Assembly: GCF_036365525.1 (NCBI RefSeq)
Contig: NW_027140453.1
Location: forward strand, 1,426,001-1,490,000
Origin: Heterodontus francisci
Taxonomy: Eukaryota
DNA: 64,000 nt
Reading direction: 5' to 3'
In this document: positions 1-64,000 of the stretch, one piece after another
Position numbering within the stretch: position 1 is the first letter of the stretch
How the letters are laid out: every line of letters begins with the position of its first letter
Made by a program: the position numbers and the translations under genes
Notes under the pieces: generated by a model
What the model was told of the DNA's origin: nothing
The model's input: the letters and a program-made list of their open reading frames with translations, nothing else
Databases searched by the model: none

Positions 1-392
1 GACAGAGATGACAAATATATATATATGATCGAGATAAATAGATAGATAAATGGTGCAAATAACCATAAATGGACAGCTAGATCGATAAATAGATAGATAC
101 AGATGGATAGATAGATAGATAGATAGATAGATACAGATGGATTGATAGATACAGATAGATAGATAGAGACAGAGAGACAGACAGACAGACAGGCAAACAC
201 AAAGATAGATAGACACAGATAGATTTATAGATAGATTGATAGACACATAGATAGATAGAAAGATAGATAGACATAGATAGATACAGATCGATAGACAGAT
301 AGACAGATAGATAGATGCAGAGACGCACAAAGAGACACAGAAACTCGCAGATAGTCCGAGAGACAGAAAGACACTGAGATAGACAGACAGGT
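1..392. repeat. (GATA/GACA)n microsatellite; similar tract at ~1190-1420
   Basis: Direct inspection. Confidence 0.9.
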
Positions 393-425
393 TTATCTCC
401 CACAAGTGCTTTCCTCCTCCTTTAG

Positions 426-464
426 AGTTTTTGCTGAACTCCGGCGCCTTTCTGAGTCACTGTG
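426..464 (-). promoter_or_regulatory. 23-RSS of V1
   Basis: CACAGTG (464..458), 23-bp spacer, GCAAAAACT (434..426). Confidence 0.95.
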
Positions 465-765
465 CTGACTCCAGGCACAGTAATACACGGCTGATTGATT
501 CGCCCACAGGCTGGAGGACTCCAGGTGAAAATGGGTGTTGTCGGGTCTCCTGGCGGTGAAACCGTCCACCTCACCGGAGGGAATGACCGTTCCGGCAGAG
601 GTGGAATAGAAAAGGTTCTCGGGCTTATGGTCCAGATACCACCAGTACCGGTAGAATGCGGAGCCAGCTACTGCTTCTGTGTAAATACACTGGATATTGA
701 CTGGACAGCCTGGGGAATGGGATATGGAAGCGGGAGACTGTTGGTTCAGCACGGCCCCTACATCT

Positions 766-797
<32 letters not shown>

Positions 798-1086
798 AAG
801 ATAGAGATACCCCCAGGGACAAGATTTAAATTGGACATCGGCCACGATGAGGGGACAGGCACAATGGGCCGAACGATCTCCTGTGTGCCCGAAATGTCCC
901 GTGTTTCATTGTAAAAAGGGAGAGGTGGGAGAGGGAGAGATGCACAGAGAGAGAGAGAGAGACTCAGAGAAAGACATAGAATGATATAGAGTGAGAAAAA
1001 AGGAGAGAAGCAGAGACAGAGAGAGAGAGTAAGAGAGAGAGGGAAGCACACAGACAGAGGGAGAAAAACAGCAACAATCTATACAT
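465..1086 (-). CDS. TRBV: TCR V segment V1 (TRBV-like, CAWS family); open frame but conserved Trp41 replaced by Arg
   Basis: V exon 763..465 follows a TTTTACAG acceptor: VGAVLNQQSPASISHSPGCPVNIQC...FYRYWWYLDHKPENLFYS...FTARRPDNTHFHLESSSLWANQSAVYYCAWS. The LFYS, RP..F.L.S and CAWS motifs resemble mammalian TRBV30-type V. Candidate 37-nt leader 1086..1050 (MYRLLLFFSLCL+T) has a weak GTGCTT donor; phase 1 fits. A 23-RSS follows. Confidence 0.85.
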
Positions 1087-3084
1087 GGACAACAGACGTG
1101 AAGGAGCTCAGAGGACAGGGAGAGAGAGAAAGAGAGACAGAGAGAAAGGGAGAGTGGGAGGGACAGACATAGAGGTACATATATCGTTAGACAGAGAGAA
1201 AGAGATATGTAAATAAATATTGATAGATAGAGATTCTATATAGATAGGTAATGAAATAGGCAGATATACAGATAATTGGATAACATAGATAGACAGATAG
1301 ATACAGTGATGCATCGAGAGACAGATAAATGGACGGAGAGATAGATAGATATGAAGATAGATATGCAGATTCATAGATAGATAGATCCAGAGAAAGGGAG
1401 ATACAGAGAGATAGATGGTGCAATAGACATTCTGATAAATCCAGAGGTGTAATGAACAACAATACTGTCATGTATGGGGTAAATATCACTCTAACACGTG
1501 CTTTTATAGTTTAGCTGCCAGTCTTAAAAATAAAGTACTGTTGTTCTGAAGGATTCACTATCACACCATTTGTACAAAATGAATACATTTTATTTACCTT
1601 CCAAGCACTAATCTGCGCACGGGATACAGATGTCCACTCCCCTTTGTGTGAAGAAGTACTTCCTGACTTCACTCCTGAATAGCCTGGCTCGAATTTTGGG
1701 TTTAGACCACCTTGTTCTACCCCCGTGCCCCGCCCCCAACAAGAGGAAGCAGTTTATCTCCATCTCGCCGATCAACCCATTCAATCATTTTAAACACCTC
1801 AGTCAAATCACCATTTAATCTTCTCTACCCGAGGGAATAAAGAACAAGCAATGTAAACATGTTGGGTGCTGCATTTCCTTCACACTTGATTAACTGATCA
1901 AAGATATTTTCAGATTCTCCGACCACAGGGAATCGATCATAGAATCAGAGACTGGTTACAGTACAGAAGGAGGCCATTCATCCCATCGAGTCCATGCCAG
2001 CTCTCTGCAAGATCAACCCAGCTAGTGCAACTCCTCCTATCTCTCCTGTCAATTCAATTTGTCGCCATAACCACCTGCAAATTCCTCTGCGCTGTTTCCT
2101 TCGCATACTCATGTGGAAGGACTTTGTCAGCACAACACAGCAACAGAATCGCATTGTACAGAGAGACACAGAGACAGGAAAGGCACCGTCAGGATGTGTG
2201 GTTATCAGAGTGCAGCTGTAAATGTTTCAACATGTTCACGGATGCAGCAAGAAAAAAAAACAGCCTGTTCTGTGGGTTTGCCCTGCACACATTTGTATTT
2301 TTCCACTCCTAGGCCTGAGGCAAAACAGTAGGTTAAAGGGTAAGGTAGCAAAGTGTTATGTTCCTGGGCTATTAATGTAAAGGCCTGGGCTAATAACCTG
2401 GAGATGTGAATTCAAATCCCAGCATGCTGGATTATTTCAATTCCCTTCATTAGATAAAGCTGGAATTGATGAAAAGCTGCTCTCAGTCATGGTGAACATT
2501 AACCTACAGTATTGGACAAAAAACTCATCGTCACTGAGATAAAGAAACCTGCCATCCTTATCCGGTCTGGCCTAAGAGGTGACTCCAGTCCCACAACAAT
2601 ATGGTTGATTCTTAAAAGGCCCTCTGCATTGGCCGGGCAAGACAGTCGGTCGTACAAAAGCTGTGACGGGAACAGACAGCAATGGGGGTTGGCTCATCGC
2701 CATCTTCTCAAGGACGGTGAGGTGGTGGGCACTGAATTCTGCATAACAGTGTCACAACCACATCCTGTGAATGAAAGCAGATAGAGAGATTGAGAAATAT
2801 AATTGAATAGAGGCCTCAACACGGGTGTGTGTACACTGCATGGCCTGTCCTCACCCCCAGACACATCATCTGGTCTGTTTCAATCTTTCCCCTCACTGCT
2901 CTGTAGCTAACCCCAGCCTCCTCCATGCAAGCGATACATGCACAGTTACTTGGCTGAGCTCCCATCCAGCAACCCTCATTAACACTCCCGAGCAACCCTC
3001 CATCCTAAACTCCCACAAAATGCTCATGTGCCGGCTGTGTTATTTCCACCTACTTCACCAATCCCTTTCAACACCCCTAAATGT

Positions 3085-3890
3085 TGGTGTTGTTCTCCTG
3101 CTGAAGATGTTGTTGAATTTGTTGGTGTCTTCTTCCGACTGAAGTTGTTGGTGAACTTCTTGGTGCCTTCTTCTGACTGAAGTTGTTGTTGAATTAGTTG
3201 GTGCCTTCTTCTGACTGAAGTTGTTGTTGAATTTGTTGGTGCTTTCTTCCGACTGAAGTTGTTGTTGGATTTTTGGTGTTTTTCTCTCCTGCTGAAGTTA
3301 TTGTTGGATTTGTTGGGTTTTGTTTTACTGCAGCTGAAGTTGTTGTTGTATTTGTTGGTGTTTTTCTCCTGCTGAAGTTATTGTTGAATTTGTTGGTGTT
3401 TTTCTACTGCTGAAGTTGTTGTTGAATTGTGGGGCTTTTTAACTGTTGCTGAAGTTGTTGTTGTATTCGTTGATGTTTTTTCCTGCTGATGTTGTTGTTG
3501 AATCTGTTGGTGTTCTTTACTGCCTGCTGACTTTGTTGTTGAATTTTTTGGTGTTTTTCTCCTGCTGAAGTTGTTGTTGTATTCATTGATTTTTTTTTTT
3601 CCCTGCTGTAGTTGTTGTTGAATTTGTTGGTGTTCTTTAATCCCTGCTGACTTTGTTGTTGAATGTTTTGGTGTTTTTCTCCTGCTGAAGTTGTTGTTGT
3701 ATATGTTGAATTTTTTTTCCCGCTAATGTTGTTGAATTTGTGTGTTTTTCTCCTGCTGAAGTTGTTGTTGTAATCGTTGATTTTTTTTTTCCTGCTGAAG
3801 TTGTTGAATTTGTTGGTGCTTTTCACCTGTTGAAGTTGTTGTTGAATTTGTTGGTATTTTTCTTGAATTTGTTGCTGTTTTACTCCTGTG
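3085..3890. repeat. ~37-38 bp TTG/AAC-rich minisatellite (TGAAGTTGTTGTTGAATTTGTTGGTGTTTTTCTCCTGC)
   Basis: Degenerate tandem units. Same family at ~10560-10910, 13065-13370, 16000-16500, 18005-18300, 19420-19650, 46605-46920, 48060-48300, in both orientations. Confidence 0.85.
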
Positions 3891-4309
3891 ATGCAGTGTT
3901 AGAGGGGGCCAATTTGCTACCAATAATATTGTCCTCCTCGGCACAGATGCCACCGGATGTAAGGAACTATGCATAATGATCCAACAACAAAGCATGTGCT
4001 TAGACTACACAGGTCAATGTGTTGAACAAATGAGAAACATTTCATTGGCTAGTATTGGGTTTTGTTTTGGTGACATCCTGGGACTGTGCAGAGGACAACC
4101 TCTGATGTCCAGAAGGGCAGAACTGCACAGTCAGAGGGGGCAATCCTCAGCAATGATTATCCTCCAATCAAAATTGCTCCGACAATAACCACAGATGATC
4201 TGGACATTATTGCCTGTTTGATGGATCTTGCTTTGTAGAAACTGGCTGCCACTGTTCCTATCTTGCAACAGTGGCTGCACTTTGAAGAAGTACTAGCAAC
4301 GAATATGGG

Positions 4310-4930
4310 ATTAGTAAAGCACTCGGGTTCTTGGGCTTTATAAATGGAAGCATGGAGCACAAGCGCTGGGAAGCTATGATGAACATTTCCAAAGCTCTGG
4401 TTAGGCTGTAACTGGAAGTTTGCGTTCAGTTCTGGTCACCACACTTCAGGAAGGATGTGAGTGTCCATGACAGGGTGCAGAGGAGATTTTACCAGAATGG
4501 TTCCAGGGATGTTACATGGTTATTTTGGAGAATCTGGGGTTGTTTACCTTGGTGCAAAGGCAATTGAGAGGAGATCTGATAGAGGAAACAAGATTGTGAC
4601 AGTGTTAGTTGAGGTAGACAGAGTAAACCTGTTCCCATTAGTGGATGGTGCAAGGACTATTGGTCAAAGATTGATGATTCTGGACAATAGATACTGGGGT
4701 ATTTGAGGAAGAACCTCTATACACAGTGAGTGGTAACAACAGGGAATTGACTGCCTACCAGGGTGTTGGAAGTGGAGACAATGAATGATTTCAAAAGGAA
4801 ATTGAATGGATACCTGAAGGAGATAATCTTGCTGGGCCGCAGGGATAGAGAGGGGGAATGGGCTTGACAGGATTGCATGGACTCGATGGGCCGAATGGCC
4901 TCCTTCTGTACCATACTGGCTGTATGACTT
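4310..4930 (+). mobile_element. CR1 LINE 3' fragment
   Basis: Degenerate LVRxxLE...VQFWSPHFRKDV...RFTRMVPG coding and GGCCGAATGGCCTCCTTCTGT 3' tail. Confidence 0.8.
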
Positions 4931-5079
4931 TCTGGCTAACTGACTGTAAAGTGTTTTCAGATGACATGGTGTTGCAAAGGTCACCAATAGGGATACACAG
5001 GGGCTCGATGGTTTGCTGAGCTTTCCAGACGATGCTTCTCACAGGTGGGTGTTTTAGGGGCAGGTTGGGAGAGTGAGGA

Positions 5080-5118
5080 TGTTTTTGTCTCACTCTGCCG
5101 CAGGGTTGTATCGCTGTG
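5080..5118 (-). promoter_or_regulatory. 23-RSS of V2
   Basis: CACAGCG (5118..5112), 23-bp spacer, ACAAAAACA (5088..5080). Confidence 0.93.
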
Positions 5119-5738
5119 CCCATACTCGCTGCACAGTAGTAGGTCGCAGTGTCTGTCGGCTGGGGGTCGACCAGCTGCAGGGAGAATCGGTTGCTTGCAG
5201 AGTCTTGTTGCACAGTGAACCGCTTCTCAAAGCCTGGCCCACAGCTGCCGTGCTCATTGCACATCCACTTTACTGCCTTCCCCTCCTGCCTGTACCAGTG
5301 CATGGTGTAGCTGCCCATGCTGGCTCCCTCCAAGCTGCAGCCGAGGGCGAGGGGCTTCCCCGGTCGAATAGAAGCCGCAGCTGGAGTCTGGATCACAGTG
5401 GGTGCAGACTGAACCCCTGGAACACATTCCATAAAAGAAAGTAATTCAGAATCATGGAAGGAAAATGGTAGCATAAATCATAAAATCTAACAGAATAGAA
5501 AGAGGCCGTTCTGCCCATCGTATCTGCTGTTTGAAAGAGCTATCGAGTTAGTCGCACTTGCCCCTGCTCCTACCCCATTGCCCTCCCAATTTCCCTGCTC
5601 CAAGCCCTGATCCAATAGCCATTTGGGAGATTACTATTGAATCTACTTCCACCTGCTGAAGGGATAGTACTTACACCAAATCCAATGTCCAAGCAATAAG
5701 ATGACCAAGATTGAGATGTTTTTAGCTGAGAGTGCCAT
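5119..5738 (-). CDS. TRBV: TCR V segment V2, apparently functional (leader + V exon, CAAS ending)
   Basis: Leader 5738..5675 MALSAKNISILVILLLGHWIW with GTAAGT donor. Acceptor TTCCAG precedes V exon 5416..5119: VQSAPTVIQTP...LGCSLEGASMGSYTMHWYRQ...RFTVQQDSASNRFSLQLVDPQPTDTATYYCAAS. Cys23, Trp41 and Cys104 intact, no stops. The beta-chain assignment is inference from motifs and neighbours. Confidence 0.88.
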
Positions 5739-6019
5739 CGCCCTTCTCAGAAGCAGAGAGGCAGCCCTTACTGAGCAACAAGCCAGCGCCTGGTAAATGG
5801 AAATGCCACCACTTGTGATGAAGAGAGTGGAATGATTGGCCGCCCATCCTGTACCTCGACCACGCCTGTCAGCAGAGTGAACAAATGAGGAGCACTTCCG
5901 TCGGCAACATTGCTGTTATTTATGCAGATTGCTGCAAGCCCCTTAGCCCGACTTTCCCTCTTCCCTTCCCAACATTCCCACCTTTCCTTCGATGGAATAT
6001 TGCCTTATTTTTTGATTGG

Positions 6020-7530
6020 CTGTCCATGCGAAAGTTAGGTAGGAAAACAAATTGTGAGGAGGGTACAAAGAGTCTGCAGAGGGTTATAGATAGGTTAAGT
6101 GAGTTGGGCAAAAAATTGGCAGATGGAGTATACTGTGGGCAAATGTGAGCTTGCCCAATTTGGCAGGAAGAATGGGAATTCAGAATATTATTTAAATAGA
6201 GAGACACTGCAGGACTCCACAGTACAGAGGGATCTGGGTGTCCTGGTACGTGAATCACAAAAAGTCAGCATGTAGTTACAGCGCGTGATTAGGAAGGCAA
6301 ATGAAATGTTGTTGTTTATTGCAAGGGGAATCGAATTCAAAAGTAGGGAAGTGTTGCTACAGCTGTACAGGGCCTTAGTTAGAATTAGAATTAGAATATT
6401 ACAGCGCAGTACAGGCCCTTCGGCCCTCGATGTTGCGCCGATCATCTGACCTACACTATTCCATTTACATCCATATGTCTATCCAATGACCACTTAAATG
6501 CCCTTAAAGTTGGCGAGTCTGGAGTAATGTGGACTGTTTTGGTCTGAATAATTGTCTTATGAGGAAATGTTGAGCAGTTTGAGCCGATACCCACTGGAGT
6601 TTAGAAGAATGAGAGGTGATCTTATCGAAACATGTCATATTTTAAGGGGGATTGACAGCGTGGAAACCGAGAGGATGTTTCCCCCTGGTGGGCGAATCTA
6701 GAACTAGGCAGCATAATTTCAAAATAAGTGATTGGCAGATGGAGTATAATGTGGGGAAAATTGAGGTTGTTCACTTTGGTTGCAAGAATATAACTTTTTA
6801 CAAGGCGTGAATCTTCTCGATGTTGCTGTTCAGAGAAAATTGGGTGTCCCCCTACATGAAACACAGTAACTTCACATGCAGGTGCAGCAAGAAATTAGCA
6901 AGGCAAATGGCCTGTTGGCCTTTATTGCAAGTGGGATTGGAGTACAGGAATAAGGAAGTCTTGTTACAATTGGCCAGTGCTTTGGTAAGATCACATCTGC
7001 CTTACTGTACGCAGTTTTGGTCTCCACATCCGAGGAAGGCTACACTTGCCTTGGTGGCAGTACAGCGAAGGGTCACTCCATTGTTTCCTGGGATGAAAGG
7101 TTTGTCCTAATATGAGAGGGCCTGTAGTCTATGGAGTTTAGAAGAATGAAAGGTGATCTCAGTGAAACATACAAGATTCTGAAGGTGCTTGACTGGGTAG
7201 ACACTGAGAAGTTGTTTCCCCTGGCTGGGGAATCTAGTATAGCCTAAGGATGAGGGGCCAAGCATTTGGGACTGAGATAAGGAGAGGTTTCTTCACTCAA
7301 AGGGTGGTAAATCTTTGGAATTCCCTACCCCCGGGGGTGGTGGATGCTCCATTATTGAATATATTTAAGGCTGGGATAGACAGATATGTGGTGACTGATG
7401 GACTGAAGGGATATGGGGAGCGGGTGGAAAAGTGGAGTTGAGTTAGAGGATCAGTCATGATGGAATTGAATGACAGAGTAGGATCGACGGGCCGAATGGT
7501 CTACTCCTGCTCCGATTTCTCATGTTATTC
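6020..7530 (+). mobile_element. Cluster of CR1 LINE 3' fragments
   Basis: LEYRNKEVLLQL...LVRSHLPYCTQFWSPH; FFTQRVVNLWNSLP; 3' tail at ~7490-7530. Confidence 0.8.
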
Positions 7531-7879
7531 TGAAATCTAGTCATTTGATTCATGATGATTCCATTAACACAATCTAAAAGCCCGTTAACTTTAACTGCAG
7601 GCTCTTTACATCAGTGTTCACCCTTCAATGATCAGACCAGAATAATTCTCTGCTGGCCTCATTCAGTATCTTCCCTGCAAGTGATACTTGGATTCATTTT
7701 TGGCCCCATCAACGTACATAACACAACATTTGCCTAAATTTAATGCCAGTTGCCATTGTGTGGCCTTATCCCCTGCCACAGGGAAATCACTTTGGATTCC
7801 ACAGGACCCCTCTACTGTCTTAACCCGTGCAAAGATTTTAGTGACATCTGCAAACATTCTTTTATTATTTCATTGGATG

Positions 7880-8260
7880 TGGGAGTCACTGGCCAGGCCA
7901 GCAATTATTGCCCATCCCTAATCGCCCTTGAGAAGGTGGTGGTGAGCTGCCTTCTTGAACCACTGCAGTCCATGTAAGGTGGGCACACCCACAGTGCTGT
8001 TAGGAAGGGAGTTCCAGGATTTTGACCCAGCGACAGTGAAGGAACGGCCGATACAGTTCCAAGTCAGGATGGTGTGTGGCTTGGAGGGGAACTTGCAGGT
8101 GGTGGTGTTGGCATGCGTTTGCTGCACTTGTCCTTCTAGATTGAGGTCGCGGGTTTGGAAGGTGCTGTCGAAGGAGCCTTGGTGCGTTACTGCAGTGCAT
8201 TGTGTAGCTGGTACACACTGCTGCCACTGTGCGTCTGTGGCGGAGGGAGTGAATATTTAA
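7880..8260 (-). mobile_element. 3' end of a second CR1-clade LINE family (copies at 13390-13780, 18320-19410, 46930-48050)
   Basis: FPSKPHTILTW...GSKSWNSLPNSTVG...FKKAAHHHLLKG C-terminus. Confidence 0.8.
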
Positions 8261-8423
8261 GGTGGTGTTTGCTTAGTTAGATTCCCCCAGCTGCTGTGGT
8301 GGGATTTGAACTCTTGTGCTCTGGATCATTCGGCCGAAGCCTCAGGATTACTAGTCCCAGTAACATAACAGCAATGCTACCGTACCCCCAGAGACTGGGG
8401 TAAGGTGTATTACACAATTCCCA

Positions 8424-8462
8424 AGTTTTTGCCGTGTTTCCTTGCATTCTAGGTACACTGTG
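8424..8462 (-). promoter_or_regulatory. 23-RSS of V3
   Basis: CACAGTG (8462..8456), 23-bp spacer, GCAAAAACT (8432..8424). Confidence 0.93.
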
Positions 8463-8944
8463 TGTATCCTTGTGAGCCCCACAGTAGTAAGTGCTGTTGT
8501 CTTGGACTCGGGAGCTTTTCCAGGACAGAGTGAAAGTGTTGGCCTGAGTCTTGTGCTGGGTTTCAATCCTTTTCCTGTAGTTCAATGCAGAAAGTACACT
8601 CTATCTGATCCATTCCAGGCAGTCACCAATCTGCAATTACCAGTCCAAGCAACACTCAGTCATGTTTCCCTGCCCAATGCTTCTGTGGAACGTGGGTTCC
8701 TCCACGGGAACCAGAGCATTGACCACCGGGGACTGGAGAACCATCTAACATCTAACAAGATTCTTCACACAGTATGGCAGATCAATGGGGAGAGAACGAC
8801 AGGGGGCCACAGGGAGGGACAGAGGCAAAAGCAGAAGAGAGGGAGTAAGAAGGAGACAAATTATTCTTCTCCAGTCACGCTGCTACATTCATACTTATAT
8901 TTGCTCCACAGGTTAAGCCCAATTATAAATCAGATTTATTACAT
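8463..8944 (-). pseudogene. TCR V pseudogene V3 (CGA ending)
   Basis: 8744..8463 reads MVLQSPVVNALVPVEEPTFHRSIGQGNMTECCLDW*LQIGDCLEWIR*SVLS...NTFTLSWKSSRVQDNSTYYCGAHKDT: two stops, Cys23 lost. Decayed leader 8944..8899 has stops and an ATAAGT donor. Confidence 0.85.
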
Positions 8945-10220
8945 TGATAAAACTATAAATGCACCAAACTCGGAAGGATGAATACAAACCAATTCAGTCT
9001 GCATCTGAGTAAAAAGAAAATTGGTAATGTTTAATGATGATACTCGGTCAGAATAATCCTAACTGCTGTTCACATCAAGGAACAGTAAATTATTTCAATT
9101 TGGTTGACGAGGAGATTATGTATAGCAATGCATAAAGTAACTATTACGAACATTAATTTCATCAACAATGGGACCAAATGGGGACAGTGGTGTTTTGTGT
9201 CTTAAAGGTGGAAAGCAGGAATATGGAAAGCAGATCTCAAACTACTTTGAGATTCTTTTCAGAGGAGGAGGCTCGTTATAAGCAGTGTGATCAAACCGCC
9301 CCTGCTGCTGTGGAAACTGCAGATAGGTCAAATAACCAGTGTCACTGGCGTTGTATTCCTTGCAGAGCACCCTCTGACCACATCATACCAACAAAACCTT
9401 AGAGGGGAACAGAGCCGGACAGGCAGAGGCCATCCCGGGGAACCCCACATAGGGAGAAATAAAGAGAGAATGAGAGAGAGAGAACAACTGAGAGGAGGCA
9501 AGGGAGAGGTAGAGTTAGGCAAAGACAGAGAGAGAGAGAGACAGACAGACAGATCAACAAAGCCACTGAGAGATGGAATGATTCAGGGAAAATTAGTTGG
9601 AAAGAGAGAGAGAGAGAGATTGAGAGAACTAGTGACAGATAGAGAGAATGAGGCAATAGGAGGTGTAGAGACAGACAGGGAGAGACAGAGACAGAGCGAC
9701 ACAGAGACAGGAAATGAGAGGAGCTAGGCAGAATTAATTAGAGAGAGAGAGACAGAATGAGACTGAGTGCGTGTGAGAGAGAAATAGAGACAGACAGCAA
9801 GAGTAAGCGAGGAAATGAGAGGCGAGAAAGAGAGGGGAAGGAAAGAAGCGAGTGAGATAAAGAGAGAGAATGAGAATGGGTGTGTGTGTGAGAGACAGAA
9901 AAAGCAACAGAGCTGAGAGGAAATGAGAGAAGGAAAGAGAGACAGGGATAAAGAAAGAGAATGAGAGTGAGTGTGTGTGAGAGAGGAAAGATAACAAGAC
10001 CAACAGAGACAGAGAAACAGACATGACAAGAGAGAGTAAGGAAACAATTTTACAGAACAATGTAAACGATTTTTTTAAATCAATATTGGTGAAGTCTGAT
10101 GTGTTCCCTGGTCCTAGCTCGCCCTCTGCTGTCCCCCTGGAGGAGAAAACCCCCCAAAAATACAAAATCAACTGCAGCAGAAAAAAACACTAACAAATTC
10201 AACAATAACTTCAACAGGAA

Positions 10221-10560
10221 AAAAAAAGCACCAATGAAAAGGGCGACACAGAGGCCTCATTGTTAGCACCGCAGCCTCATAGCTCCAGCGACCCGTGTTC
10301 AATTCTGGGTACTGCCTGTGTGGAGTTTGCAAGTTCTCCCTGTGTCTGCGTACTTTCCTCTGGGTTCTCCGGATTCCTCCCACATGCCATTATAAATTAC
10401 CCGTGGTATAGGTAGGTGGTAGCGAAATACAGGGACAGGTGGGGATGTGGTAGGAATATGGAATTAGTGTAGGATTGGTATAAATGGGTGGTTGATGGTC
10501 GGCACAGACTTGGTGGGCCAAAGGGCCTGTTTCAGTGCTGTATCTGTAAACTAAACTCCA
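10221..10560 (+). mobile_element. tRNA-derived V-SINE (HE1-like)
   Basis: tRNA-like head with A/B boxes, GTGTGGAGTTTGCAAGTTCTCCCTGTGTCTGCGT core, CR1-like tail ending in TAAAC repeats; absent from the paralogous unit. Confidence 0.85.
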
Positions 10561-11039
10561 AACTAAACAACTTCAACAGGAAAAACACCAACAAATTCAA
10601 CAACAACTTATTACAGGAAAAACATCAACAAATTCAACAACAACTTCAACAGGACATAACACCAACAAATTCAACAACAACTGCAGCAGGATAAAAACAC
10701 CAACAAATTCAACAACAACCTCAACAGGAAAAACACCATCAAATTCAACAACAATTGCAACAGGAAAAACACCAACAATGCCAACAACAGCTTTAGCAGG
10801 AGAAAAACACCAACAAAGTCAACAACAACTTCAGCAGGAAAAACAGCAACAAATTCAACAACAACCTCAACAGGAAAAACACCAACAAACTCAACAACAA
10901 CTTCAGCAGGATCTGCACGTTGTCTGTTCCTGGGATCTTGCCTTGTAGAAAGTGGCTGCCACTGTTCCTACATTACATCAGGGGCTGTACTTCGAAACAG
11001 TAGCAAAGAATATGGGAATAGCAAAACCTATGAGATTAG

Positions 11040-12240
11040 CAAAAAATGCGAGATCTTGGGCTTCATAAATAGAGGCACTGCCTACAAAAACTGGGAAGTT
11101 ATGCTGAACCTTTATAATGCTCTAGTGAGGCCACAACTGGAGAATTGCATCCAGTTCAGGTCAAAACACTTTCGGAAGGAGGTGAGGGTCATTGAGAGGG
11201 TGCAGAGGAGATTTACCAGAATGGTTCCAGGAATGGAGGATTTCAGTTACAAGGTTAGGTTGGAGAAGCTGGGGTTGTTCTCCCTGGAGAAACTGAGATT
11301 GAGTGGAGACCTGATAGAGGTGTACAAGATTGTGACAGGTTTAGATAAAGATCACAAAGAAAAGCTGCTACTCATCCAGGAGTCAGTCCCCCAGCTCCAC
11401 TGACTTGTCCCACAGTGTTGGTGTTCCTGCTCCTCACCCAGGCGTCAGTCCTCCAGCTCCACTGACCAGTCCCACAGTGTTGGTGTTCCTGCTCCTCACC
11501 CAGGCGTCAGTCCCCCAGCTCCACTGACTAGTCCCACAGTGTTGGTGTTCCTGCTACTCACCCAGGCGTCAGTCCTCCAGCTCCACTGACTAGTCCCACA
11601 GTGTTGGTGTTCCTGCTGCTCACCCAGGAGTCAGTCCTCCAGCTCCACTGACTAGTCCCACAGTCTTGGTGTTCCTGCTTCTCACCCAGGCGTCAGTCCA
11701 CCAGCTCCACTGACTAGTCCCACAGTCTTGGTGTTCCTGCTCCTCGCTCCAGCTGCAGGGAATATACAGCACAGAAACAGGCCATTCGTTCCGATACATC
11801 CATGCTGGTCTTTTTGGTCCACACGAACGTTGTTCCACGCCCTCTTCATCTCGCCCCCAGGCAGATATCCTTCTGTTCCTCTCTCCCTCATGTCCTCTCC
11901 AGCTTCCCCCCAGCTTAAATATATCTTCCCTATTCCCCTCAGCCTGTGATAATGAGTTCCACATTCTCCCCATTCTCTGGGTGAAGATGTTTCTCCCGAA
12001 TTCCCAATTGGATTTATTGCTGACTGTCTTATATTGATGCCCCACCCCTTTTTCTAGTCTCACCCACAAATGAAAAAAATCTTCTCTACATTTATCTGAT
12101 CAAAAACCCTTTCATAATCTTAAAGAGCTCTGTCAGGGCATTCCTGAGCCTTCTCTTTTCAAGCGAAAAGAGCCCAATCTGTTCAGTCTTTTTCTGATCA
12201 TTATAACCTCCCAGTTCTGGTATCATCCTTGAAGATATTT
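11040..12240. mobile_element. Converging CR1 fragments (+ 11040-11370, - 11750-12240); paralogs at 16620-17500
   Basis: LGFINRG...LVRPQLENCIQF...RRFTRMVPGM on +; CR1 3' region on -. Confidence 0.8.
11371..11745. repeat. 62-bp tandem repeat x6
   Basis: CACAGT recurs at 11411, 11473, 11535, 11597, 11659, 11721; single unit in the paralog at ~16945-17010. Confidence 0.92.
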
Positions 12241-12372
12241 CCGTGCATCTTTTCCCCGACGTTCAATGCAACCTGTGTCTTCATCATGTCAAAGACATGT
12301 TCACACTGCAATAGGTAAACCCAACAGGAGACAGAGCTGCAGGCTTTTATCTGAAACAGGTGTTTCTGTTGG

Positions 12373-12411
12373 TGTTTTTATTGAACTGCTCCATCTCTCT
12401 GAGTCACTGTG
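12373..12411 (-). promoter_or_regulatory. 23-RSS of V4
   Basis: CACAGTG (12411..12405), 23-bp spacer, ATAAAAACA (12381..12373). Confidence 0.9.
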
Positions 12412-12902
12412 CTGACTCCAGGCACAGAAATATAGGGCTGAGTGATTCTCCCACATGCTGATGGACTCCAGGTTGAACTGGGAGCCAGTCGGTCTCTTGG
12501 CGTTGAAACCCTCCACCGTCCCCTCAGAGTTCACACCTAGTGTAGCTGCGGAGTAAAACATCAGCCGTGGCTCCTTCCCCGGTCCTGTCTGTACCAGAAC
12601 ATGGAACCGCTACTCTCATCCTCCACACGGCACTCCAGTCCCACTCCCTCCCCAGGAAATCTGGAGACAGCGGTGGGAGTCTGTCGGACCCTCGCTGAGA
12701 TTGCGCCTGGGGGAAGAGACCGGGAGAGAAGAAAGTCAGTGAACATGGACAATCTGGGATGTGAAGAATGAAGGAAGGAGAGAAAGATAGAGAGAAAGAA
12801 AATAAGAAAGAGAGCTGTTAATAATAACAATGGGGGTGGGGGAGGTGGTGAGAAAGATCCCTTACTTTGAAATAAGACCATGAGACTCAGTAACAGATAC
12901 AT
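12412..12902 (-). pseudogene. TRBV: TCR V pseudogene V4 (TRBV-like, CAWS family) with 1-nt frameshift in FR2
   Basis: Leader 12902..12866 MYLLLSLMVLFQ with GTAAGG donor. V exon 12706..12412 reads AISARVRQTP...LECRVEDESSGSMFWYRQDR/(-1)/KEPRLMFYSAATLGVNSEGTVEGFNAKRPTGSQFNLESISMWENHSALYFCAWS. Confidence 0.88.
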
Positions 12903-13942
12903 CTTCCACTGGAAGCTTATCCTGCAAATGGTAAATCAGTGGAAAGAAGAGAGTTGAGTCTTGTGAGGAGCCACATGTAGACTCAAGCAAGTGATTCAGG
13001 TTTGCACAACACCTCCCTCCCTGATGGGGAACCCACGCCCCTCTCTCTACCATTGGCTGCCAGAAGTTGCTGTTGCATTTGCTGGTATCATTCTGCTGCT
13101 GAGGTTGTTGTTGTATTTGCTGGTGTTTTTCTCCGACTGAGGTTGTTGAATTTGTTGGTGTTTGAATCTCCTGCTGATCTATTGTTGAATTTGTTGGCCT
13201 TGTTCTCCTGCTGAGGTAGTTGTTGTGTTGGTTGGTGTTTTCCCTGCTGAGGTTTTTGTTGTACTTGTTGTTTTCTTCCCTGCTTAAATTGTTGTTCAAT
13301 TTGGTTTTTCCATGCTGAGGTTGTTGTTGTATTTTTGGTGTTTTTCTTTCCCTGCTGAGGTTATTTTCTCTTTTTTACTTCATTCATGGGATTTTGGGCG
13401 ATGCTGGTTGAGGTCAGCATTTATTGTCCATCCCTAATTGCCCCTTGAGAAGGTGGTGGTGAGCTGCCTTCGTGAACCACTGCAGTCCATGTAGTGTAGG
13501 TACACCCACAGTGCTGTTAGGAAGGGAGTTTCAGGATTTTGACCCAGCGACAATGAAGGAACGGTGATATAGTTCCAAGTCACGATAGTGTGTGACTTGG
13601 AGGGGAACTTGCAGGCGATGGTGTCCCCATGCGTCTGCTGCCCTTGTCCATCTAGTTGGTAGAGGCCGCGGGTTTGAAAGGTGCTGTCGAAGGAGCTTTG
13701 GTGCATTACTGCAGTGCTTTTTGCAGCTGGTACATACTGCTTCCACTGTGCGTCGGTGGTGGTGGGAGTGAATATTTAAGGTGATGTTTGTTTAGTTAGA
13801 TTCCCCCAGCAGCTGTGGTGAGATTTGAACTCCTGTGCTCTGGATCATTCAGTCGAGGCCTCTGGATTACTAGTCCCAGTAACATCACAGCTATACTACC
13901 ATACCCCCAGAGACTGGGGTAAGGTGTATTACATCATTCCCG

Positions 13943-13981
13943 AGTTTTTGCCGTGTTTCCTTGCATTCTAGTTACACTGTG
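13943..13981 (-). promoter_or_regulatory. 23-RSS of V5
   Basis: CACAGTG (13981..13975), 23-bp spacer, GCAAAAACT (13951..13943). Confidence 0.93.
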
Positions 13982-14457
13982 TGTGTACTTGTGAGCCCCG
14001 CAGTAGTAAGTGATGTTGTCTTGTGCACGGGAGCTTTTCAAGGACAGAGTCAAAGTGTTGGCTTGAGTCTCGTGCTGGGTTTCAATCCTTTTCCTGCATT
14101 TAGATGCAGAAAGTACAATCTATCTAATCCATTCCAGGCAGTCACCAATCTGCAAGTACCAGTCCATACCAGTCATGTTGCCCTGCCCAATACTGCTGTG
14201 GAACGTGGTTTCCTCCCTGGGAACCAGGGCGTTGGCCGCCGGGGACTGCAGAACCATCTAACATCTAACAAGATTCTTCACACAGGATGGCAGATCAATG
14301 GGGAGAGAACGATAGTGGGTTACAGGGAGGGACAGAGGCAAAAGCAGAAGAAAGGGATTAAGAAGGAGACAAAATAATTTCCTCCAGTCATGCTGCTGCC
14401 TTCACACTTATATTTGCTCTGCAGGTTAAGCCTAATTATAAATCAGATTTATTGCAT
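13982..14457 (-). pseudogene. TCR V pseudogene V5 (paralog of V3)
   Basis: 14257..13982 reads MVLQSPAANALVPREETTFHSSIGQGNMTGMDWYLQIGDCLEWIR*IVLS...NTLTLSLKSSRAQDNITYYCGAHKYT. TAG shared with V3, Cys23->Ser, decayed leader 14457..14412. Confidence 0.85.
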
Positions 14458-14809
14458 TGATAAAACTATAAATGCGCCAGACCCGGAAGGATGAACACAA
14501 ACCAGCTCAGTCTGCATCTGAGAAAGAGGAAAATTGGTAATGTTTCAGGATGATACTCTGTTAAAAGAATCCTAACTGCTGTTCACATCAAGGAACAGTA
14601 AATTATTTCAGTTTGGTTGACGAGCTGATGATGTATAACAATGCATAAAGTAACTATTACGAACATTAATTTCATCAACAATGGTACCAAATGGGGATAG
14701 TGGTGTTTCCTGTCTTAAAGGTGGAAAGCAGGAATATGGAATGGCAAGGAATCATGACCACTATCTCCGAATAACACTTCAGTATCTTCTGTCAGCAGAT
14801 CTCTAACTA

Positions 14810-15130
14810 GTTTGGTTTAGTTTAGAGATACAGCACTGAAACAGGCCCATCGGCCCACCGAGTCTGTGCCGACCATCAACCACCCATTTATACTAATCCG
14901 ATACCAATTCCATATTCCTACCACATTCCCACCTGTCCCTATATTCCCCTACCACCTACCTATACAAGGGGCAATTTATAATGGCCAATTAACCTATCAA
15001 CCAGCAAGTCTTTGGCATGTGGGAGGAAACCGGAGCACCCGGAGGAAACCCACGCAGACACAGGGAGAACTTGCAAACTCCACAAAGGCAGTATCCAGAA
15101 TTGAACCCGGGTCGCTGGAGCTGTGAGGCT
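14810..15130 (-). mobile_element. 5'-truncated V-SINE (HE1-like)
   Basis: Reverse complement of the 10221 element; absent from the paralogous site near 9240. Confidence 0.85.
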
Positions 15131-17596
15131 GGATCTGTGAGATTCGTTTCAGAGGAGGAGGCTCGTTATAAGCAATGTGATCAAACCGCCCCTGCTGCTG
15201 TGGAAACTGCAGACAGGTCGAATAACCACTGTCACTGGCATTGTATTCCTTACAGAGCACCCTCTGGCCACATCATACCAACAAAATCTTAGAGGGCAAC
15301 AGAGCTGGACAGGCAGAGGCCATCCCAGGGAACCCCACATAGGGAGAGATAAAGAACGAGTGAGAGAGAGAGGACAGCTGAGAGGGAGCAAGGGAGAGGT
15401 AGAGTGATGCAGAGACACAGAGAGAGACAGACTGATCGGCAAAGCCACTGAGAGATGGAATGATTCAGGAAAAATAAGTTAGACAGAGAGAGAGAGAGAG
15501 AATGAGAGATATAGTGACAGATAGAGAGAATGAAGCAGTAGGAGGTGTAGAGTCAGACAAGGAGAGACAGAGACAGAGCGATACAGAGGCAGAAAATGAG
15601 AGGAGATTGTAAGAATTAATGAGAGAGAGAGAGAGAATAAGAGTGAGTGTGTGTGAGAGAGAAATGGAGACAGACAGCAAGAGTAAGCGAGGAAATGAGA
15701 GGCGGGAAAGAGAGGGGAAGGAAAGAAGAGAGTGAGATAAAGAGAGAGAATGAGATTGGGTGTGTGTGTGAGAGACAGAAAGAGCAACAGAGCAGAGAGG
15801 AAATGAGAGAAGGAAGGAGAGACAGTGATAAAGAGAGAGAATGAGAATGTGTGAGAGAGGAAAGATAACAAGAGCAACAGAGAGAGAGAAACAGACATGA
15901 AGAGAGAGAGCAAGGAAACAATTTTACTGAACTATGTTAACCTTTTTTAAAATCAATATTGGTGAAGTCTGCTGTTCCCCTGGAGGAGAAACCCCCCCAA
16001 AAATACAAAAGCAACTGCAGCAGAATAAAAATCCTAACAAATTGAACAATAACTTCAACAGGAGTAAAAAAAAAACAACAATAAATTCAGCAACAACCTC
16101 AACAAGAAAGACACAAACAAATTCAACAACAACCTCAACAGGAAATAGCACAAATAAATACAACAACTTCAACAGGAAAAAGCACAAACAAATTCAACAA
16201 CAACTTCAACAGGAAAAACACCGACAAGTTCAACAACAAATTCAAATGGGAAAATACCAACAAATTCAACAACAACTATAACAGGAGAAAAACACCTCCA
16301 AGTTCAACAACAAACTCAACAGGAAAAACACCAACAAATTCAACAACAACCTCAACAGGAAAAACATCAACAAAGTCAACAACTTCAGTGGGAGAAAACA
16401 CCAACAAAGTCAACAACAACTTCAGCAGGAGAAAAACAGCAAATTCAACAGAAACTTCAGCAGGAGAAAAACACCAACAAATTCAACAACAACTTCAGCA
16501 GGATCTGCACGTTGTCTGTTCATGGGATCTTGCCTTTTAGAAAGTGGCTGCCACTGTTCCTACATTACAGCAGTGGCCGTACTTCGAAACAGTAGCAAAG
16601 AATATGGGAATAGCAAAACATGCGAGATCTTGGGCTTCATAAATAGAGCCATTGAGTGCAAAAACTGGGAAGTTATGCTGAACATTTATAAAGCTCTGGT
16701 TAGGCCACAACCGCAAAATTGCATCCAGTTCTGGTCACCACACTTTAGGAAGGAGGTGAGGTTCCTTGAGAGGGTGCAGAGGAGATTTACCAGAATGGTT
16801 CCAGGAATGGAGGATTTTAGTTACAAGGTAAGGTTGGAGAAGCTGGGGTTGTTCTCCCTGGAGAAACTGAGATTGCGTGGAAACCTGAGGGAGGTGTACA
16901 AGATTGTGACAGGTTTAGATAAAGATTACAAAGAAAAGCTGCTCCTCACCCAGGAGTCAGTCCCCAGCTCCACTGACTGGTCCCACACTGTTGGTGTTCC
17001 TGCTCTTCGCTCCAGCTGCAGGGAATTTACAGCCCGACACGTCCTTGCCGACCTTTTTGGTCCACACGAACGTCGTTCCACGCCCTCTTCATCTCGCCCC
17101 CAGCCACATCTCCTTCTGTTCCTCTCTCCCTCATGTCCTATCCAACTGCCCCCCTCCCCCCCAGCTTAAATACATCTTCCCTATTCCTCTCATCCTGTGG
17201 TACTGAGTTCCACATTATCCCCACTCTCTGGGTGAAGATGTTTCTCTCAAATTTCCAATTAGATGTATTTGTGACTGTCTTATATTGACGCACCTGCCCC
17301 CTGTTTTTACTGGTCTCACCCGCAAATGCAAACATTTTTCTCTACATTTATCTGATCAAGACCCCTTTCATAATCTTAAATAGCTCTATCAGGTCACTCC
17401 TCAGCCTTCTCTTTTCTAGAGGAAAGAGCCCCAGTCTGTTCAGTCTTTTCCTGATCATTATAACCTCTCAGTTCTCGTATCATCCCTGAACATCTTTCTG
17501 TGTCTTCTGATGTCGAAGACATGTTCACACTGCAGTAGGTAAACCAAACAGGATACAGAGCTGCAGGCTTTTATCTGAAACAGGTGTTTCTATTGG

Positions 17597-17635
17597 TGTT
17601 TTTGTTGAACTGCTCCATCTCTCTGAGTTACTGTG
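17597..17635 (-). promoter_or_regulatory. 23-RSS of V6 (variant heptamer)
   Basis: CACAGTA (17635..17629), 23-bp spacer, ACAAAAACA (17605..17597). Confidence 0.85.
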
Positions 17636-17845
17636 CAGACTCCAGGCACAGAAATGCACGGCCGAGTGATCCTCCCACAGGCTGGAGGACTCCAGGTTGA
17701 ACTGGGCGTCAGTCGGTCACTTGGCGCTGAAACCCCCCCCCCCCCCCCCCCCTCCCCCACCGTCCCCTCTGAAATCACACTTGGTACAGCTGGGGAGTAA
17801 AACATTATTTTGAAATAAGACCATGAGACTCAGTAACAGATATAT
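17636..17845 (-). pseudogene. TCR V pseudogene V6 (paralog of V4; intron and 5' half of V deleted)
   Basis: Leader 17845..17809 (ATG->ATA) is fused almost directly to MFYSPAVPSV...; poly-C run at ~17733-17758; in-frame TGA; ends FCAWS. Confidence 0.85.
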
Positions 17846-19655
17846 CTTCCACTGGAAGCTTATCCTGCAATTGGAAAATCAGTGGAAAGAAGAGAGTTGA
17901 GTCTTGTGAGAAGCCACATGAAGATTCAAGCAAGTGATTCAGGTTTGCACAACACCTCCCTCCCTGATGGGAATCCTACGCCCCTCTCTCGACCATTGGC
18001 TGCCAGTAGTTGTTGTTGCATTTGTTGGTATAATTTTGTTGTATTTGTTATTGTATTTGCTGGTGTTTTTCTCCAACTGAGGTTGTTGAATTTGCTGGTG
18101 TTTGAATCTCCTGCTGATCTGTTGTTGAATTTGTTGACGTTGTTCTCCTGCTGAGGTAGTTGTTGTTTTTGTTGGTATTTTCCCTGCTGAGGTTTTTGTT
18201 GTACTTCTTGTTTCCTTCCCTGCTTGAGTTGTTTAATTTTTTTTATGTTGAGGTTGTTGTTTTATTTTGGAGTTTTTTCCCTGCTGAGGTTATTTTCCGT
18301 TTTTTAACTCATTCATGGGATTTTGGGCGATACTGTTTGAGGCCAACAATTATTGTCCATCCCTAATTGCCCCTTGAGAAGGTGGTGGTGAGCTGCCTTC
18401 TTGAACCGCTGCAGTCCATGTTGGGTGGGTACACCCACAGTGCTGTTAGGAAGGGAGTTCCAGGATTTTGACCCACAGTTAGTGAAGGAACGGCCGATAT
18501 ATTTCCAAGTCAGGATGGTGTGTGACTTGGAGGGGAACCTGCAAGTGGTGGTGTTCCCATGCATCTGCTGCCCTTGTCCTTCGAGGTGGTAGAGGCTGCG
18601 GGTTTGGAAGGTGTTGACGGAGGGAGCCTTGATGCATTGCTGCAGTGCATCTTGTAGATGGTACACACTGCTGACACTGAGCATCAGTGGTGGAGGGAGT
18701 GAATGTTTGTAGATGGGGTGCCAATCAAGCGGGCTGCTTTGTCCTGGACGGTGTCGAGCTTCTTGAGTGTTGTTGGAGCTGCACCCATCCAGGCAAATGG
18801 ACAGTATTCCATCACACTCCTGACTTGTGCCTTGTAGATGGTTAACAGGCTTTGGGGAGTCAGGAGGTGAGTTACTCGCTGCAGGATTCCTAGCCTCTGA
18901 CCTGCTCTTGTAGCCACAGTATTTATATGGCTACTCCAGTTCAGATTCTGTTCAATGGCAATCCCCAGGATGTTGACAGTGGGGGATTCAGCGATGGTAA
19001 TGCCATTGAATGTCAAAGGGAGATGGTTATATTCTCTCTTGTTGTAGATGGTCAATGCCTGGCACTTGTGTGGCGCGAATGTTACTTGCCACTTATCAGC
19101 CCAAGCCTGGATGTTGTCCAGGTCTTGCTACATCTGGAAACAGGCTGCTTCAGAATCTGAGCTGTCGCGAATGATGCTGACCATTGTGAAATCATCAGTG
19201 AACATCCCCACTCTGACCTTATGATTGAAGGGAATTTCATTTATGAAGCCGTTGGAGATGGTGGAACAGGACGTACCCGGGGATGGCGATAGCGAGGTCT
19301 GTGACATTGTCTGTAAGGCATGATTCCTTGAGTATGACTATGTCAGGTTGTTGCTTGACAGCTCTCCCAACCTTGGCACAAGGCCCGAAATGTTGGTAAG
19401 GAGGACCGTGCAGATTCAACATGTTGTTGCATCTGCTGCTGTTTTTCACCTGCTGAAGTTGTCTTTGTTGCTTTTCTCCTCCTGACGCACTTCTTGAATT
19501 CTGTTGGTGTTTTTTTCTCCTCCTGACATTGGTTGGTGAGCTTTTTTTTGCCAACGTTGCTTCTGAATTTGTTGGTGTTTTCCCTCGCTGAGGCTGTTGT
19601 TGAATTTGTTGATGCTTTTCGTGCTGAGGTTTTTGTTGTGTTTGTTGTATTGCCC

Positions 19656-20085
19656 GGAGGAGGTTACAGAGATAGGGAGGGTTGTAGGGCTGGAGGAGGT
19701 TACAGTGATAGGGAGTATTGTAGGGGCTGGAGGAAGTTACAGAGAGAGGGAGGGTTGCAGGTCTGGAGGAGGTGACAGCGATAGGGAGGGTTGTAGAGCT
19801 GGAGAAGGTTACAGAGATAGGGAGTATTGTCGGGGCTGGAGGAGGTAACAGAGATAGGGAGGGTTGTCGGGGCTGGAGGAGGTTACATCGATAGGGAGAG
19901 TTGTCGTGTCAGGAGGAGGTTACTGAAATAGGGAAGCTTGTAGGGGGCTGGAGGGGGTTATGGAGATATGGAGGGTTGCATTACCTTAAGCAGGATACAG
20001 ACATAGGGAGGATTGGAGGAGCTGGAGGAGGTTACAGAGAGAGGGAGGGTTGCAGGGGCTGGAGGAGGTTACAGAGACAGGGATA
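19656..20085. repeat. ~37-bp minisatellite (GGAGGAGGTTACAGAGATAGGGAGGGTTGTAGGGGCT)
   Basis: Tandem units; expanded paralog at 48303-49605. Confidence 0.9.
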
Positions 20086-20939
20086 ATTGTCACTGTTCAT
20101 CGAGTGTACTCAGTGTTAACCCCAGTATCATTCTGGTGAATCTCAGCTGTATCTGGTCTCAGGCAAACAGCTGCTTGTTGAGGAAGGTGCCCAGACTGTG
20201 TGCAATATTCCAAATGTAGTCTAACCAGAGCCTCCTACAACTGTGGCATTACCTCCAAACCCTTTGCATTGTAGCTTCATCCATTAATCACACGTTCCAC
20301 AATGCATGACTGGATGCACGCATACACCACACACACTCTCCCAACCCTCTCTCTCTCCCACCCCCTCTCTCTCCTCAGTTTGTTTGACTATGTTGTTAGT
20401 TGTGCATCTTTGTCCTTTAGCTGATCTTATCTGTGCCTCTGATATGAAGAGTCTATTGTTCTCAGTCCTTGACAAACACAACAGCTTCCTGCTTTGCAAA
20501 AGTTGACATTTTCCTAGTTGACACACGGCACAACATTCAAATCTGTTAGTCCCAGGGAATGCAAATATCAAAGCCGGCTCAGAAGAGCTAATGGGCCCAT
20601 TGTGGGACTGAATGAATATCTGACAACCTGGCATGGACACAGGGGCACTGACAGAATCAGCAATCCAGAGAGAATGGAAACTGTGGAAACTATCAGGGAC
20701 GAGGCGTTGGACATGGGCTGGTTTTAACTGAGATGCACATTCAGACGCCCCTTTTCACAGGCAGTGTAACATTGAATAACAATGTGCTGCAAGGTGATTG
20801 TGATTACTGAGGGGACAGTGACATTGTGATTCTGTCACAGGAATATTATCTAGAACCCTGGACTGACTGCACTGCCCAATGCGCTAATGATCTAACAGAG
20901 AAATGTGGGGACAGACGAATCCCACCCCATCAGAAACAA

Positions 20940-21640
20940 ATCCTCGAATAGTCCAACAGAGGGAGGCCATTCGGCCCATCGAGGGTTTGTCATCTCTTTC
21001 GAAAATCAACCCAGTTAATCCAACTCCCCACACTTTCACACATAATTCCCTCATTTAATTCCCCTTCAAGTGTTGAGCCAATTCCCTTTTTGAATAATAC
21101 CATTGAATTTCCACCACCCTATCAGACATTGCCCTCCAAATCCAAACCACTCATGATATTAAAAAACATTTATCCTCATGTCACCTCTGGTACCTTTGCC
21201 CATCACATTAAAGATGTGCCCTCTGGTGATCTATCGAATCTCCCCTTAACCTTCTCTACTCTAAGGAGAACTCCCCTTTCTAGCCCAGTCTTTTTACTTG
21301 ACTGAAATTCCTCACCAACTGAACCATCCGAGAAATTTTCTTTTGCATCCTCTCCAAAGCCGACAGGTCTTTCCCAAAGTGTGGTGCCCAGAATTGGGCA
21401 CAATGTTCCAACAGGGACCGAACTGGTGTTTTATACAGGTTTGGCATGACTCCCGGACTTTTGTACTCGACCTCTCTATTTCCAAAGCCCAGACTGGAAT
21501 ATGATTTATTAATCGCTTTCTCAACCTCCTCTGCCACCTTTAAATATTCCTGCACAAGCCCCCCCAGGTCTCTCTGTTCTTGCACCACTTCACAAATTGT
21601 TTTGTTTCATCTCTCCTCATTCTTGCAGTCAAAATCAAAC
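20940..21640 (-). mobile_element. CR1 LINE 3' fragment (paralog 50460-51160)
   Basis: VQEQRDLG...NLYKTPVRSLLEHCAQFWAPHFGKD. Confidence 0.8.
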
Positions 21641-22499
21641 ATATCAAAGACTAATCCCACCCATATCTGGGACAAATTACCTGCTTATTATTATTCGGTC
21701 AGTCATGGACAATGGTCTGCCAGTAACTCTATAAAGTTTACATGCAACACTTTTCCTTCCAAAAAACAACATCCTCGGTGGTTCTTGTATTGGAGTTTAT
21801 ACCTGAAGCCCACTGCTATCTCAATGTTGGCAGTTGAGGAGCAGTCAGTGACTGAGACATTAACATCTGGTCAGGGACCCCTCACAATATCCCATGTCCT
21901 GAATACTCAAACACTCTCTCACTGAGAAATTTATGTCCTCCTCATTCTGGTTTGTATGTGTTACTAACGCTGTATCTGTGCTATTTCGGAGATGGTATCA
22001 CTGTCGCTGATGTGAGGATTTCATTGTTCTCATTCTGTGACTATATTCTGAAAAACACAATCATTTACTTTAACCCCATCGACCTCAAGGAGGAAAATGG
22101 AAGTCCGATCATTTGTCTCTCTGGAACATCTTGTTTCTCTGCCCCCTCTCATCATCCCCCCAATACTGACCCACTACTGATAAGAGAGGCATGTCTCCTG
22201 TGAATATTCTCTCCCTAATACTTAATGCCTATGAAAGATCAAATATACACAGCCAACTGGCAAATACTAACTATAATATTCAGAGTCCCAGCCCCAGGCT
22301 CCAATCTCCCTACACACTCTCTGTTGGGTAACTGAAGACAAGTTATGTTACAACAGCAAAGCCCCGTGGGTTAGCATGGTCCCAGGAGAAATATTAATTT
22401 GGTTTATTATGGCAGCTACTTTAACCAAAAGGCCTTCGTTTGCATAGATTATGTAATGTCATTCATCATTACTAAATGTTAATATTTCAGCCAACCAGC

Positions 22500-22652
22500 A
22501 CTGCAGTCAATCCGTCGTGGTGTATATAGGAGTTGGAGCTGACACTGAGACTGACACTGTTCACAGCAGAGTGGACCCGAGACTGAGGAGCAAGCAGCTG
22601 GAACTGAACCGACAACATCTCCCACCCAGTGACACCTCCATTGGAGACTCTG
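22500..22652 (+). promoter_or_regulatory. Candidate TATA promoter and non-coding first exon of D8C gene copy 1
   Basis: TATATA 22523-22528 with CAAT just upstream; strong donor TG|GTAAGC at 22653; next acceptor TTCCAG at 23102 precedes the ATG exon; layout conserved in copy 2. Confidence 0.55.
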
Positions 22653-23118
22653 GTAAGCAGTCGGGTATGGGAGGACTGTTAGAAAAAGCAAAGGAGTTTG
22701 TCACTTGCTAGGTATTGACCCAGGGGGTGTGTGTCCTGCTTCTCCTGAAACAACACCATCTCCATGAATAACCTTTGTCAGAAATTCAAAGAGGTTTGTT
22801 TCAGGGATGCAGGAGACAGACCTGGAGGAGAGAGTCAGGAACACATGTGGTTTATTCATAAAAGCTTTGGAGAGTGGAAAGGGTGAAGGATTGGAGTCAA
22901 GTTCCTGATGTTTAACAAGAACATGTAGCTGAGCTCACCTCTGTCTGTAAGAGCCCCAGTGAGAGAGAGATAATTAGATGGAGCTCACCTCTCTAAAACA
23001 GATATACTGACAAACTCCTCGGCAACTCCCTATTTAATATTCCCTCCAATTTCCCTACTCGGTAATCTCTCTCAAATGTTTGTCTTGTGTTTCCCTTTCC
23101 AGAATCTCAGCCAGTAAG

Positions 23119-26100
23119 ATGTGGACTCTGCTGATCATTCTGGGTTACCTGAGTGAGTAACTTTCATTCTCGACAAAGTTCACCCCCAGTACAACTAGAA
23201 CAAGCTGTGTTTATTCAAACCGTTACATAGAATAATCTCCCAAGATGTTGCACAGAAATCTGATTGAAGAAATGTCTGACACACGGCAGGGAAGGAGATG
23301 ATTGGAGGGCTGACTGTTAGTTTAAAAGAGCAGACGGAGGTGGAGAGGCAGAAAGGTTTAGGAGGCCAGACATCTTGAAGCCACATCAGACACTGCTGGA
23401 GGAAAGGGAGTGGAGGGAAGTTCTACAGGAGGCTTGGGTCAGAGAAACAGAGATTTGGTGAAGATTACAGAAATGAGGTGGGAGAGGGCGGGAGAGGTCA
23501 TGAAAGAATTTGAACAGGAAGATGGAAGTTGTACATCAAAGGCGTTTGCAGCTGTGAACCAATGTGGGTCAGAGAGCACAGGGGTGATGTGTGACTTAAA
23601 CTTTCTGCAAGATAACATACAACAGCAGTGTGTTGGAGGAGACCTGACTTCTGGAAAGTGGAAGCTGGGAGGCTGGCCAGGAGTGGATTAGATGATTTGA
23701 TTCTCTAGAAGGTAGAGGGTTTTTGGTAGAGGATTGGCTGAGGCAAAATCAGTGATGGTGGATATTACGGAGGTTGTAATTGGATGCCCTTGTGATGAGG
23801 AGGCTACAGGGAAAGAAGCTGGGCACAGTCGGAAGCTGATGAGAAATTGGAGAGGGACAAGATAGATTCTCGGGGTACCCTAGAGGTAACAGTGCTGGAG
23901 TGGGTAGGGAAGACACTGCAGGAGACTCTCTGGCTGAGACTAGACTGGGTTGAGTGGAAATAGGCCAGAGCAGTTCCACCCAGCTGGACATGGAAGGAGA
24001 GGTGTTGGCAGAGGGTAATGTGGTGAATTGTGTCAAAGACTGCCGACAATTCGAGAAGGATGATCAGAAACAGTATTCCTGACTTGGCTCTTGCAGCTTC
24101 ACTGCTGCTCAAACCCTTTACCAGTTCTTTGGTACCTCTAGACTTGACTATTCCAAAGATCTCCTGGCTGATCTCTCACATTCCACCTTCTGTACATTTT
24201 GGTCATCCAGTATGATACTGCCCAAGTCCCGTTCACCTTTCATCTCTGTGCTCACTGACCTACACTGGCTCCCGGTTCAGCAAGGCCTGGATTTCAATAT
24301 TCTCACAATCGTTTCCAGATCCTTCTATCACCTCGCCGTTCCCTACCTCTGAAATCATCTCCAGCCCCACAACCCTCGGAGATCTCTGCGCTCCTCTAAT
24401 TCAGGCCTCTTGAATATTCCCGATTCGAATCCCTTCCACCATTGGCAGCTGTGCCTTCACCTGCCGAGGCTTAACGCAAGGGAATTCTCTCCCTCAACTT
24501 CTCCGTCTCTCCACCTCTCTTTCATCCTTTCAGACACTCCTTAAAACCTACCTCTTTGACATAGCATTTGGCCACCTGCCCGACCAGCTGCTTCTGTGGA
24601 TCGGTGTCAGTTCGGGATGGTAACACACCGATGAAGTGCTTTGGGACATTTTATTACATCAAAGGCAGTACATAAATGCAGGTTGTTGTTGGTTTTGAGA
24701 CTACACGTTCCCTCTCCAGGACCCACCAGTCACACTGGGTCGCTTGTGCTCCACCTGGCAGTTCTCGCTCCTCCTCCACTTTACACCTTTCCAACTGGGA
24801 TGAAGTGAAGCTGAGATATTTACTGCTTTCTGTTACCTGAGAGCTGGTGGTTAATCTAGAATCGGGAGGACTGTCTGTGAGCAGTGAGTTGGAGGGGGAG
24901 GCTGAGCTGGGAGACAGATGGAAACCCAGTTTAGAGAAGGAGGACATTTTCCATCTTTAATCTGTGGGGCTTTGCCCAGGGCGGAGGGTGAAACTGAGAT
25001 TATTGGTATTTCGGGAGGGTACAAGGCGCTGTGTAACATTAACTGTACTTTATATTAACATTAAACATCTTTCTGTCACTCAGTCACAGACTCCACACTC
25101 ACTGACCCGTGTGTAAATCACACAGTCCTGGACCAGCCCTGGAGGAGCATCGATTGTAATGTCACTGTGGGCTCCGGTCAGGAGAAGTGTGATGATAATC
25201 TTGCTCAAGGATGGTACAGATTTAAAAGGTAATGTAAAGGAACAAATTCTGGGTAAATCAGTTAATGAGGGAGGAGTAAGGGATTTCCCCCAGTTTCTGG
25301 TACTATCTGCTGTTACCAGTCTCTCTAACAGTTAATATTTACCATCAGTTCAGGGACTGACTCTGTGATTATTGTTTCAGTTCTGGTGGATGGAAGATTC
25401 CGGACACTGTTGTCCCAGATTTTCACTGCTCCACACGTGCCACAGGCTGGTTACAGGGTAATTTCCGTCTTTAAAATATCAGATTTACATTCACTGTCCA
25501 GCACTGTTCACGTGGGTTACTTTCTTCAATATTCATAAACTCTCATTTCAGGTTCCCATCCCAGTGTGGGACAGGGGGAAGTAACGAGGACAGTTTGTTT
25601 TAACAAGGCTGGAAATCGCTGTCACTGGACCCAGGAAATAAAGATCAAAAACTGCAGCAGTCATTTTGTTTATGAGTTGAAGCCTCCACCCGACTGTAAC
25701 GCTGCTTATTGTACAGGTAGATTGCTGTTTGTATATGGTGCAGATGGGTGATTCTGGGATGTCCCGTGTCTCCCATAGAAATGAGACAGTTTACTCACTG
25801 CCCTCCTTTTTGTAAGGGACACAGTGAATATAGGATCTGTAAAACAGAGTGAACTCTTCACTAAAACTCTAGGGAACTGAACCAGACGCTCGCTGTCTGG
25901 AGAGAGGGCTGGCATGTCTGGGTAGTATTCTGTCAGGTCTGCAATTGAGGAGATTCAGGTTTTCTGGTGAGTGTCAGACACAGCAGCAGGATCCTGACAG
26001 ACTCTATGTGAAGGGCAGTCACTCTCACCTCACCTCTTGAGTTCAGCTCTTTTGTCCATGTTTGAACCACACTGTAATGAGGTCAGGAGCTGAGTGACCC

Positions 26101-29100
26101 TGGCGGAACCCAAACTGACCATCACTGAACAGGTAATTGCTGAGCAAGTGCCGCTTGATAGCACTGTCAACGACACCTTCCATCATTTTACTGATGATAG
26201 AGAGTAGACTGATGGGACGGTAATTGGGTGGCTTGAACTTGCCCTGCTTTGACTTGTCCTGCTTTTTATGCACAGGACATGCCTGGGCAGTTTTCCACAT
26301 TGCAGGGTAGATGCCAGTGTTGTAGCTGCACTGGAACAGCTTGGCTAAGGATGCAACAAGTTCTGGAGCACAGGTCTTCAGTACTACTTCCGGGATATTG
26401 TCAGGGCCCATAGCCTTTGCAGTATCCAGTGCCTTCAGTCATTTCTTGATATCAAGCGTAGTGAATCGAATTGACTGAAGACTGACATCTGTGATGCTGG
26501 GGATTGCAGGAGAAGGCCGAGATGGATCATCAACTCAGCACTTCTGGCTGAAGATTTTTGCAAATGCTTCAGCCTTATCTTTTGCACTGATGTGCTGGGC
26601 TCCCTGATCATTGAGGATGGGGATATTTGTGGGGCCACCTCCTCCAGTTAGTTGTTTAATTGTCTACTGCCATTCACGACTGGATGTGGCAGGACAAGAA
26701 ATACTGGAATCACTCAGCGGGTCTGGCAGCATCTGTGGAAAGAGAAGCAAAGTTAACGTTTCGGGTCAGCGACCCTTCTTCGGAACTCATTTGATCCGTT
26801 GGTTATGGGATCGCTTAGCTCTGTCCATCGCATGCTAATTATGCTGTTTGGCATGCAGATAGTCCTGTGTTGTAGCTTCACCAGGCTGACACCTCATTTT
26901 GAGGTATGCCTTGTGCTGCACTTTGCATGCCCTCCTGCACTCTTCATGGAACCAGGTTTGGTCTCCTGGCTTGATGGTCATGATCGAGTGGGGGATATAC
27001 CGGACCATGAGGTTACAGATTGTAGTTGAGTACATTCTGCTGCTGCTGTTGTTCCCACAGCACCTCATGGATGCCCATTGTTGTATTGCTAGACTTGTTT
27101 GAATCTATCCCATTTAGCATGGTGATAGTGCCACACAACACGATGGACGGTATCCTCAATGTGAAGGTGGGACTTTGGCTCCACAAGGACTGTGCGGTGG
27201 TCACTCCCACCAAGACTGTCATGGACAGATGGATATGTGGCAGGCAGATTGGTGAGGATGAAGTCAAGTATATTTTCTCCTCTTGTTGGTTCTGTCATCA
27301 CCTACCGCAGTCCCAGACTAGCAGCTTTGTCTTTTAGGACACGGCTAGCTCGGTAAGGAGTGGGCTGCAGTGACTGAGAGGAGTGGTCTGCAGAGACTGA
27401 GGGGAGTGGGATGTAGTGACTGAGCGAATGAGATGCGGTGACTAGGTGGAGTAGGATACAGTGAATGTGGGGAGTGGGATGTAGTGACTGAGGGGAGTGG
27501 GGTGGAGTGACAGGGGAGTGGGAGGTAGTGACTGAGGGGTGTGGGATGCAGTGATTGAGCGGAGTGGGAAGTAGCGACTGAGGGGAGTGGGATACAGAGA
27601 CTGAGGGGAGTGGGATACAGTGACTGAGCGAATGAGATGCGGTGACTAGGTGGAGTAGGATACAGTGAATGTGGGGAGTGGGATGTAGTGACTGAGGGGA
27701 GTGGGATGTAGTGACTGAGGAGAGTGGGGTGTAGTGACAGGGGTGTGGGAAGTAGCGACTGAGGGGAGTGGGATGTAGTGACTGAAGGGAGTGGGGTATA
27801 GTGACTGAGGAGAGTGGGGTGTAGTGACTGAGGAGAGTGGGGTGTAGTGACAGGGGTGTGGGAAGTAGCGACTGAGGGGAGTGGGATACAGAGACTGAGG
27901 GGAGTGGGATACTGTGACTGACGGGAGTGGGATGTAGTGACTAAGGGGAGTGGGATGCTGTAATTGAGGGAAGTGGGATGTAGTGACTACTGAGTGTGAT
28001 GTGGTAACTGAGGGGAGTAGGATGTAGAGAAGCGGGGAGTGAGGTGCAGTGACTGAAGGGAATGGTATAGAGTGATTCGGTGGAGTGGGTACAGTGACAT
28101 AGAGAAGTGGGATGCAGTGATTGAGGGGAGTGGGATGCAGTAATTGAGGGGAGTGGGATGCAGCGACTAAGGGGAGAGGGATGCAGTGACTGAGGGCAGT
28201 GAGATGTAGTGACTGAGGGGAGTGGGATGTAGTGACTGTGGGGAGTGGGATGTAGCGACTGATGGGAGTGGGTGCACTGACTGAGGGGAGTGGGTGCAGT
28301 GAGTGAGGGGAGTGGGATGCTGTAATTGAGGGAAGTGGGTGTAGTGACTGAGGGGAGTGGCATGCAGTGACTCAGGGGAGTGTGATTCAGTGACTGTGGG
28401 GATTGGGATACAGTGACTGTGGGGAGTGGGATACAGTGACTGAGGAGAGTGTGATACGGTAACTGAGGGGAGTGTGATCCCTTCCATTTATCATCACATC
28501 CTCCCCGGTTTCACTTGTCACTAGAACTTTTCCCAGTTCTGATGTAAGGTCACATATTAACATTAAACATCTTTCTGTCACTCAGTCACAGACTCTGCAC
28601 TCACTGACCCGTGTGTAAATCACACAGTCCTGGACCAGCCCTGGAGGAGCAGCGATTGTGATGTCACTGGGTGCTCCGGTCAGGAGAAGTGTGATGATAA
28701 TCTTGCTCAAGGATGGTACAGATTTAAAAGGTAATGTAAAGGAACAAATTCTGGGTAATCTAGTCAATATGGGCAGAGTAAGGGATTTCCCCCAGTTTCT
28801 GGTACTATCTGCTGGTACCAGTCTCTCTAACAGTTAATATTTGCCATCAGTTCAGGGACTGACTCTGTGATTTTTGTTTCAGTTCTGGTGGATGGAAGAT
28901 TCCGGAGACTGCTGTCCCAGATTTTCACTGCTCCACACATGTTACAGGCTGGTTAAATGGTAATTTCAGCCTTGAGAATATCAGATTTACATTCACTGTC
29001 CAGCACTGTTCACATGGGTTACAGTCTTCAATATTTATAAACTCTCATTTCAGGTTCCCATCCCAGCGTGGGACAGGGGGAAGTAACACGGACAGTTTGT

Positions 29101-32100
29101 TTATCCTGGGGTAGAAAACACTGCGACAAGGTCCATGAGATAAAGATCAAAAACTGCAGCAGTTACTTCGTTTATGAGTTGAAGTCCCTGTTTTATTGCG
29201 CTGTGTATTGTACAGGTACATTCATGCTTCTATATCATTCAGAGGCTGATTCTGGGATGTCCCGTGTCACCCACAGAAATGAGACGGTTTACGCACTCCC
29301 CTCCTTATTGTAAGGGACACAGTGAATAAAGGATCTGAAACACAAAGTGTACTTCACTGAAACTCTAGGGAACTGAACCAGACTCTGCTGTCTCTGTCTA
29401 TCAGGCACTCTGATCCCTGCAGTGTTCATGGCTCACGTCAGGTCCCCACTGCAGTGCTGGGCACCTCACACTCCCTCTCCAGGAAACAATGTTGACGAGG
29501 AGTTGGATAGGATCTTCGAGGGTTTGATAAAGATGAAAATCTGACACTGTCTGGACTAGAGAACTAAATAAACGAGCTCTTCGGGTTTTCTCCACTCTGC
29601 CCTCTTCGTTTATTACAGATCCAGAGACTGTCGCAACTGAGGAACCCGAGGAACAAACAACTCGAGAATCCACTGGGGGATCATCGTCTACCCCAGCGGT
29701 GTCTGGAACATCAGGTATCCCCCTTGTGGGGTGCATTCGAAACAGATTCCACACCCAATGTTGCACCATAGAAGATCAGTCCTCGAGATCATCCAGTCTC
29801 TTACTGAGGGAAGTGGGATGGAGTGACTGCGGGAAGTGGAAGGGAGTGAATGAGGGAAGTTGGATGGAGTGACTGAGGGGAGTGGGATGGGGTGACTGAA
29901 GGAAGTGGGATGGAGTGACTGAGGTGAGTGGGATGGGGTGACTGAGGGGAGAGGGATGTGGTGACTGAGGGGACTGGGATGGAGTGACTAAGGAGAGTGG
30001 GATGATGTAATTGAGGGGAGTGGAATACATAGACTGAGGGGAGTGGGAAGTAGTGACTGAGGGGAGTGGGATGTAGTGACTGAGAGGAGTGGGATGCAGT
30101 AATTGAGGGGAGTGGGATGTAGTGACGGAAGGGAGTGGGATGCAGAGGCTGAGGGGATTGGGATGCAGTGACTGGGGAGTGGAATGCACTGATTGAGGGG
30201 TGTGGGATGCAGTGACTGAGGGGAGTGGGATGCAGTGACTGAGGGGAGTGGGATGCACTGATTGAGGGGAGTGGGATGCAGTGACTGAGAGGAGTGGGAT
30301 GCAGTGGCTGAGGGGAGTGGGATGGGGTGACTGAGGAGAGTGGGATGTGGTGATTGAGGGGAGTGGGATGCAGTGACTGAGGGGAGTGGGATGCAGTGAC
30401 TGAGGGGAGTGGGATGATGTAATTGAGCGGAGTGGGATGCAGTAATTGAGGGAAGTGGGATGTAGAGACTGAGTGGAGTGAAATGCACTGATTGAGGGGT
30501 GTGGGATGCACCGATTGAGGGGAGTGGGATGCAGTGACTGAGAGGAGTGGGATGCAGTGGCTGAGGGGAGCGGGTTGCAGTGACTGAGAGGAGTGGGATG
30601 CACTAATTGAGGGGAGAGGGATGCAGTGTCTGAGAGGAGTAGGATGCAGTGGCTGAGGGGTGTGGGTTGCAGTGACTGAGGGGAGTGGGATGTGGTGACT
30701 GAGGGGAGTGGGATGTGGTGACTGAGGAGAGTGGGATGCAGTGACTGAGAGGAATGGGATGGAGGGACTGAGGGGAGTGGCATGATGTAATTGAGGGGAG
30801 TGGGATGCAGTGATTGAGGGGAGTGGGATGATGTAATTGAGTGGTGTGGGATGTCGTGACATGGGCAGTGCGATGCATGGACTGAGTGGAGTGGGATGCA
30901 GTGACTGAGGGAAGTGGGATGCAGTGACTGAGGGGTGTGGGATTTAGAGACTTAGGGGAGTGGGATGTCGAGACTGTGGGGAGTTGAATGTGGTGACTGA
31001 GGGGAGTGGGATGGGGTGACTGAGGGGAGTGGGATGTAGAGTCTGAGGGGAGTGGGATGTAGTGACTGAGGGGAGTGGGATGCAGTGACTGAGGGGAGTG
31101 GGATGATGTAATTAAGGGGAGTGGGATTAAGTGACTGAGGGGAGTGGGATGCATTGACTAAGGGGACTGGGAAGTAATGATTGAGGGCAGTGGGAAGAAG
31201 TGATTAGGGGAGTGGCATGTAGTGGGTGAAGGGAGTGGGAAGTAGTGAGTGAGGGGAGTGGCATGTAGTGAGTGAGGGGAGTGGGATGTAGAGACTGAGA
31301 GGAGTGGGATGCAGTGACTGAGGGGTGTGGGATGTAATGACTGAGGGGAGTGCGATGTAGAGACTGAGGGGAGTGGGATGTACTGGCTGAGGGGAGTGGG
31401 ATGTAGTGACTGAGGGGAGTGGGATGCAGTGACTGAGGGGAGTGGGATGTAATGACTGAGGGGAGTGCGATGTTGAGACTGAGGGGAGTGGGATGTAGAA
31501 ACTGAGGGGAGTGCGATGTAGAGACTGAGGGGAGTGGGATGTAGTGGCTGAGGGGAGTTGGATGCCGTGACTGAGGGGAGTGGGATGGAGAGACTGAGAG
31601 GATTGGGATGTAGTGAATGAGGGGATTTGGATGCCGTGAATGAGGGGAATGGGATGTAGAGAATGAAGGGAGTGCGATGTAGAGACTGAGGGGAGTTGGA
31701 TGCCGTGACCGAGGGGAGTGAGATGTAGAGACTGAGAGGAGTGGGATGAGGTGACTGAGGGGAGTGGGATACAGCGTCTGAGGGTAGTATGATACAGTGA
31801 CTGAGGGGTGTGATACGGTCACTCAGGGAGTGTGATACAGTGACTGAGGGGAGTGTGATACATTGTCTGAGGGTAGTATGATGCAGTCACTGAGGGGTGT
31901 GTGATACAGTCACTCAGGGAGTGTGATACAGTGACTGAGGGGAGTGTGATACAGTGTCTGAGGGTAGTATGATGCAGTCACTGAGGGGAGTGTGATGCAG
32001 CGACTGAGGGTAGTGTGATACAGTGTCTGAGGGGGATGTGATACAGTGACAGAGGGTAGTGTGATACAGTGACTCAGGGAGTGTGATACAGTGACTGAGG

Positions 32101-35100
32101 GGAGTGTGATACAGTTACGGAGGGGAGTGTGATGCACTGACTGAGGTGAGTGGGACACAGTGACTGAAGGGAGTGTGATACAGTGACTGAGGGTAGTTTG
32201 ATACAGTCACTGAGGGGAGTGTGATACAGTGTCTGAGGGGGATGTGATACAGTGACTGAGCGTAGTGTGATACAGAGTCTGAGGGGGATGTGATACAGTG
32301 ACTGAGCGTAGTGTGATACAGAGTCTGAGGGGGATTGTGATACAGTGACTGAGGGTAGTGTGATACAGTGACTGAGGGGGATGTGATACAGTGACTGAGC
32401 GTAGTGTGATACAGAGTCTGAGGGGGATGTGATACAGTGACTGAGGGTAGTGTGATACAATGACAGAGGAAGTGTGATACAGTGACAGAGGGGAGTGTGA
32501 TGCAGTGTGTGAGGGGAGTGTGATGCAGTGACTGAGGGGAGCATGATACAGTGACTGAGGGGTGTGTGATACAGTCACTCAGGGAGTGTGATACAGTGAC
32601 TGAGGGGAGTGTGATACAGTTACGGAGGGGAGTGTGATACACTGACTGAGGGGAGTGGGATACAGTGACTGAAGGGAGTGTGATACAGTGACTGAGGGGT
32701 GTGGGATGCAGTGACTGAGGGGAGTAGGATACAGTCTGTGAGGGGAGTGGGATGCAGCGACTGAGGGTAGTGTGATATAGTGAGTGAGGGGAGTGCGATA
32801 CAGTGTCTGAGGGGAGTGTGATACACTGACTGAGGGGAGCGGGATACAGTGACTGAAGGGAGTGTGATACAGTGACTGAGGGGACTGCGATACAGTGTCT
32901 GAGGGGAGTGTGAGACACTGTCTGAGGGGAGTGGGATACAGTGACTGAGGGGAGTGTGATACACTGTCTGAGGGGAGTGTGAGACACTGTCTGAGGGGAG
33001 TGGGATACGGTGAACTGAAGGGTGTGTGATACAGTGACTGGGGGAGTGTGATACAGTGACTGAGTAGAGTGTGATACACTGTCTGAGGGGAGTGGAATGC
33101 AGTGACTGAAGGGAATATAATGCAGTGACTGAGGGGATTGTGATACAGTGAGCTGAAGGGAGTGCGATGCAGCGACTGAGGAGAGTGTGATACAGCGACT
33201 GACGGGAGTGGGATACAGCGACTGAGGGGAGTGTGATACAGTGACTGAGGGGAATGTGATAAAGTGACTGAGGTGAGTGTAATGCAGTGACTGAGGGGAC
33301 TGTGATAGAGACTGAGGGCAGCATGATGCTCAAACTCAGGAATCCGAGGAACAATTGACTAGAGAATCTACTGAGGTTTCATCCACTACCCACCGGGCTC
33401 TCGAAGCTGAGGTATCTGCTTTGTGGGGTTATCATCGCAGAATCATGGAATCAAAGACTGGTTACGGCACAGAAAGTTTCTGTTCAGCCCATCTACACCG
33501 TGCCAGCTCTCTGGCAGTGCAACTCACCTACTCCCACTCCTGCCATTTTCCTGTCACGCTGCAGATTGTTTCTGCCATGACAATTATCCAATTCCCTTTT
33601 GAAAGCCTCAATTAAACCTGCCTCCAGCACACTCTCATGCAGTGCATTTCAGATCCTAACTACTCACTGTGTGAAAAGGTTTCCCTGTCTCTGTTGTGAC
33701 TTTTACCACTCACCTAAACCCGTTGCTCTCTAGTTCTGAAACAAAAACAAGAAATGCTGGATTCACTCAGCAGGTCTGGCAGCATCTGTGGAAAGAGAAG
33801 CAGAGTTAACGTTTCGGGTCAGTGACCCTTCTTCGGAACTGTCTAGTTCTGGATCCTCCCACCAAGAGGAACAGTTTTTCCCTGACTACTCTGTCCAGTT
33901 CCCTCTTGATTATGAACATCTTGCTCAAATCTCCTCTTAATCTTCTCTTCTCCACGGAGAACAGCCCCAGCTTCTCCGATCTATTCATGTCACTGACGTC
34001 CCTCATCCCGGGAACCATTCTGGTAAATCTTCTCTGCACCCTCTCAAATACCTTAACATACTTCCTAAGTATTGACCACTCTCTCGACCTGTCTTGCCAC
34101 CTTCAATGATTTGTGCACATGTTCCCCCCAGGTCCCTCTGCCCCTGCATCTCCTTTAGAATTGTATCCTTTATTTTATATTGCCTCTCGTTCGTCCGACC
34201 AAAATGAATCACTTCACAATTCTCTGTGATAAATTTCATTTGCCAGTGTCTGCCCATCCCACCAGCCTGTCTATGACCTCCTGACGTCTATCACTGTCCT
34301 CCTCACAGTTCACAATACAACCAGGTTTTGTGTCATCTGCAGAATTTGAAATTGTGCCCTGTACGCCCCAGTCTATGTCATTAATATACATCAGGAAAAA
34401 CAGTGGTCTGAGCAATATTAGAGAGCAAAGCACAGATGCACAGAGAATTAGGAGGGACAGATAACACTGGAGTCGTTAAGAGTATCGTATTAGACGGGGG
34501 CAGTGGAAGAGGAAAGGAGATAAGCTGTCAATTCAGTTTAATGTGTGTGTATATGGATGCACGGAGAGTGGTAAATAAGGTTGTTGAGCTTCAGGCACAG
34601 ATAGCCACGTGGAAATATGATGTTGTGGCAATTACAGGGTCCTGGCTCGAAGATGGGCAGGACTGGGTAGTGAATATTCCTGACGACAAGGTGTTCAGGA
34701 AAGAGAGGGGAGGAAGGAAAGGAGAAGGGGTATCAGTATTGATTAAGGGGAACATTACAGTGCTGTTTTCTTTTCTCTCTCTTGTTCTCACTCATTCCAG
34801 ATCTCCCTCACTCTTTTCTGTCTCACTCCTGTCGCCTACCCTCCTTTTCTCTCATTCCTGCTCTCTGTTGTTCTCTGACTCCACTTTCCCCCTGTCGTTT
34901 CGCTGATCACTTTGATAATCTCCTGAATTTTCTCTGTTAGTTTTTTTTCCTTGTCGGAGTAGTAACTGATTCTGCAGCCGATGATGTCTGGTGTCTCCCC
35001 TCGGTAAAGGCTGGTATACATTGATTCAGTGTGTAGAGGGAGTTAGATTACATACGAGAGGAGGTTCTGTGTTAAAATGCTTCTGTCCACTCATCCAGCG

Positions 35101-36983
35101 TTCTGAATCCCAGTGAAATTCCTCTTGTCTTTATTTGATCCTCTCAGACTCGGGGATTCCGTCTACTCCCGAGGAACCTCCCGACTCCCAGCCTGTTTCT
35201 GATGATGGTGGGAACATTTCAGATTCTCCACATTTCAGGAATATTAAATCCCTCCTCCTGTCTCAGTCTGGCACAAATATATCAGGACCGAGGGCCTCCA
35301 AACAGCTGTGTGATCGTTCTGTGTAGGGAAACCCATCGTTCTCTCTCTCTCTCTCTGCCTTGTCTGTGCTGTCAGACAAGAGTTGCAGTCGCTTGTGTTC
35401 AGTATGAGTGGATACATTGGGAAACACAGAAACGTAAACGTCCAGAAATTCCTTCAGAAATATCTTTGAGCTTCTATCTCACATCCCTCTCTCTGTAACT
35501 CTCAGTTTTATCTCTGTCTCTCTGTTTCTCCTTTAACTGCCTTTCACACGCATATATAAATATATTTCATTTCTGTAACCGCCTCTCTCCTATGTGGCTC
35601 TCAGATTCTCCAGCTCCCTCTTTCACCTCACTCTGTCTCCCACTCTCTCTGATGTTCTGTCTCCCTGTCTGTCTCTCTGACTCTCACTTTCTCTCTCTGT
35701 CTCTCTCACAGATGCTCTTTGTCTGTCTCTCTGTCTTTGTCTTTGTCAGAGGGACAGAGAGCATCAGAGAGAGAGAGAGAGAGTGCGAGTGAGAGACAGA
35801 GACAGAGAAAAGGGCAGTGAGACCGGAGTAAACACGGAATGCAAATGATCTCGGGAGATGGAACAAGAGGCAACGGAGAAGAGAGTGCAGGATAGAGGAT
35901 GATAACACAGGGAGGGCAGATTAGAGAGAAGACGAGTTGAGATAGAGAGAATAACAGAGACAGATGAACAAACGAGTGGATGACAAACTGGAGGAAAGAG
36001 AGTTTAAATTAGAGAGGCGAGATCATTCGAAATACGTCCCGTGCCCTGTGCTAAACTCTGGGTGTGTTCAACCTGTTGATGGTGTGACTGTTGTGTTTAG
36101 ATACCAAATACAAGAGGATTAATGTGAAGATCACTTCAATGACTGATCTGGATGATGAAACTGCAAAGAGAATCGTTGTGGAGAGGGTAAGAGACTGCAC
36201 TGTACTGAGGAGAAACACGGGAGACAACAGATCCTCCCTCTCACTGTCTGTATTCACTGAATGGGAACTCCAGGTCATTATTTAAACAGCTCTAATTCCC
36301 CTCTGCTTATCTTCTGGTCCCCCAGATCAGGCTTGTGAGGGGTTGAATGGGCTTCCTCCTGAGCCTGTGTGAAAGGCTCGAGAGCGGGTGAGGGGGCTGA
36401 ATGGCCTTCTCCTGTTCCTGTGTAAGAACTCGAAAGAGGGGCTGAATGGCCTCCTCCTGTTCCTGTATAACAGACTCGAGGGGATGAATGGCCTCCTCGT
36501 TGGATGGTAATCTCTCTGATCTTCCCTCTCAATCTCCCCATTCTCTCTTTTTGTCCTTTCTATCTCTGTCTCTTTCTCTGCCTCGCTCACCCACTCTGTA
36601 TTTCTCTTTCTTTGTCTTTCTTTCTGTCTGTGTCTGTCTCTCCCTCACTGCATCTCTGACGACCTCTCGCTCTCACGCCATCTGTTTCTCTACCTCTGTC
36701 TCAATCCCTGTAGCTCTCCCACCCTCCCTCTCCATCTCTCCCTCTATCTGAGTATCTTTGCCTCACCCTGTCTCTCACTGTCTTGTCCCCACCCTCTCTC
36801 CCGATCTCTGTCTGTATCCTCTCTGTCTCTTTCTATTCACTCCTCCCCTTGCAGTAATACTCATCGTTTCTCCTCTCTGCGATGCAGATGAAGCACATGT
36901 TCCAGGATCAGTGTCCACACACGAAGCTCGAATTGGATCCAGAAGACGTTCAGTGCTCGGCTAGTGAGCCTGTGGAAGTGTGA
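23119..36983 (+). CDS. Secreted tandem-D8C (uromodulin/GP2/OIT3-like) protein lacking a ZP domain, copy 1, ~380 aa
   Basis: Hand-spliced GT-AG exons with consistent phases: 23119-23152 (MWTLLIILGYL); 25084-25228, 25381-25457, 25552-25716 (D8C-1: DPCVNHTVLDQPWRS...CDDNLAQGWYRFKSSGGWKIPDTVVPDFHCSTRATGWLQGSHPSVGQGEVTRTVC...KIKNCSSHFVYELKPPPDCNAAYCT); 28586-28730, 28883-28959, 29054-29215 (D8C-2); 29619-29714 and 35148-35207 (S/T/P/E stalk); 36101-36186; 36888-36983 (TGA). Total 1143 nt, open. The last three exons are less certain than the D8C exons. Confidence 0.85.
23190..24690. mobile_element. Two L2 LINE fragments in opposite orientation within an intron (paralog 52730-54230)
   Basis: Minus piece encodes ILLELSAVFDTIHH (L2 LDLSAAFDTVDH motif). 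Plus piece has the TSRLDYS region and an L2 tail ending AAATGCAGGTTGTTGTT. Confidence 0.7.
26040..27355 (-). mobile_element. CR1-clade LINE internal EN/RT fragment (paralog 55578-56893)
   Basis: EPTRGENILDFILTN; GPDNIPEVVLKTCAPEL; NYRPISLLSIISK; QFGFRQGHSAPD. Confidence 0.85.
26694..26788 (-). mobile_element. Short Penelope-like terminal-repeat element with minimal hammerhead motif (paralog ~56231-56325)
   Basis: Near-identical to 33739-33841; interrupts the LINE. Confidence 0.6.
27358..28480. repeat. 23-bp G-rich minisatellite (ACTGAGGGGAGTGGGATGCAGTG); paralog 56896-58018
   Basis: Tandem degenerate units in the intron between the D8C modules. Confidence 0.92.
29801..33320. repeat. 23-bp G-rich minisatellite, two sub-arrays (GGGATGCAGTG type, then GTGATACAGTG type)
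   Basis: Variant switch near 31770; source of the long His/Pro/Ser pseudo-ORFs. Confidence 0.95.
33331..33411 (+). pseudogene. Degenerate duplicate of the stalk exon (also at 63007-63087)
   Basis: TQESEEQLTRESTEVSSTT...|GTATCT aligns to exon 29619-29714 (TEEPEEQTTRESTGGSSST...|GTATCC). No usable acceptor; one nucleotide short of phase 1. Confidence 0.6.
33438..34410 (-). mobile_element. CR1 LINE RT/3' fragment (paralog 63114-63970)
   Basis: LFFLMYINDID...SADDTK; QRRFTRMVPGM...EKLGLFS.EKRRLRGDL. Confidence 0.85.
33739..33841 (-). mobile_element. 103-bp Penelope-like insertion with 10-bp target-site duplication and minimal hammerhead motif
   Basis: Flanked by TCTAGTTCTG at 33729-33738 and 33842-33851; empty site in the paralog near 63405-63414. 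Confidence 0.75.
34530..34765 (+). mobile_element. CR1 endonuclease N-terminal fragment
   Basis: CVYMDARRVVNKVVEL...YDVVAITGSWL...FRKERGGRKGEGVSVLIK (APE-type). Confidence 0.75.
36325..36500. repeat. Short tandem array of the CR1 3'-tail motif (GGGCTGAATGGCCTCCTCCTGTTCCTG)
   Basis: About four degenerate units. Confidence 0.65.
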
Positions 36984-37609
36984 AGGAGTTTGGACATGTC
37001 AACAAGCACCCGACACGTGTGATCCAGTCTCTGTGTGTTTTACATCCTCACTCAATCAGTGTACCATCTTATCTTCACCTTGTTTAACTCAAGGAAATTG
37101 TCAGCAAAGGGTTAATCTCCGACTAGAAGTATGCTAATGTTAAACTGTAATTGGTGTGTCTTTATACTGCAGGGATGTGGGAGCTTTAAGCTATTGCTTT
37201 GTTAAATAGAGAAGTACGATCCCATTTGTATACAGTGACCACTGGTCAGCTGAACCCAGACTAACCTGACAGCTCTGGCCACTTTCAGGATGAAGTGATC
37301 TCAGGTTTAATGAGGGAGTTTCTTTAAAGATCTACCATTGAGTAGAGGTCCCGAAGTTTCATGGAGCTGTCAGCACTGAGAATTGGGGCAAGGAAAACAG
37401 TTCGTCCTTGTCCAAGGAGAACCTCAGGGTCGATAACATCTTTTAAATTGAGGGTTCATGCAGAATGGGGGATCGGTTGATGCTGAACTTTGCAGAATCA
37501 AAATATATTGAAAAGGAAAGCTTTCATTGAGTACAAAGCATTTATGTGTGGCATATGTCAAATGTTTAATAACAAAGGAAGGGAGTTGTACTGAGCTCAG
37601 GAACCTAAT

Positions 37610-38145
37610 GCTGACAACACTCCATCTCAATAACACCTCTGTGAATGCTTCCATTGTCTCTGCTCTGCCACACTGCTTGTCTAACATCCAATACTGGATG
37701 AGCAGCTATTTTCTCCTACTAAATATTGGGAAGACTGAAGCCATTGTCTGTGGTCCCCAACACAAATGTCATTCTTGGACCACCGACACCATCTCTGGTA
37801 CCTGTCTGAAACTGATCAAGACAGTTTTCAGCCTTTGTTGTTGTGTTTGACCCCGAGATGAGTTTTCGACCACATTTCCACACCATCACCAAGACTGTCC
37901 ATTTTGCACCTCCATACCATCTCTCGACTCCGCCCCTGCTTCAGCTCATCTGCTGCTGAAACCCTCATCCGTGCCTCTGTTACCTCCAGACTGGACTATT
38001 CCAATACTCTCCTGGCCAAGCTCACATCTTTCACACTTCCTGATCTTATCCTCATACAAACATTTGCTGCCTGTGTCTTAACTCACTCCGAACCCTGTTC
38101 ACCCATAACCCCTGGAACTATTGCCATTCACTGACTCCCTGCTCC
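37610..38145 (+). mobile_element. L2 LINE fragment
   Basis: CLSNIQYWMSSYFLLLNIGKTEAI; SSSAAETLIRASVTSRLDYSNTLLA. Confidence 0.8.
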
Positions 38146-39628
38146 TCTTCAATTTCCCAATATTAACATCCTGATCAGTCTGTTGAACTGTTGTGAAAGG
38201 ACTCATTGGTCACAACTCTCTAGTGTAACGATGTAATACGTCTGCAATAAGTGAACATGGCTGCGTATCTTCCATTGATGGACATTCAGACAAGGAGAGC
38301 TGCAGCTTGGAAAGGGCTTTTAACGTGTTTGACTCCCTGAACACCCAGTGTGATTGCAAATCTGATTGTAAACCGTGTGTTTAAAGTTTTATTGCATTCT
38401 CTGTCTGCTCAATATATCTATGAACGCTAAACCTGACCGTCTCAAGAAGATTATTGATTTTGCTGGAATGGATTTCCCATCTGATCATGGAAATCCAGTG
38501 TTTTCTTGTTCTGGGAGGGAACACGCACTGTTAAATGATTGCTGAGGGCTGGGATCAGAAGGGATGTGACTGGACGTAGTGGGTCTGCCCAGCATTCCCC
38601 AAACCTTGTGCTACTCCATTCTATTCTGGTCAGTGCTTCCATCCAGCTCACTTGAGGACTCACAGAGGAAAATGAGAAATCCTGGCAACAGGAGTGGACC
38701 ATTCGGCCCATTCGAGCTTGCTGTTGACGTGATGAACCTGGCCCTTCAAAAGCCATTTGATACAGTTCTACACAACAGACTTGTGAGCAAACATGTAGTT
38801 CATTGAATAAAAGGGATGGTAACAACATGCATATAAAACTGGCTGAGTGACAGGAAACTGAGAATAGTGATTAATGGATGTTTTTCGGACTGGAGAAAGG
38901 TTTGTAGTGGAGTTCCCCAGGGATCAGTGTTGGGACCCTTGCTTTTCCTGATATATATTAATGTCCTAGACCTCGGTGTACAGGGCACAATTTCAAAATT
39001 TGCAGATGAGACGAAACTTGGAAGCATTGTGAACTGTGAGGAGGATAGTGTAGAACTTCAAAAGGACATAGACAAGTTGGTGGAATGGGCGGACAAGTGA
39101 CAGATGAGGTTCAATGTGGGGAAATGTGAAGTGATTAATTTTGGGAGGAAGACCATGGAGAGACAATATAGAATAGAGGTTACGATTCTAAAGAGGGTGC
39201 AGGAGCAGAGAGACCTGGATGCATTTGTGCATAAGTCATTGAAGGTGGCAGGACAGGTTGAGAGAGTGGTTCATAAAGTATACAGTATCCTGGGCTTTAT
39301 TAATAGTGGCACAGATTATTAGAGCAACGAAGTTATTTTGAACTTGTGCAAGGCACTAGTTCGTCCTCAGCTAGAGTATTGCCTCCAGTTTTGGGTGCTG
39401 CACTTGAGAAAAGATGTGAGGGCATTGGAGAGAGTACAGACGAGATTCACAAGAATGGTTCCAGGGATGAGGAATTTCAGTTATGAAGATAGATTCGAGA
39501 AGTTAGGGCTGTTTTCCTTGGAGAAGAGAAGGCAGAGAGGTGATTTGAGAGAGATATTCAAAATCATGAGGGGTCTGGACAGAGTAGATAGAGAGAAACT
39601 GTTCCCACTGGTGAAAGGATCAAGACCA

Positions 39629-42370
39629 GGGCGCACAGTGATGCAGTGGTTAGCACTGCAGCCTCACAGCTCCAGCGACCCGGGTTCGATTCTGGGTACT
39701 GCCTGTGCGGAGTTTGCAAGTTCTCCCTGTGACCGTGTGGGTTTCTGCTGGCTGCTCTGTTTTCCTCCCACAGCAATGACTTGCAGGTTGATAGGTAAAT
39801 TGGCCCTTGGAAATTGCCCCGAGTGTAGGTAGGTGATAGGGAATATGCAGGGTTAGTCTTAATGGGTGGTTGTTATGGACTGCGACACCGACCAGCCCCT
39901 GGTGTGCAGCAAGGTTAGACTCAAACCAAAGAAGCTGCATCACTCCAAGCAGAAGGGCTGCCCACGCATCAACACTGGCAGAATTTCTCATCCACAGCGG
40001 TTACATAAGATTCTAAATTCACTTGGAAAGCCCTTCAAAACACACCCACAGGGGATGCAGAGACCAAATGGGTGCACATCAGAGACGCCATCTATGAACC
40101 AGCAATGACCACCTATGGCAAATGTGTGAAGCGGAATGCAGACTGGTTTCAATCTCACATTGAAGAGCTGGAACCTGTCATAGCCACTAAGCGCATTACA
40201 CTGCTGAACTACACGAAAGCCCCCAGCGAGTTAACATCCGCAGCACTTAAAGCAGCCAGAAGCGCTGCGCAAATGACTACTGGCAACACCTATGCAGTCA
40301 TATTCAGCTGGGCTCGGACACTGGAAATATCAGAGGAATGTATGATGGCATGAAGAGAACTTTTGGGCCAACCATCAAGAAGATCACCCCTATCAAATCT
40401 GAATCAGGGGACACAATTACTGACCAACGCAAGCAAATGGACCGCTGGGTGGTTCACTACCTAGAACTGTACTCCAGGGAAAATGTTGTCACTGATACCA
40501 CCCTCAATGCAGCCCAGTCTCTGCCAGTCATGGATGAGCTGGACGTACAGCCAACAAAATCGGAACTCGGTGATGCCATTGATTCTCTAGCCAGTGGAAA
40601 AGCCCTGGGAAAGGATAGCATTACCCCTGAAATAATCAAGAGTGCCAAGCCTGCTGTACTGTCAGCACTGTACGAAGTGCTTTGCCTGTGCTGGGACGAG
40701 GGAGCAGTACCACAGGACATGCGCGATGCCAATATCATCACCCTCTATATGAACAAGGGTGACCACAGTGACTGCAACAACTACCGTGGAATCTCTCTGC
40801 TCAGCATAGCAGGGAAAGTCTTCGCTCGAGTCGAATTAAACAGGCTCCAGAAGCTGGCTGAGCATGTCTACCCTGAGGCACAGTGAGGCTTTCGAGCAGA
40901 GAGATCCACTATTGACATGCTGTTCTCCCTTCGCCAGCTACAGGAGAAATGCTGTGAACAACAGATGCCCATCTACATTGCTTTCATTGATCTCACCAAA
41001 GCCTTTGACCTCCTCAGCAGACGTGGTCTCTTCAGACTACTAGAAAAGATTGGATGTCCACCAAAGCTACTAAGTATCATCACCTCATTCCATGACAATA
41101 TGAAAGGCACAATTCAGCACAGCGGCGCCTCATCAGACCCCTTTCCTATCCTGAGTGGCGTGAAACAGGGCTGTGTTCTCGCACCCACACTGTTCCTCAT
41201 CTTCTTCTCCCTGCTGCTCTCACATGCGTTCAGAAGAAGGAACTTTCCTCCACGCAAGATCACGTGGCAGGTTGTTCAACCTTGCCCGTCTAAGAGCGAA
41301 GACCAAAGTACAGAAAGTCCTCATCAGGGAACTCCTCTTTGCTGACGATGCTGCTTTAACATCTCACACTGAAGAGTGCCTGCAGAGACACATCGACAGG
41401 ATTGCGGCTGCCTGCAACGAATTTGACCTAACCATCATCCTCAAGAAAACGAACATCATGGGACAGGACGTCAGAAATGTTCCATCCATCAATATCGGCG
41501 ACCATGCTTTGGAAGTGCTTCAAGAGTTCACCGACCTAGGCTCAACTATCACCAGTAACCTGTCTCTCGATGCAGAAATCAACAAGCGCATGGGAAAGGC
41601 TTCCTCTGCTGTGCCCAGACTGGCCAAGAGAGTGTGGGAAAATGGCGCACTGACACAGAACACAAAAGTCCAAGTGTATCAAGCCTGTGTCCTCAGTACC
41701 TTCCTGCATGGCAGCGAGGCCTGGACAACGTATGTCAGCCAAGAGCGACGCCTCAATTCATTCCATCTTCGCTGCCTCCGGAGAATCCTTGGCATCAGGA
41801 CCGTATCTCCAACACAGACGTTCTCGAGACGACCAACATCCCCAGCATATAAGCCAGCGGAGCCTCAGATGGCTTGGCCATGTGAGCCGCATGGAAGATG
41901 GCAGGATCCCCAAGGACACATTGTACAGCGAGCTCGTCACTGGTATCAGACCCACCAGATGTCCATGTCTCCACTTTAAAGACGTCTGCAAATGCGACAT
42001 GAAGTCCTGTGACACTGATCACAAGTCGTGGGAGTCAGTTGCCAGCGATCGCCAGAGCTGGCAGACAACCATAAAGGTGGGTCTGAAGAGTGGCGAGTTG
42101 GAGAGACTTAGCAGTTGGCAGGAAAAAAGACAGAAGCGCAAGGAGAGAGCCAACTGTGTAACAGCCCCGACAACCAATTTTATATGTAGCACCTGTGGAA
42201 GAGTCTGTCACTCTCGAATTGTCCTTTATAGCCACTCCAGGCGCTGCTCCACAAACCACTGACCACCTTCAGGCGCTTACCCATTGTCTTTGAGACAAGG
42301 AGGCCAAAGAAGAAGTTCGGCATGACTGGGTGGGCCGAAGGGTCTGTTTCAATGCTGTATCTCTAATAAA
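39629..42370 (+). mobile_element. V-SINE (39629-39877 and 42315-42370) split by an RTE LINE
   Basis: SINE head/core, then the SINE tail GGGCCGAAGGGTCTGTTTC resumes after the RTE. Confidence 0.8.
39878..42314 (+). mobile_element. 5'-truncated RTE-clade LINE with disrupted RT ORF
   Basis: NNYRGISLLSIAGKVFAR; FIDLTKAFD; SGVKQGCVLAPTLF; ELLFADDAAL; C-terminal CSTCGRVCHSRIVLYSHSRRC; (GAA)n tail; several stops and frameshifts. Confidence 0.9.
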
Positions 42371-43659
42371 TATTAAACGAGAGGACACAGATTTGCAATA
42401 TTTGGTAAGAGAAGCAAAAGTGACATGAGGAAAAACTTTTCACACAGCGAGTCTGGAATGCGCTGCCTGAGAACGTGGTGGAGGAAGGTTCAATTGAAGC
42501 ATTCAAAAGGGAATTAGACAGTTATATGAAAAGGAAGAATATGCATGGTGAAAGGAGGAAGCCGGGGGAATGGACCTGAGGGAGTTGCTCTTTCAGAGAG
42601 CCGGTGGGGCATGATGGGCTGAATGGCCTCCTTCTGCATTATCACAGTTCTATGATTGTTATGAGGAAAGGTTGAAGAGGTTGGCCAAATCGACTCAACT
42701 CAAAGGTTGAGTCTGTGGAACTCGGTTCCCCGGAGAGCATCGGAGGCTGGGCCACTGAATATATTCAAGCTTGAGTTGGACAGATTTTTGATCTACAAGG
42801 GAGTCAGAGTTATAGGGGGAAGACAGGAAAGTGGATTTAAAGCTACAATCAGATCAGCCATGATCTTATAGAATGGCTGAGCAGGCTCGAGGGGCCAACA
42901 AACACGCAATGATATCAGTTCAACTCCTGTTGAGTTAATTGCTGATATCAGGAATGGCTCTGTCACTGAACCCCCTCACTGTTCATACACAGAGCAGACT
43001 TCTCAACCTCTGCTTATAGGATAATCCCCACATATCCCTTCCACTGTTTGCAACAGGCAAGGTACGGGCCGTACCTCACCAGCCCATGCTTGCAAAACTA
43101 AATACACAGTTTCCAACATGAGATGTGATTCTGCAAATGGACAACATTTGCTAAATAATCCTCACTGTGCTAAGAATTACACTGACAGAAAATTTAAAAT
43201 TGGCATTCTTGCGGATTGTCCTGGTGAGTGCAAGGTGAAGAGCTTTGACAACATGTCGCTATTTTCGGCAATACTCAAGTTCTGTACTTCCAAACGACTA
43301 CCTCAATGACATCACCCTTTAAATTCCTCTACTCAAGGGAATATGACACATGACCATGTGATAGAACAGAGAAGGCAGAGATTGACTTAATAGCTAACTA
43401 ATAGCTTGGCAGCATTTGATGGGACAGTGTAGATGGAGCTTTTCTCTGTATCCCTGCAATTTAGAAGGTTAAGGGGTGATCTGATCAATGTTTGAAGTGG
43501 TGCATGGGGTGCCAATCAAGTGGGCTGCTTTGTCCTGGATGGTGTCGAGCTTCTGGAGTGTTCTGTAGAGGGACAGAGTGTATACAACATTGGATAAGGG
43601 ACAGAACACAGAGAGTAGTGGTGAATGGTTGGTTCAGACTGGAGGTCCGAATCTATCCC

Positions 43660-44260
43660 TGAAATAATCTTATGCACTTCTATTCACTCTTCCCACAATC
43701 TCCTTTCCTCTATGGAGACCAAACCCAGCTTTTCCAACCTAACTTTGTCGCTAAAATCCCTCATCCCTGGAACCATTCTGCTAAATCTCCTCTGCAACCT
43801 CTCAAGGACTATCCCCTCCTTCCTAAAGTGTGGTGACCAGAACTGGACACAATTCTCCAATTGGGGCCTAACCAGAGCTTTATAAATGTTCAGCATAACC
43901 TCCCTGCTTTTGTACTCACTGTATACAGTGTACATTGTGGTACAAGGGTATTCCCCAGTGGTTTGGATTAGGACCACTGATCTTTTTGATATATATTAAT
44001 GACTTGGACTTGGGTTTACAGGGCATAACTTCAACATTGTGCCATCTGCAATGTAACAAACAGGGAAGGGAATAGTAGTAGATTTCAGTTGGATAGAGGC
44101 AGTCTGGTGAAATGATCAGACTCATGGCAGGTTAACTTCAATGCTGAGAAATGTAAAATGATGCATTTTGGAAGGAAGGCTGAGAAGAAGCGATATAAAC
44201 TAAATGGTATCATGTTAAAATGGGTGCAGGGACAAAGAGATCTGGGATTTCATTTGTGTC
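43660..44260. mobile_element. CR1 fragments in both orientations
   Basis: YKALVRPQLENCVQFWSPHFRKE on -; degenerate RT on +. Confidence 0.7.
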
Positions 44261-44992
44261 ACTTTTTATATCTTAAAGATTCAATTTGGGGCTTGCAATC
44301 TGTAAGTTGAATCTAGCTTCATCCCGAAAAGTGTTAACAAACGTGTTGGGAAATGTGTCAAAAGCTGTTTCCATTCAGACATTCCTGCATTGTGGAAGTT
44401 TGAGCTATCTTTGCAGAGACAGGAAATACGGGTGTTTGAATGGACCAGCAGGTTTTGGTTGATGCAATAAGGTGAGAATTTGAATTGTTTCCCTTGCAGA
44501 TCCACAGAATTGAAGGTATTTACAGAACACCACATGAAGTAGTTTATCAATGTCTGACAAACTTCAAAGACTTCAGACACATGGAAGAAGAGGAGAAGGG
44601 AACAATATACAAAACCTGAGACAGTCAGACAACAGCAGTAGGAAAATGAATCGCTTTTTATGTGTTTTAATTTGAAGGCCTGAACTGATGATTGTAAAAG
44701 CAGGAGTTCAAATCCCACACTGGGCTGTTGTGAATTTGAATTCTGTTTTTTCAAAAAGAAACATCAATCTGGAATTAAAAAACCTCTAGGATGGAATGAT
44801 TCACTCCTGTCTACTAGTGCAAAGCCCGTGTGTATCTCAGTTTTGCTGCATTCATGAACGATTTAAGATGATGGGGTAGAATGACACCAATGACACAAAA
44901 ATAGGCAGCGTTGTAAGCAGTGTAGCTGGAAGCATCAAATTACAAAGAGATAATAATATCTTAAATAAATGGGCAAAACTGTGGTAGATAGA

Positions 44993-45337
44993 TTAGAGAT
45001 ACAGCACTGAAACAGGCCCTTCGGCCCACCGAGTCTGTGCAGAACATCAACCACCCATTTATACTAATCCTACACTAATCCCATATTCCTACCAAACATC
45101 CCCACCTGTCCCTATATTTCCCTACCACCTACCTACACTAGTGACAATTTATAATGGCCAATTTACCTATCAACCTGCATGTCTTTTTGGCTTGTGGGAG
45201 GAAACCGGAGCACCCGGAGAAAACCCACGCAGACACAGGGAGAACTTGCAAACTCCACACAGGCAGTACCCGGAATCGAACCGGGTCCCTGGAGCTGTGA
45301 GGCTGCGGTGCTAACCACTGCGCCACTGTGCCGCCCT
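44993..45337 (-). mobile_element. Full-length V-SINE (HE1-like)
   Basis: GGGCGGCACAGTGGCGCAGTGGTTAGCACCGCAGCC head, V-core, CR1-like tail. Confidence 0.9.
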
Positions 45338-45631
45338 AATTGATAGATTTCAATGTCGGTAAAAAATACCAGAGCAGAGTACTTTACAAATGCTGAAAAA
45401 CAAGAAACACTGGTGGTCCAAAGAGACTTGGGGGGTCCATGTCCATTTGAGTGCAGTGTAGATTTACCAGAATGATAACTGGACTCAAAGGGATAAATTA
45501 CGAGGTGATATTACACAAACTGGGGATTTATTCCCTGAAAGTTAGGAGGATCAAGGTGATTTGTTCAAAGTTGTTGAGATATTAAGGGGAACTGATGGGG
45601 TAGTTTTGGAGAAAGTATTTCAGCAGCTTGG

Positions 45632-46089
45632 GAACATAGGAACAGGAGTAGGCCATTCAGCCCATCGAGCCTGCTCCACCATCCAATACTATCATGGCTG
45701 ATCATCCATTTCAATGCCTTTTCCCCAGGCTATCCTCATATCCCTTTATGTCATTGGTATTTAGAAATCTGTCAATCTCTGCTTTAGACATACTCAATGA
45801 CTGAGCTTCCACAGCCCTCTGGGGTAGAGAATTCCAAAGATTCACAACCCTCTGAGGAAAGACATTTCTCCTCATCTCCGTCCTAAGTGGCTTCCCCCTT
45901 ATTTTGAAATTGTGTCCCCTGGTTCTAGACTCCCGAACCAAAGGAGACATCTTACCTGCATCGAACCTGTCTATCCCTTTATGTATTTTGTATATTTCAA
46001 TAAGATCACCTCTCATTCTTCTGAATCCCAATGAGTACAGGCCCAACCTGTTCAACCATTCCTTAGAAGACAACCCCATTATCCCAGGA
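45632..46089 (-). mobile_element. CR1 3' fragment abutting truncated V7
   Basis: LNRLGLYSLGFRRMRGDLIEIYKI...FPQRVVNLWNSLPQ. Confidence 0.85.
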
Positions 46090-46439
46090 GTAAAACATCA
46101 GCCGCGGCTCCTTCGCCTGTCCTGTCTGTACCAGAACATGGAACCGTTACCCTCACCCTCCACACGACACTCCAGTCCTACTCCCTCCCTAGGAAGTCTG
46201 GAGATGGCGGTGGAAGCTGACGGACCCTCGCTGAGATCGTGCCTGGGGGAAGAGACAGGGAGAGAAGAAGATCAGTGAACAGGGACAATCTGGAATGTGA
46301 GGAATGAAGGAAGGAGAGAAAGATAGAGAGAAAGACAATAAGAAAGAGAGCTGTTAGCACAAACAATGGGGGTGTGGGGTGGTGGTGAGAAAGATCCCTT
46401 ACTTTGAAATAAGACCATGAGACTCAGTAACAGATACAT
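46087..46439 (-). pseudogene. TCR V pseudogene V7 (paralog of V4; 3' half and RSS replaced by CR1 sequence)
   Basis: Leader 46439..46403 encodes the same peptide as V4. Intron, then V exon from 46242 to ...LMFYS, then CR1 sequence. Carries the V4 FR2 frameshift plus an extra FR1 frameshift. Confidence 0.85.
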
Positions 46440-48302
46440 CTTCCACTGGAAGCTGATCCTGCAATTGGGAAATCAGTGGAAAGAAGAGAGTTGAGTCTTG
46501 TGTGCAGCCACATGAAGACTCAAGGAAGTGATTCAAGTTTGCACAACACCTCCCTCCCTGATGGGAAACACACGCCCCTTTCTCTACCATTGGCTTCCAC
46601 TCGTTGCTGTTGAATTTGTTGGTATCATTCTGCTGCTGAAGTTGTTGGTGTATTTGTTGCTGTATTTGCTGGTGTTTTCCTCCTACTGAGGTTGTTGAAT
46701 TTGTTGGTGTTTGAATCTCCTGCTGATCTGTTGTTGAATTTGTTGGCGTTGTTCTCCTGCTGAGGTAATTGTTGTGTTGGTTGGTGTTTTCCCTTCTGAG
46801 GTTTTTGTTGAGGTTGTTGTTTCCTTCCCTGCTTAAGTTGTTGTTGCATTTTTTAATGTTGTGGTTGTTGTTGTATTTTTTTGCGTTTATATTCCCTGCT
46901 GAGGTTATTTTCTCTTTTTGAATTCATTCTTGAGATTTTGGGCGATGCTGCTGGAGGCCAGCATTTATTGTCCATCCTTTTCGCCCCTTGAGAAGGTGGT
47001 GGTGAGCTGCCTTCTTGAACTGCTGCAGTCCATGTGGGGTAAGTACACCCACAGTGCTGTTAGGAAGGGAATTCCAGGATTTTGACCCAGCGACAGTGAA
47101 GGAACGGCGATATAGTTCCAAGTCAGGATGGTGTGTGACTTGGAGGGGAACCTGCAAGTGATGGTGTCCCCAAGGATCTGCTGCCCTTGTCCTTCTAGGT
47201 GGTAGAGGTCCAGGGTTTGGAAGGTGCTGACGAGGGAGCCTTGGTGCATTGCTGCAGTGCATCTTGTAGATGGTACACATTGCTGCCACTGAGCATCGGT
47301 GGTGGAGGGAGTGAAAGTTGTGGATGGGTGGAGGGAGTGAAAGTTTGTGGATGGTTTGCCAATCAAGCGGACTGCTTTGTCCTGCATGGTGTCGAGCTTC
47401 TTGAGTGTTGTTGGAGCTGCACCCATCCAGGCAAGTGGAGAGTATTCCATCACACTCCTGACTTGTACCTTGTAGATGGTGGACAGGCTTTGGGGAGTCA
47501 GGAGGTGAGTTGCTTGTCACAGGATTTCCAGCCTCTGTCCTGCTCTTGAAGCCACAATATTTATATGGCTATCCCATTTCAGTTTCTGGTCAATGGTAAC
47601 CCTTTAGGATGTTGATAGTGGGGGATTCAGCGATGTTAATGCCATTGAATGTCAAGGGGAGATGGTTAGATTCTCTTTTATTTGAGCTGGTCATTGCCTG
47701 GCACTTATGTGACACGAATGTTTCTTGCCAATTATCAGCTCAAACCTGGATGTTGTCCAGGTCCTGCGACATCTGAACACGGGCTGCATCAGAATCTGAG
47801 GTGTCACGAATGATGCTGAACATTGTGCAATCATCAGTGAACATCCCCACTTCTGATCTTTTGATTGAAGGGAGTTCATTGATGAAGCAGTTGAAGATTG
47901 TGGGACAGGACATACCCGGGGATGGGGATGACGAGGTGTGTGACATTGTCTGTAAGGCATAATTCCCTGAGTATGACGATGTCAGGCTGTTGCTTGACAG
48001 CTCTCCCAACTTTGGCACAAGCCCCTAAATGTTGGTAAGGAGGATTTTGCAGGTTCGACATGTTGTTGCATCTGTTGCTGTGTTTCGCCTGCTGAAGTTG
48101 TATTTATTACTTTTCTCCTCCTGAAGCACTTGTTGAATTCTGTTGATGTTCTTTCTCCTCCTGACGTTGTTGTATTTGTTGGTGAGCTTTATTTTTGCCA
48201 ACGTTGCTTCTGAATTTGTTGGTGTTTTCCCCTGCTGAGGTTGTTGTTGAATTTGTTAATGATTTTCGTGCTGAGGTTTTTGTTGCATTTGTCGTATTGC
48301 CC

Positions 48303-49605
48303 GGAGGAGGTTACAGAGATACGAAGGGTTGTCGGGGCTGGAGGAGGTTACAGAGATAGGGAGGAATGTTGGGGCTGGAGGAGGTTACAGAGAAAGGGAG
48401 GGTTGTCAGGCGGGAGGAGGTTACAGAGATAGGAAGGGTTGTAGGGGTCTGGAGGAGGTTACAGAGAGAGGGAGGCTTCTTGGGGCTGGAGGAGGTTACA
48501 GAGAAAGGGAGGGTTGTCGGGCAGGAGGAGGTTACACAGATAGGAAGGGTTTTAGGGGCTGGAGGAGGTTGCAGAGATAGGGAGGGATGTTGGGGCTGGA
48601 GGAGGTTACAGAGAAAGGGAGGGTTGTCGGGCGAGAGGAGTTTACACAGATAGGAAGGGTTGAGGGGCTGGAGGAGGTTACAGAGATAGGGAGGGATGTT
48701 GGGGCTGGAGGCAGTTACAGAGATAGGGAGGGTTGTAGGGGCTGGAGGAGGTTACAGAGATAGGGAGGGTTGTTGGGCTGGAGGAGATTACAGTGATAGG
48801 GAGGGTTGTTGGGGCTGGAGGAGGTTACAGTGATAGGAAGGTTTGTAGGGGCTGGAGATGGTTACAGAGATAGGGACGTTGTTGGGGCTGGAGGCTGTTA
48901 TAGAGATAAGGAGCTTGTAGGGGCCGAAGGAGGTTACAGAGATAGGGAGGCTTGTTGGTTCTGAAGGAAGTTACAGAGATAGGGAGAGTTGTCGGGATGG
49001 AGGAAGCTACAGAGATAGGGAGGGTTGTAGGGGCTGGAGGAGGTTACAGTGTTAGGGAGGGTGGCAGGGTCTGCAGGAGGCTACAGAGATGGGGATGGTT
49101 GTCGGGCTGGAGGAAGCTACAGAGATAGGGAGGGTTGTAGCGGCTGAAAGAGGTTACAGAGATAGGGATGGTTGTTGGTGCTGAAGGAAGTGACAGAGAT
49201 AGGGATGGTAGTCGGGCTGGAGGAAGCTACAGAGATAGGGAGGGTTGTAGGGGATGGTGGAGGTTACAGAGATAGGGAGCATTGTAGGCTGGAGGAGGTT
49301 ACAGAGATAGGGAGGGTTGTACGGGATGGACGAGGTTACAGAGATCGGGACGGTTGTAGACTGGGGGAGGTTACAGACATAGCGTTGGTTTTCGGGGCTG
49401 GAGGTCATTACAGAGATCGGGATGGTTGTCGGGGCTAGAGGAAGTTACAGAAACAGGGAAGGTTGTCGGAGTTTGGAGGAGGTTACAGATGTCGGAAGGG
49501 TTGCATTATCTTACGGAGGTAGCAGAGATAGGGAGGGTTGCATTACCTTGAGGAGATTGCTGTGATAGGGAGGGCTGTAGGAGCTGCAGGAGGTTACAGA
49601 GAGAG
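48303..49605. repeat. ~37-bp minisatellite, expanded copy
   Basis: Same unit as 19656-20085, about three times longer. Confidence 0.9.
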
Positions 49606-52044
49606 TGATATCTCTCACTGATCATGGAATGTATTCACTGTCAACCCCAGTATCATTCTGGTGAATCTCAGCTGTATCTGGTCTAAGGCAAACAGCTGCT
49701 TGCTGAGGTAAGGTGTCCAGACTGAGTGCAATATTCCGGACATAGTCTAACCAGAGCCTCCTACAACTGTGGCATTACCTCCAAACCCTTTGTATTTTAG
49801 ACTCTTTCATTAATCACACGTTCAATAATACATGACTGGATGCATGCACACACACACTCCCAACTCTCACTCCCTCTCTCTCTCTCTCTCCTCAGTTTGT
49901 TTGACTATGTTGTTAGTTGTGCACCTTTGCCCTTCAGCTGATCTTACCTGTGCCTATGATGTGAAGAGTCTATTGTTCTCAGTCCTTGACAAACACAACA
50001 GCTTCCTGCTTTGTAAAGGTTGATATTTTCCTATCAGTGACACACGGCACAACATTCAAATCTGTTAGTCCCAGGCAATGCAAATATCAAAGCCGGCTCA
50101 GAAGTGTTAATGAGTCCATTGTGGGACTGAATGAATATCTGACAACCTGGCATGGACACAGGGGCATTGACAGAATCAGCAATCCAGTGAGAATGGAGAC
50201 AGTGGAAACTATCAAGGTCTAGGCGTTGGACATGGGCTGGTTGGGACTGAGATGTACATTCAGACGCCCCTTTTCACAGGCAGTGTAACATTGAATAACA
50301 ATGTGCTGCAAGGTGATTGTGATTACTGAGGGGACAGTGACATTGTGATTCTGTCACAGGAATATTATCTAGAGCCCTGGACTGACTGCACTGCCCAATG
50401 TGCTAATGATCTGACAGAGAAATGTGGGGACTGACGAATCTCACCCACATCAGAAACAAATCCTAGAATAGTCCAACAGAGGGAGGCCATTCGGCCCATT
50501 GAGGTTTTGCCATCTCTTTCGAAAATCAACCCAGTTAATCCAAATCCCCACTCTTTCACACTTAATTCCCTCAATTAATTCCCCTTCAAGTATTGAGTCA
50601 ATTCCCTGTTTGAATAATACCATTGAATTTCCACCACCCTATCAGACATTGCCCTCCAAATCCAAACCACTCATGATATTAAAAAACATTTATCCTCATA
50701 TCACCTCTGGTACCTTTCCCCATCACATTAAAGCTGTGCCCTCTGGTGATCTATCGAATCTCCCCTTAACCTTCTCTGCTCTAAGGAGAACGTCCCTTTC
50801 TTGCCCAGTCTTTTTACTTGACTGAAATTCCTCACTAACTGAACCATTCGAGCAAATCTCTTCTGCACCCTCTCCAAAGCCTATAGGTCTTTCCTGAAGT
50901 GTGGTGCCCTGAACTGGGCACAATATTCCAACAGGGGCCGAACTGGTGGTTTATACAGGTTTGGCATGACTCCCGGACTTTTGTACTCGACGTCTCTATT
51001 TACAAAGCCCAGACGCCAATCTGATTTATTGATCGCTTTCTCAACCTACCCTGCCGCCTTTAAATATTCCTGCACAAGCATCCCCCAGGTCTCTCTGTTC
51101 TTGCACCACTTCACAAATTGTATTGTTTCATCTCTCCTCATTCTTTCAGTCAAAATCAAACATATCAAAGACTAATCCCACCCATATCTGGGACAAATTA
51201 CCCGCTTATTATTATTCAGTCAGTAATGGACAATGGTCTGCCAGTAACTCTATAAAGTTTACATGCAACACTTTTCCTTCCATAAAACAATATTCTCGGT
51301 GATTCTTGTATTGAAGTTTATACCGAAAGCCCACTGCTATCCTAATGTTAGCAGGTGAGCAGCAGTCAGTGACTGAGACATTAACATCTGGTCAGGGACC
51401 CCTCACAATATCCCATGTCCTGAATTCTCAAACACTCTCTCACTGAGAAATTTATGTACTCCTCATTCTGGTTTGTATGTGTTACTAACGCTGTATCTGT
51501 GCTATTTCGGAGATGGTATCACTGTCGCTGATGTGAGGATTTCATTGTTCTCATTCTGTGACTACATTCTGAAAAACACAATCATTCACTTTATTCCCAA
51601 CGACCTCAAGGAAGAAAATGGATGTCTGATCATTTGTCTCTCCGGAACATCTTGTTTCTCTGGCCCTCTCATCATTCCCCCAATACTGACCCACGACTGA
51701 TAAGAGAGGCATGTCTCCTGGGAATATTCTCTCCCTAACATTCAGTCCCTATGAAAGATCAAATATACACAGCCAATTGGAAAATACCGACACAATACTG
51801 ACTATAATTTTCAGAGACCCAGCCCCAGGCTCCAATCTCCCTACACCCTTCCTGTTGGGTAAGTGACGACAAGTTATGTTACAACAGCAAAGTCCAGTTG
51901 GTTAGCAAAGGCCCAGGAGAAATATTAACTTGCTTTATTATGGCAGCTCCTTTCACCGAAAGGCCTTCGTTTGCATAGATTATGTCATATTATTAATTAT
52001 TACTGAATGTAAATATTTCAGCCAACCAGCACTGCGGTCAGTCA

Positions 52045-52194
52045 CTGGTCAATCCGTCGTGGTGTATATAGGGGTTGGAGCTGTCACTGAGACTGACACT
52101 GTTCACAGCAGAGTGGACCCGAGACTGAGGAGCAAGCAGCTGGAACTGAACCGACAACATCTCCCACCCAGCGACATCTACTTTGGAGACTCTG
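52045..52194 (+). promoter_or_regulatory. Candidate TATA promoter and non-coding first exon of D8C gene copy 2
   Basis: TATATA 52065-52070, donor GTAAGC at 52195; paralog of 22500-22652. Confidence 0.55.
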
Positions 52195-52658
52195 GTAAGC
52201 AGTCGGGTATGGGAGGACTGCTCGAAAAAGCACAGGAGTTTGTCATTTGCTAGGTGTTGACCCAGGGGGAATGTGTCCTGCTTTTCCTGAAACAACACCA
52301 TCCTCAGTAATAACCTTTGTCAGAAATTCAAAGAGGTTCGTTACAGGAATGCAGGAGACAGACCTGGAGGAGAGAGTCAGGAACACATGTGGTTTGTTCA
52401 TAAAAGTTTTGGAGAGTGGAAAGGGTGAAGGATTGGAGTCAAGTTACTGATGTTTAACAAGAACATGTAGTTGAGCTCACCTCTGTCTGTAGGAGCCACA
52501 GTGAGAGAGAGAGAGATAGATGGAGCTCACCTCTCTGAACAGATATACTGACAAACTCCTCTTCAACTCCTTATTTAATATTCCCTCCAATTGCACGATT
52601 CCTTTAGTTCTCTCAAATGTTTGTCTTGTGTTTCCCTTTCCAGGATCTCACCAGTAAG

Positions 52659-55600
52659 ATGTGGACTCTGCTGATCATTCTGGGTTACCTGAGTGAGTAA
52701 CTTTCATTCTCGACAAAGTTCACCCCCAGTACAACTGGAACAAGCTGTGTTTATTCAAACCGTTATATAGAATAATCTCCCAAGATGTTGCACAGAAATC
52801 TGATGGAAGAAATGTCTGACAGGGCAGGGAAGGAGATGATTGGAGGGCTAACTGTTAGTTTAAAAGAGCAGACGGAGGTGGAGAGGCAGAAAGGTTTAGG
52901 AGGCTGGACATCTTGCAGCCACATCAGACACTGCTGGAGGAAAGGGAGTGGAGGGAAGTTCTACAGGAGGCTTGGGTCAGAGAAACAGAGAGTTGGTGAA
53001 GATTACAGAAATGAGGTGGGAGAGGGTGGAGAGGTCATGAAAGAATTTGAACAGGAAGATGGAAGTTGTACATCAAAGGCGTTTGCAGCTGTGAACCAAT
53101 GTGGGTCAGAGAGCACAGGGGTGATGTGTGACTTAAACTTTCTGCAAGATAACATACAACAGCAGTGTGTTGGAGGAGACCTGACTTCTGGAAAGTGGAA
53201 GCTGGGAGGCTGGCCAGGAGTGGATTAGAAGATTTGATTCTCCAGAAGGTAGAGGGTTTTTGGTAGAGGATTGGCTGAGGCAAAATCAGTGATGGTGGAT
53301 ATTACGGAGGTTGTAATTGGATGCCCTTGTGATGAGGAGGCGACAGGGAAGGAAGCTGGGCACAGTCGGAAGCTGATGAGAAATTGGAGAGGGACAAGAT
53401 AGATTCTCGGGGTACCATAGAGGTAACAGTGCTGGAGTGGGTAGGGAAGACACTGCAGGAGATTCTCTGGCTGAGACTAGACTGGGTAGAGTGGAAATAG
53501 GCCAGAGCAGTTCCACCCAGCTGGACATGGAAGGAGTGGTGTTGGCGATGGATAGTGTGGTGAATTGTGTCAAAGACTGCCGACAATTCGGGAAGGATGA
53601 TCAGAAACAGTATTCCTGACTTGGCTCTTGCAGCTTCACTGCTGCTCAAACACTTTACCAGTTCTTTGGTAACTCTAGACTTGACTATTCCAAAGACCTC
53701 CTGGCTGATCTCTCACATTCCACCTTCTGTACATTTTGGTCATCCAGTATGATACTGCCCAAGTCCCGTTCACCTTTCATCTCCGTGCTCACTGACCTGC
53801 ACTGGCTCCCGGTTCAGCAAGGCCTGGATTTCAATATTCTCACAATCGTTTCCAGATCCTTCTATCACCTCGCCGTTCCCTACCTCTGAAATCATCTCCA
53901 GCCCCACAACCCTCGGAGATCTCTGCGCTCCTCTAATTCAGGCCTCTTGAATATTCCCGATTCGAATCCCTTCCACCATTGGCAGCTGTGCCTTCACCTG
54001 CCGAGGCTTAACGCAAGGGAATTCTCTCCCTCAACTTCTCCGTCTCTCCACCTCTCTTTCATCCTTTCAGACACTCCTTAAAACCTACCTCTTTGACATA
54101 GCATTTGGCCACCTGCCCGACCAGCTGCTTCTGTGGATCGGTGTCAGTTCGGGATGGTAACACACCGATGAAGTGCTTTGGGACATTTTATTACATCAAA
54201 GGCAGTACATAAACGCAGGTTGTTGTTGGTTTTGAGACTACACGTTCCCTCTCCAGGACCCACCAGTCACACTGGGTCGCTTGTGCTCCACCTGGCAGTT
54301 CTCGCTCCTCCTCCACTTTACATCTTTCCTACTGGGATGAAGTGAAGCTGAGATATTTACTGCTTTCTGTTACCTGAGAGCTGGTGGTTAATCTAGAATC
54401 GGGAGGACTGTCTGTGAGCAGTGAGTTGGAGGGGGAGGCTGAGCTGGGAGACAGATGGAAACCCAGTTTAGAGAAGGAGGACATTTTCCAGCTTTAATCT
54501 GGGGAGTTTTGACCAGGGCGGAGGGTGAAACTGAGATTATTGGTATTTTGGGAGGGTACAAGGCGCTGTTTAACATTAACTGTACTTTATATTAACATTA
54601 AACATCTTTCTGTCACTCAGTCACAGACTCCACACTCACTGACCCGTGTGTAAATCACACAGTCCTGGACCAGCCCTGGAGGAGCATCGATTGTGATGTC
54701 ACTGTGGGCTCCGGTCAGGAGAAGTGTGATGATAATCTTGCTCAAGGATGGTACAGATTTAAAAGGTAATGTAAAGGAACAAATTCTGGCTAAATCAGTT
54801 AATGAGGGAGGAGTAATGGATTTCCCCCAGTTTCTGGCACTATCTGTTGTTACCAGTCTCTCTAACAGTTAATATTTACCATCAGTTCAGGGACTGACTC
54901 TGTGATTATTGTTTCAGTTCTGGTGGATGGAAGATTCCGGACACTGTTGTCCCAGATTTTCACTGCTCCACACGTGCCACAGGCTGGTTACAGGGTAATT
55001 TCAGCCTTTATAATATCAGATTTACATTCACTGTCCAGCACTGTTCACGTGGGTGACTTTCTTCAATATTTATAAACTCTCATTTCAGGTTCCCATCCCA
55101 GTGTGGGACAGGGGGAAGTAACGAGGACAGTTTGTTTTAACAAGGCTGGAAATCGCTGTCACTGGACCCAGGAAATAAAGATCAAAAACTGCAGCAGTTA
55201 TTTTGTTTATGAGTTGAAGCCTCCACCCGACTGTAACGCTGCTTATTGTACAGGTAGATTGCTGTTTGTATATGGTGCAGATGGGTGATTCTGGGATGTC
55301 CCGTGTCTCCCATAGAAATGAGACAGTTTACTCACTGCCCTCCTTTTTGTAAGGGACACAGTGAATATAGGATCTGTAAAACAGAGTGAACTCTTCACTA
55401 AAACTCTAGGGAACTGAACCAGACGCTCGCTGTCTGGAGAGAGGGCTGGCATGTCTGGGTAGTATTCTGTCAGGTCTGCAATTGAGGAGATTCAGGTTTT
55501 CTGGTGAGTGTCAGACACAGCAGCAGGATCCTGACAGACTCTATGTGAAGGGCAGTCACTCTCACCTCACCTCTTGAGTTCAGCTCTTTTGTCCATGTTT

Positions 55601-58600
55601 GAACCACACTGTAATGAGGTCAGGAGCTGAGTGACCCTGGCGGAACCCAAACTGACCATCACTGAACAGGTAATTGCTGAGCAAGTGCCGCTTGATTGCA
55701 CTGTCAACGACACCTTCCATCATTTTACTGATGATAGAGAGTAGACTGATGGGACGGTAATTGGGTGGCTTGAACTTGCCCTGCTTTGACTTGTCCTGCT
55801 TTTTATGCACAGGACATGCCTGGGCAGTTTTCCACATTGCAGGGTAGATGCCAGTGTTGTAGCTGTACTGGAACAGCTTGGCTAAGGATGCAACAAGTTC
55901 TGGAGCACAGGTCTTCAGTACTACTTCCGGGATATTGTCAGGGCCCATAGCCTTTGCAGTATCCAGTGCCTTCAGTCATTTCTTGATATCAAGCGGAGTG
56001 AATCGAATTGGCTGAAGACTGACATCTGTGATGCTGGGGATTGCAGGAGAAGGCCGAGATGGATCATCAACTCAGCACTTCTGGCTGAAGATTTTTGCAA
56101 ATGCTTCAGCCTTATCTTTTGCACTGATGTGCTGGGCTCCCTGATCATTGAGGATGGGGATATTTGTGGGGCCACCTCCTCCAGTTAGTTGTTTAATTGT
56201 CTACTGCCATTCACGACTGGATGTGGCAGGACAAGAAATACTGGAATCACTCAGCGGGTCTGGCAGCATCTGTGGAAAGAGAAGCAAAGTTAACGTTTCG
56301 GGTCAGCGACCCTTCTTCGGAACTCATTTGATCCGTTGGTTATGGGATCGCTTAGCTCTGTCCATCGCATGCTAATTATGCTGTTTGGCATGCAGATAGT
56401 CCTGTGTTGTAGCTTCACCAGGCTGACACCTCATTTTGAGGTATGCCTTGTGCTGCACTTTGCATGCCCTCCTGCACTCTTCATGGAACCAGGTTTGGTC
56501 TCCTGGCTTGATGGTCATGATTGAGTGGGGAATATACCGGACCATGAGGTTACAGATTGTAGTTGAGTACAATTCTGCTGCTGCTGTTGTTCCCACAGCA
56601 CCTCATGGATGCCCATTGTTGTATTGCTAGACTTGTTTGAATCTATCCCATTTAGCATGGTGATAGTGCCACACAACACGATGGACGGTATCCTCAATGT
56701 GAAGGTGGGAATTTGGCTCCACAAGGACTGTGCGGTGGTCACTCCCACCAAGACTGTCATGGACAGATGGATATGTGGCAGGCAGATTGGTGAGGATGAA
56801 GTCAAGTATATTTTCTCCTCTTGTTGGTTCTGTCATCACCTACCGCAGTCCCAGACTAGCAGCTTTGTCTTTTAGGACACGGCTAGCTCGGTAAGGAGTG
56901 GGCTGCAGTGACTGAGAGGAGTGGTCTGCAGAGACTGAGGGGAGTGGGATGTAGTGACTGAGCGAATGAGATGCGGTGACTAGGTGGAGTAGGATACAGT
57001 GAATGTGGGGAGTGGGATGTAGTGACTGAGGGGAGTGGGGTGGAGTGACAGGGGAGTGGGAGGTAGTGACTGAGGTGTGTGGGATGCAGTGATTGAGCGG
57101 AGTGGGAAGTAGCGACTGAGGGGAGTGGGATACAGAGACTGAGGGGAGTGGGATACAGTGACTGAGCGAATGAGATGCGGTGACGAGGTGGAGTAGGATA
57201 CAGTGAATGTGGGGAGTGGGATGTAGTGACTGAGGGGAGTGGGATGTAGTGACTGAGGAGAGTGGGGTGTATTGACAGGGGTGTGGGAAGTAGCGACTGA
57301 GGGGAGTGGGATGTAGTGACTGAGGGGAGTGGGGTGTAGTGACTGAGGAGAGTGGGGTGTAGTGACTGAGGAGAGTGGGGTGTAGTGACAGGGGTGTGGG
57401 AAGTAGCGACTGAGGGGAGTGGGATGCAGAGACTGAGGGGAGTGGGATACTGTGACTGACGGGAGTGGGATGTAGTGACTAAGGGGAGTGGGATGCTGTA
57501 ATTGAGGGAAGTGGGATGTAGTGACTACTGAGTGTGATGTGGTAACTGAGGGGAGTAGGATGTAGAGAAGCGGGGAGTGAGGTGCAGTGACTGAAGGGAA
57601 TGGTATAGAGTGATTCGGTGGAGTGGGTACAGTGACATAGAGAAGTGGGATGCAGTGATTGAGGGGAGTGGGATGCAGTAATTGAGGGGAGTGGGATGCA
57701 GCGACTAAGGGGAGAGGGATGCAGTGACTGAGGGCAGTGAGATGTAGTGACTGAGGGGAGTGGGATGTAGTGACTGAGGGGAGTGGGATGTAGTGACTGA
57801 TGGGAGTGGGTGCACTGACTGAGGGGAGTGGGTGCAGTGAGTGAGGGGAGTGGGATGCTGTAATTGAGGGAAGTGGGTGTAGTGACTGAGGGGAGTGGCA
57901 TGCAGTGACTCAGGGGAGTGTGATTCAGTGACTGTGGGGATTGGGATACAGTGACTGTGGGGAGTGGGATACAGTGACTGAGGAGAGTGTGATACGGTAA
58001 CTGAGGGGAGTGTGATCCCTTCCATTTATCATCACATCCTCCCCGGTTTCACTTGTCACTAGAACTTTTCCCAGTTCTGATGTAAGGTCACATATTAACA
58101 TTAAACATCTTTCTGTCACTCAGTCACAGACTCTGCACTCACTGACCCGTGTGTAAATCACACAGTCCTGGACCAGCCCTGGAGGAGCAGCGATTGTGAT
58201 GTCACTGGGTGCTCCGGTCAGGAGAAGTGTGATGATAATCTTGCTCAAGGATGGTACAGATTTAAAAGGTAATGTAAAGGAACAATTTCAGGGTAATCTA
58301 GTCAATATGGGCAGAGTAAGGGATTTCTCCCAGTTTCTGGTACTATCTGCTGGTACCAGTCTCTCTAACAGTTAATATTTGCCATCAGTTCAGGGACTGA
58401 CTCTGTGATTTTTGTTTCAGTTCTGGTGGATGGAAGATTCCGGAGACTGCTGTCCCAGATTTTCACTGCTCCACACATGTTATAGGCTGGTTAAATGGTA
58501 ATTTCAGCCTTGAGAATATCAGATTTACATTCACTGTCCAGCACTGTTCACATGGGTTACAGTCTTCAATATTTATAAACTCTCATTTCAGGTTCTCATC

Positions 58601-59252
58601 CCAGCGTGGGACAGGGGGAAGTAACACGGACAGTTTGTTTATCCTGGGGTAGAAAACACTGCGACAAGGTCCATGAGATAAAGATCAAAAACTGCAGCAG
58701 TTACTTCGTTTATGAGTTGAAGTCCCTGTTTTATTGCGCTGCGTATTGTACAGGTACATTCATGCTTCTATATCATCCAGAGGGTGATTCTGGGATGTCC
58801 CGTGTCACCCACAGAAATGAGACGGTTTACTCACTCCCCTCCTTATTGTAAGGGACACAGTGAATAAAGGATCTGAAACACAAAGTGTGCTTCACTGAAA
58901 CTCTAGGGAACTGAACCAGACTCTGCTGTCTCTGTCTATCAGGCACTCTGATCCCTGCAGTGTTCATGGCTCACGTCAGGTCCCCACTGCAGTGCTGGGC
59001 ACCTCACACTCCCTCTCCAGGAAGCAATGTTCACGAGGAGTTGGATAGGATCTTCGAGGGTTTGATAAAGATGAAAATCTGACACTGTCTGGACTAGAGA
59101 ACTATATAAACGAGCTCTTCGGGTTTTCTCCACTCTGCCCTCTTCCTTTATTACAGATCCAGAGACTGTCGCAACTGAGGAACCCGAGGAACAAACAACT
59201 CGACAATCCACTAGGGGATCATCGTCTACCCCAGCGGTGTCTGGAACATCAG
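52659..59252 (+). CDS. Secreted tandem-D8C protein, copy 2 (3' exons beyond window end)
   Basis: Exons 52659-52692, 54621-54765, 54918-54994, 55089-55253, 58124-58268, 58421-58497, 58592-58753, 59157-59252. Open, splice sites intact, a handful of substitutions versus copy 1 (N>D, H>Y, T>I, V>A, E>Q, G>R). Confidence 0.85.
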
Positions 59253-59339
59253 GTATCCCCCTTGTGGGTTGCATTCGAAACAGATTCCACACCCAATGTT
59301 ACACCATAGAAGATCAGTCCTCGAGATCATCCAGTCTCT

Positions 59340-62300
59340 TACTGAGGGAAGTGGGATGGAGTGACTGCGGGAAGTGGAAGGGCGTGAATGAGGGAAGTTG
59401 GATGGAGTGACTGAGGGGAGTGGGATGGGGTGACTGAGGGAAGTGGGATGGAGTGACTGAGGTGAGTGGGATGGGGTGACTGAGGGGAGAGGTATGCGGT
59501 GACTGAGGGGAGAGGGATGTGGTGACTGAGGGGACTGGGATGCAGTGACTAAGGAGAGTGGGATGATGTAATTGAGGGGAGTGGAATACATAGACTGAGG
59601 GGACTGGGATGTAGTGACTGAGGGGAGTGGGATGTAGTGAATGAGAGGAGTGGGATGCACTGACTGAGGGGAGTGGGATGCAGTGACGGAGGGGAATGGG
59701 ATGCAGTGACTGAGGGCAGTGGGATGCAGTAATTGAGGGGAGTGGGATGTAGTGACGGAAGGGAGTGGGATGCAGAGGCTGAGGGGATTGGGATGCAGTG
59801 ACTGGGGAGTGGAATGCACTGATTGAGGGGTGTGGGATGCAGTGACTGAGGGGAGTGGGATGCAGTGACTGAGGGGAGTGGGATGCACTGATTGAGGGGA
59901 GTGGGATGCAGTGACTGAGAGGAGTGGGATGCAGTGGCTGAGGGGAGTGGGATTTGGTGACTGAGGGGAGTGGGATGTGGTGATTGAGGGGAGTGGGATG
60001 CAGTGGCTGAGGGGAGTGGGATGCAGTGACTGAGGGGAGTGGGATGATGTAATTGAGCGGAGTGGGATGCAGTAATTGAGGGAAGTGGGATGTAGAGACT
60101 GAGGGGAGTGGAATGCACTGATTGAGGGGTGTGGGATGCACCGATTGAGGGGAGTGGGATGCAGTGACTGAGAGGAGTGGGATGCTGTGGCTGAGGGGAG
60201 CGGGTTGCAGTGACTGAGAGGAGTGGGATGCACTGATTGAGGGGAGTGGGATGCAGTGACTGAGAGGAGTAGGATGCAGTGGCTGAGGGGTGTGGGTTGC
60301 AGTGACTGAGGGGAGTGGGATGGGGTGACTGAGGGGAGTGGGATGTGGTGACTGAGGAGAGTGGGATGCAGTGACTGAGAGGAATGGGATGGAGGGACTG
60401 AGGGGAGTGGCATGATGTAATTGAGGGGAGTGGGATGCAGTGATTGAGGGGAGTGGGTTGATGTAATTGAGTGGTGTGGGATGTCGTGACATGGGCAGTG
60501 CGATGCATGGACTGAGTGGAGTGGGATGTAGTGACTGAGGGAAGTGGGATGCAGTGACTGAGGGGTGTGGGATGTAGAGACCTAGGGGAGTGGGATGTAG
60601 AGACTGAGGGGAGTTGAATGTGGTGACTGAGGGGAGTGGGATGGGGTGACTGAGGGTAGTGGGATGCAGTGACTGAGGGGAGTGGGATGTAGAGACTGAG
60701 GGGAGTGGGATGTAGTGACTGAGGGGAGTGGGATGCAGTGACTGAGGGGAGTTAGATGCAGTGACTGAGGGGAGTGGGATGATGTAATTAAGGGGAGTGG
60801 GATTAAGTGACTGAGGGGAGTGCGATGCATTGACTAAGGGGACTGGGAAGTAATGATTGAGGGCAGTGGGAAGAAGTGATTAGGGGAGTGGCATGTAGTG
60901 AGTGAGGGGAGTGGGATGTAGAGACTGAGGGGAGTGGGATGTAGTGAGTGAGGGGAGTGGGATGTAATGACTGAGGGGAGTGCGATGTTGAGACTGAGGG
61001 GAGTGGGATGTAGAAACTGAGGGGAGTGCGATGTAGAGACTGGGGGGAGTGGGATGTAGTGGCTGAGGGGAGTGGGATGTAGTGACTGAGGGGAGTTGGA
61101 TGCCGTGACTGAGGGGAGTGGCATGTAGTGACTGAGGGGAGTGGGATGTAGAGACTGAGGGGAGTGGGATGCAGTGACTGAGGGGAGTGGGATGTAATGA
61201 CTGAGGCGAGTGCGATGTTGAGACTGAGGGGAGTGGGATGTAGAAACTGAAGGGAGTGCGGTGTAGAGACTGAGGGGAGTGGGATGTAGTGGCTGAGGGG
61301 AGTGGGATGTAGTGACTGAGGGGAGTTGGATGCCGTGACTGAGGGGAGTGGGATGTAGGGACTGCGAGGAGTGGGATGTAGTGAATGAGGGGAGTTGGAT
61401 GCCGTGAATGAGGGGAATGGGATGTAGAGACTGAGGGGAGTGCGATGTAGAGACTGAGGGGAGTTGGATGCCGTGACCGAGGGGAGTGAGATGTAGAGAC
61501 TGAGAAGAGTGGGATGAGGTGACTGAGGGGAGTGGGAAACAGCGACTGAGGGTAGTATGAGACAGTGACTGAGAGGTGTGTGATACATTCACTCAGGGAG
61601 TGTGATACAGTGACTGAGGGGAGTGTGATACAGTGTCTGAGGGTAGTATGATGCAGTCACTGAGGGGTGTGTGATACAGTCACTCAGGGAGTGTGATACA
61701 GTGACTGAGGGGTGTGTGATACAGTGTCTGAGGGTAGTATGATGCAGTCACTGAGGGGAGTGTGATGCAGCGACTGAGGGTAGTGTGATACAGTGTCTGA
61801 GGGGGATGTGATACAGTGACAGAGGGTAGTGTGATACAGTGACTCAGGGAGTGTGATACAGTGACTGAGGGGAGTGTGATACAGTTACGGAGGGGAGAGT
61901 GATACACTGACTGAGGTGAGTGGGACACAGTGACTGAAGGGAGTGTGATACAGTGACTGAGGGTAGTATGATACAGTCACTGAGGGGAGTGTGATACAGT
62001 GTCTGGGGTTAGTATGATACAGTCATTGAGGGGATGTGATGCAGCGACTGAGGGTAGTGTGATACAGAGTCTGAGGGGGATGTGATACAGTGACTGAGGG
62101 TAGTGTGATACAATGACAGAGGAAGTGTGATACAGTGACAGAGGGGAGTGTGATGCAGGGAGTGAGGGGAGTGTGATGCAGTGACTGAGGGGAGCATGAT
62201 ACAGTGACTGAGGGGTGTGTGATACAGTCACTCAGGGAGTGTGATACAGTGACTGAGGGGAGTGTGATACAGTTACGGAGGGGAGTGTGATACACTGACT

Positions 62301-63000
62301 GAGGGGAGTGGGATACAGTGACTGAAGGGAGTGTGATACAGTGACTGAGGGGTGTGGGATGCAGTGACTGAGGGGAGTAGGATACAGTCAGTGAGGGGAG
62401 TGGGATGCAGCGACTGAGGGTAGTGTGATATAGTGAGTGAGGGGAGTGCGATACAGTGTCTGAGGGGAGTGTGATACACTGACTGAGGGGAGTGGGATAC
62501 AGTGACTGAAGGGAGTGTGATACAGTGACTGAGGGGACTGCGATACAGTGTCTGAGGGGAGTGTGAGACACTGTCTGAGGGGAGTGGGATACAGTGACTG
62601 AGGGGAGTGTGATGCACTGTCTGAGGGGAGTGTGAGACACTGTCTGAGGGGAGTGGGATACGGTGAACTGAAGGGTGTGTGATACAGTGACTGGGGGAGT
62701 GTGATACAGTGACTGAGTAGAGTGTGATACACTGTCTGAGGGGAGTGGAATGCAGTGACTGAAGGGAATATAATGCAGTGACTGAGGGGATTGTGATACA
62801 GTGAGCTGAAGGGAGTGCGATGCAGCGACTGAGGAGAGTGTGATACAGCGACTGACGGGAGTGGGATACAGCGACTGAGGGGAGTGTGATACAGTGACTG
62901 AGGGGAATGTGATAAAGTGACTGAGGGGAATGTGATAAAGTGACTGAGGTGAGTGTAATGCAGTGACTGAGGTGACTGTGATAGAGACTGAGGGCAGCAT
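59340..63000. repeat. 23-bp G-rich minisatellite, paralog of 29801-33320
   Basis: Same sub-array order, differing copy number. Confidence 0.95.
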
Positions 63001-64000
63001 GATGCTCAAACTCAGGAATCCGAGGAACAATCGACTAGAGAATCTACTGAGGTTTCATCCACTACCCACCGGGCTCTCGAAGCTGAGGTATCTGCTTTGT
63101 GGGGTTATCATCGCAGAATCATGGAATCAAAGACTGGTTACGGCACAGAAAGTTTCTGTTCAGCCCATCTACACCGTGCCAGCTCTCTGGCAGTGCAACT
63201 CACCTACTCCCACTCCTGCCATTTTCCTGTCGCCCTGCAGATTGTTTCTGCCATGACAATTATCCAATTCCCTTTTGAAAGCCTCAATTAAACCTGCCTC
63301 CAGCACACTCTCATGCAGTGCATTTCAGATCCTAACCACTCACTGTGTGAAAAGGTTTCCCTGTCTCTGTTGTGACTTTTACCACTCACCTAAACCCGTT
63401 GCTCTCTAGTTCTGGATCCTCCCACCAAGAGGAACAGTTTTTCCCTGACTACTCTGTCCAGTTCCCTCTTGATTATGAACATCTTGCTCAAATCTCCTCT
63501 TAATCTTCTCTTCTCCACGGAGAACAGCCCCAGCTTCTCCGATCTATTCATGTCACTGACGTCCCTCATCCCGGGAACCATTCTGGTAAATCTTCTCTGC
63601 ACCCTCTCAAATACCTTAACATCCTTCCTAAGTATTGACCGCTCTCTCGACCTGTCTTGCCACCTTCAATGATTTGTGCACATGTCCCCCCAGGTCCCAC
63701 TGCCCCTGCACCTCCTTTAGAATTGTATCCTTTATTTTATATTGCCTCTCGTTCGTCCGACCAAAATGAATCACTTCACAATTCTCTGTGATAAATTTCA
63801 TTTGCCAGTGTCTGCCCATCCCACCAGCCTGTCTATAACCTCCTGACGTCTATTACTATCCTCCTCACAGTTCACAATACAACCAGGTTTTGTGTCATCT
63901 GCAGAATTTGAAAGTGTGCCCTGTCCGCCCCAGTCTATGTCGTTAATATACATCAGGAAAAACAGTGGTCTGAGCATTATTAGAGAGCAGAACACAGATG

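What the first reader, a model, noticed from the sequence alone, without database searches (positions are those of the whole stretch)
17597..64000. GP2/uromodulin-type D8C genes embedded antisense in a TCR V array and duplicated as a V + D8C cassette
Seen: seven minus-strand V segments. D8C gene copy 1 lies between V6 and V7, and copy 2 follows V7. Each copy sits head-to-head with a CAWS-family V about 5-6 kb away, with the same LINE and minisatellites between them, so the ~29.5-kb unit is V + D8C gene. The V in each cassette is dead while the D8C exons are open with intact splice sites. Established: tetrapod TRB loci carry interspersed trypsinogen genes, and GP2 is likewise a pancreas/gut protein. 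Inference: selection is maintaining an innate or mucosal gene family inside a rearranging locus, with the V segments as passengers. Deletional rearrangement of any more distal V would excise these genes in T cells. I do not recall this arrangement being described.
Basis: partly seen in the sequence, partly recalled or inferred. Interest (0 to 1): 0.88.

Follow-up and report, generated by a model that had tools for sequence, protein, structure and literature searches.

The report
Shark uromodulin-like genes inside TCR-beta V array
Two tandem copies of a real, spliced shark gene for a secreted uromodulin/GP2-type protein lie on the opposite strand inside a cluster of T-cell-receptor V segments, much as trypsinogen genes lie in the mammalian TCR-beta locus, and nothing yet shows that the position matters.

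Summary
Seven V segments lie on the minus strand. A tandem duplication of about 28.6-29.6 kb carries one plus-strand D8C/D10C gene per unit. Each gene starts 5-6 kb from a dead CAWS-type V.

RNA-derived contigs reproduce the predicted GT..AG joints. They link the signal exon, the D10C exons, a stalk exon and a tail exon, so the gene or a near-identical copy is expressed. The product is a secreted protein with two D10C domains, an acidic Ser/Thr stalk and a small tail. It has no ZP module.

- The two "cassette" Vs are complementary halves of one TRBV30-like V, and each ends in the same 12-mer.
- The two units are about 91% identical up to the gene's first exon and 97.5-99.8% identical from there on.
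- Three of the seven Vs are VH-like.

Selection cannot be shown from the two copies (6 of 7 coding differences are nonsynonymous). Excision in T cells cannot be judged from this window.

The scan had already found this gene family among TCR V pseudogenes on another piece of this genome. The most likely reading is a passive resident gene family, as with trypsinogens.

The parts
426..758 (-). V1: open TRBV30-like V exon ending CAWS (468-758), followed by a 23-spacer recombination signal (426-464)
   Evidence: Pfam V-set 39.2 bits. Recombination signal. A 74%-identical protein, P0001, continues into Jbeta/Cbeta-like sequence and aligns best with TCR beta chains.
5080..5417 (-). V2: open VH-like V exon ending CAAS, with a 23-spacer signal (heptamer CACAGCG)
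   Evidence: Best solved-structure matches are antibody heavy-chain V domains and nanobodies, E about 1e-20 to 1e-25 per VH chain. Signal.
8424..8760 (-). V3: VH-like V pseudogene ending CGAH, with in-frame stops and a 23-spacer signal
   Evidence: Translations; signal.
12373..12860 (-). V4: CAWS-family V with leader, frameshifted in FR2, with a 23-spacer signal; it is the intact-length reference for V6 and V7
   Evidence: Its CDR2-FR3 half matches almost only TCR beta V domains among solved structures.
13943..14280 (-). V5: VH-like V pseudogene (paralogue of V3) with an in-frame stop and a 23-spacer signal
17597..17845 (-). V6: signal (17597-35), 3' half of a CAWS V (17636-17805), joined directly to a leader exon remnant whose start codon is ATA. 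The leader intron and the 5' half of the V are missing.
   Evidence: Alignment A1; sequence; signal.
17794..17805 (-). 12-mer ATGTTTTACTCC at the 5' edge of the V6 half
   Evidence: The exact 12-mer occurs only in V4, V6 and V7.
46087..46098 (-). The same 12-mer at the 3' edge of the V7 half, directly abutting a 5'-truncated LINE
46087..46443 (-). V7: leader, leader intron and 5' half (FR1 to FR2) of a CAWS V, cut off after the 12-mer
45635..46086 (-). 5'-truncated LINE 3' end (C-terminus of ORF2 plus tail) that forms the far end of unit 1
   Evidence: ORF 45711-46079; sequence.
17805..34438 (.). The part of duplication unit 1 that pairs with 46399-64000. Identity is about 88-95% up to about 23,100 and 97.5-99.8% beyond.
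23119..23152 (+). Copy 1, exon 1: ATG and signal peptide (MWTLLIILGYL), donor GTGAGT, phase 1
   Evidence: An RNA contig carries letters 23123-23152 directly in front of an exon-A sequence (loose end at 28586).
25084..25716 (+). Copy 1, D10C module a: exons 25084-25228, 25381-25457 and 25552-25716
   Evidence: Pfam D8C_UMOD 36.3 bits. Solved-structure hits are only UMOD and GP2.
28586..29215 (+). Copy 1, D10C module b: exons 28586-28730, 28883-28959 and 29054-29215
   Evidence: The GT..AG joints 28730/28883 and 28959/29054 are seen in RNA contigs.
29619..29714 (+). Copy 1, acidic Ser/Thr stalk exon (phase 1-1)
   Evidence: Joint 29215/29619. The contig then runs on into letters identical to 36101-36130.
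35147..35209 (+). Copy 1, candidate optional stalk exon (phase 1-1), 21/21 residues identical to XP_067884563.1
   Evidence: tblastn. The one RNA contig that crosses this interval does not include it.
36101..36187 (+). Copy 1, tail exon 1 (DTKYKRINVKITSMTDLDDETAKRIVVER)
36888..36983 (+). Copy 1, last exon, with the stop codon at 36981-36983
   Evidence: 30/31 residues identical to XP_067884563.1. No RNA joint was seen for it here.
52659..59252 (+). Copy 2: signal exon 52659-52692; module a 54621-54765, 54918-54994, 55089-55253; module b 58124-58268, 58421-58497, 58592-58753; stalk exon 59157-59252. The tail exons lie beyond the window.
29803..33318 (.). 23-bp G-rich minisatellite, 153 copies, inside the intron between the stalk and tail exons. 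The same unit forms arrays at 27357-28478, 56895-58016 and 59341-62994.
   Evidence: It is open in all three minus-strand frames only because 23 is not a multiple of 3. The RNA contig skips it.
19656..20083 (.). 37-bp minisatellite between the V and the D10C gene. It has 11.6 copies here and 35.5 copies at 48303-49602.

Best explanation
The window is part of a T-cell-receptor V cluster of a shark (horn shark, Heterodontus francisci, or a close relative). The cluster is most likely TRB. A non-rearranging gene family has settled in it and been duplicated along with it.

Each unit of about 29 kb carries one plus-strand gene of at least 10 exons. The gene encodes a signal peptide, two uromodulin/GP2-type D10C domains (three exons each, phase 1-1), a short acidic Ser/Thr stalk and a tail of about 60 residues. 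It has no EGF domain, no ZP module and no membrane anchor. The gene is transcribed and spliced.

The V segments at the edges of the units are wreckage. V6 (3' half) and V7 (5' half) look like one TRBV30-like V that was split when the 28.3-kb segment was copied in. Later the transcribed part of the two gene copies was homogenised, probably by gene conversion, while the flank on the V side stayed about 9% diverged.

Inferred, not shown:
- The protein works as a soluble glycan-presenting decoy or binder in the manner of the GP2/UMOD decoy module.
- Its position in the TCR locus is passive, like trypsinogen genes in tetrapod TRB, and has no functional tie to V(D)J recombination.
For: Expression and splicing.
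- RNA contigs give three GT..AG joints exactly at the predicted exon borders. Loose ends match the signal exon and the tail exon at 36.1 kb.
- One 338-nt contig covers exon B of module b, exon C of module b and the stalk exon with 3 mismatches.

Domain identity.
- Pfam D8C_UMOD matches.
- Exons A and C hit only UMOD and GP2 among solved structures.
- A model of the closest annotated relative, XP_067884563.1 (H. francisci), matches the GP2 decoy module and UMOD D10C with E about 1e-14, TM 0.83-0.89 and rmsd 1.9 A. Nothing else in the PDB matches it.
- The relatives checked from sharks and a skate (H. francisci, Carcharodon, Mustelus, Leucoraja) show only D8C_UMOD in Pfam. Further relatives occur in Pristiophorus and the stingray Hypanus.
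- All four modules keep the sequon aligned with GP2 N65, the FimH-binding glycan site (PMC8930769).

Duplication.
Identity step at about 23,100.
V halves and 12-mer.
TRB assignment.
Against: - The RNA contigs differ from copy 1 at 1-3 sites and also differ from copy 2. They may therefore come from an allele or from another near-identical paralogue.
- The runs are Logan contigs from one coded sample. Tissue and expression level are unknown.
- The two copies show no excess of synonymous change (1 synonymous against 6 nonsynonymous).
- The 12-bp overlap of V6 and V7 could be a coincidence of two separate breaks. I put that chance at roughly 1 in 20.
- Three VH-like Vs in the array are unexpected for TRB.
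- No D, J or C segment lies in the window.
Confidence: 0.75

Rival explanations
1. The four D8C modules are exons of one giant multi-D10C gene spanning both units, with the V remnants inside its introns.
For: All modules lie on the same strand and are in phase 1-1, so they could be chained. Multi-D10C proteins exist: P0002 has 11 D8C domains and zebrafish omcins have several (PMC11415648).
Against: - Each unit has its own ATG/signal exon.
- RNA joins the signal exon to an exon A, and joins the stalk exon to the tail exon at 36.1 kb.
- An in-frame stop at 36981 closes copy 1.
- The closest annotated protein has the same two-domain plan.
Confidence: 0.04
2. The tandem duplication is an assembly artefact, such as two haplotypes or collapsed paralogues stitched in series.
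For: The gene bodies are 98-99.8% identical. Long minisatellites make the region hard to assemble.
Against: - The flanks on the V side differ by about 9%.
- The 37-bp array has 11.6 copies in one unit and 35.5 in the other.
- The two V remnants are different halves.
Haplotype copies would share all of these features. I did not test this with DNA reads, because the single read-laying run was used on RNA.
Confidence: 0.05
3. The copies in this window are silent or decaying, and the RNA comes from paralogues elsewhere in the genome.
For: - No contig matches either copy perfectly over its whole length.
- One contig shows an a-to-b joint with paralogue-like letters.
- 6 of 7 coding differences between the copies are nonsynonymous.
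- The scan notes several other D8C loci in this genome.
Against: - Both copies keep every reading frame and all 14 splice sites of the compared exons.
- The best contig differs from copy 1 at 3 of 338 nt.
- There are no stop codons or frameshifts.
Confidence: 0.12
4. The V array is not TRB but TRA/TRD-type or a mixed or orphon cluster, so the trypsinogen analogy does not hold.
For: V2, V3 and V5 are VH-like. Published work places such Vs in shark TCR-delta loci and argues that VH-to-TCR-beta rearrangement would be harmful (PMC12227049). The N-terminal halves of V1 and V4 score best with kappa or alpha V domains.
Against: - The CDR2-FR3 half of the CAWS family matches almost only TCR beta V domains.
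- A 74%-identical V occurs in a protein that continues into Jbeta/Cbeta-like sequence and aligns end to end with TCR beta chains.
- Unchecked scan notes report D-beta and J-C elements on the same piece.
Confidence: 0.15

Closest known systems
Trypsinogen (PRSS) genes interspersed in the tetrapod TRB locus
   Same: A non-rearranging gene family for a secreted protein lies among TCR-beta V segments and is duplicated together with them. It would be lost on one chromosome in T cells that delete the interval.
   Different: The gene family is unrelated (D10C, not serine protease). The genes are antisense to the neighbouring Vs. The cassette edges cut through a V. The lineage is a shark. The position relative to D-J-C was not established here.
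GP2 and uromodulin (decoy module: beta-hairpin plus D10C, followed by EGF IV and a ZP module)
   Same: The D10C fold and sequence are shared: 39-45% identity, TM 0.8-0.9 for the close paralogue. The sequon at the GP2 N65 position is kept.
   Different: - No ZP module, EGF domain or GPI/TM anchor, so the protein cannot form ZP filaments.
- Two D10C domains in tandem.
- The C3-C6 disulfide is lost as a pair, and there are extra cysteines in the first loop.
- An acidic Ser/Thr stalk and a small tail follow the D10C domains.
Zebrafish omcin cluster (multi-D10C + EGF IV + ZP, GPI-anchored; PMC11415648)
   Same: A tandemly expanded D10C gene family in a fish, with a variable number of D10C domains and a proposed antibacterial role.
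   Different: Omcins keep the ZP module and the anchor, and they are not reported in an antigen-receptor locus.
XP_067884563.1, uncharacterized protein [Heterodontus francisci], and the 'uromodulin-like' / 'OIT3-like' models of Carcharodon, Mustelus, Leucoraja and Hypanus
   Same: The same architecture, exon for exon. The tail exon is 30/31 identical and one stalk exon is 21/21 identical.
   Different: It is a paralogue, 79% identical in exon C, with more stalk repeats. It is only an automatic annotation, and no study or name was found.

Membership tests
D8C/D10C domain (Pfam PF23283, UMOD/GP2 decoy-module domain) | Profile match above Pfam's gathering score | tested here: met
Exon C of module a alone scores 36.3 bits against a cut-off of 27. 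Exon C of module b scores 24 bits, but it is only part of the domain. The full-length paralogue P0011 scores 85.7 bits with two stretches.
D8C/D10C domain (Pfam PF23283, UMOD/GP2 decoy-module domain) | D10C fold | tested here: met
   The AlphaFold model of P0011 has pLDDT 80-95 in both domains. The only significant PDB matches are the GP2 decoy module and UMOD, with E 1e-14 to 2e-12, TMt 0.76-0.89 and rmsd about 1.9 A. This was tested on the closest paralogue, not on the window's own joined product.
D8C/D10C domain (Pfam PF23283, UMOD/GP2 decoy-module domain) | Ten conserved cysteines forming five disulfides (C1-C8, C2-C9, C3-C6, C4-C10, C5-C7; PMC8930769) | tested here: not met
   Eight of the ten positions are kept. 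C3 (GP2 C107) and its partner C6 (C145) are both replaced. The first loop carries extra cysteines: one in module a and two in module b.
GP2/uromodulin proteins (ZP-module filament formers) | C-terminal EGF IV plus ZP-N/ZP-C polymerisation module and a membrane anchor | tested here: not met
   No ZP or EGF hit in the family members. Copy 1 ends at a stop at 36983, after a hydrophilic tail of about 60 residues. It is therefore a protein with a D10C domain, not a GP2/UMOD orthologue.
GP2/uromodulin proteins (ZP-module filament formers) | N-glycan in the groove of the decoy module that FimH binds (GP2 N65 / UMOD N275) | tested here: inconclusive
   An N-H-T sequon aligns with GP2 N65-Y-T in all four modules. 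The UMOD N275 position has no sequon. Whether the site is glycosylated, what glycan it carries and whether anything binds it cannot be tested here.
TRB V gene segments | V-set exon with leader, conserved Cys/Trp, and a 23-spacer recombination signal | tested here: met
   Pfam V-set for V1 and V2. 23-spacer signals on six Vs.
TRB V gene segments | Closest to V-beta rather than V-alpha, -gamma, -delta or Ig V; used with J-beta/C-beta | tested here: inconclusive
   Met for the CAWS family in its CDR2-FR3 half and through P0001, a V-J-C-like protein that aligns best with beta chains. Not met for V2, V3 and V5, which are VH-like. No proper V phylogeny was possible because no reference set was available.
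TRB V gene segments | Physical linkage to D-beta, J-beta and C-beta | not testable with these tools
   No J-like segment lies in the window. The only indications are unchecked scan notes: D-beta/J-C 22-37 kb past the window's end and a D-J array 308 kb before its start.

The most novel reading that the evidence does not exclude
The ZP-less D10C genes are a diversifying innate recognition or decoy family, not mere lodgers. Exon C of the two domains in one gene differs by 21%, in two short patches, while the flanking introns differ by only 8%. Nearly all differences between the copies change the protein, and the gene bodies exchange sequence by conversion. On this reading, living in the TRB V cluster gives the family the cluster's high rate of duplication and conversion. 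That would make it a germline-encoded variable family built on a D10C scaffold and evolving together with an antigen-receptor locus since early elasmobranchs.
Probability: 0.12. Interest if true: 0.8.

Novelty: new variant of a known kind. Interest (0 to 1): 0.55.

Why it matters
Foreign secreted-protein genes inside a TCR-beta V cluster are known from tetrapods (trypsinogens). This window shows an unrelated family in the same kind of position in a shark. V clusters may therefore repeatedly capture and amplify neighbouring genes.

The window also documents, with RNA support, a D10C architecture that has not been studied: two decoy-type domains on a stalk with no filament-forming ZP module. That bears on how the GP2/uromodulin defence module evolved.

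The split V and the step in identity give a dated, testable history of one duplication in an antigen-receptor locus.

Tried and rejected
Hypotheses rejected
- The long minus-strand ORFs in the 23-bp minisatellite are not a mucin domain. They are open in all three frames only because of the 23-bp period, and the RNA contig skips the array.
- A candidate stalk exon at about 33,328-33,411 has a weak acceptor inside the minisatellite, and in this copy it shows a frame break relative to XP_067884563.1. The one contig that crosses this interval does not use it.
- A simple LINE insertion does not explain V7. The LINE's own 3' end, at about 45,635, is not followed by the 12-mer or by V sequence. A 28-kb LINE 3' transduction would fit the layout, but I consider it implausible.

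Searches that led nowhere
- Exon B alone (25 aa) found nothing among solved structures.
- Protein-database searches with V1 gave one unnamed hit, and with V2 gave none.
- Literature searches for D8C/D10C in sharks, and for the genomic organisation of shark TRB, found nothing relevant.
- A scan for J-like segments in the window found none.

Steps not possible or left out
- The joined spliced model was not sent to any search. Exons were searched one by one by reference.
- The one read-laying run covered 28500-29775 only, chosen to avoid the long repeats.
Full report
THE V ARRAY

Translation and signal scans show seven V-like segments, all on the minus strand.
- V1 (468-758) and V2 (5124-5417) are open.
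- V3 and V5 carry stop codons.
- V4 (12415-12701) has a frameshift in FR2.
- V6 (17636-17805) is only the 3' half of a V, joined to a leader whose ATG has become ATA.
- V7 (46087-46443) is only leader, leader intron and the 5' half.

Six of them end in a heptamer, a 23-bp spacer and a nonamer.

V1, V4, V6 and V7 form one family. Its members that keep the 3' end finish in CAWS. The CDR2-FR3 half of V4 matches almost only TCR beta V domains among solved structures. The only database relative of V1 is P0001, 74% identical. It runs on into a J/C-like sequence (…YFGDGTKLVVLGENDTIRPAKVTVF) and aligns end to end with TCR beta chains. It scores 47 bits on the beta domain and 36 bits on the alpha domain of one alpha-beta construct. 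TRB is therefore the best assignment, but it is not proven. The N-terminal halves score best with kappa or alpha V domains.

V2, V3 and V5 are clearly VH-like. There is no J-like segment in the window. Earlier notes of this scan, which are unchecked, place D-beta and J-C elements 22-37 kb past the window's end and a D-J array 308 kb before its start.

THE DUPLICATION

Self-comparison pairs 17805-34438 with 46399-64000 at offsets of 28.6-29.6 kb. The pairing runs to the end of the window. Both units contain:
- the same LINE reverse-transcriptase fragment;
- a 37-bp minisatellite (11.6 copies in one unit, 35.5 in the other);
- two arrays of one 23-bp G-rich unit.

Identity is not uniform. It is 88-95% from 17.8 kb to about 23.1 kb, then 97.5-99.8% from there to the end of the window. 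The step lies within about 100 bp of the first exon of the D10C gene.

THE GENES

Each unit holds two D8C modules on the plus strand. Each module has three exons totalling 384-387 nt in phase 1-1, and every acceptor and donor is intact.

Upstream of the modules is an ATG/signal exon (23119-23152; copy 2, 52659-52692) with a GTGAGT donor in phase 1. Downstream are:
- an acidic Ser/Thr stalk exon (29619-29714);
- a candidate optional stalk exon (35147-35209);
- two tail exons (36101-36187 and 36888-36983), ending in a stop codon.

The window cuts copy 2 after its stalk region.

RNA EVIDENCE

One coded sample of one coded organism has three runs that hold 4-13% of the stretch's sampled words. That share is about the size of the exon fraction.

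I laid these runs on 28500-29775. I chose that stretch to stay clear of the long repeats. Their contigs give GT..AG joints at 28730/28883, 28959/29054 and 29215/29619. Further findings from the same call:
- One 338-nt contig covers three exons with 3 mismatches.
- A loose end in front of exon A reads exactly as 23123-23152, the signal exon.
- A loose end after the stalk exon reads exactly as 36101-36130.
- Another contig joins the end of an a-type exon C to an exon A, but with paralogue-like letters.

Spliced transcripts of this gene plan therefore exist. Because of the few mismatches, I cannot say whether they come from copy 1, copy 2, an allele or another near-identical paralogue. The contigs give neither tissue nor expression level.

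WHAT THE PROTEIN IS

- Exon C reaches Pfam D8C_UMOD.
- Exons A and C hit only uromodulin and GP2 among solved structures.
- A library-wide HMMER search with exon C finds 1182 proteins. The nearest is XP_067884563.1, an uncharacterized protein of Heterodontus francisci. Relatives occur in Carcharodon, Mustelus, Pristiophorus, Leucoraja and Hypanus under automatic names such as uromodulin-like or OIT3-like.
- The H. francisci protein has the same plan, exon for exon.
- The relatives I scanned show only D8C_UMOD in Pfam and no ZP.
- The model of the H. francisci protein has two confident D10C domains, a disordered stalk and a weakly predicted tail. Its only significant structural matches are the GP2 decoy module and UMOD D10C.
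- Eight of the ten canonical cysteines are kept. C3 and its partner C6 are lost together (PMC8930769).
- All four modules keep an N-H-T sequon aligned with GP2 N65. That site carries the oligomannose glycan needed for FimH binding.

I did not send the joined spliced product to any search. Exons were searched singly by reference.

THE CASSETTE EDGES

Aligning V4, V6 and V7 shows that V7 follows V4 from upstream, through leader and FR1-FR2, up to …GGCTGATGTTTTACTCC. It then switches to a 5'-truncated LINE. V6 starts with ATGTTTTACTCC and follows V4 to the recombination signal. The exact 12-mer occurs only in V4, V6 and V7.

The two dead Vs are therefore complementary halves with a 12-bp overlap, and 28.3 kb lies between them (17806-46086). 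Read on the minus strand, that segment begins with the LINE fragment and ends in a copy of the V leader exon.

This looks like a target-site duplication around a copied segment that split one V. Two independent breaks landing 12 bp apart would be roughly a 1-in-20 coincidence. The mechanism is open. A LINE-primed event would need a 28-kb template, which I consider implausible. Repair of a staggered break with copied DNA is another possibility.

SELECTION

Between the copies, exons differ at 7 of 903 sites and introns at 74 of 5692. Six of the seven coding changes alter the protein. The pair therefore gives no sign of purifying selection, and the high identity is better read as recent conversion.

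Between modules a and b of one gene, the introns are 92% identical. Exon C is only 79% identical, and the changes fall in two patches.

Function is supported by expression, intact frames in all four modules and conservation of the fold across sharks and rays, not by this comparison.

VERDICT

These are real genes resident in a V cluster that is probably TRB, and the neighbouring Vs are debris of the duplication rather than passengers of a tidy V + gene unit.

Whether T cells delete the genes depends on locus geometry outside the window. I found no paper describing the arrangement or the family.

This scan had already reported the same family among TCR V pseudogenes on another piece of the genome. 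My RNA, fold and family results agree with that report.

Noticed in passing
window 5080-5417, 8424-8760, 13943-14280 (minus strand): Three V segments in this beta-type array are VH-like. V2 is open, has a 23-spacer signal, and matches antibody heavy-chain V domains at E about 1e-20 or better. V3 and V5 are pseudogenes. A 2025 paper argues that VH-to-TCR-beta rearrangement would be harmful, so a potentially usable VH-type V here is unexpected.
   Followed up: partly
window 25552-25716 against 29054-29215: Exon C of the two D10C modules of one gene is only 79% identical, with differences clustered at 25601-25637 and 25683-25706. The flanking introns are 92% identical and exon A is 96% identical. 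This suggests either local diversifying change or patchy conversion from other paralogues.
   Followed up: partly
window about 23,000-23,200 and 52,540-52,740: Identity between the two units jumps from about 90% to about 98-99% within about 100 bp of the gene's first exon. The promoter side stays diverged while the transcribed region is homogenised.
   Followed up: partly
window 17794-17805 and 46087-46098: The identical 12-mer ATGTTTTACTCC ends the V7 half and begins the V6 half, so a 28.3-kb segment is bracketed like an insertion with a target-site duplication. On the V7 side it abuts a 5'-truncated LINE in the same orientation.
   Followed up: yes
window 27357-28478, 29803-33318, 56895-58016, 59341-62994: One 23-bp G-rich unit (GGAGTGGGATGCAGTGACTGAGG) forms arrays of 1.1 kb and 3.5 kb in two introns of each gene copy. 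It gives strong GC skew and long false ORFs on the minus strand.
   Followed up: partly
window 17597-17635: The dead V6 half keeps a near-consensus 23-spacer signal (CACAGTA … ACAAAAACA), so it could still be cut by RAG although it cannot encode a V domain.
   Followed up: no
window 25156-25158 against 54693-54695: Copy 1 of module a has an extra N-V-T sequon that copy 2 lacks (N to D). Module a also has a single unpaired extra cysteine in the first loop, where module b has two.
   Followed up: no
window 36101-36983 (tail exons): The tail of about 60 residues (…KYKRINVKITS…MKHMFQDQCPHTKLELDPEDVQC…) recurs in Carcharodon, Leucoraja and Mustelus relatives. It has no Pfam match and only a weak model: one helix, pLDDT 57-72.
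   Followed up: partly

What the first reader, a model, noticed from the sequence alone, without database searches (positions are those of the whole stretch)
23119..36983. Novel architecture: secreted double-D8C protein with mucin-like stalk, no ZP module and no anchor
Seen: 11 phase-compatible coding exons give signal peptide + D8C + D8C + S/T/P/E stalk + ~60-aa tail, with no hydrophobic C-terminus. Established: UMOD, GP2 and OIT3 have one D8C/D10C upstream of EGF and ZP modules. In GP2 the N65 glycan in DPCQNYT binds bacterial FimH. Both domains here keep that sequon (DPCVNHT) and lack the UMOD N275-type sequon (YNLT is YELK here). Inference: a stand-alone bivalent soluble decoy or microbial-binding protein that cannot polymerise through ZP.
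Basis: partly seen in the sequence, partly recalled or inferred. Interest (0 to 1): 0.82.

Follow-up and report, generated by a model that had tools for sequence, protein, structure and literature searches.

The report
Shark ZP-less double-D10C secreted gene
This is a real, spliced horn-shark-type gene for a secreted protein with two uromodulin/GP2-type heads, a short acidic stalk and a small conserved tail but no filament-forming or anchoring part; it is one more copy of a large shark-and-ray family that databases already predict and nobody has studied.

Summary
On the + strand, exons with canonical AG/GT sites and matching phases run from an ATG at 23119 to a TGA at 36981-36983. They encode a signal peptide, two D8C/D10C domains, a 32-aa acidic Ser/Thr stalk exon and a ~59-aa tail, with no ZP module, EGF domain or hydrophobic end.

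- **Database match:** a RefSeq "uncharacterized protein" of Heterodontus francisci (P0161, 360 aa) matches exon by exon at about 98%.
- **RNA support:** public contigs show the last intron spliced (36186→36888). They run unspliced past the stop for over 850 bases and do not cover the skipped exon.
- **Decayed exon:** a stalk exon at 33317-33411 is 95 nt, one short of the 96-nt repeat unit. Including it would shift the frame, so it must be skipped.
- **Second copy:** a tandem copy of the gene starts at 52659.

About 95 relatives with D8C only were found, mostly in 17 or more shark and ray species. This scan has already met the family several times on other DNA of this genome. The GP2 N65-type sequon is present in both heads. 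However, the β-hairpin that forms the glycan groove in GP2/UMOD is absent, and only about 37% of family domains keep the sequon. Function remains inferred.

The parts
23119..23152 (+). Exon 1: ATG and signal-peptide core (MWTLLIILGYL), ends in phase 1
   Evidence: Donor GT; 11/11 identical to P0161 residues 1-11. A second copy of the exon lies at 52659.
25084..25228 (+). Exon 2: D10C#1 part A (DPCVNHT…GWYRFK), phase 1 to 2
   Evidence: AG/GT; 46/47 identical to P0161. Aligns to GP2 DPCQNYT…GWYRF.
25381..25457 (+). Exon 3: D10C#1 part B (SSGGWKIPDTVVPDFHCST…); V stands at the C3 position
   Evidence: AG/GT; 25/25 identical to P0161. The C3 position is never Cys in 145 family domains.
25552..25716 (+). 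Exon 4: D10C#1 part C, phase 1 to 1
   Evidence: Pfam PF23283, E 6.7e-9, 36.3 bits. phmmer found 1182 relatives.
28586..28730 (+). Exon 5: D10C#2 part A (DPCVNHT…)
   Evidence: AG/GT; 47/47 identical to P0161.
28883..28959 (+). Exon 6: D10C#2 part B
   Evidence: AG/GT; 25/25 identical to P0161.
29054..29215 (+). Exon 7: D10C#2 part C
   Evidence: Pfam PF23283, E 4.4e-5; 52/53 identical to P0161.
29619..29714 (+). Exon 8: 96-nt acidic Ser/Thr stalk exon (DPETVATEEPEEQTTRESTGGSSSTPAVSGTS), phase 1 to 1
   Evidence: AG/GT; 30/31 identical to P0161. The same 32-aa unit is repeated 4-5 times in paralogues P0010 and P0167.
33317..33411 (+). Relic stalk exon: 95 nt instead of 96, with a purine-rich acceptor inside the minisatellite. 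Inclusion shifts the frame.
   Evidence: tblastn shows a frame change and a stop relative to P0010. Inclusion gives a premature stop. No RNA depth over 33319-33518.
35148..35207 (+). Optional 60-nt exon (DSGIPSTPEEPPDSQPVSDD), phase 1 to 1
   Evidence: AG/GT. 100% match to P0010 residues 393-413. Absent from P0161. RNA depth is 0 in three runs.
36101..36186 (+). Tail exon 1 (TKYKRINVKITSMTDLDDETAKRIVVER)
   Evidence: 28/28 identical to P0161. RNA contigs cover 36099/36106-36186 with 0 differences.
36888..36983 (+). Tail exon 2, coding part, with stop TGA at 36981-36983
   Evidence: Splice joint 36185/6→36887/8, GT..AG, in runs X1 (depth 85) and X2 (9.8). 31/31 identical to P0161.
36984..37958 (+). 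3' UTR, contiguous with the last coding exon
   Evidence: Contigs 36887-37130, 37101-37747, 36887-37747 and 37720-37958 carry no onward joint; about 1.2% of letters differ.
27357..28478 (.). 23-bp G-rich minisatellite (49 copies) in the intron between the two D10C modules
   Evidence: TRF. Stops in all + frames.
29803..33318 (.). 23-bp minisatellite (153 copies) in the intron after the stalk exon. Its long minus-strand ORFs come from the repeat itself.
   Evidence: TRF; ORF list.
52659..59252 (+). Second tandem gene copy. Exons: 52659-52692, 54621-54765, 54918-54994, 55089-55253, 58124-58268, 58421-58497, 58592-58753, 59157-59252. Its tail lies beyond the window.
   Evidence: Segmental duplication 19658-33317 ↔ 49185-62834 at 92.4%. 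Modules are 97-100% identical. Exon ends located.

Best explanation
**Shown.** The stretch holds an intact, spliced gene of a shark/ray-wide family. A second copy lies 29.5 kb downstream. The protein is 360 aa (380 aa with a cassette exon) and consists of:
- a cleavable-looking signal peptide;
- two tandem D10C (D8C) domains of the GP2/uromodulin fold that lack the C3-C6 disulfide;
- one 32-aa acidic Ser/Thr/Pro/Glu linker exon;
- a family-specific ~45-aa strand-helix-strand tail that carries cysteines.

It has no β-hairpin, EGF domain, ZP module, transmembrane segment or GPI signal.

**Inferred.** The protein is released as a soluble glycoprotein into a secretion or body fluid. It cannot form ZP filaments. 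It presents two (more if the Cys-bearing tail joins chains) D10C heads. The heads would bind microbial or other ligands through their N-glycans (N23 and N152 in DPCVNHT; N-C-S before C8) and/or through the variable loops around the lost disulfide. In short, it would be a soluble multivalent binder or decoy of the innate, mucosal-defence type, comparable in purpose to UMOD, GP2 and the zebrafish omcins but built differently.
For: **Gene model**
- Canonical sites and phases, with a single terminal stop.
- Exon-by-exon identity of 91-100% (about 98% overall) to RefSeq protein P0161 of Heterodontus francisci.
- P0010 (XP_067884563.1) has the same order of parts.

**RNA**
- The GT..AG joint 36186→36888 appears in two runs.
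- Contigs run contiguously past the stop to about 37958.
- In one contig the letters upstream of 36101 end in AG, as a stalk exon does.

**Fold**
- AlphaFold model of P0161: pLDDT about 90 in both heads, below 50 in the stalk, 68-86 in the tail.
- Foldseek matches the GP2 decoy module 7P6R/S/T at E about 2e-14, rmsd 1.4-1.6 Å over 126-132 residues, 39-40% identity.
- phmmer against PDB: E 1e-24.

**Family**
- 95 relatives at E ≤ 1e-5. All with a Pfam record carry PF23283, and only two frog uromodulins have ZP.
- The tail is conserved in 31 fetched proteins from sharks, rays and skates.
- No hydrophobic C-terminus in any of 90 family proteins.

**Constraint**
- The two gene copies are 97-100% identical across the D10C modules, against 92.4% over the whole duplicated block.

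**Analogy**
- Zebrafish omcins are multi-D10C proteins in a tandem cluster and confer resistance to bacteria (PMC11415648).
Against: - No tissue, protein, glycan or binding data exist for any member. No paper on the family was found.
- The RNA contigs differ from the window at about 1.2% of 3' UTR positions. They may therefore come from an allele or from another near-identical copy, not this one.
- Reads were laid only on 33319-39300, so the upstream junctions rest on similarity to RefSeq models.
- The runs are labelled only 'RNA? (a guess)', although a GT..AG joint at the predicted exon ends argues for RNA.
- Signal-peptide and GPI calls are by inspection. No predictor was available.
- The hairpin that shields the high-mannose glycan in GP2/UMOD is missing.
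- The tail's role in joining chains is pure inference.
Confidence: 0.55

Rival explanations
1. One reading: a bivalent, soluble FimH-type decoy. Each head would present a high-mannose N-glycan at the GP2 N65-equivalent Asn, which bacterial mannose-binding fimbrial lectins would bind.
For: - Both heads carry DPCVNHT, which aligns with GP2 DPCQNYT.
- In GP2, N65 carries oligomannose and the N65A change impairs FimH binding (PMC8930769).
- The D10C fold is kept.
Against: - In GP2/UMOD the glycan sits in the groove between the β-hairpin and D10C, and that setting is thought to keep it high-mannose.
- Here only 7 residues precede each DPC, so there is no hairpin.
- Even GP2 N65 also carries complex glycans, because it is more exposed.
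- Only 57 of 153 family DPC motifs keep the sequon. Close paralogues have DPCVHHT or DPCVDHT.
Confidence: 0.2
2. A decaying or silent duplicate. On this view the open frame is young and unconstrained, and the RNA comes from another copy.
For: - A relic stalk exon with a 1-nt loss.
- Minisatellites of 1.1 and 3.5 kb and LINE pieces in the introns.
- D10C#1 has an odd number of cysteines.
- The RNA contigs differ at about 1.2% in the UTR.
Against: - All 10-11 exons are open with canonical splice sites.
- The RNA contigs show 0 differences over both tail exons' coding parts.
- Exons are at least as conserved between the two copies as the surrounding DNA.
- The same features, including the V-for-C change in the first loop, occur in RefSeq model P0161.
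Confidence: 0.1
3. An accessory subunit that docks on other proteins' filaments or matrices, for example ZP-module polymers, rather than binding microbes. D10C would act as a protein-protein module.
For: - In UMOD filaments D10C contacts the C-terminus of a neighbouring subunit's ZP-C and is the Bence-Jones protein epitope (PMC8930769).
- The most variable family columns lie in that βE/loop/βF stretch.
Against: - No partner is known.
- The large copy number, the varying number of heads and the placement in a TCR V array fit a defence family better than a structural one.
Confidence: 0.1

Closest known systems
Human GP2 and uromodulin (UMOD) decoy module (PDB 7P6R/7P6S/7P6T, 7PFP, 7Q3N)
   Same: - Same D10C fold: Foldseek E about 2e-14, rmsd 1.4-1.6 Å, 39-40% identity.
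- Shared motifs DPC, GWYRF, WL.G.HP and YCT.
- The GP2 N65-type sequon is present.
   Different: - No β-hairpin, EGF IV, ZP-N/ZP-C, consensus cleavage or GPI signal, so no filament.
- The C3-C6 disulfide is lost.
- Two heads in tandem.
- The UMOD N275 sequon is absent.
- A new C-terminal tail.
Zebrafish omcins (zgc:153932/omc5 family; PMC11415648)
   Same: - A variable number of tandem D10C domains.
- A tandem gene cluster with lineage-specific expansion.
- A proposed antibacterial role.
   Different: Omcins keep EGF IV, the ZP module and a predicted GPI anchor. The shark family has none of these and has an acidic stalk plus tail instead.
RefSeq-predicted elasmobranch proteins, e.g. XP_067884563.1 (P0010) and P0161 of Heterodontus francisci, XP_041038352.1 'uromodulin-like' of Carcharodon carcharias, XP_043533706.1 'GP2-like' of Chiloscyllium
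   Same: - Same order of parts and same exon logic.
- Same SSGGWKIP motif and same tail.
- P0161 is about 98% identical exon by exon.
   Different: - The number of heads varies from 1 to 4.
- The number of 32-aa stalk units varies from 0 to 5 or more.
- All are automatic predictions without a name or study.
OIT3/LZP and VWDE (other D10C-bearing vertebrate proteins)
   Same: They share the D10C domain (PMC8930769 alignment legend).
   Different: OIT3 has EGF and ZP. VWDE has VWD and EGF arrays. Neither has tandem D10C with a stalk and this tail.

Membership tests
D8C/D10C domain (Pfam PF23283, UMOD/GP2/OIT3-like) | Profile match above the curated cut-off | tested here: met
   Exon 25552-25716 scores 36.3 bits against a cut-off of 27. 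The D8C#2 exon alone scores 24 bits. Proxy P0161 scores 75 bits with two stretches.
D8C/D10C domain (Pfam PF23283, UMOD/GP2/OIT3-like) | D10C fold as in the GP2 crystal structures | tested here: met
   Tested on proxy P0161, about 98% identical to the window's exons. pLDDT is about 90 in both heads. 7P6R/S/T match at E about 2e-14, rmsd 1.4-1.6 Å.
D8C/D10C domain (Pfam PF23283, UMOD/GP2/OIT3-like) | Ten conserved cysteines forming C1-C8, C2-C9, C3-C6, C4-C10 and C5-C7 | tested here: not met
   C3 is V or A (PDTVVP, PETAVP) and C6 is R or H (NRCH, KHCD) in the alignment to GP2. C3 is absent in all 145 family domains counted. Eight canonical cysteines remain, plus 1 extra in head 1 and 2 extra in head 2.
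GP2/UMOD bipartite 'decoy module' | Disulfide-stapled β-hairpin packed against D10C, forming the glycan groove | tested here: not met
   Only ITDSTLT (head 1) or VTDSALT (head 2) precedes DPC. The module is defined in PMC8930769.
GP2/UMOD bipartite 'decoy module' | N-glycan sequon at the GP2 N65 or UMOD N275 position | tested here: met
   An N65-type N-H-T sequon is present in both heads. The N275 position is E. Family-wide the N65-type sequon occurs in 57 of 153 motifs.
GP2/UMOD bipartite 'decoy module' | High-mannose glycan bound by FimH | not testable with these tools
   Needs glycoproteomics and binding assays.
ZP-module filament proteins (UMOD, GP2, OIT3, omcins) | ZP-N and ZP-C domains, preceded by EGF | tested here: not met
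   No Pfam ZP or EGF hit in P0161, P0010 or 35 relatives. The transcript ends at TGA 36981-83 with a contiguous UTR.
ZP-module filament proteins (UMOD, GP2, OIT3, omcins) | C-terminal hydrophobic anchor (GPI signal or TM) | tested here: not met
   The C-terminus …DPEDVQCSASEPVEV is hydrophilic. None of 90 family proteins has a hydrophobic run in its last 45 aa. No GPI predictor was available.
Mucins / mucin-like stalk proteins | Long Pro/Thr/Ser-rich tandem-repeat region | tested here: not met
   This copy has one 32-aa unit with 12 Ser/Thr and a modelled disordered stretch at residues 274-302. Paralogues have 4-5 units or more. O-glycosylation is untested.
Elasmobranch D10C-stalk-tail family (unnamed; RefSeq 'uncharacterized protein') | Signal peptide, D10C with the SSGGWKIP motif and without C3-C6, 96-nt phase-1 stalk exons, and a conserved C-terminal strand-helix-strand tail | tested here: met

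The most novel reading that the evidence does not exclude
Elasmobranchs replaced ZP polymerisation with a different route to multivalency. Tandem D10C heads sit on exon-amplified stalks and are joined through a new Cys-bearing C-terminal tail. The whole family is amplified together with T-cell-receptor V segments and diversified in the loops freed by loss of the C3-C6 disulfide. That would make it a germline-diversified family of soluble recognition molecules, not mere glycan decoys.
Probability: 0.2. Interest if true: 0.7.

Novelty: new variant of a known kind. Interest (0 to 1): 0.4.

Why it matters
D10C is known almost only as the 'branch' of ZP filaments (UMOD, GP2, omcins) that traps fimbriated bacteria. 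An old, widespread vertebrate family uses the same head without the filament, without the hairpin and with one disulfide fewer. That gives a natural experiment on what D10C does by itself: glycan presentation or direct binding. It also shows how multivalency can be reached by other means. The family's placement and co-duplication inside T-cell-receptor V arrays is an unusual genomic pairing worth noting for anyone studying shark immune loci. For this particular stretch the gain is modest. It is one more copy of a family that RefSeq already predicts and that this scan has already reported.

Tried and rejected
- **Minus-strand ORFs at 27941-33354 (up to 353 aa):** rejected as coding. They are read-through of a 23-bp minisatellite; 3 × 23 nt gives a 23-aa repeat.
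- **One gene with four D10C heads spanning both duplicated units:** rejected. Each unit has its own ATG/signal exon (23119 and 52659), and transcripts end after 36983.
- **Stalk exon 33317-33411 as part of the mRNA:** rejected. It is 95 nt and gives a premature stop, and it has no RNA depth.
- **Positive selection as the cause of the divergent third exon of the two heads:** not upheld for the exon as a whole. dS is 0.58 there, against 0.035-0.06 in exons A and B, so the other parts were homogenised and exon C is simply older. Only the C5-C7 loop has dN 0.52 above dS 0.30, on 16 codons.
- **Tail domain identity:** no Pfam family even at E ≤ 5 across 37 members, and nothing usable from the ESM Atlas.
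- **Literature:** four searches found no study of the family, and the catshark genome paper does not mention it.
- **Joined model:** Exons were searched by reference, and database protein P0161 served as proxy. Exons were joined only inside scripts, to check length, phase and stops and to print the translation of the first eight exons.
Full report
**What is in the sequence.** The window is vertebrate DNA of about 46% G+C, rich in LINE pieces and minisatellites. On the + strand between 23119 and 36983 I traced the exon chain by eye and by script. Every exon has AG/GT borders, and the phases fit.

| Exon | Coordinates | Content |
|---|---|---|
| 1 | 23119-23152 | ATG, MWTLLIILGYL |
| 2-4 | 25084-25228, 25381-25457, 25552-25716 | First D8C module |
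| 5-7 | 28586-28730, 28883-28959, 29054-29215 | Second D8C module |
| 8 | 29619-29714 | 96-nt acidic Ser/Thr exon |
| (9) | 35148-35207 | 60-nt exon |
| 10-11 | 36101-36186, 36888-36983 | Tail, ending in TGA |

The 11-exon chain is 1143 nt and the 10-exon chain is 1083 nt. Each has one stop, at the end. Each D8C module begins and ends in phase 1, as does the stalk exon. That is the classic layout of shuffled and duplicated extracellular modules.

Pfam's D8C_UMOD model hits the third exon of each module when exons are searched one by one by reference (E 6.7e-9 and 4.4e-5). Exons were joined only inside scripts, to check length, phase and stops and to print the translation of the first eight exons.

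**Independent support for the model.** A phmmer search with the third exon of head 1 against 1.84 billion representatives gave 1182 hits, many with 2-17 D8C stretches. The closest are RefSeq predictions from the horn shark Heterodontus francisci.
- P0010 (XP_067884563.1, 472 aa) has the same order of parts, with four to five 32-aa stalk units.
- P0161 (360 aa) matches the window's exons 11/11, 46/47, 25/25, 49/54, 47/47, 25/25, 52/53, 30/31, 28/28 and 31/31.

P0161 joins the stalk exon directly to the tail (…SGTS|DTKYKRINV).

The window is therefore from this species or a very close one, and holds a near-identical paralogue or allele of P0161.

**RNA.** Three small public runs of one sample held 13%, 9% and 4% of the sampled words of 25052-29720, roughly the exon share of that stretch. 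They are labelled only 'RNA? (a guess)'.
- Two runs show a GT..AG joint from 36185/6 to 36887/8, exactly the predicted last intron.
- The contigs have no differences over either tail exon.
- They run on without a joint through the stop to 37747, and further to 37958. The terminal exon therefore carries a 3' UTR of more than 850 nt, and nothing splices on to ZP or membrane exons.
- The bin 35119-35318, which holds the 60-nt exon, has depth 0 in all three runs. The relic exon region 33319-33518 also has depth 0.
- One 340-nt contig has 252 further letters upstream of 36099 that lie nowhere on the stretch. Its two letters before 36101 are AG, as at the end of a stalk exon (…TCAG) and unlike the 60-nt exon (…GATG). 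This agrees with P0161's junction.

Caveats apply. The UTR contigs differ from the window at 10 of 861 places, so they may come from an allele or another near-identical copy. The upstream junctions were not tested with reads. A weak alternative joint, 36270→36885 at depth 6, was also seen.

**The relic exon and the minisatellites.** A stretch at 33317-33411 resembles the stalk unit (…QTQESEEQLTRESTEVSS…). It is 95 nt rather than 96, its acceptor lies in purine-rich minisatellite DNA, and it changes frame and meets a stop relative to P0010. Including it gives a premature stop. The same defect is present in the second gene copy at 63004-63122.

Two 23-bp G-rich minisatellites fill the introns after each D8C module: 49 copies at 27357-28478 and 153 copies at 29803-33318. 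Their minus strand reads as open frames of up to 353 aa, which are artefacts of the repeat.

**Duplication and setting.** The block 19658-33317 recurs at 49185-62834 with 92.4% identity. The second copy has its own ATG exon at 52659 and all exons through the stalk, so there are two tandem genes, not one four-headed gene.

Across the D8C modules the two genes are 97-100% identical. Within a gene, heads 1 and 2 compare as follows:

| Region | Nucleotide identity | dS |
|---|---|---|
| Exon A | 96% | 0.035 |
| Exon B | 91% | 0.06 |
| Introns between them | 91-93% | n/a |
| Exon C | 79% | 0.58 |

The pattern points to gene conversion over the 5' two-thirds of the module and an older exon C, not to exon-wide positive selection. 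Only the 16-codon loop between C5 and C7 has dN (0.52) above dS (0.30).

Upstream on the minus strand lie V-set segments ending in YYCAAS or YYCAWS, at 396-905 and 4794-5477 (Pfam V-set). Similar ones lie at 8280-8600 and 12304-12609. Earlier notes of this scan place the T-cell-receptor β locus here. The D8C genes therefore sit among, and were duplicated with, TCR V segments.

**Fold and comparison with GP2/UMOD.** I used P0161 as proxy, with a 37-sequence family alignment.
- AlphaFold2 gives both heads a pLDDT of about 90. The stalk (residues 274-302) is below 50, and the tail scores 68-86 with one long helix at 319-337.
- Foldseek finds the GP2 decoy module crystals and UMOD at E 2e-14 to 6e-12, rmsd 1.4-1.8 Å over about 126-132 residues, 39-40% identity. 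Nothing else scores below E 0.05.
- phmmer against PDB sequences gives E 1e-24.

DPCVNHT aligns with GP2 DPCQNYT (N65). The UMOD N275 / GP2 R165 position is E in YFVYELK.

It also shows that C3 (GP2 SETC) is V or A, and that one Cys of the CC pair (C6) is R or H. By the pairing given in PMC8930769 (C3-C6), exactly one disulfide has been lost. In 90 family proteins the C3 position is never Cys (0 of 145 domains).

Head 2 has two extra cysteines (SDC…TGC). Head 1 has only one (IDC…TVG), which leaves an odd count.

**Why the decoy reading is weaker than it looks.** PMC8930769 defines the decoy module as a disulfide-stapled β-hairpin packed on D10C. [quoted passage not shown] Even so, the more exposed GP2 N65 also carries complex glycans.

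Here only seven residues separate the signal peptide, or the previous head, from DPC, so the hairpin and the groove are absent. Across the family only 57 of 153 DPC motifs are followed by the sequon, and the close paralogue P0010 has DPCVHHT in head 2. An N-C-[ST] sequon before C8 is commoner, at 99 of 146.

The most variable columns over 130 family domains are the loop before C2, the stretch after the C3 position, and the C5-C7 loop. The C5-C7 loop is the region that in UMOD binds Bence-Jones proteins and a neighbour's ZP-C end.

So the heads may bind through protein loops as much as through glycans. That is inference, not a shown result.

**The tail.** The last ~59 aa (TKYKRINVKITS–MTDLDDETAKRIVVERMKHMFQDQ–CPHTKLELDPEDVQC…) form a strand-helix-strand pattern. 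It recurs in 31 of the 223 proteins fetched, from sharks, rays and skates, always after D10C heads. It therefore predates the shark-ray split.

No Pfam family matches it, even at E ≤ 5 across 37 members. The Atlas look-up gave only chance-level rows.

Many members keep a single Cys near the C-terminus, and this copy has two. A two-strand unit is unlikely to be stable alone. I therefore infer that the tail pairs chains, possibly covalently.

**Distribution and novelty.** The word search with P0010 returned 95 proteins at E ≤ 1e-5.
- Almost all are from 17 or more elasmobranch species, with a few from characiform fishes.
- They are labelled 'uncharacterized', 'uromodulin-like', 'GP2-like', 'OIT3-like' or 'mucin-5AC-like'.
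- They carry PF23283 alone. Only two frog uromodulins at the bottom of the list have EGF and ZP.
- By contrast, the coral and loach multi-D8C proteins found by phmmer keep ZP.
- Zebrafish omcins have several D10C plus EGF, ZP and a predicted GPI anchor (PMC11415648).

No paper on the shark family was found. The build is thus absent from the literature searched but already present in public annotation. This scan has reported it at least six times on other pieces of the same genome, with the same conclusions.

**Verdict.** The protein is secreted, ZP-less, anchorless and two-headed. 'Novel' holds only relative to the literature, and the FimH-decoy mechanism lacks a defining part of the known module. 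The most likely function is a soluble multivalent binder of the innate or mucosal defence type. The anatomy is shown; the function is inferred.

Noticed in passing
window 396-905 (-), 4794-5477 (-), 8280-8600 (-), 12304-12609 (-): T-cell-receptor V-like segments (…YYCAWS, …YYCAAS) lie on the opposite strand to the D8C genes. The D8C genes therefore sit inside a TCR V array and were duplicated with it. The first two segments have Pfam V-set hits.
   Followed up: partly
window 19658-33317 and 49185-62834; also 7895-12245 ↔ 13411-17502, 17805-20083 ↔ 46399-48729: A tandem segmental duplication of about 29.5 kb at 92.4% identity, plus a shorter unit of about 5.5 kb repeated upstream.
   Followed up: partly
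window 25552-25716 vs 29054-29215: The third exon of the two heads is far more diverged (79% nt identity, dS 0.58) than exons A and B and the introns (91-96%, dS 0.035-0.06). This is a mosaic best explained by gene conversion sparing exon C. Only the C5-C7 loop shows dN above dS.
   Followed up: yes
window 27941-33354 (-): The long minus-strand ORFs (SHSPQSLHPTPL…, up to 353 aa) are artefacts of a 23-bp minisatellite read in three frames.
   Followed up: yes
window 33719-33918, 36319-36518, 38919-39118: Very high summed contig depth in the RNA-like runs (up to about 4×10^5) marks short interspersed repeats that are abundant in transcripts. They are not part of the gene.
   Followed up: no
window 36187-36270: A weak alternative joint, 36270→36885 (depth about 6, one run, two differing letters), suggests a minor alternative donor after tail exon 1 or a paralogue's transcript.
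   Followed up: no
P0164 and P0157 (RefSeq models of Heterodontus francisci): These models run from stalk or tail exons into interspersed-repeat ORFs, for example …LHTISRLRPC…SSAAETLIR…, which also occurs at window 37862-38131. They are probable annotation errors.
   Followed up: partly
window 26043-26411 (-), 40251-42259 (+): Fragments of LINE reverse-transcriptase ORFs lie in the intron between the heads and in the intergenic region.
   Followed up: no
window 19656-20083 and 48275-49460: A 37-bp G-rich tandem repeat sits at the start of each duplicated block.
   Followed up: no
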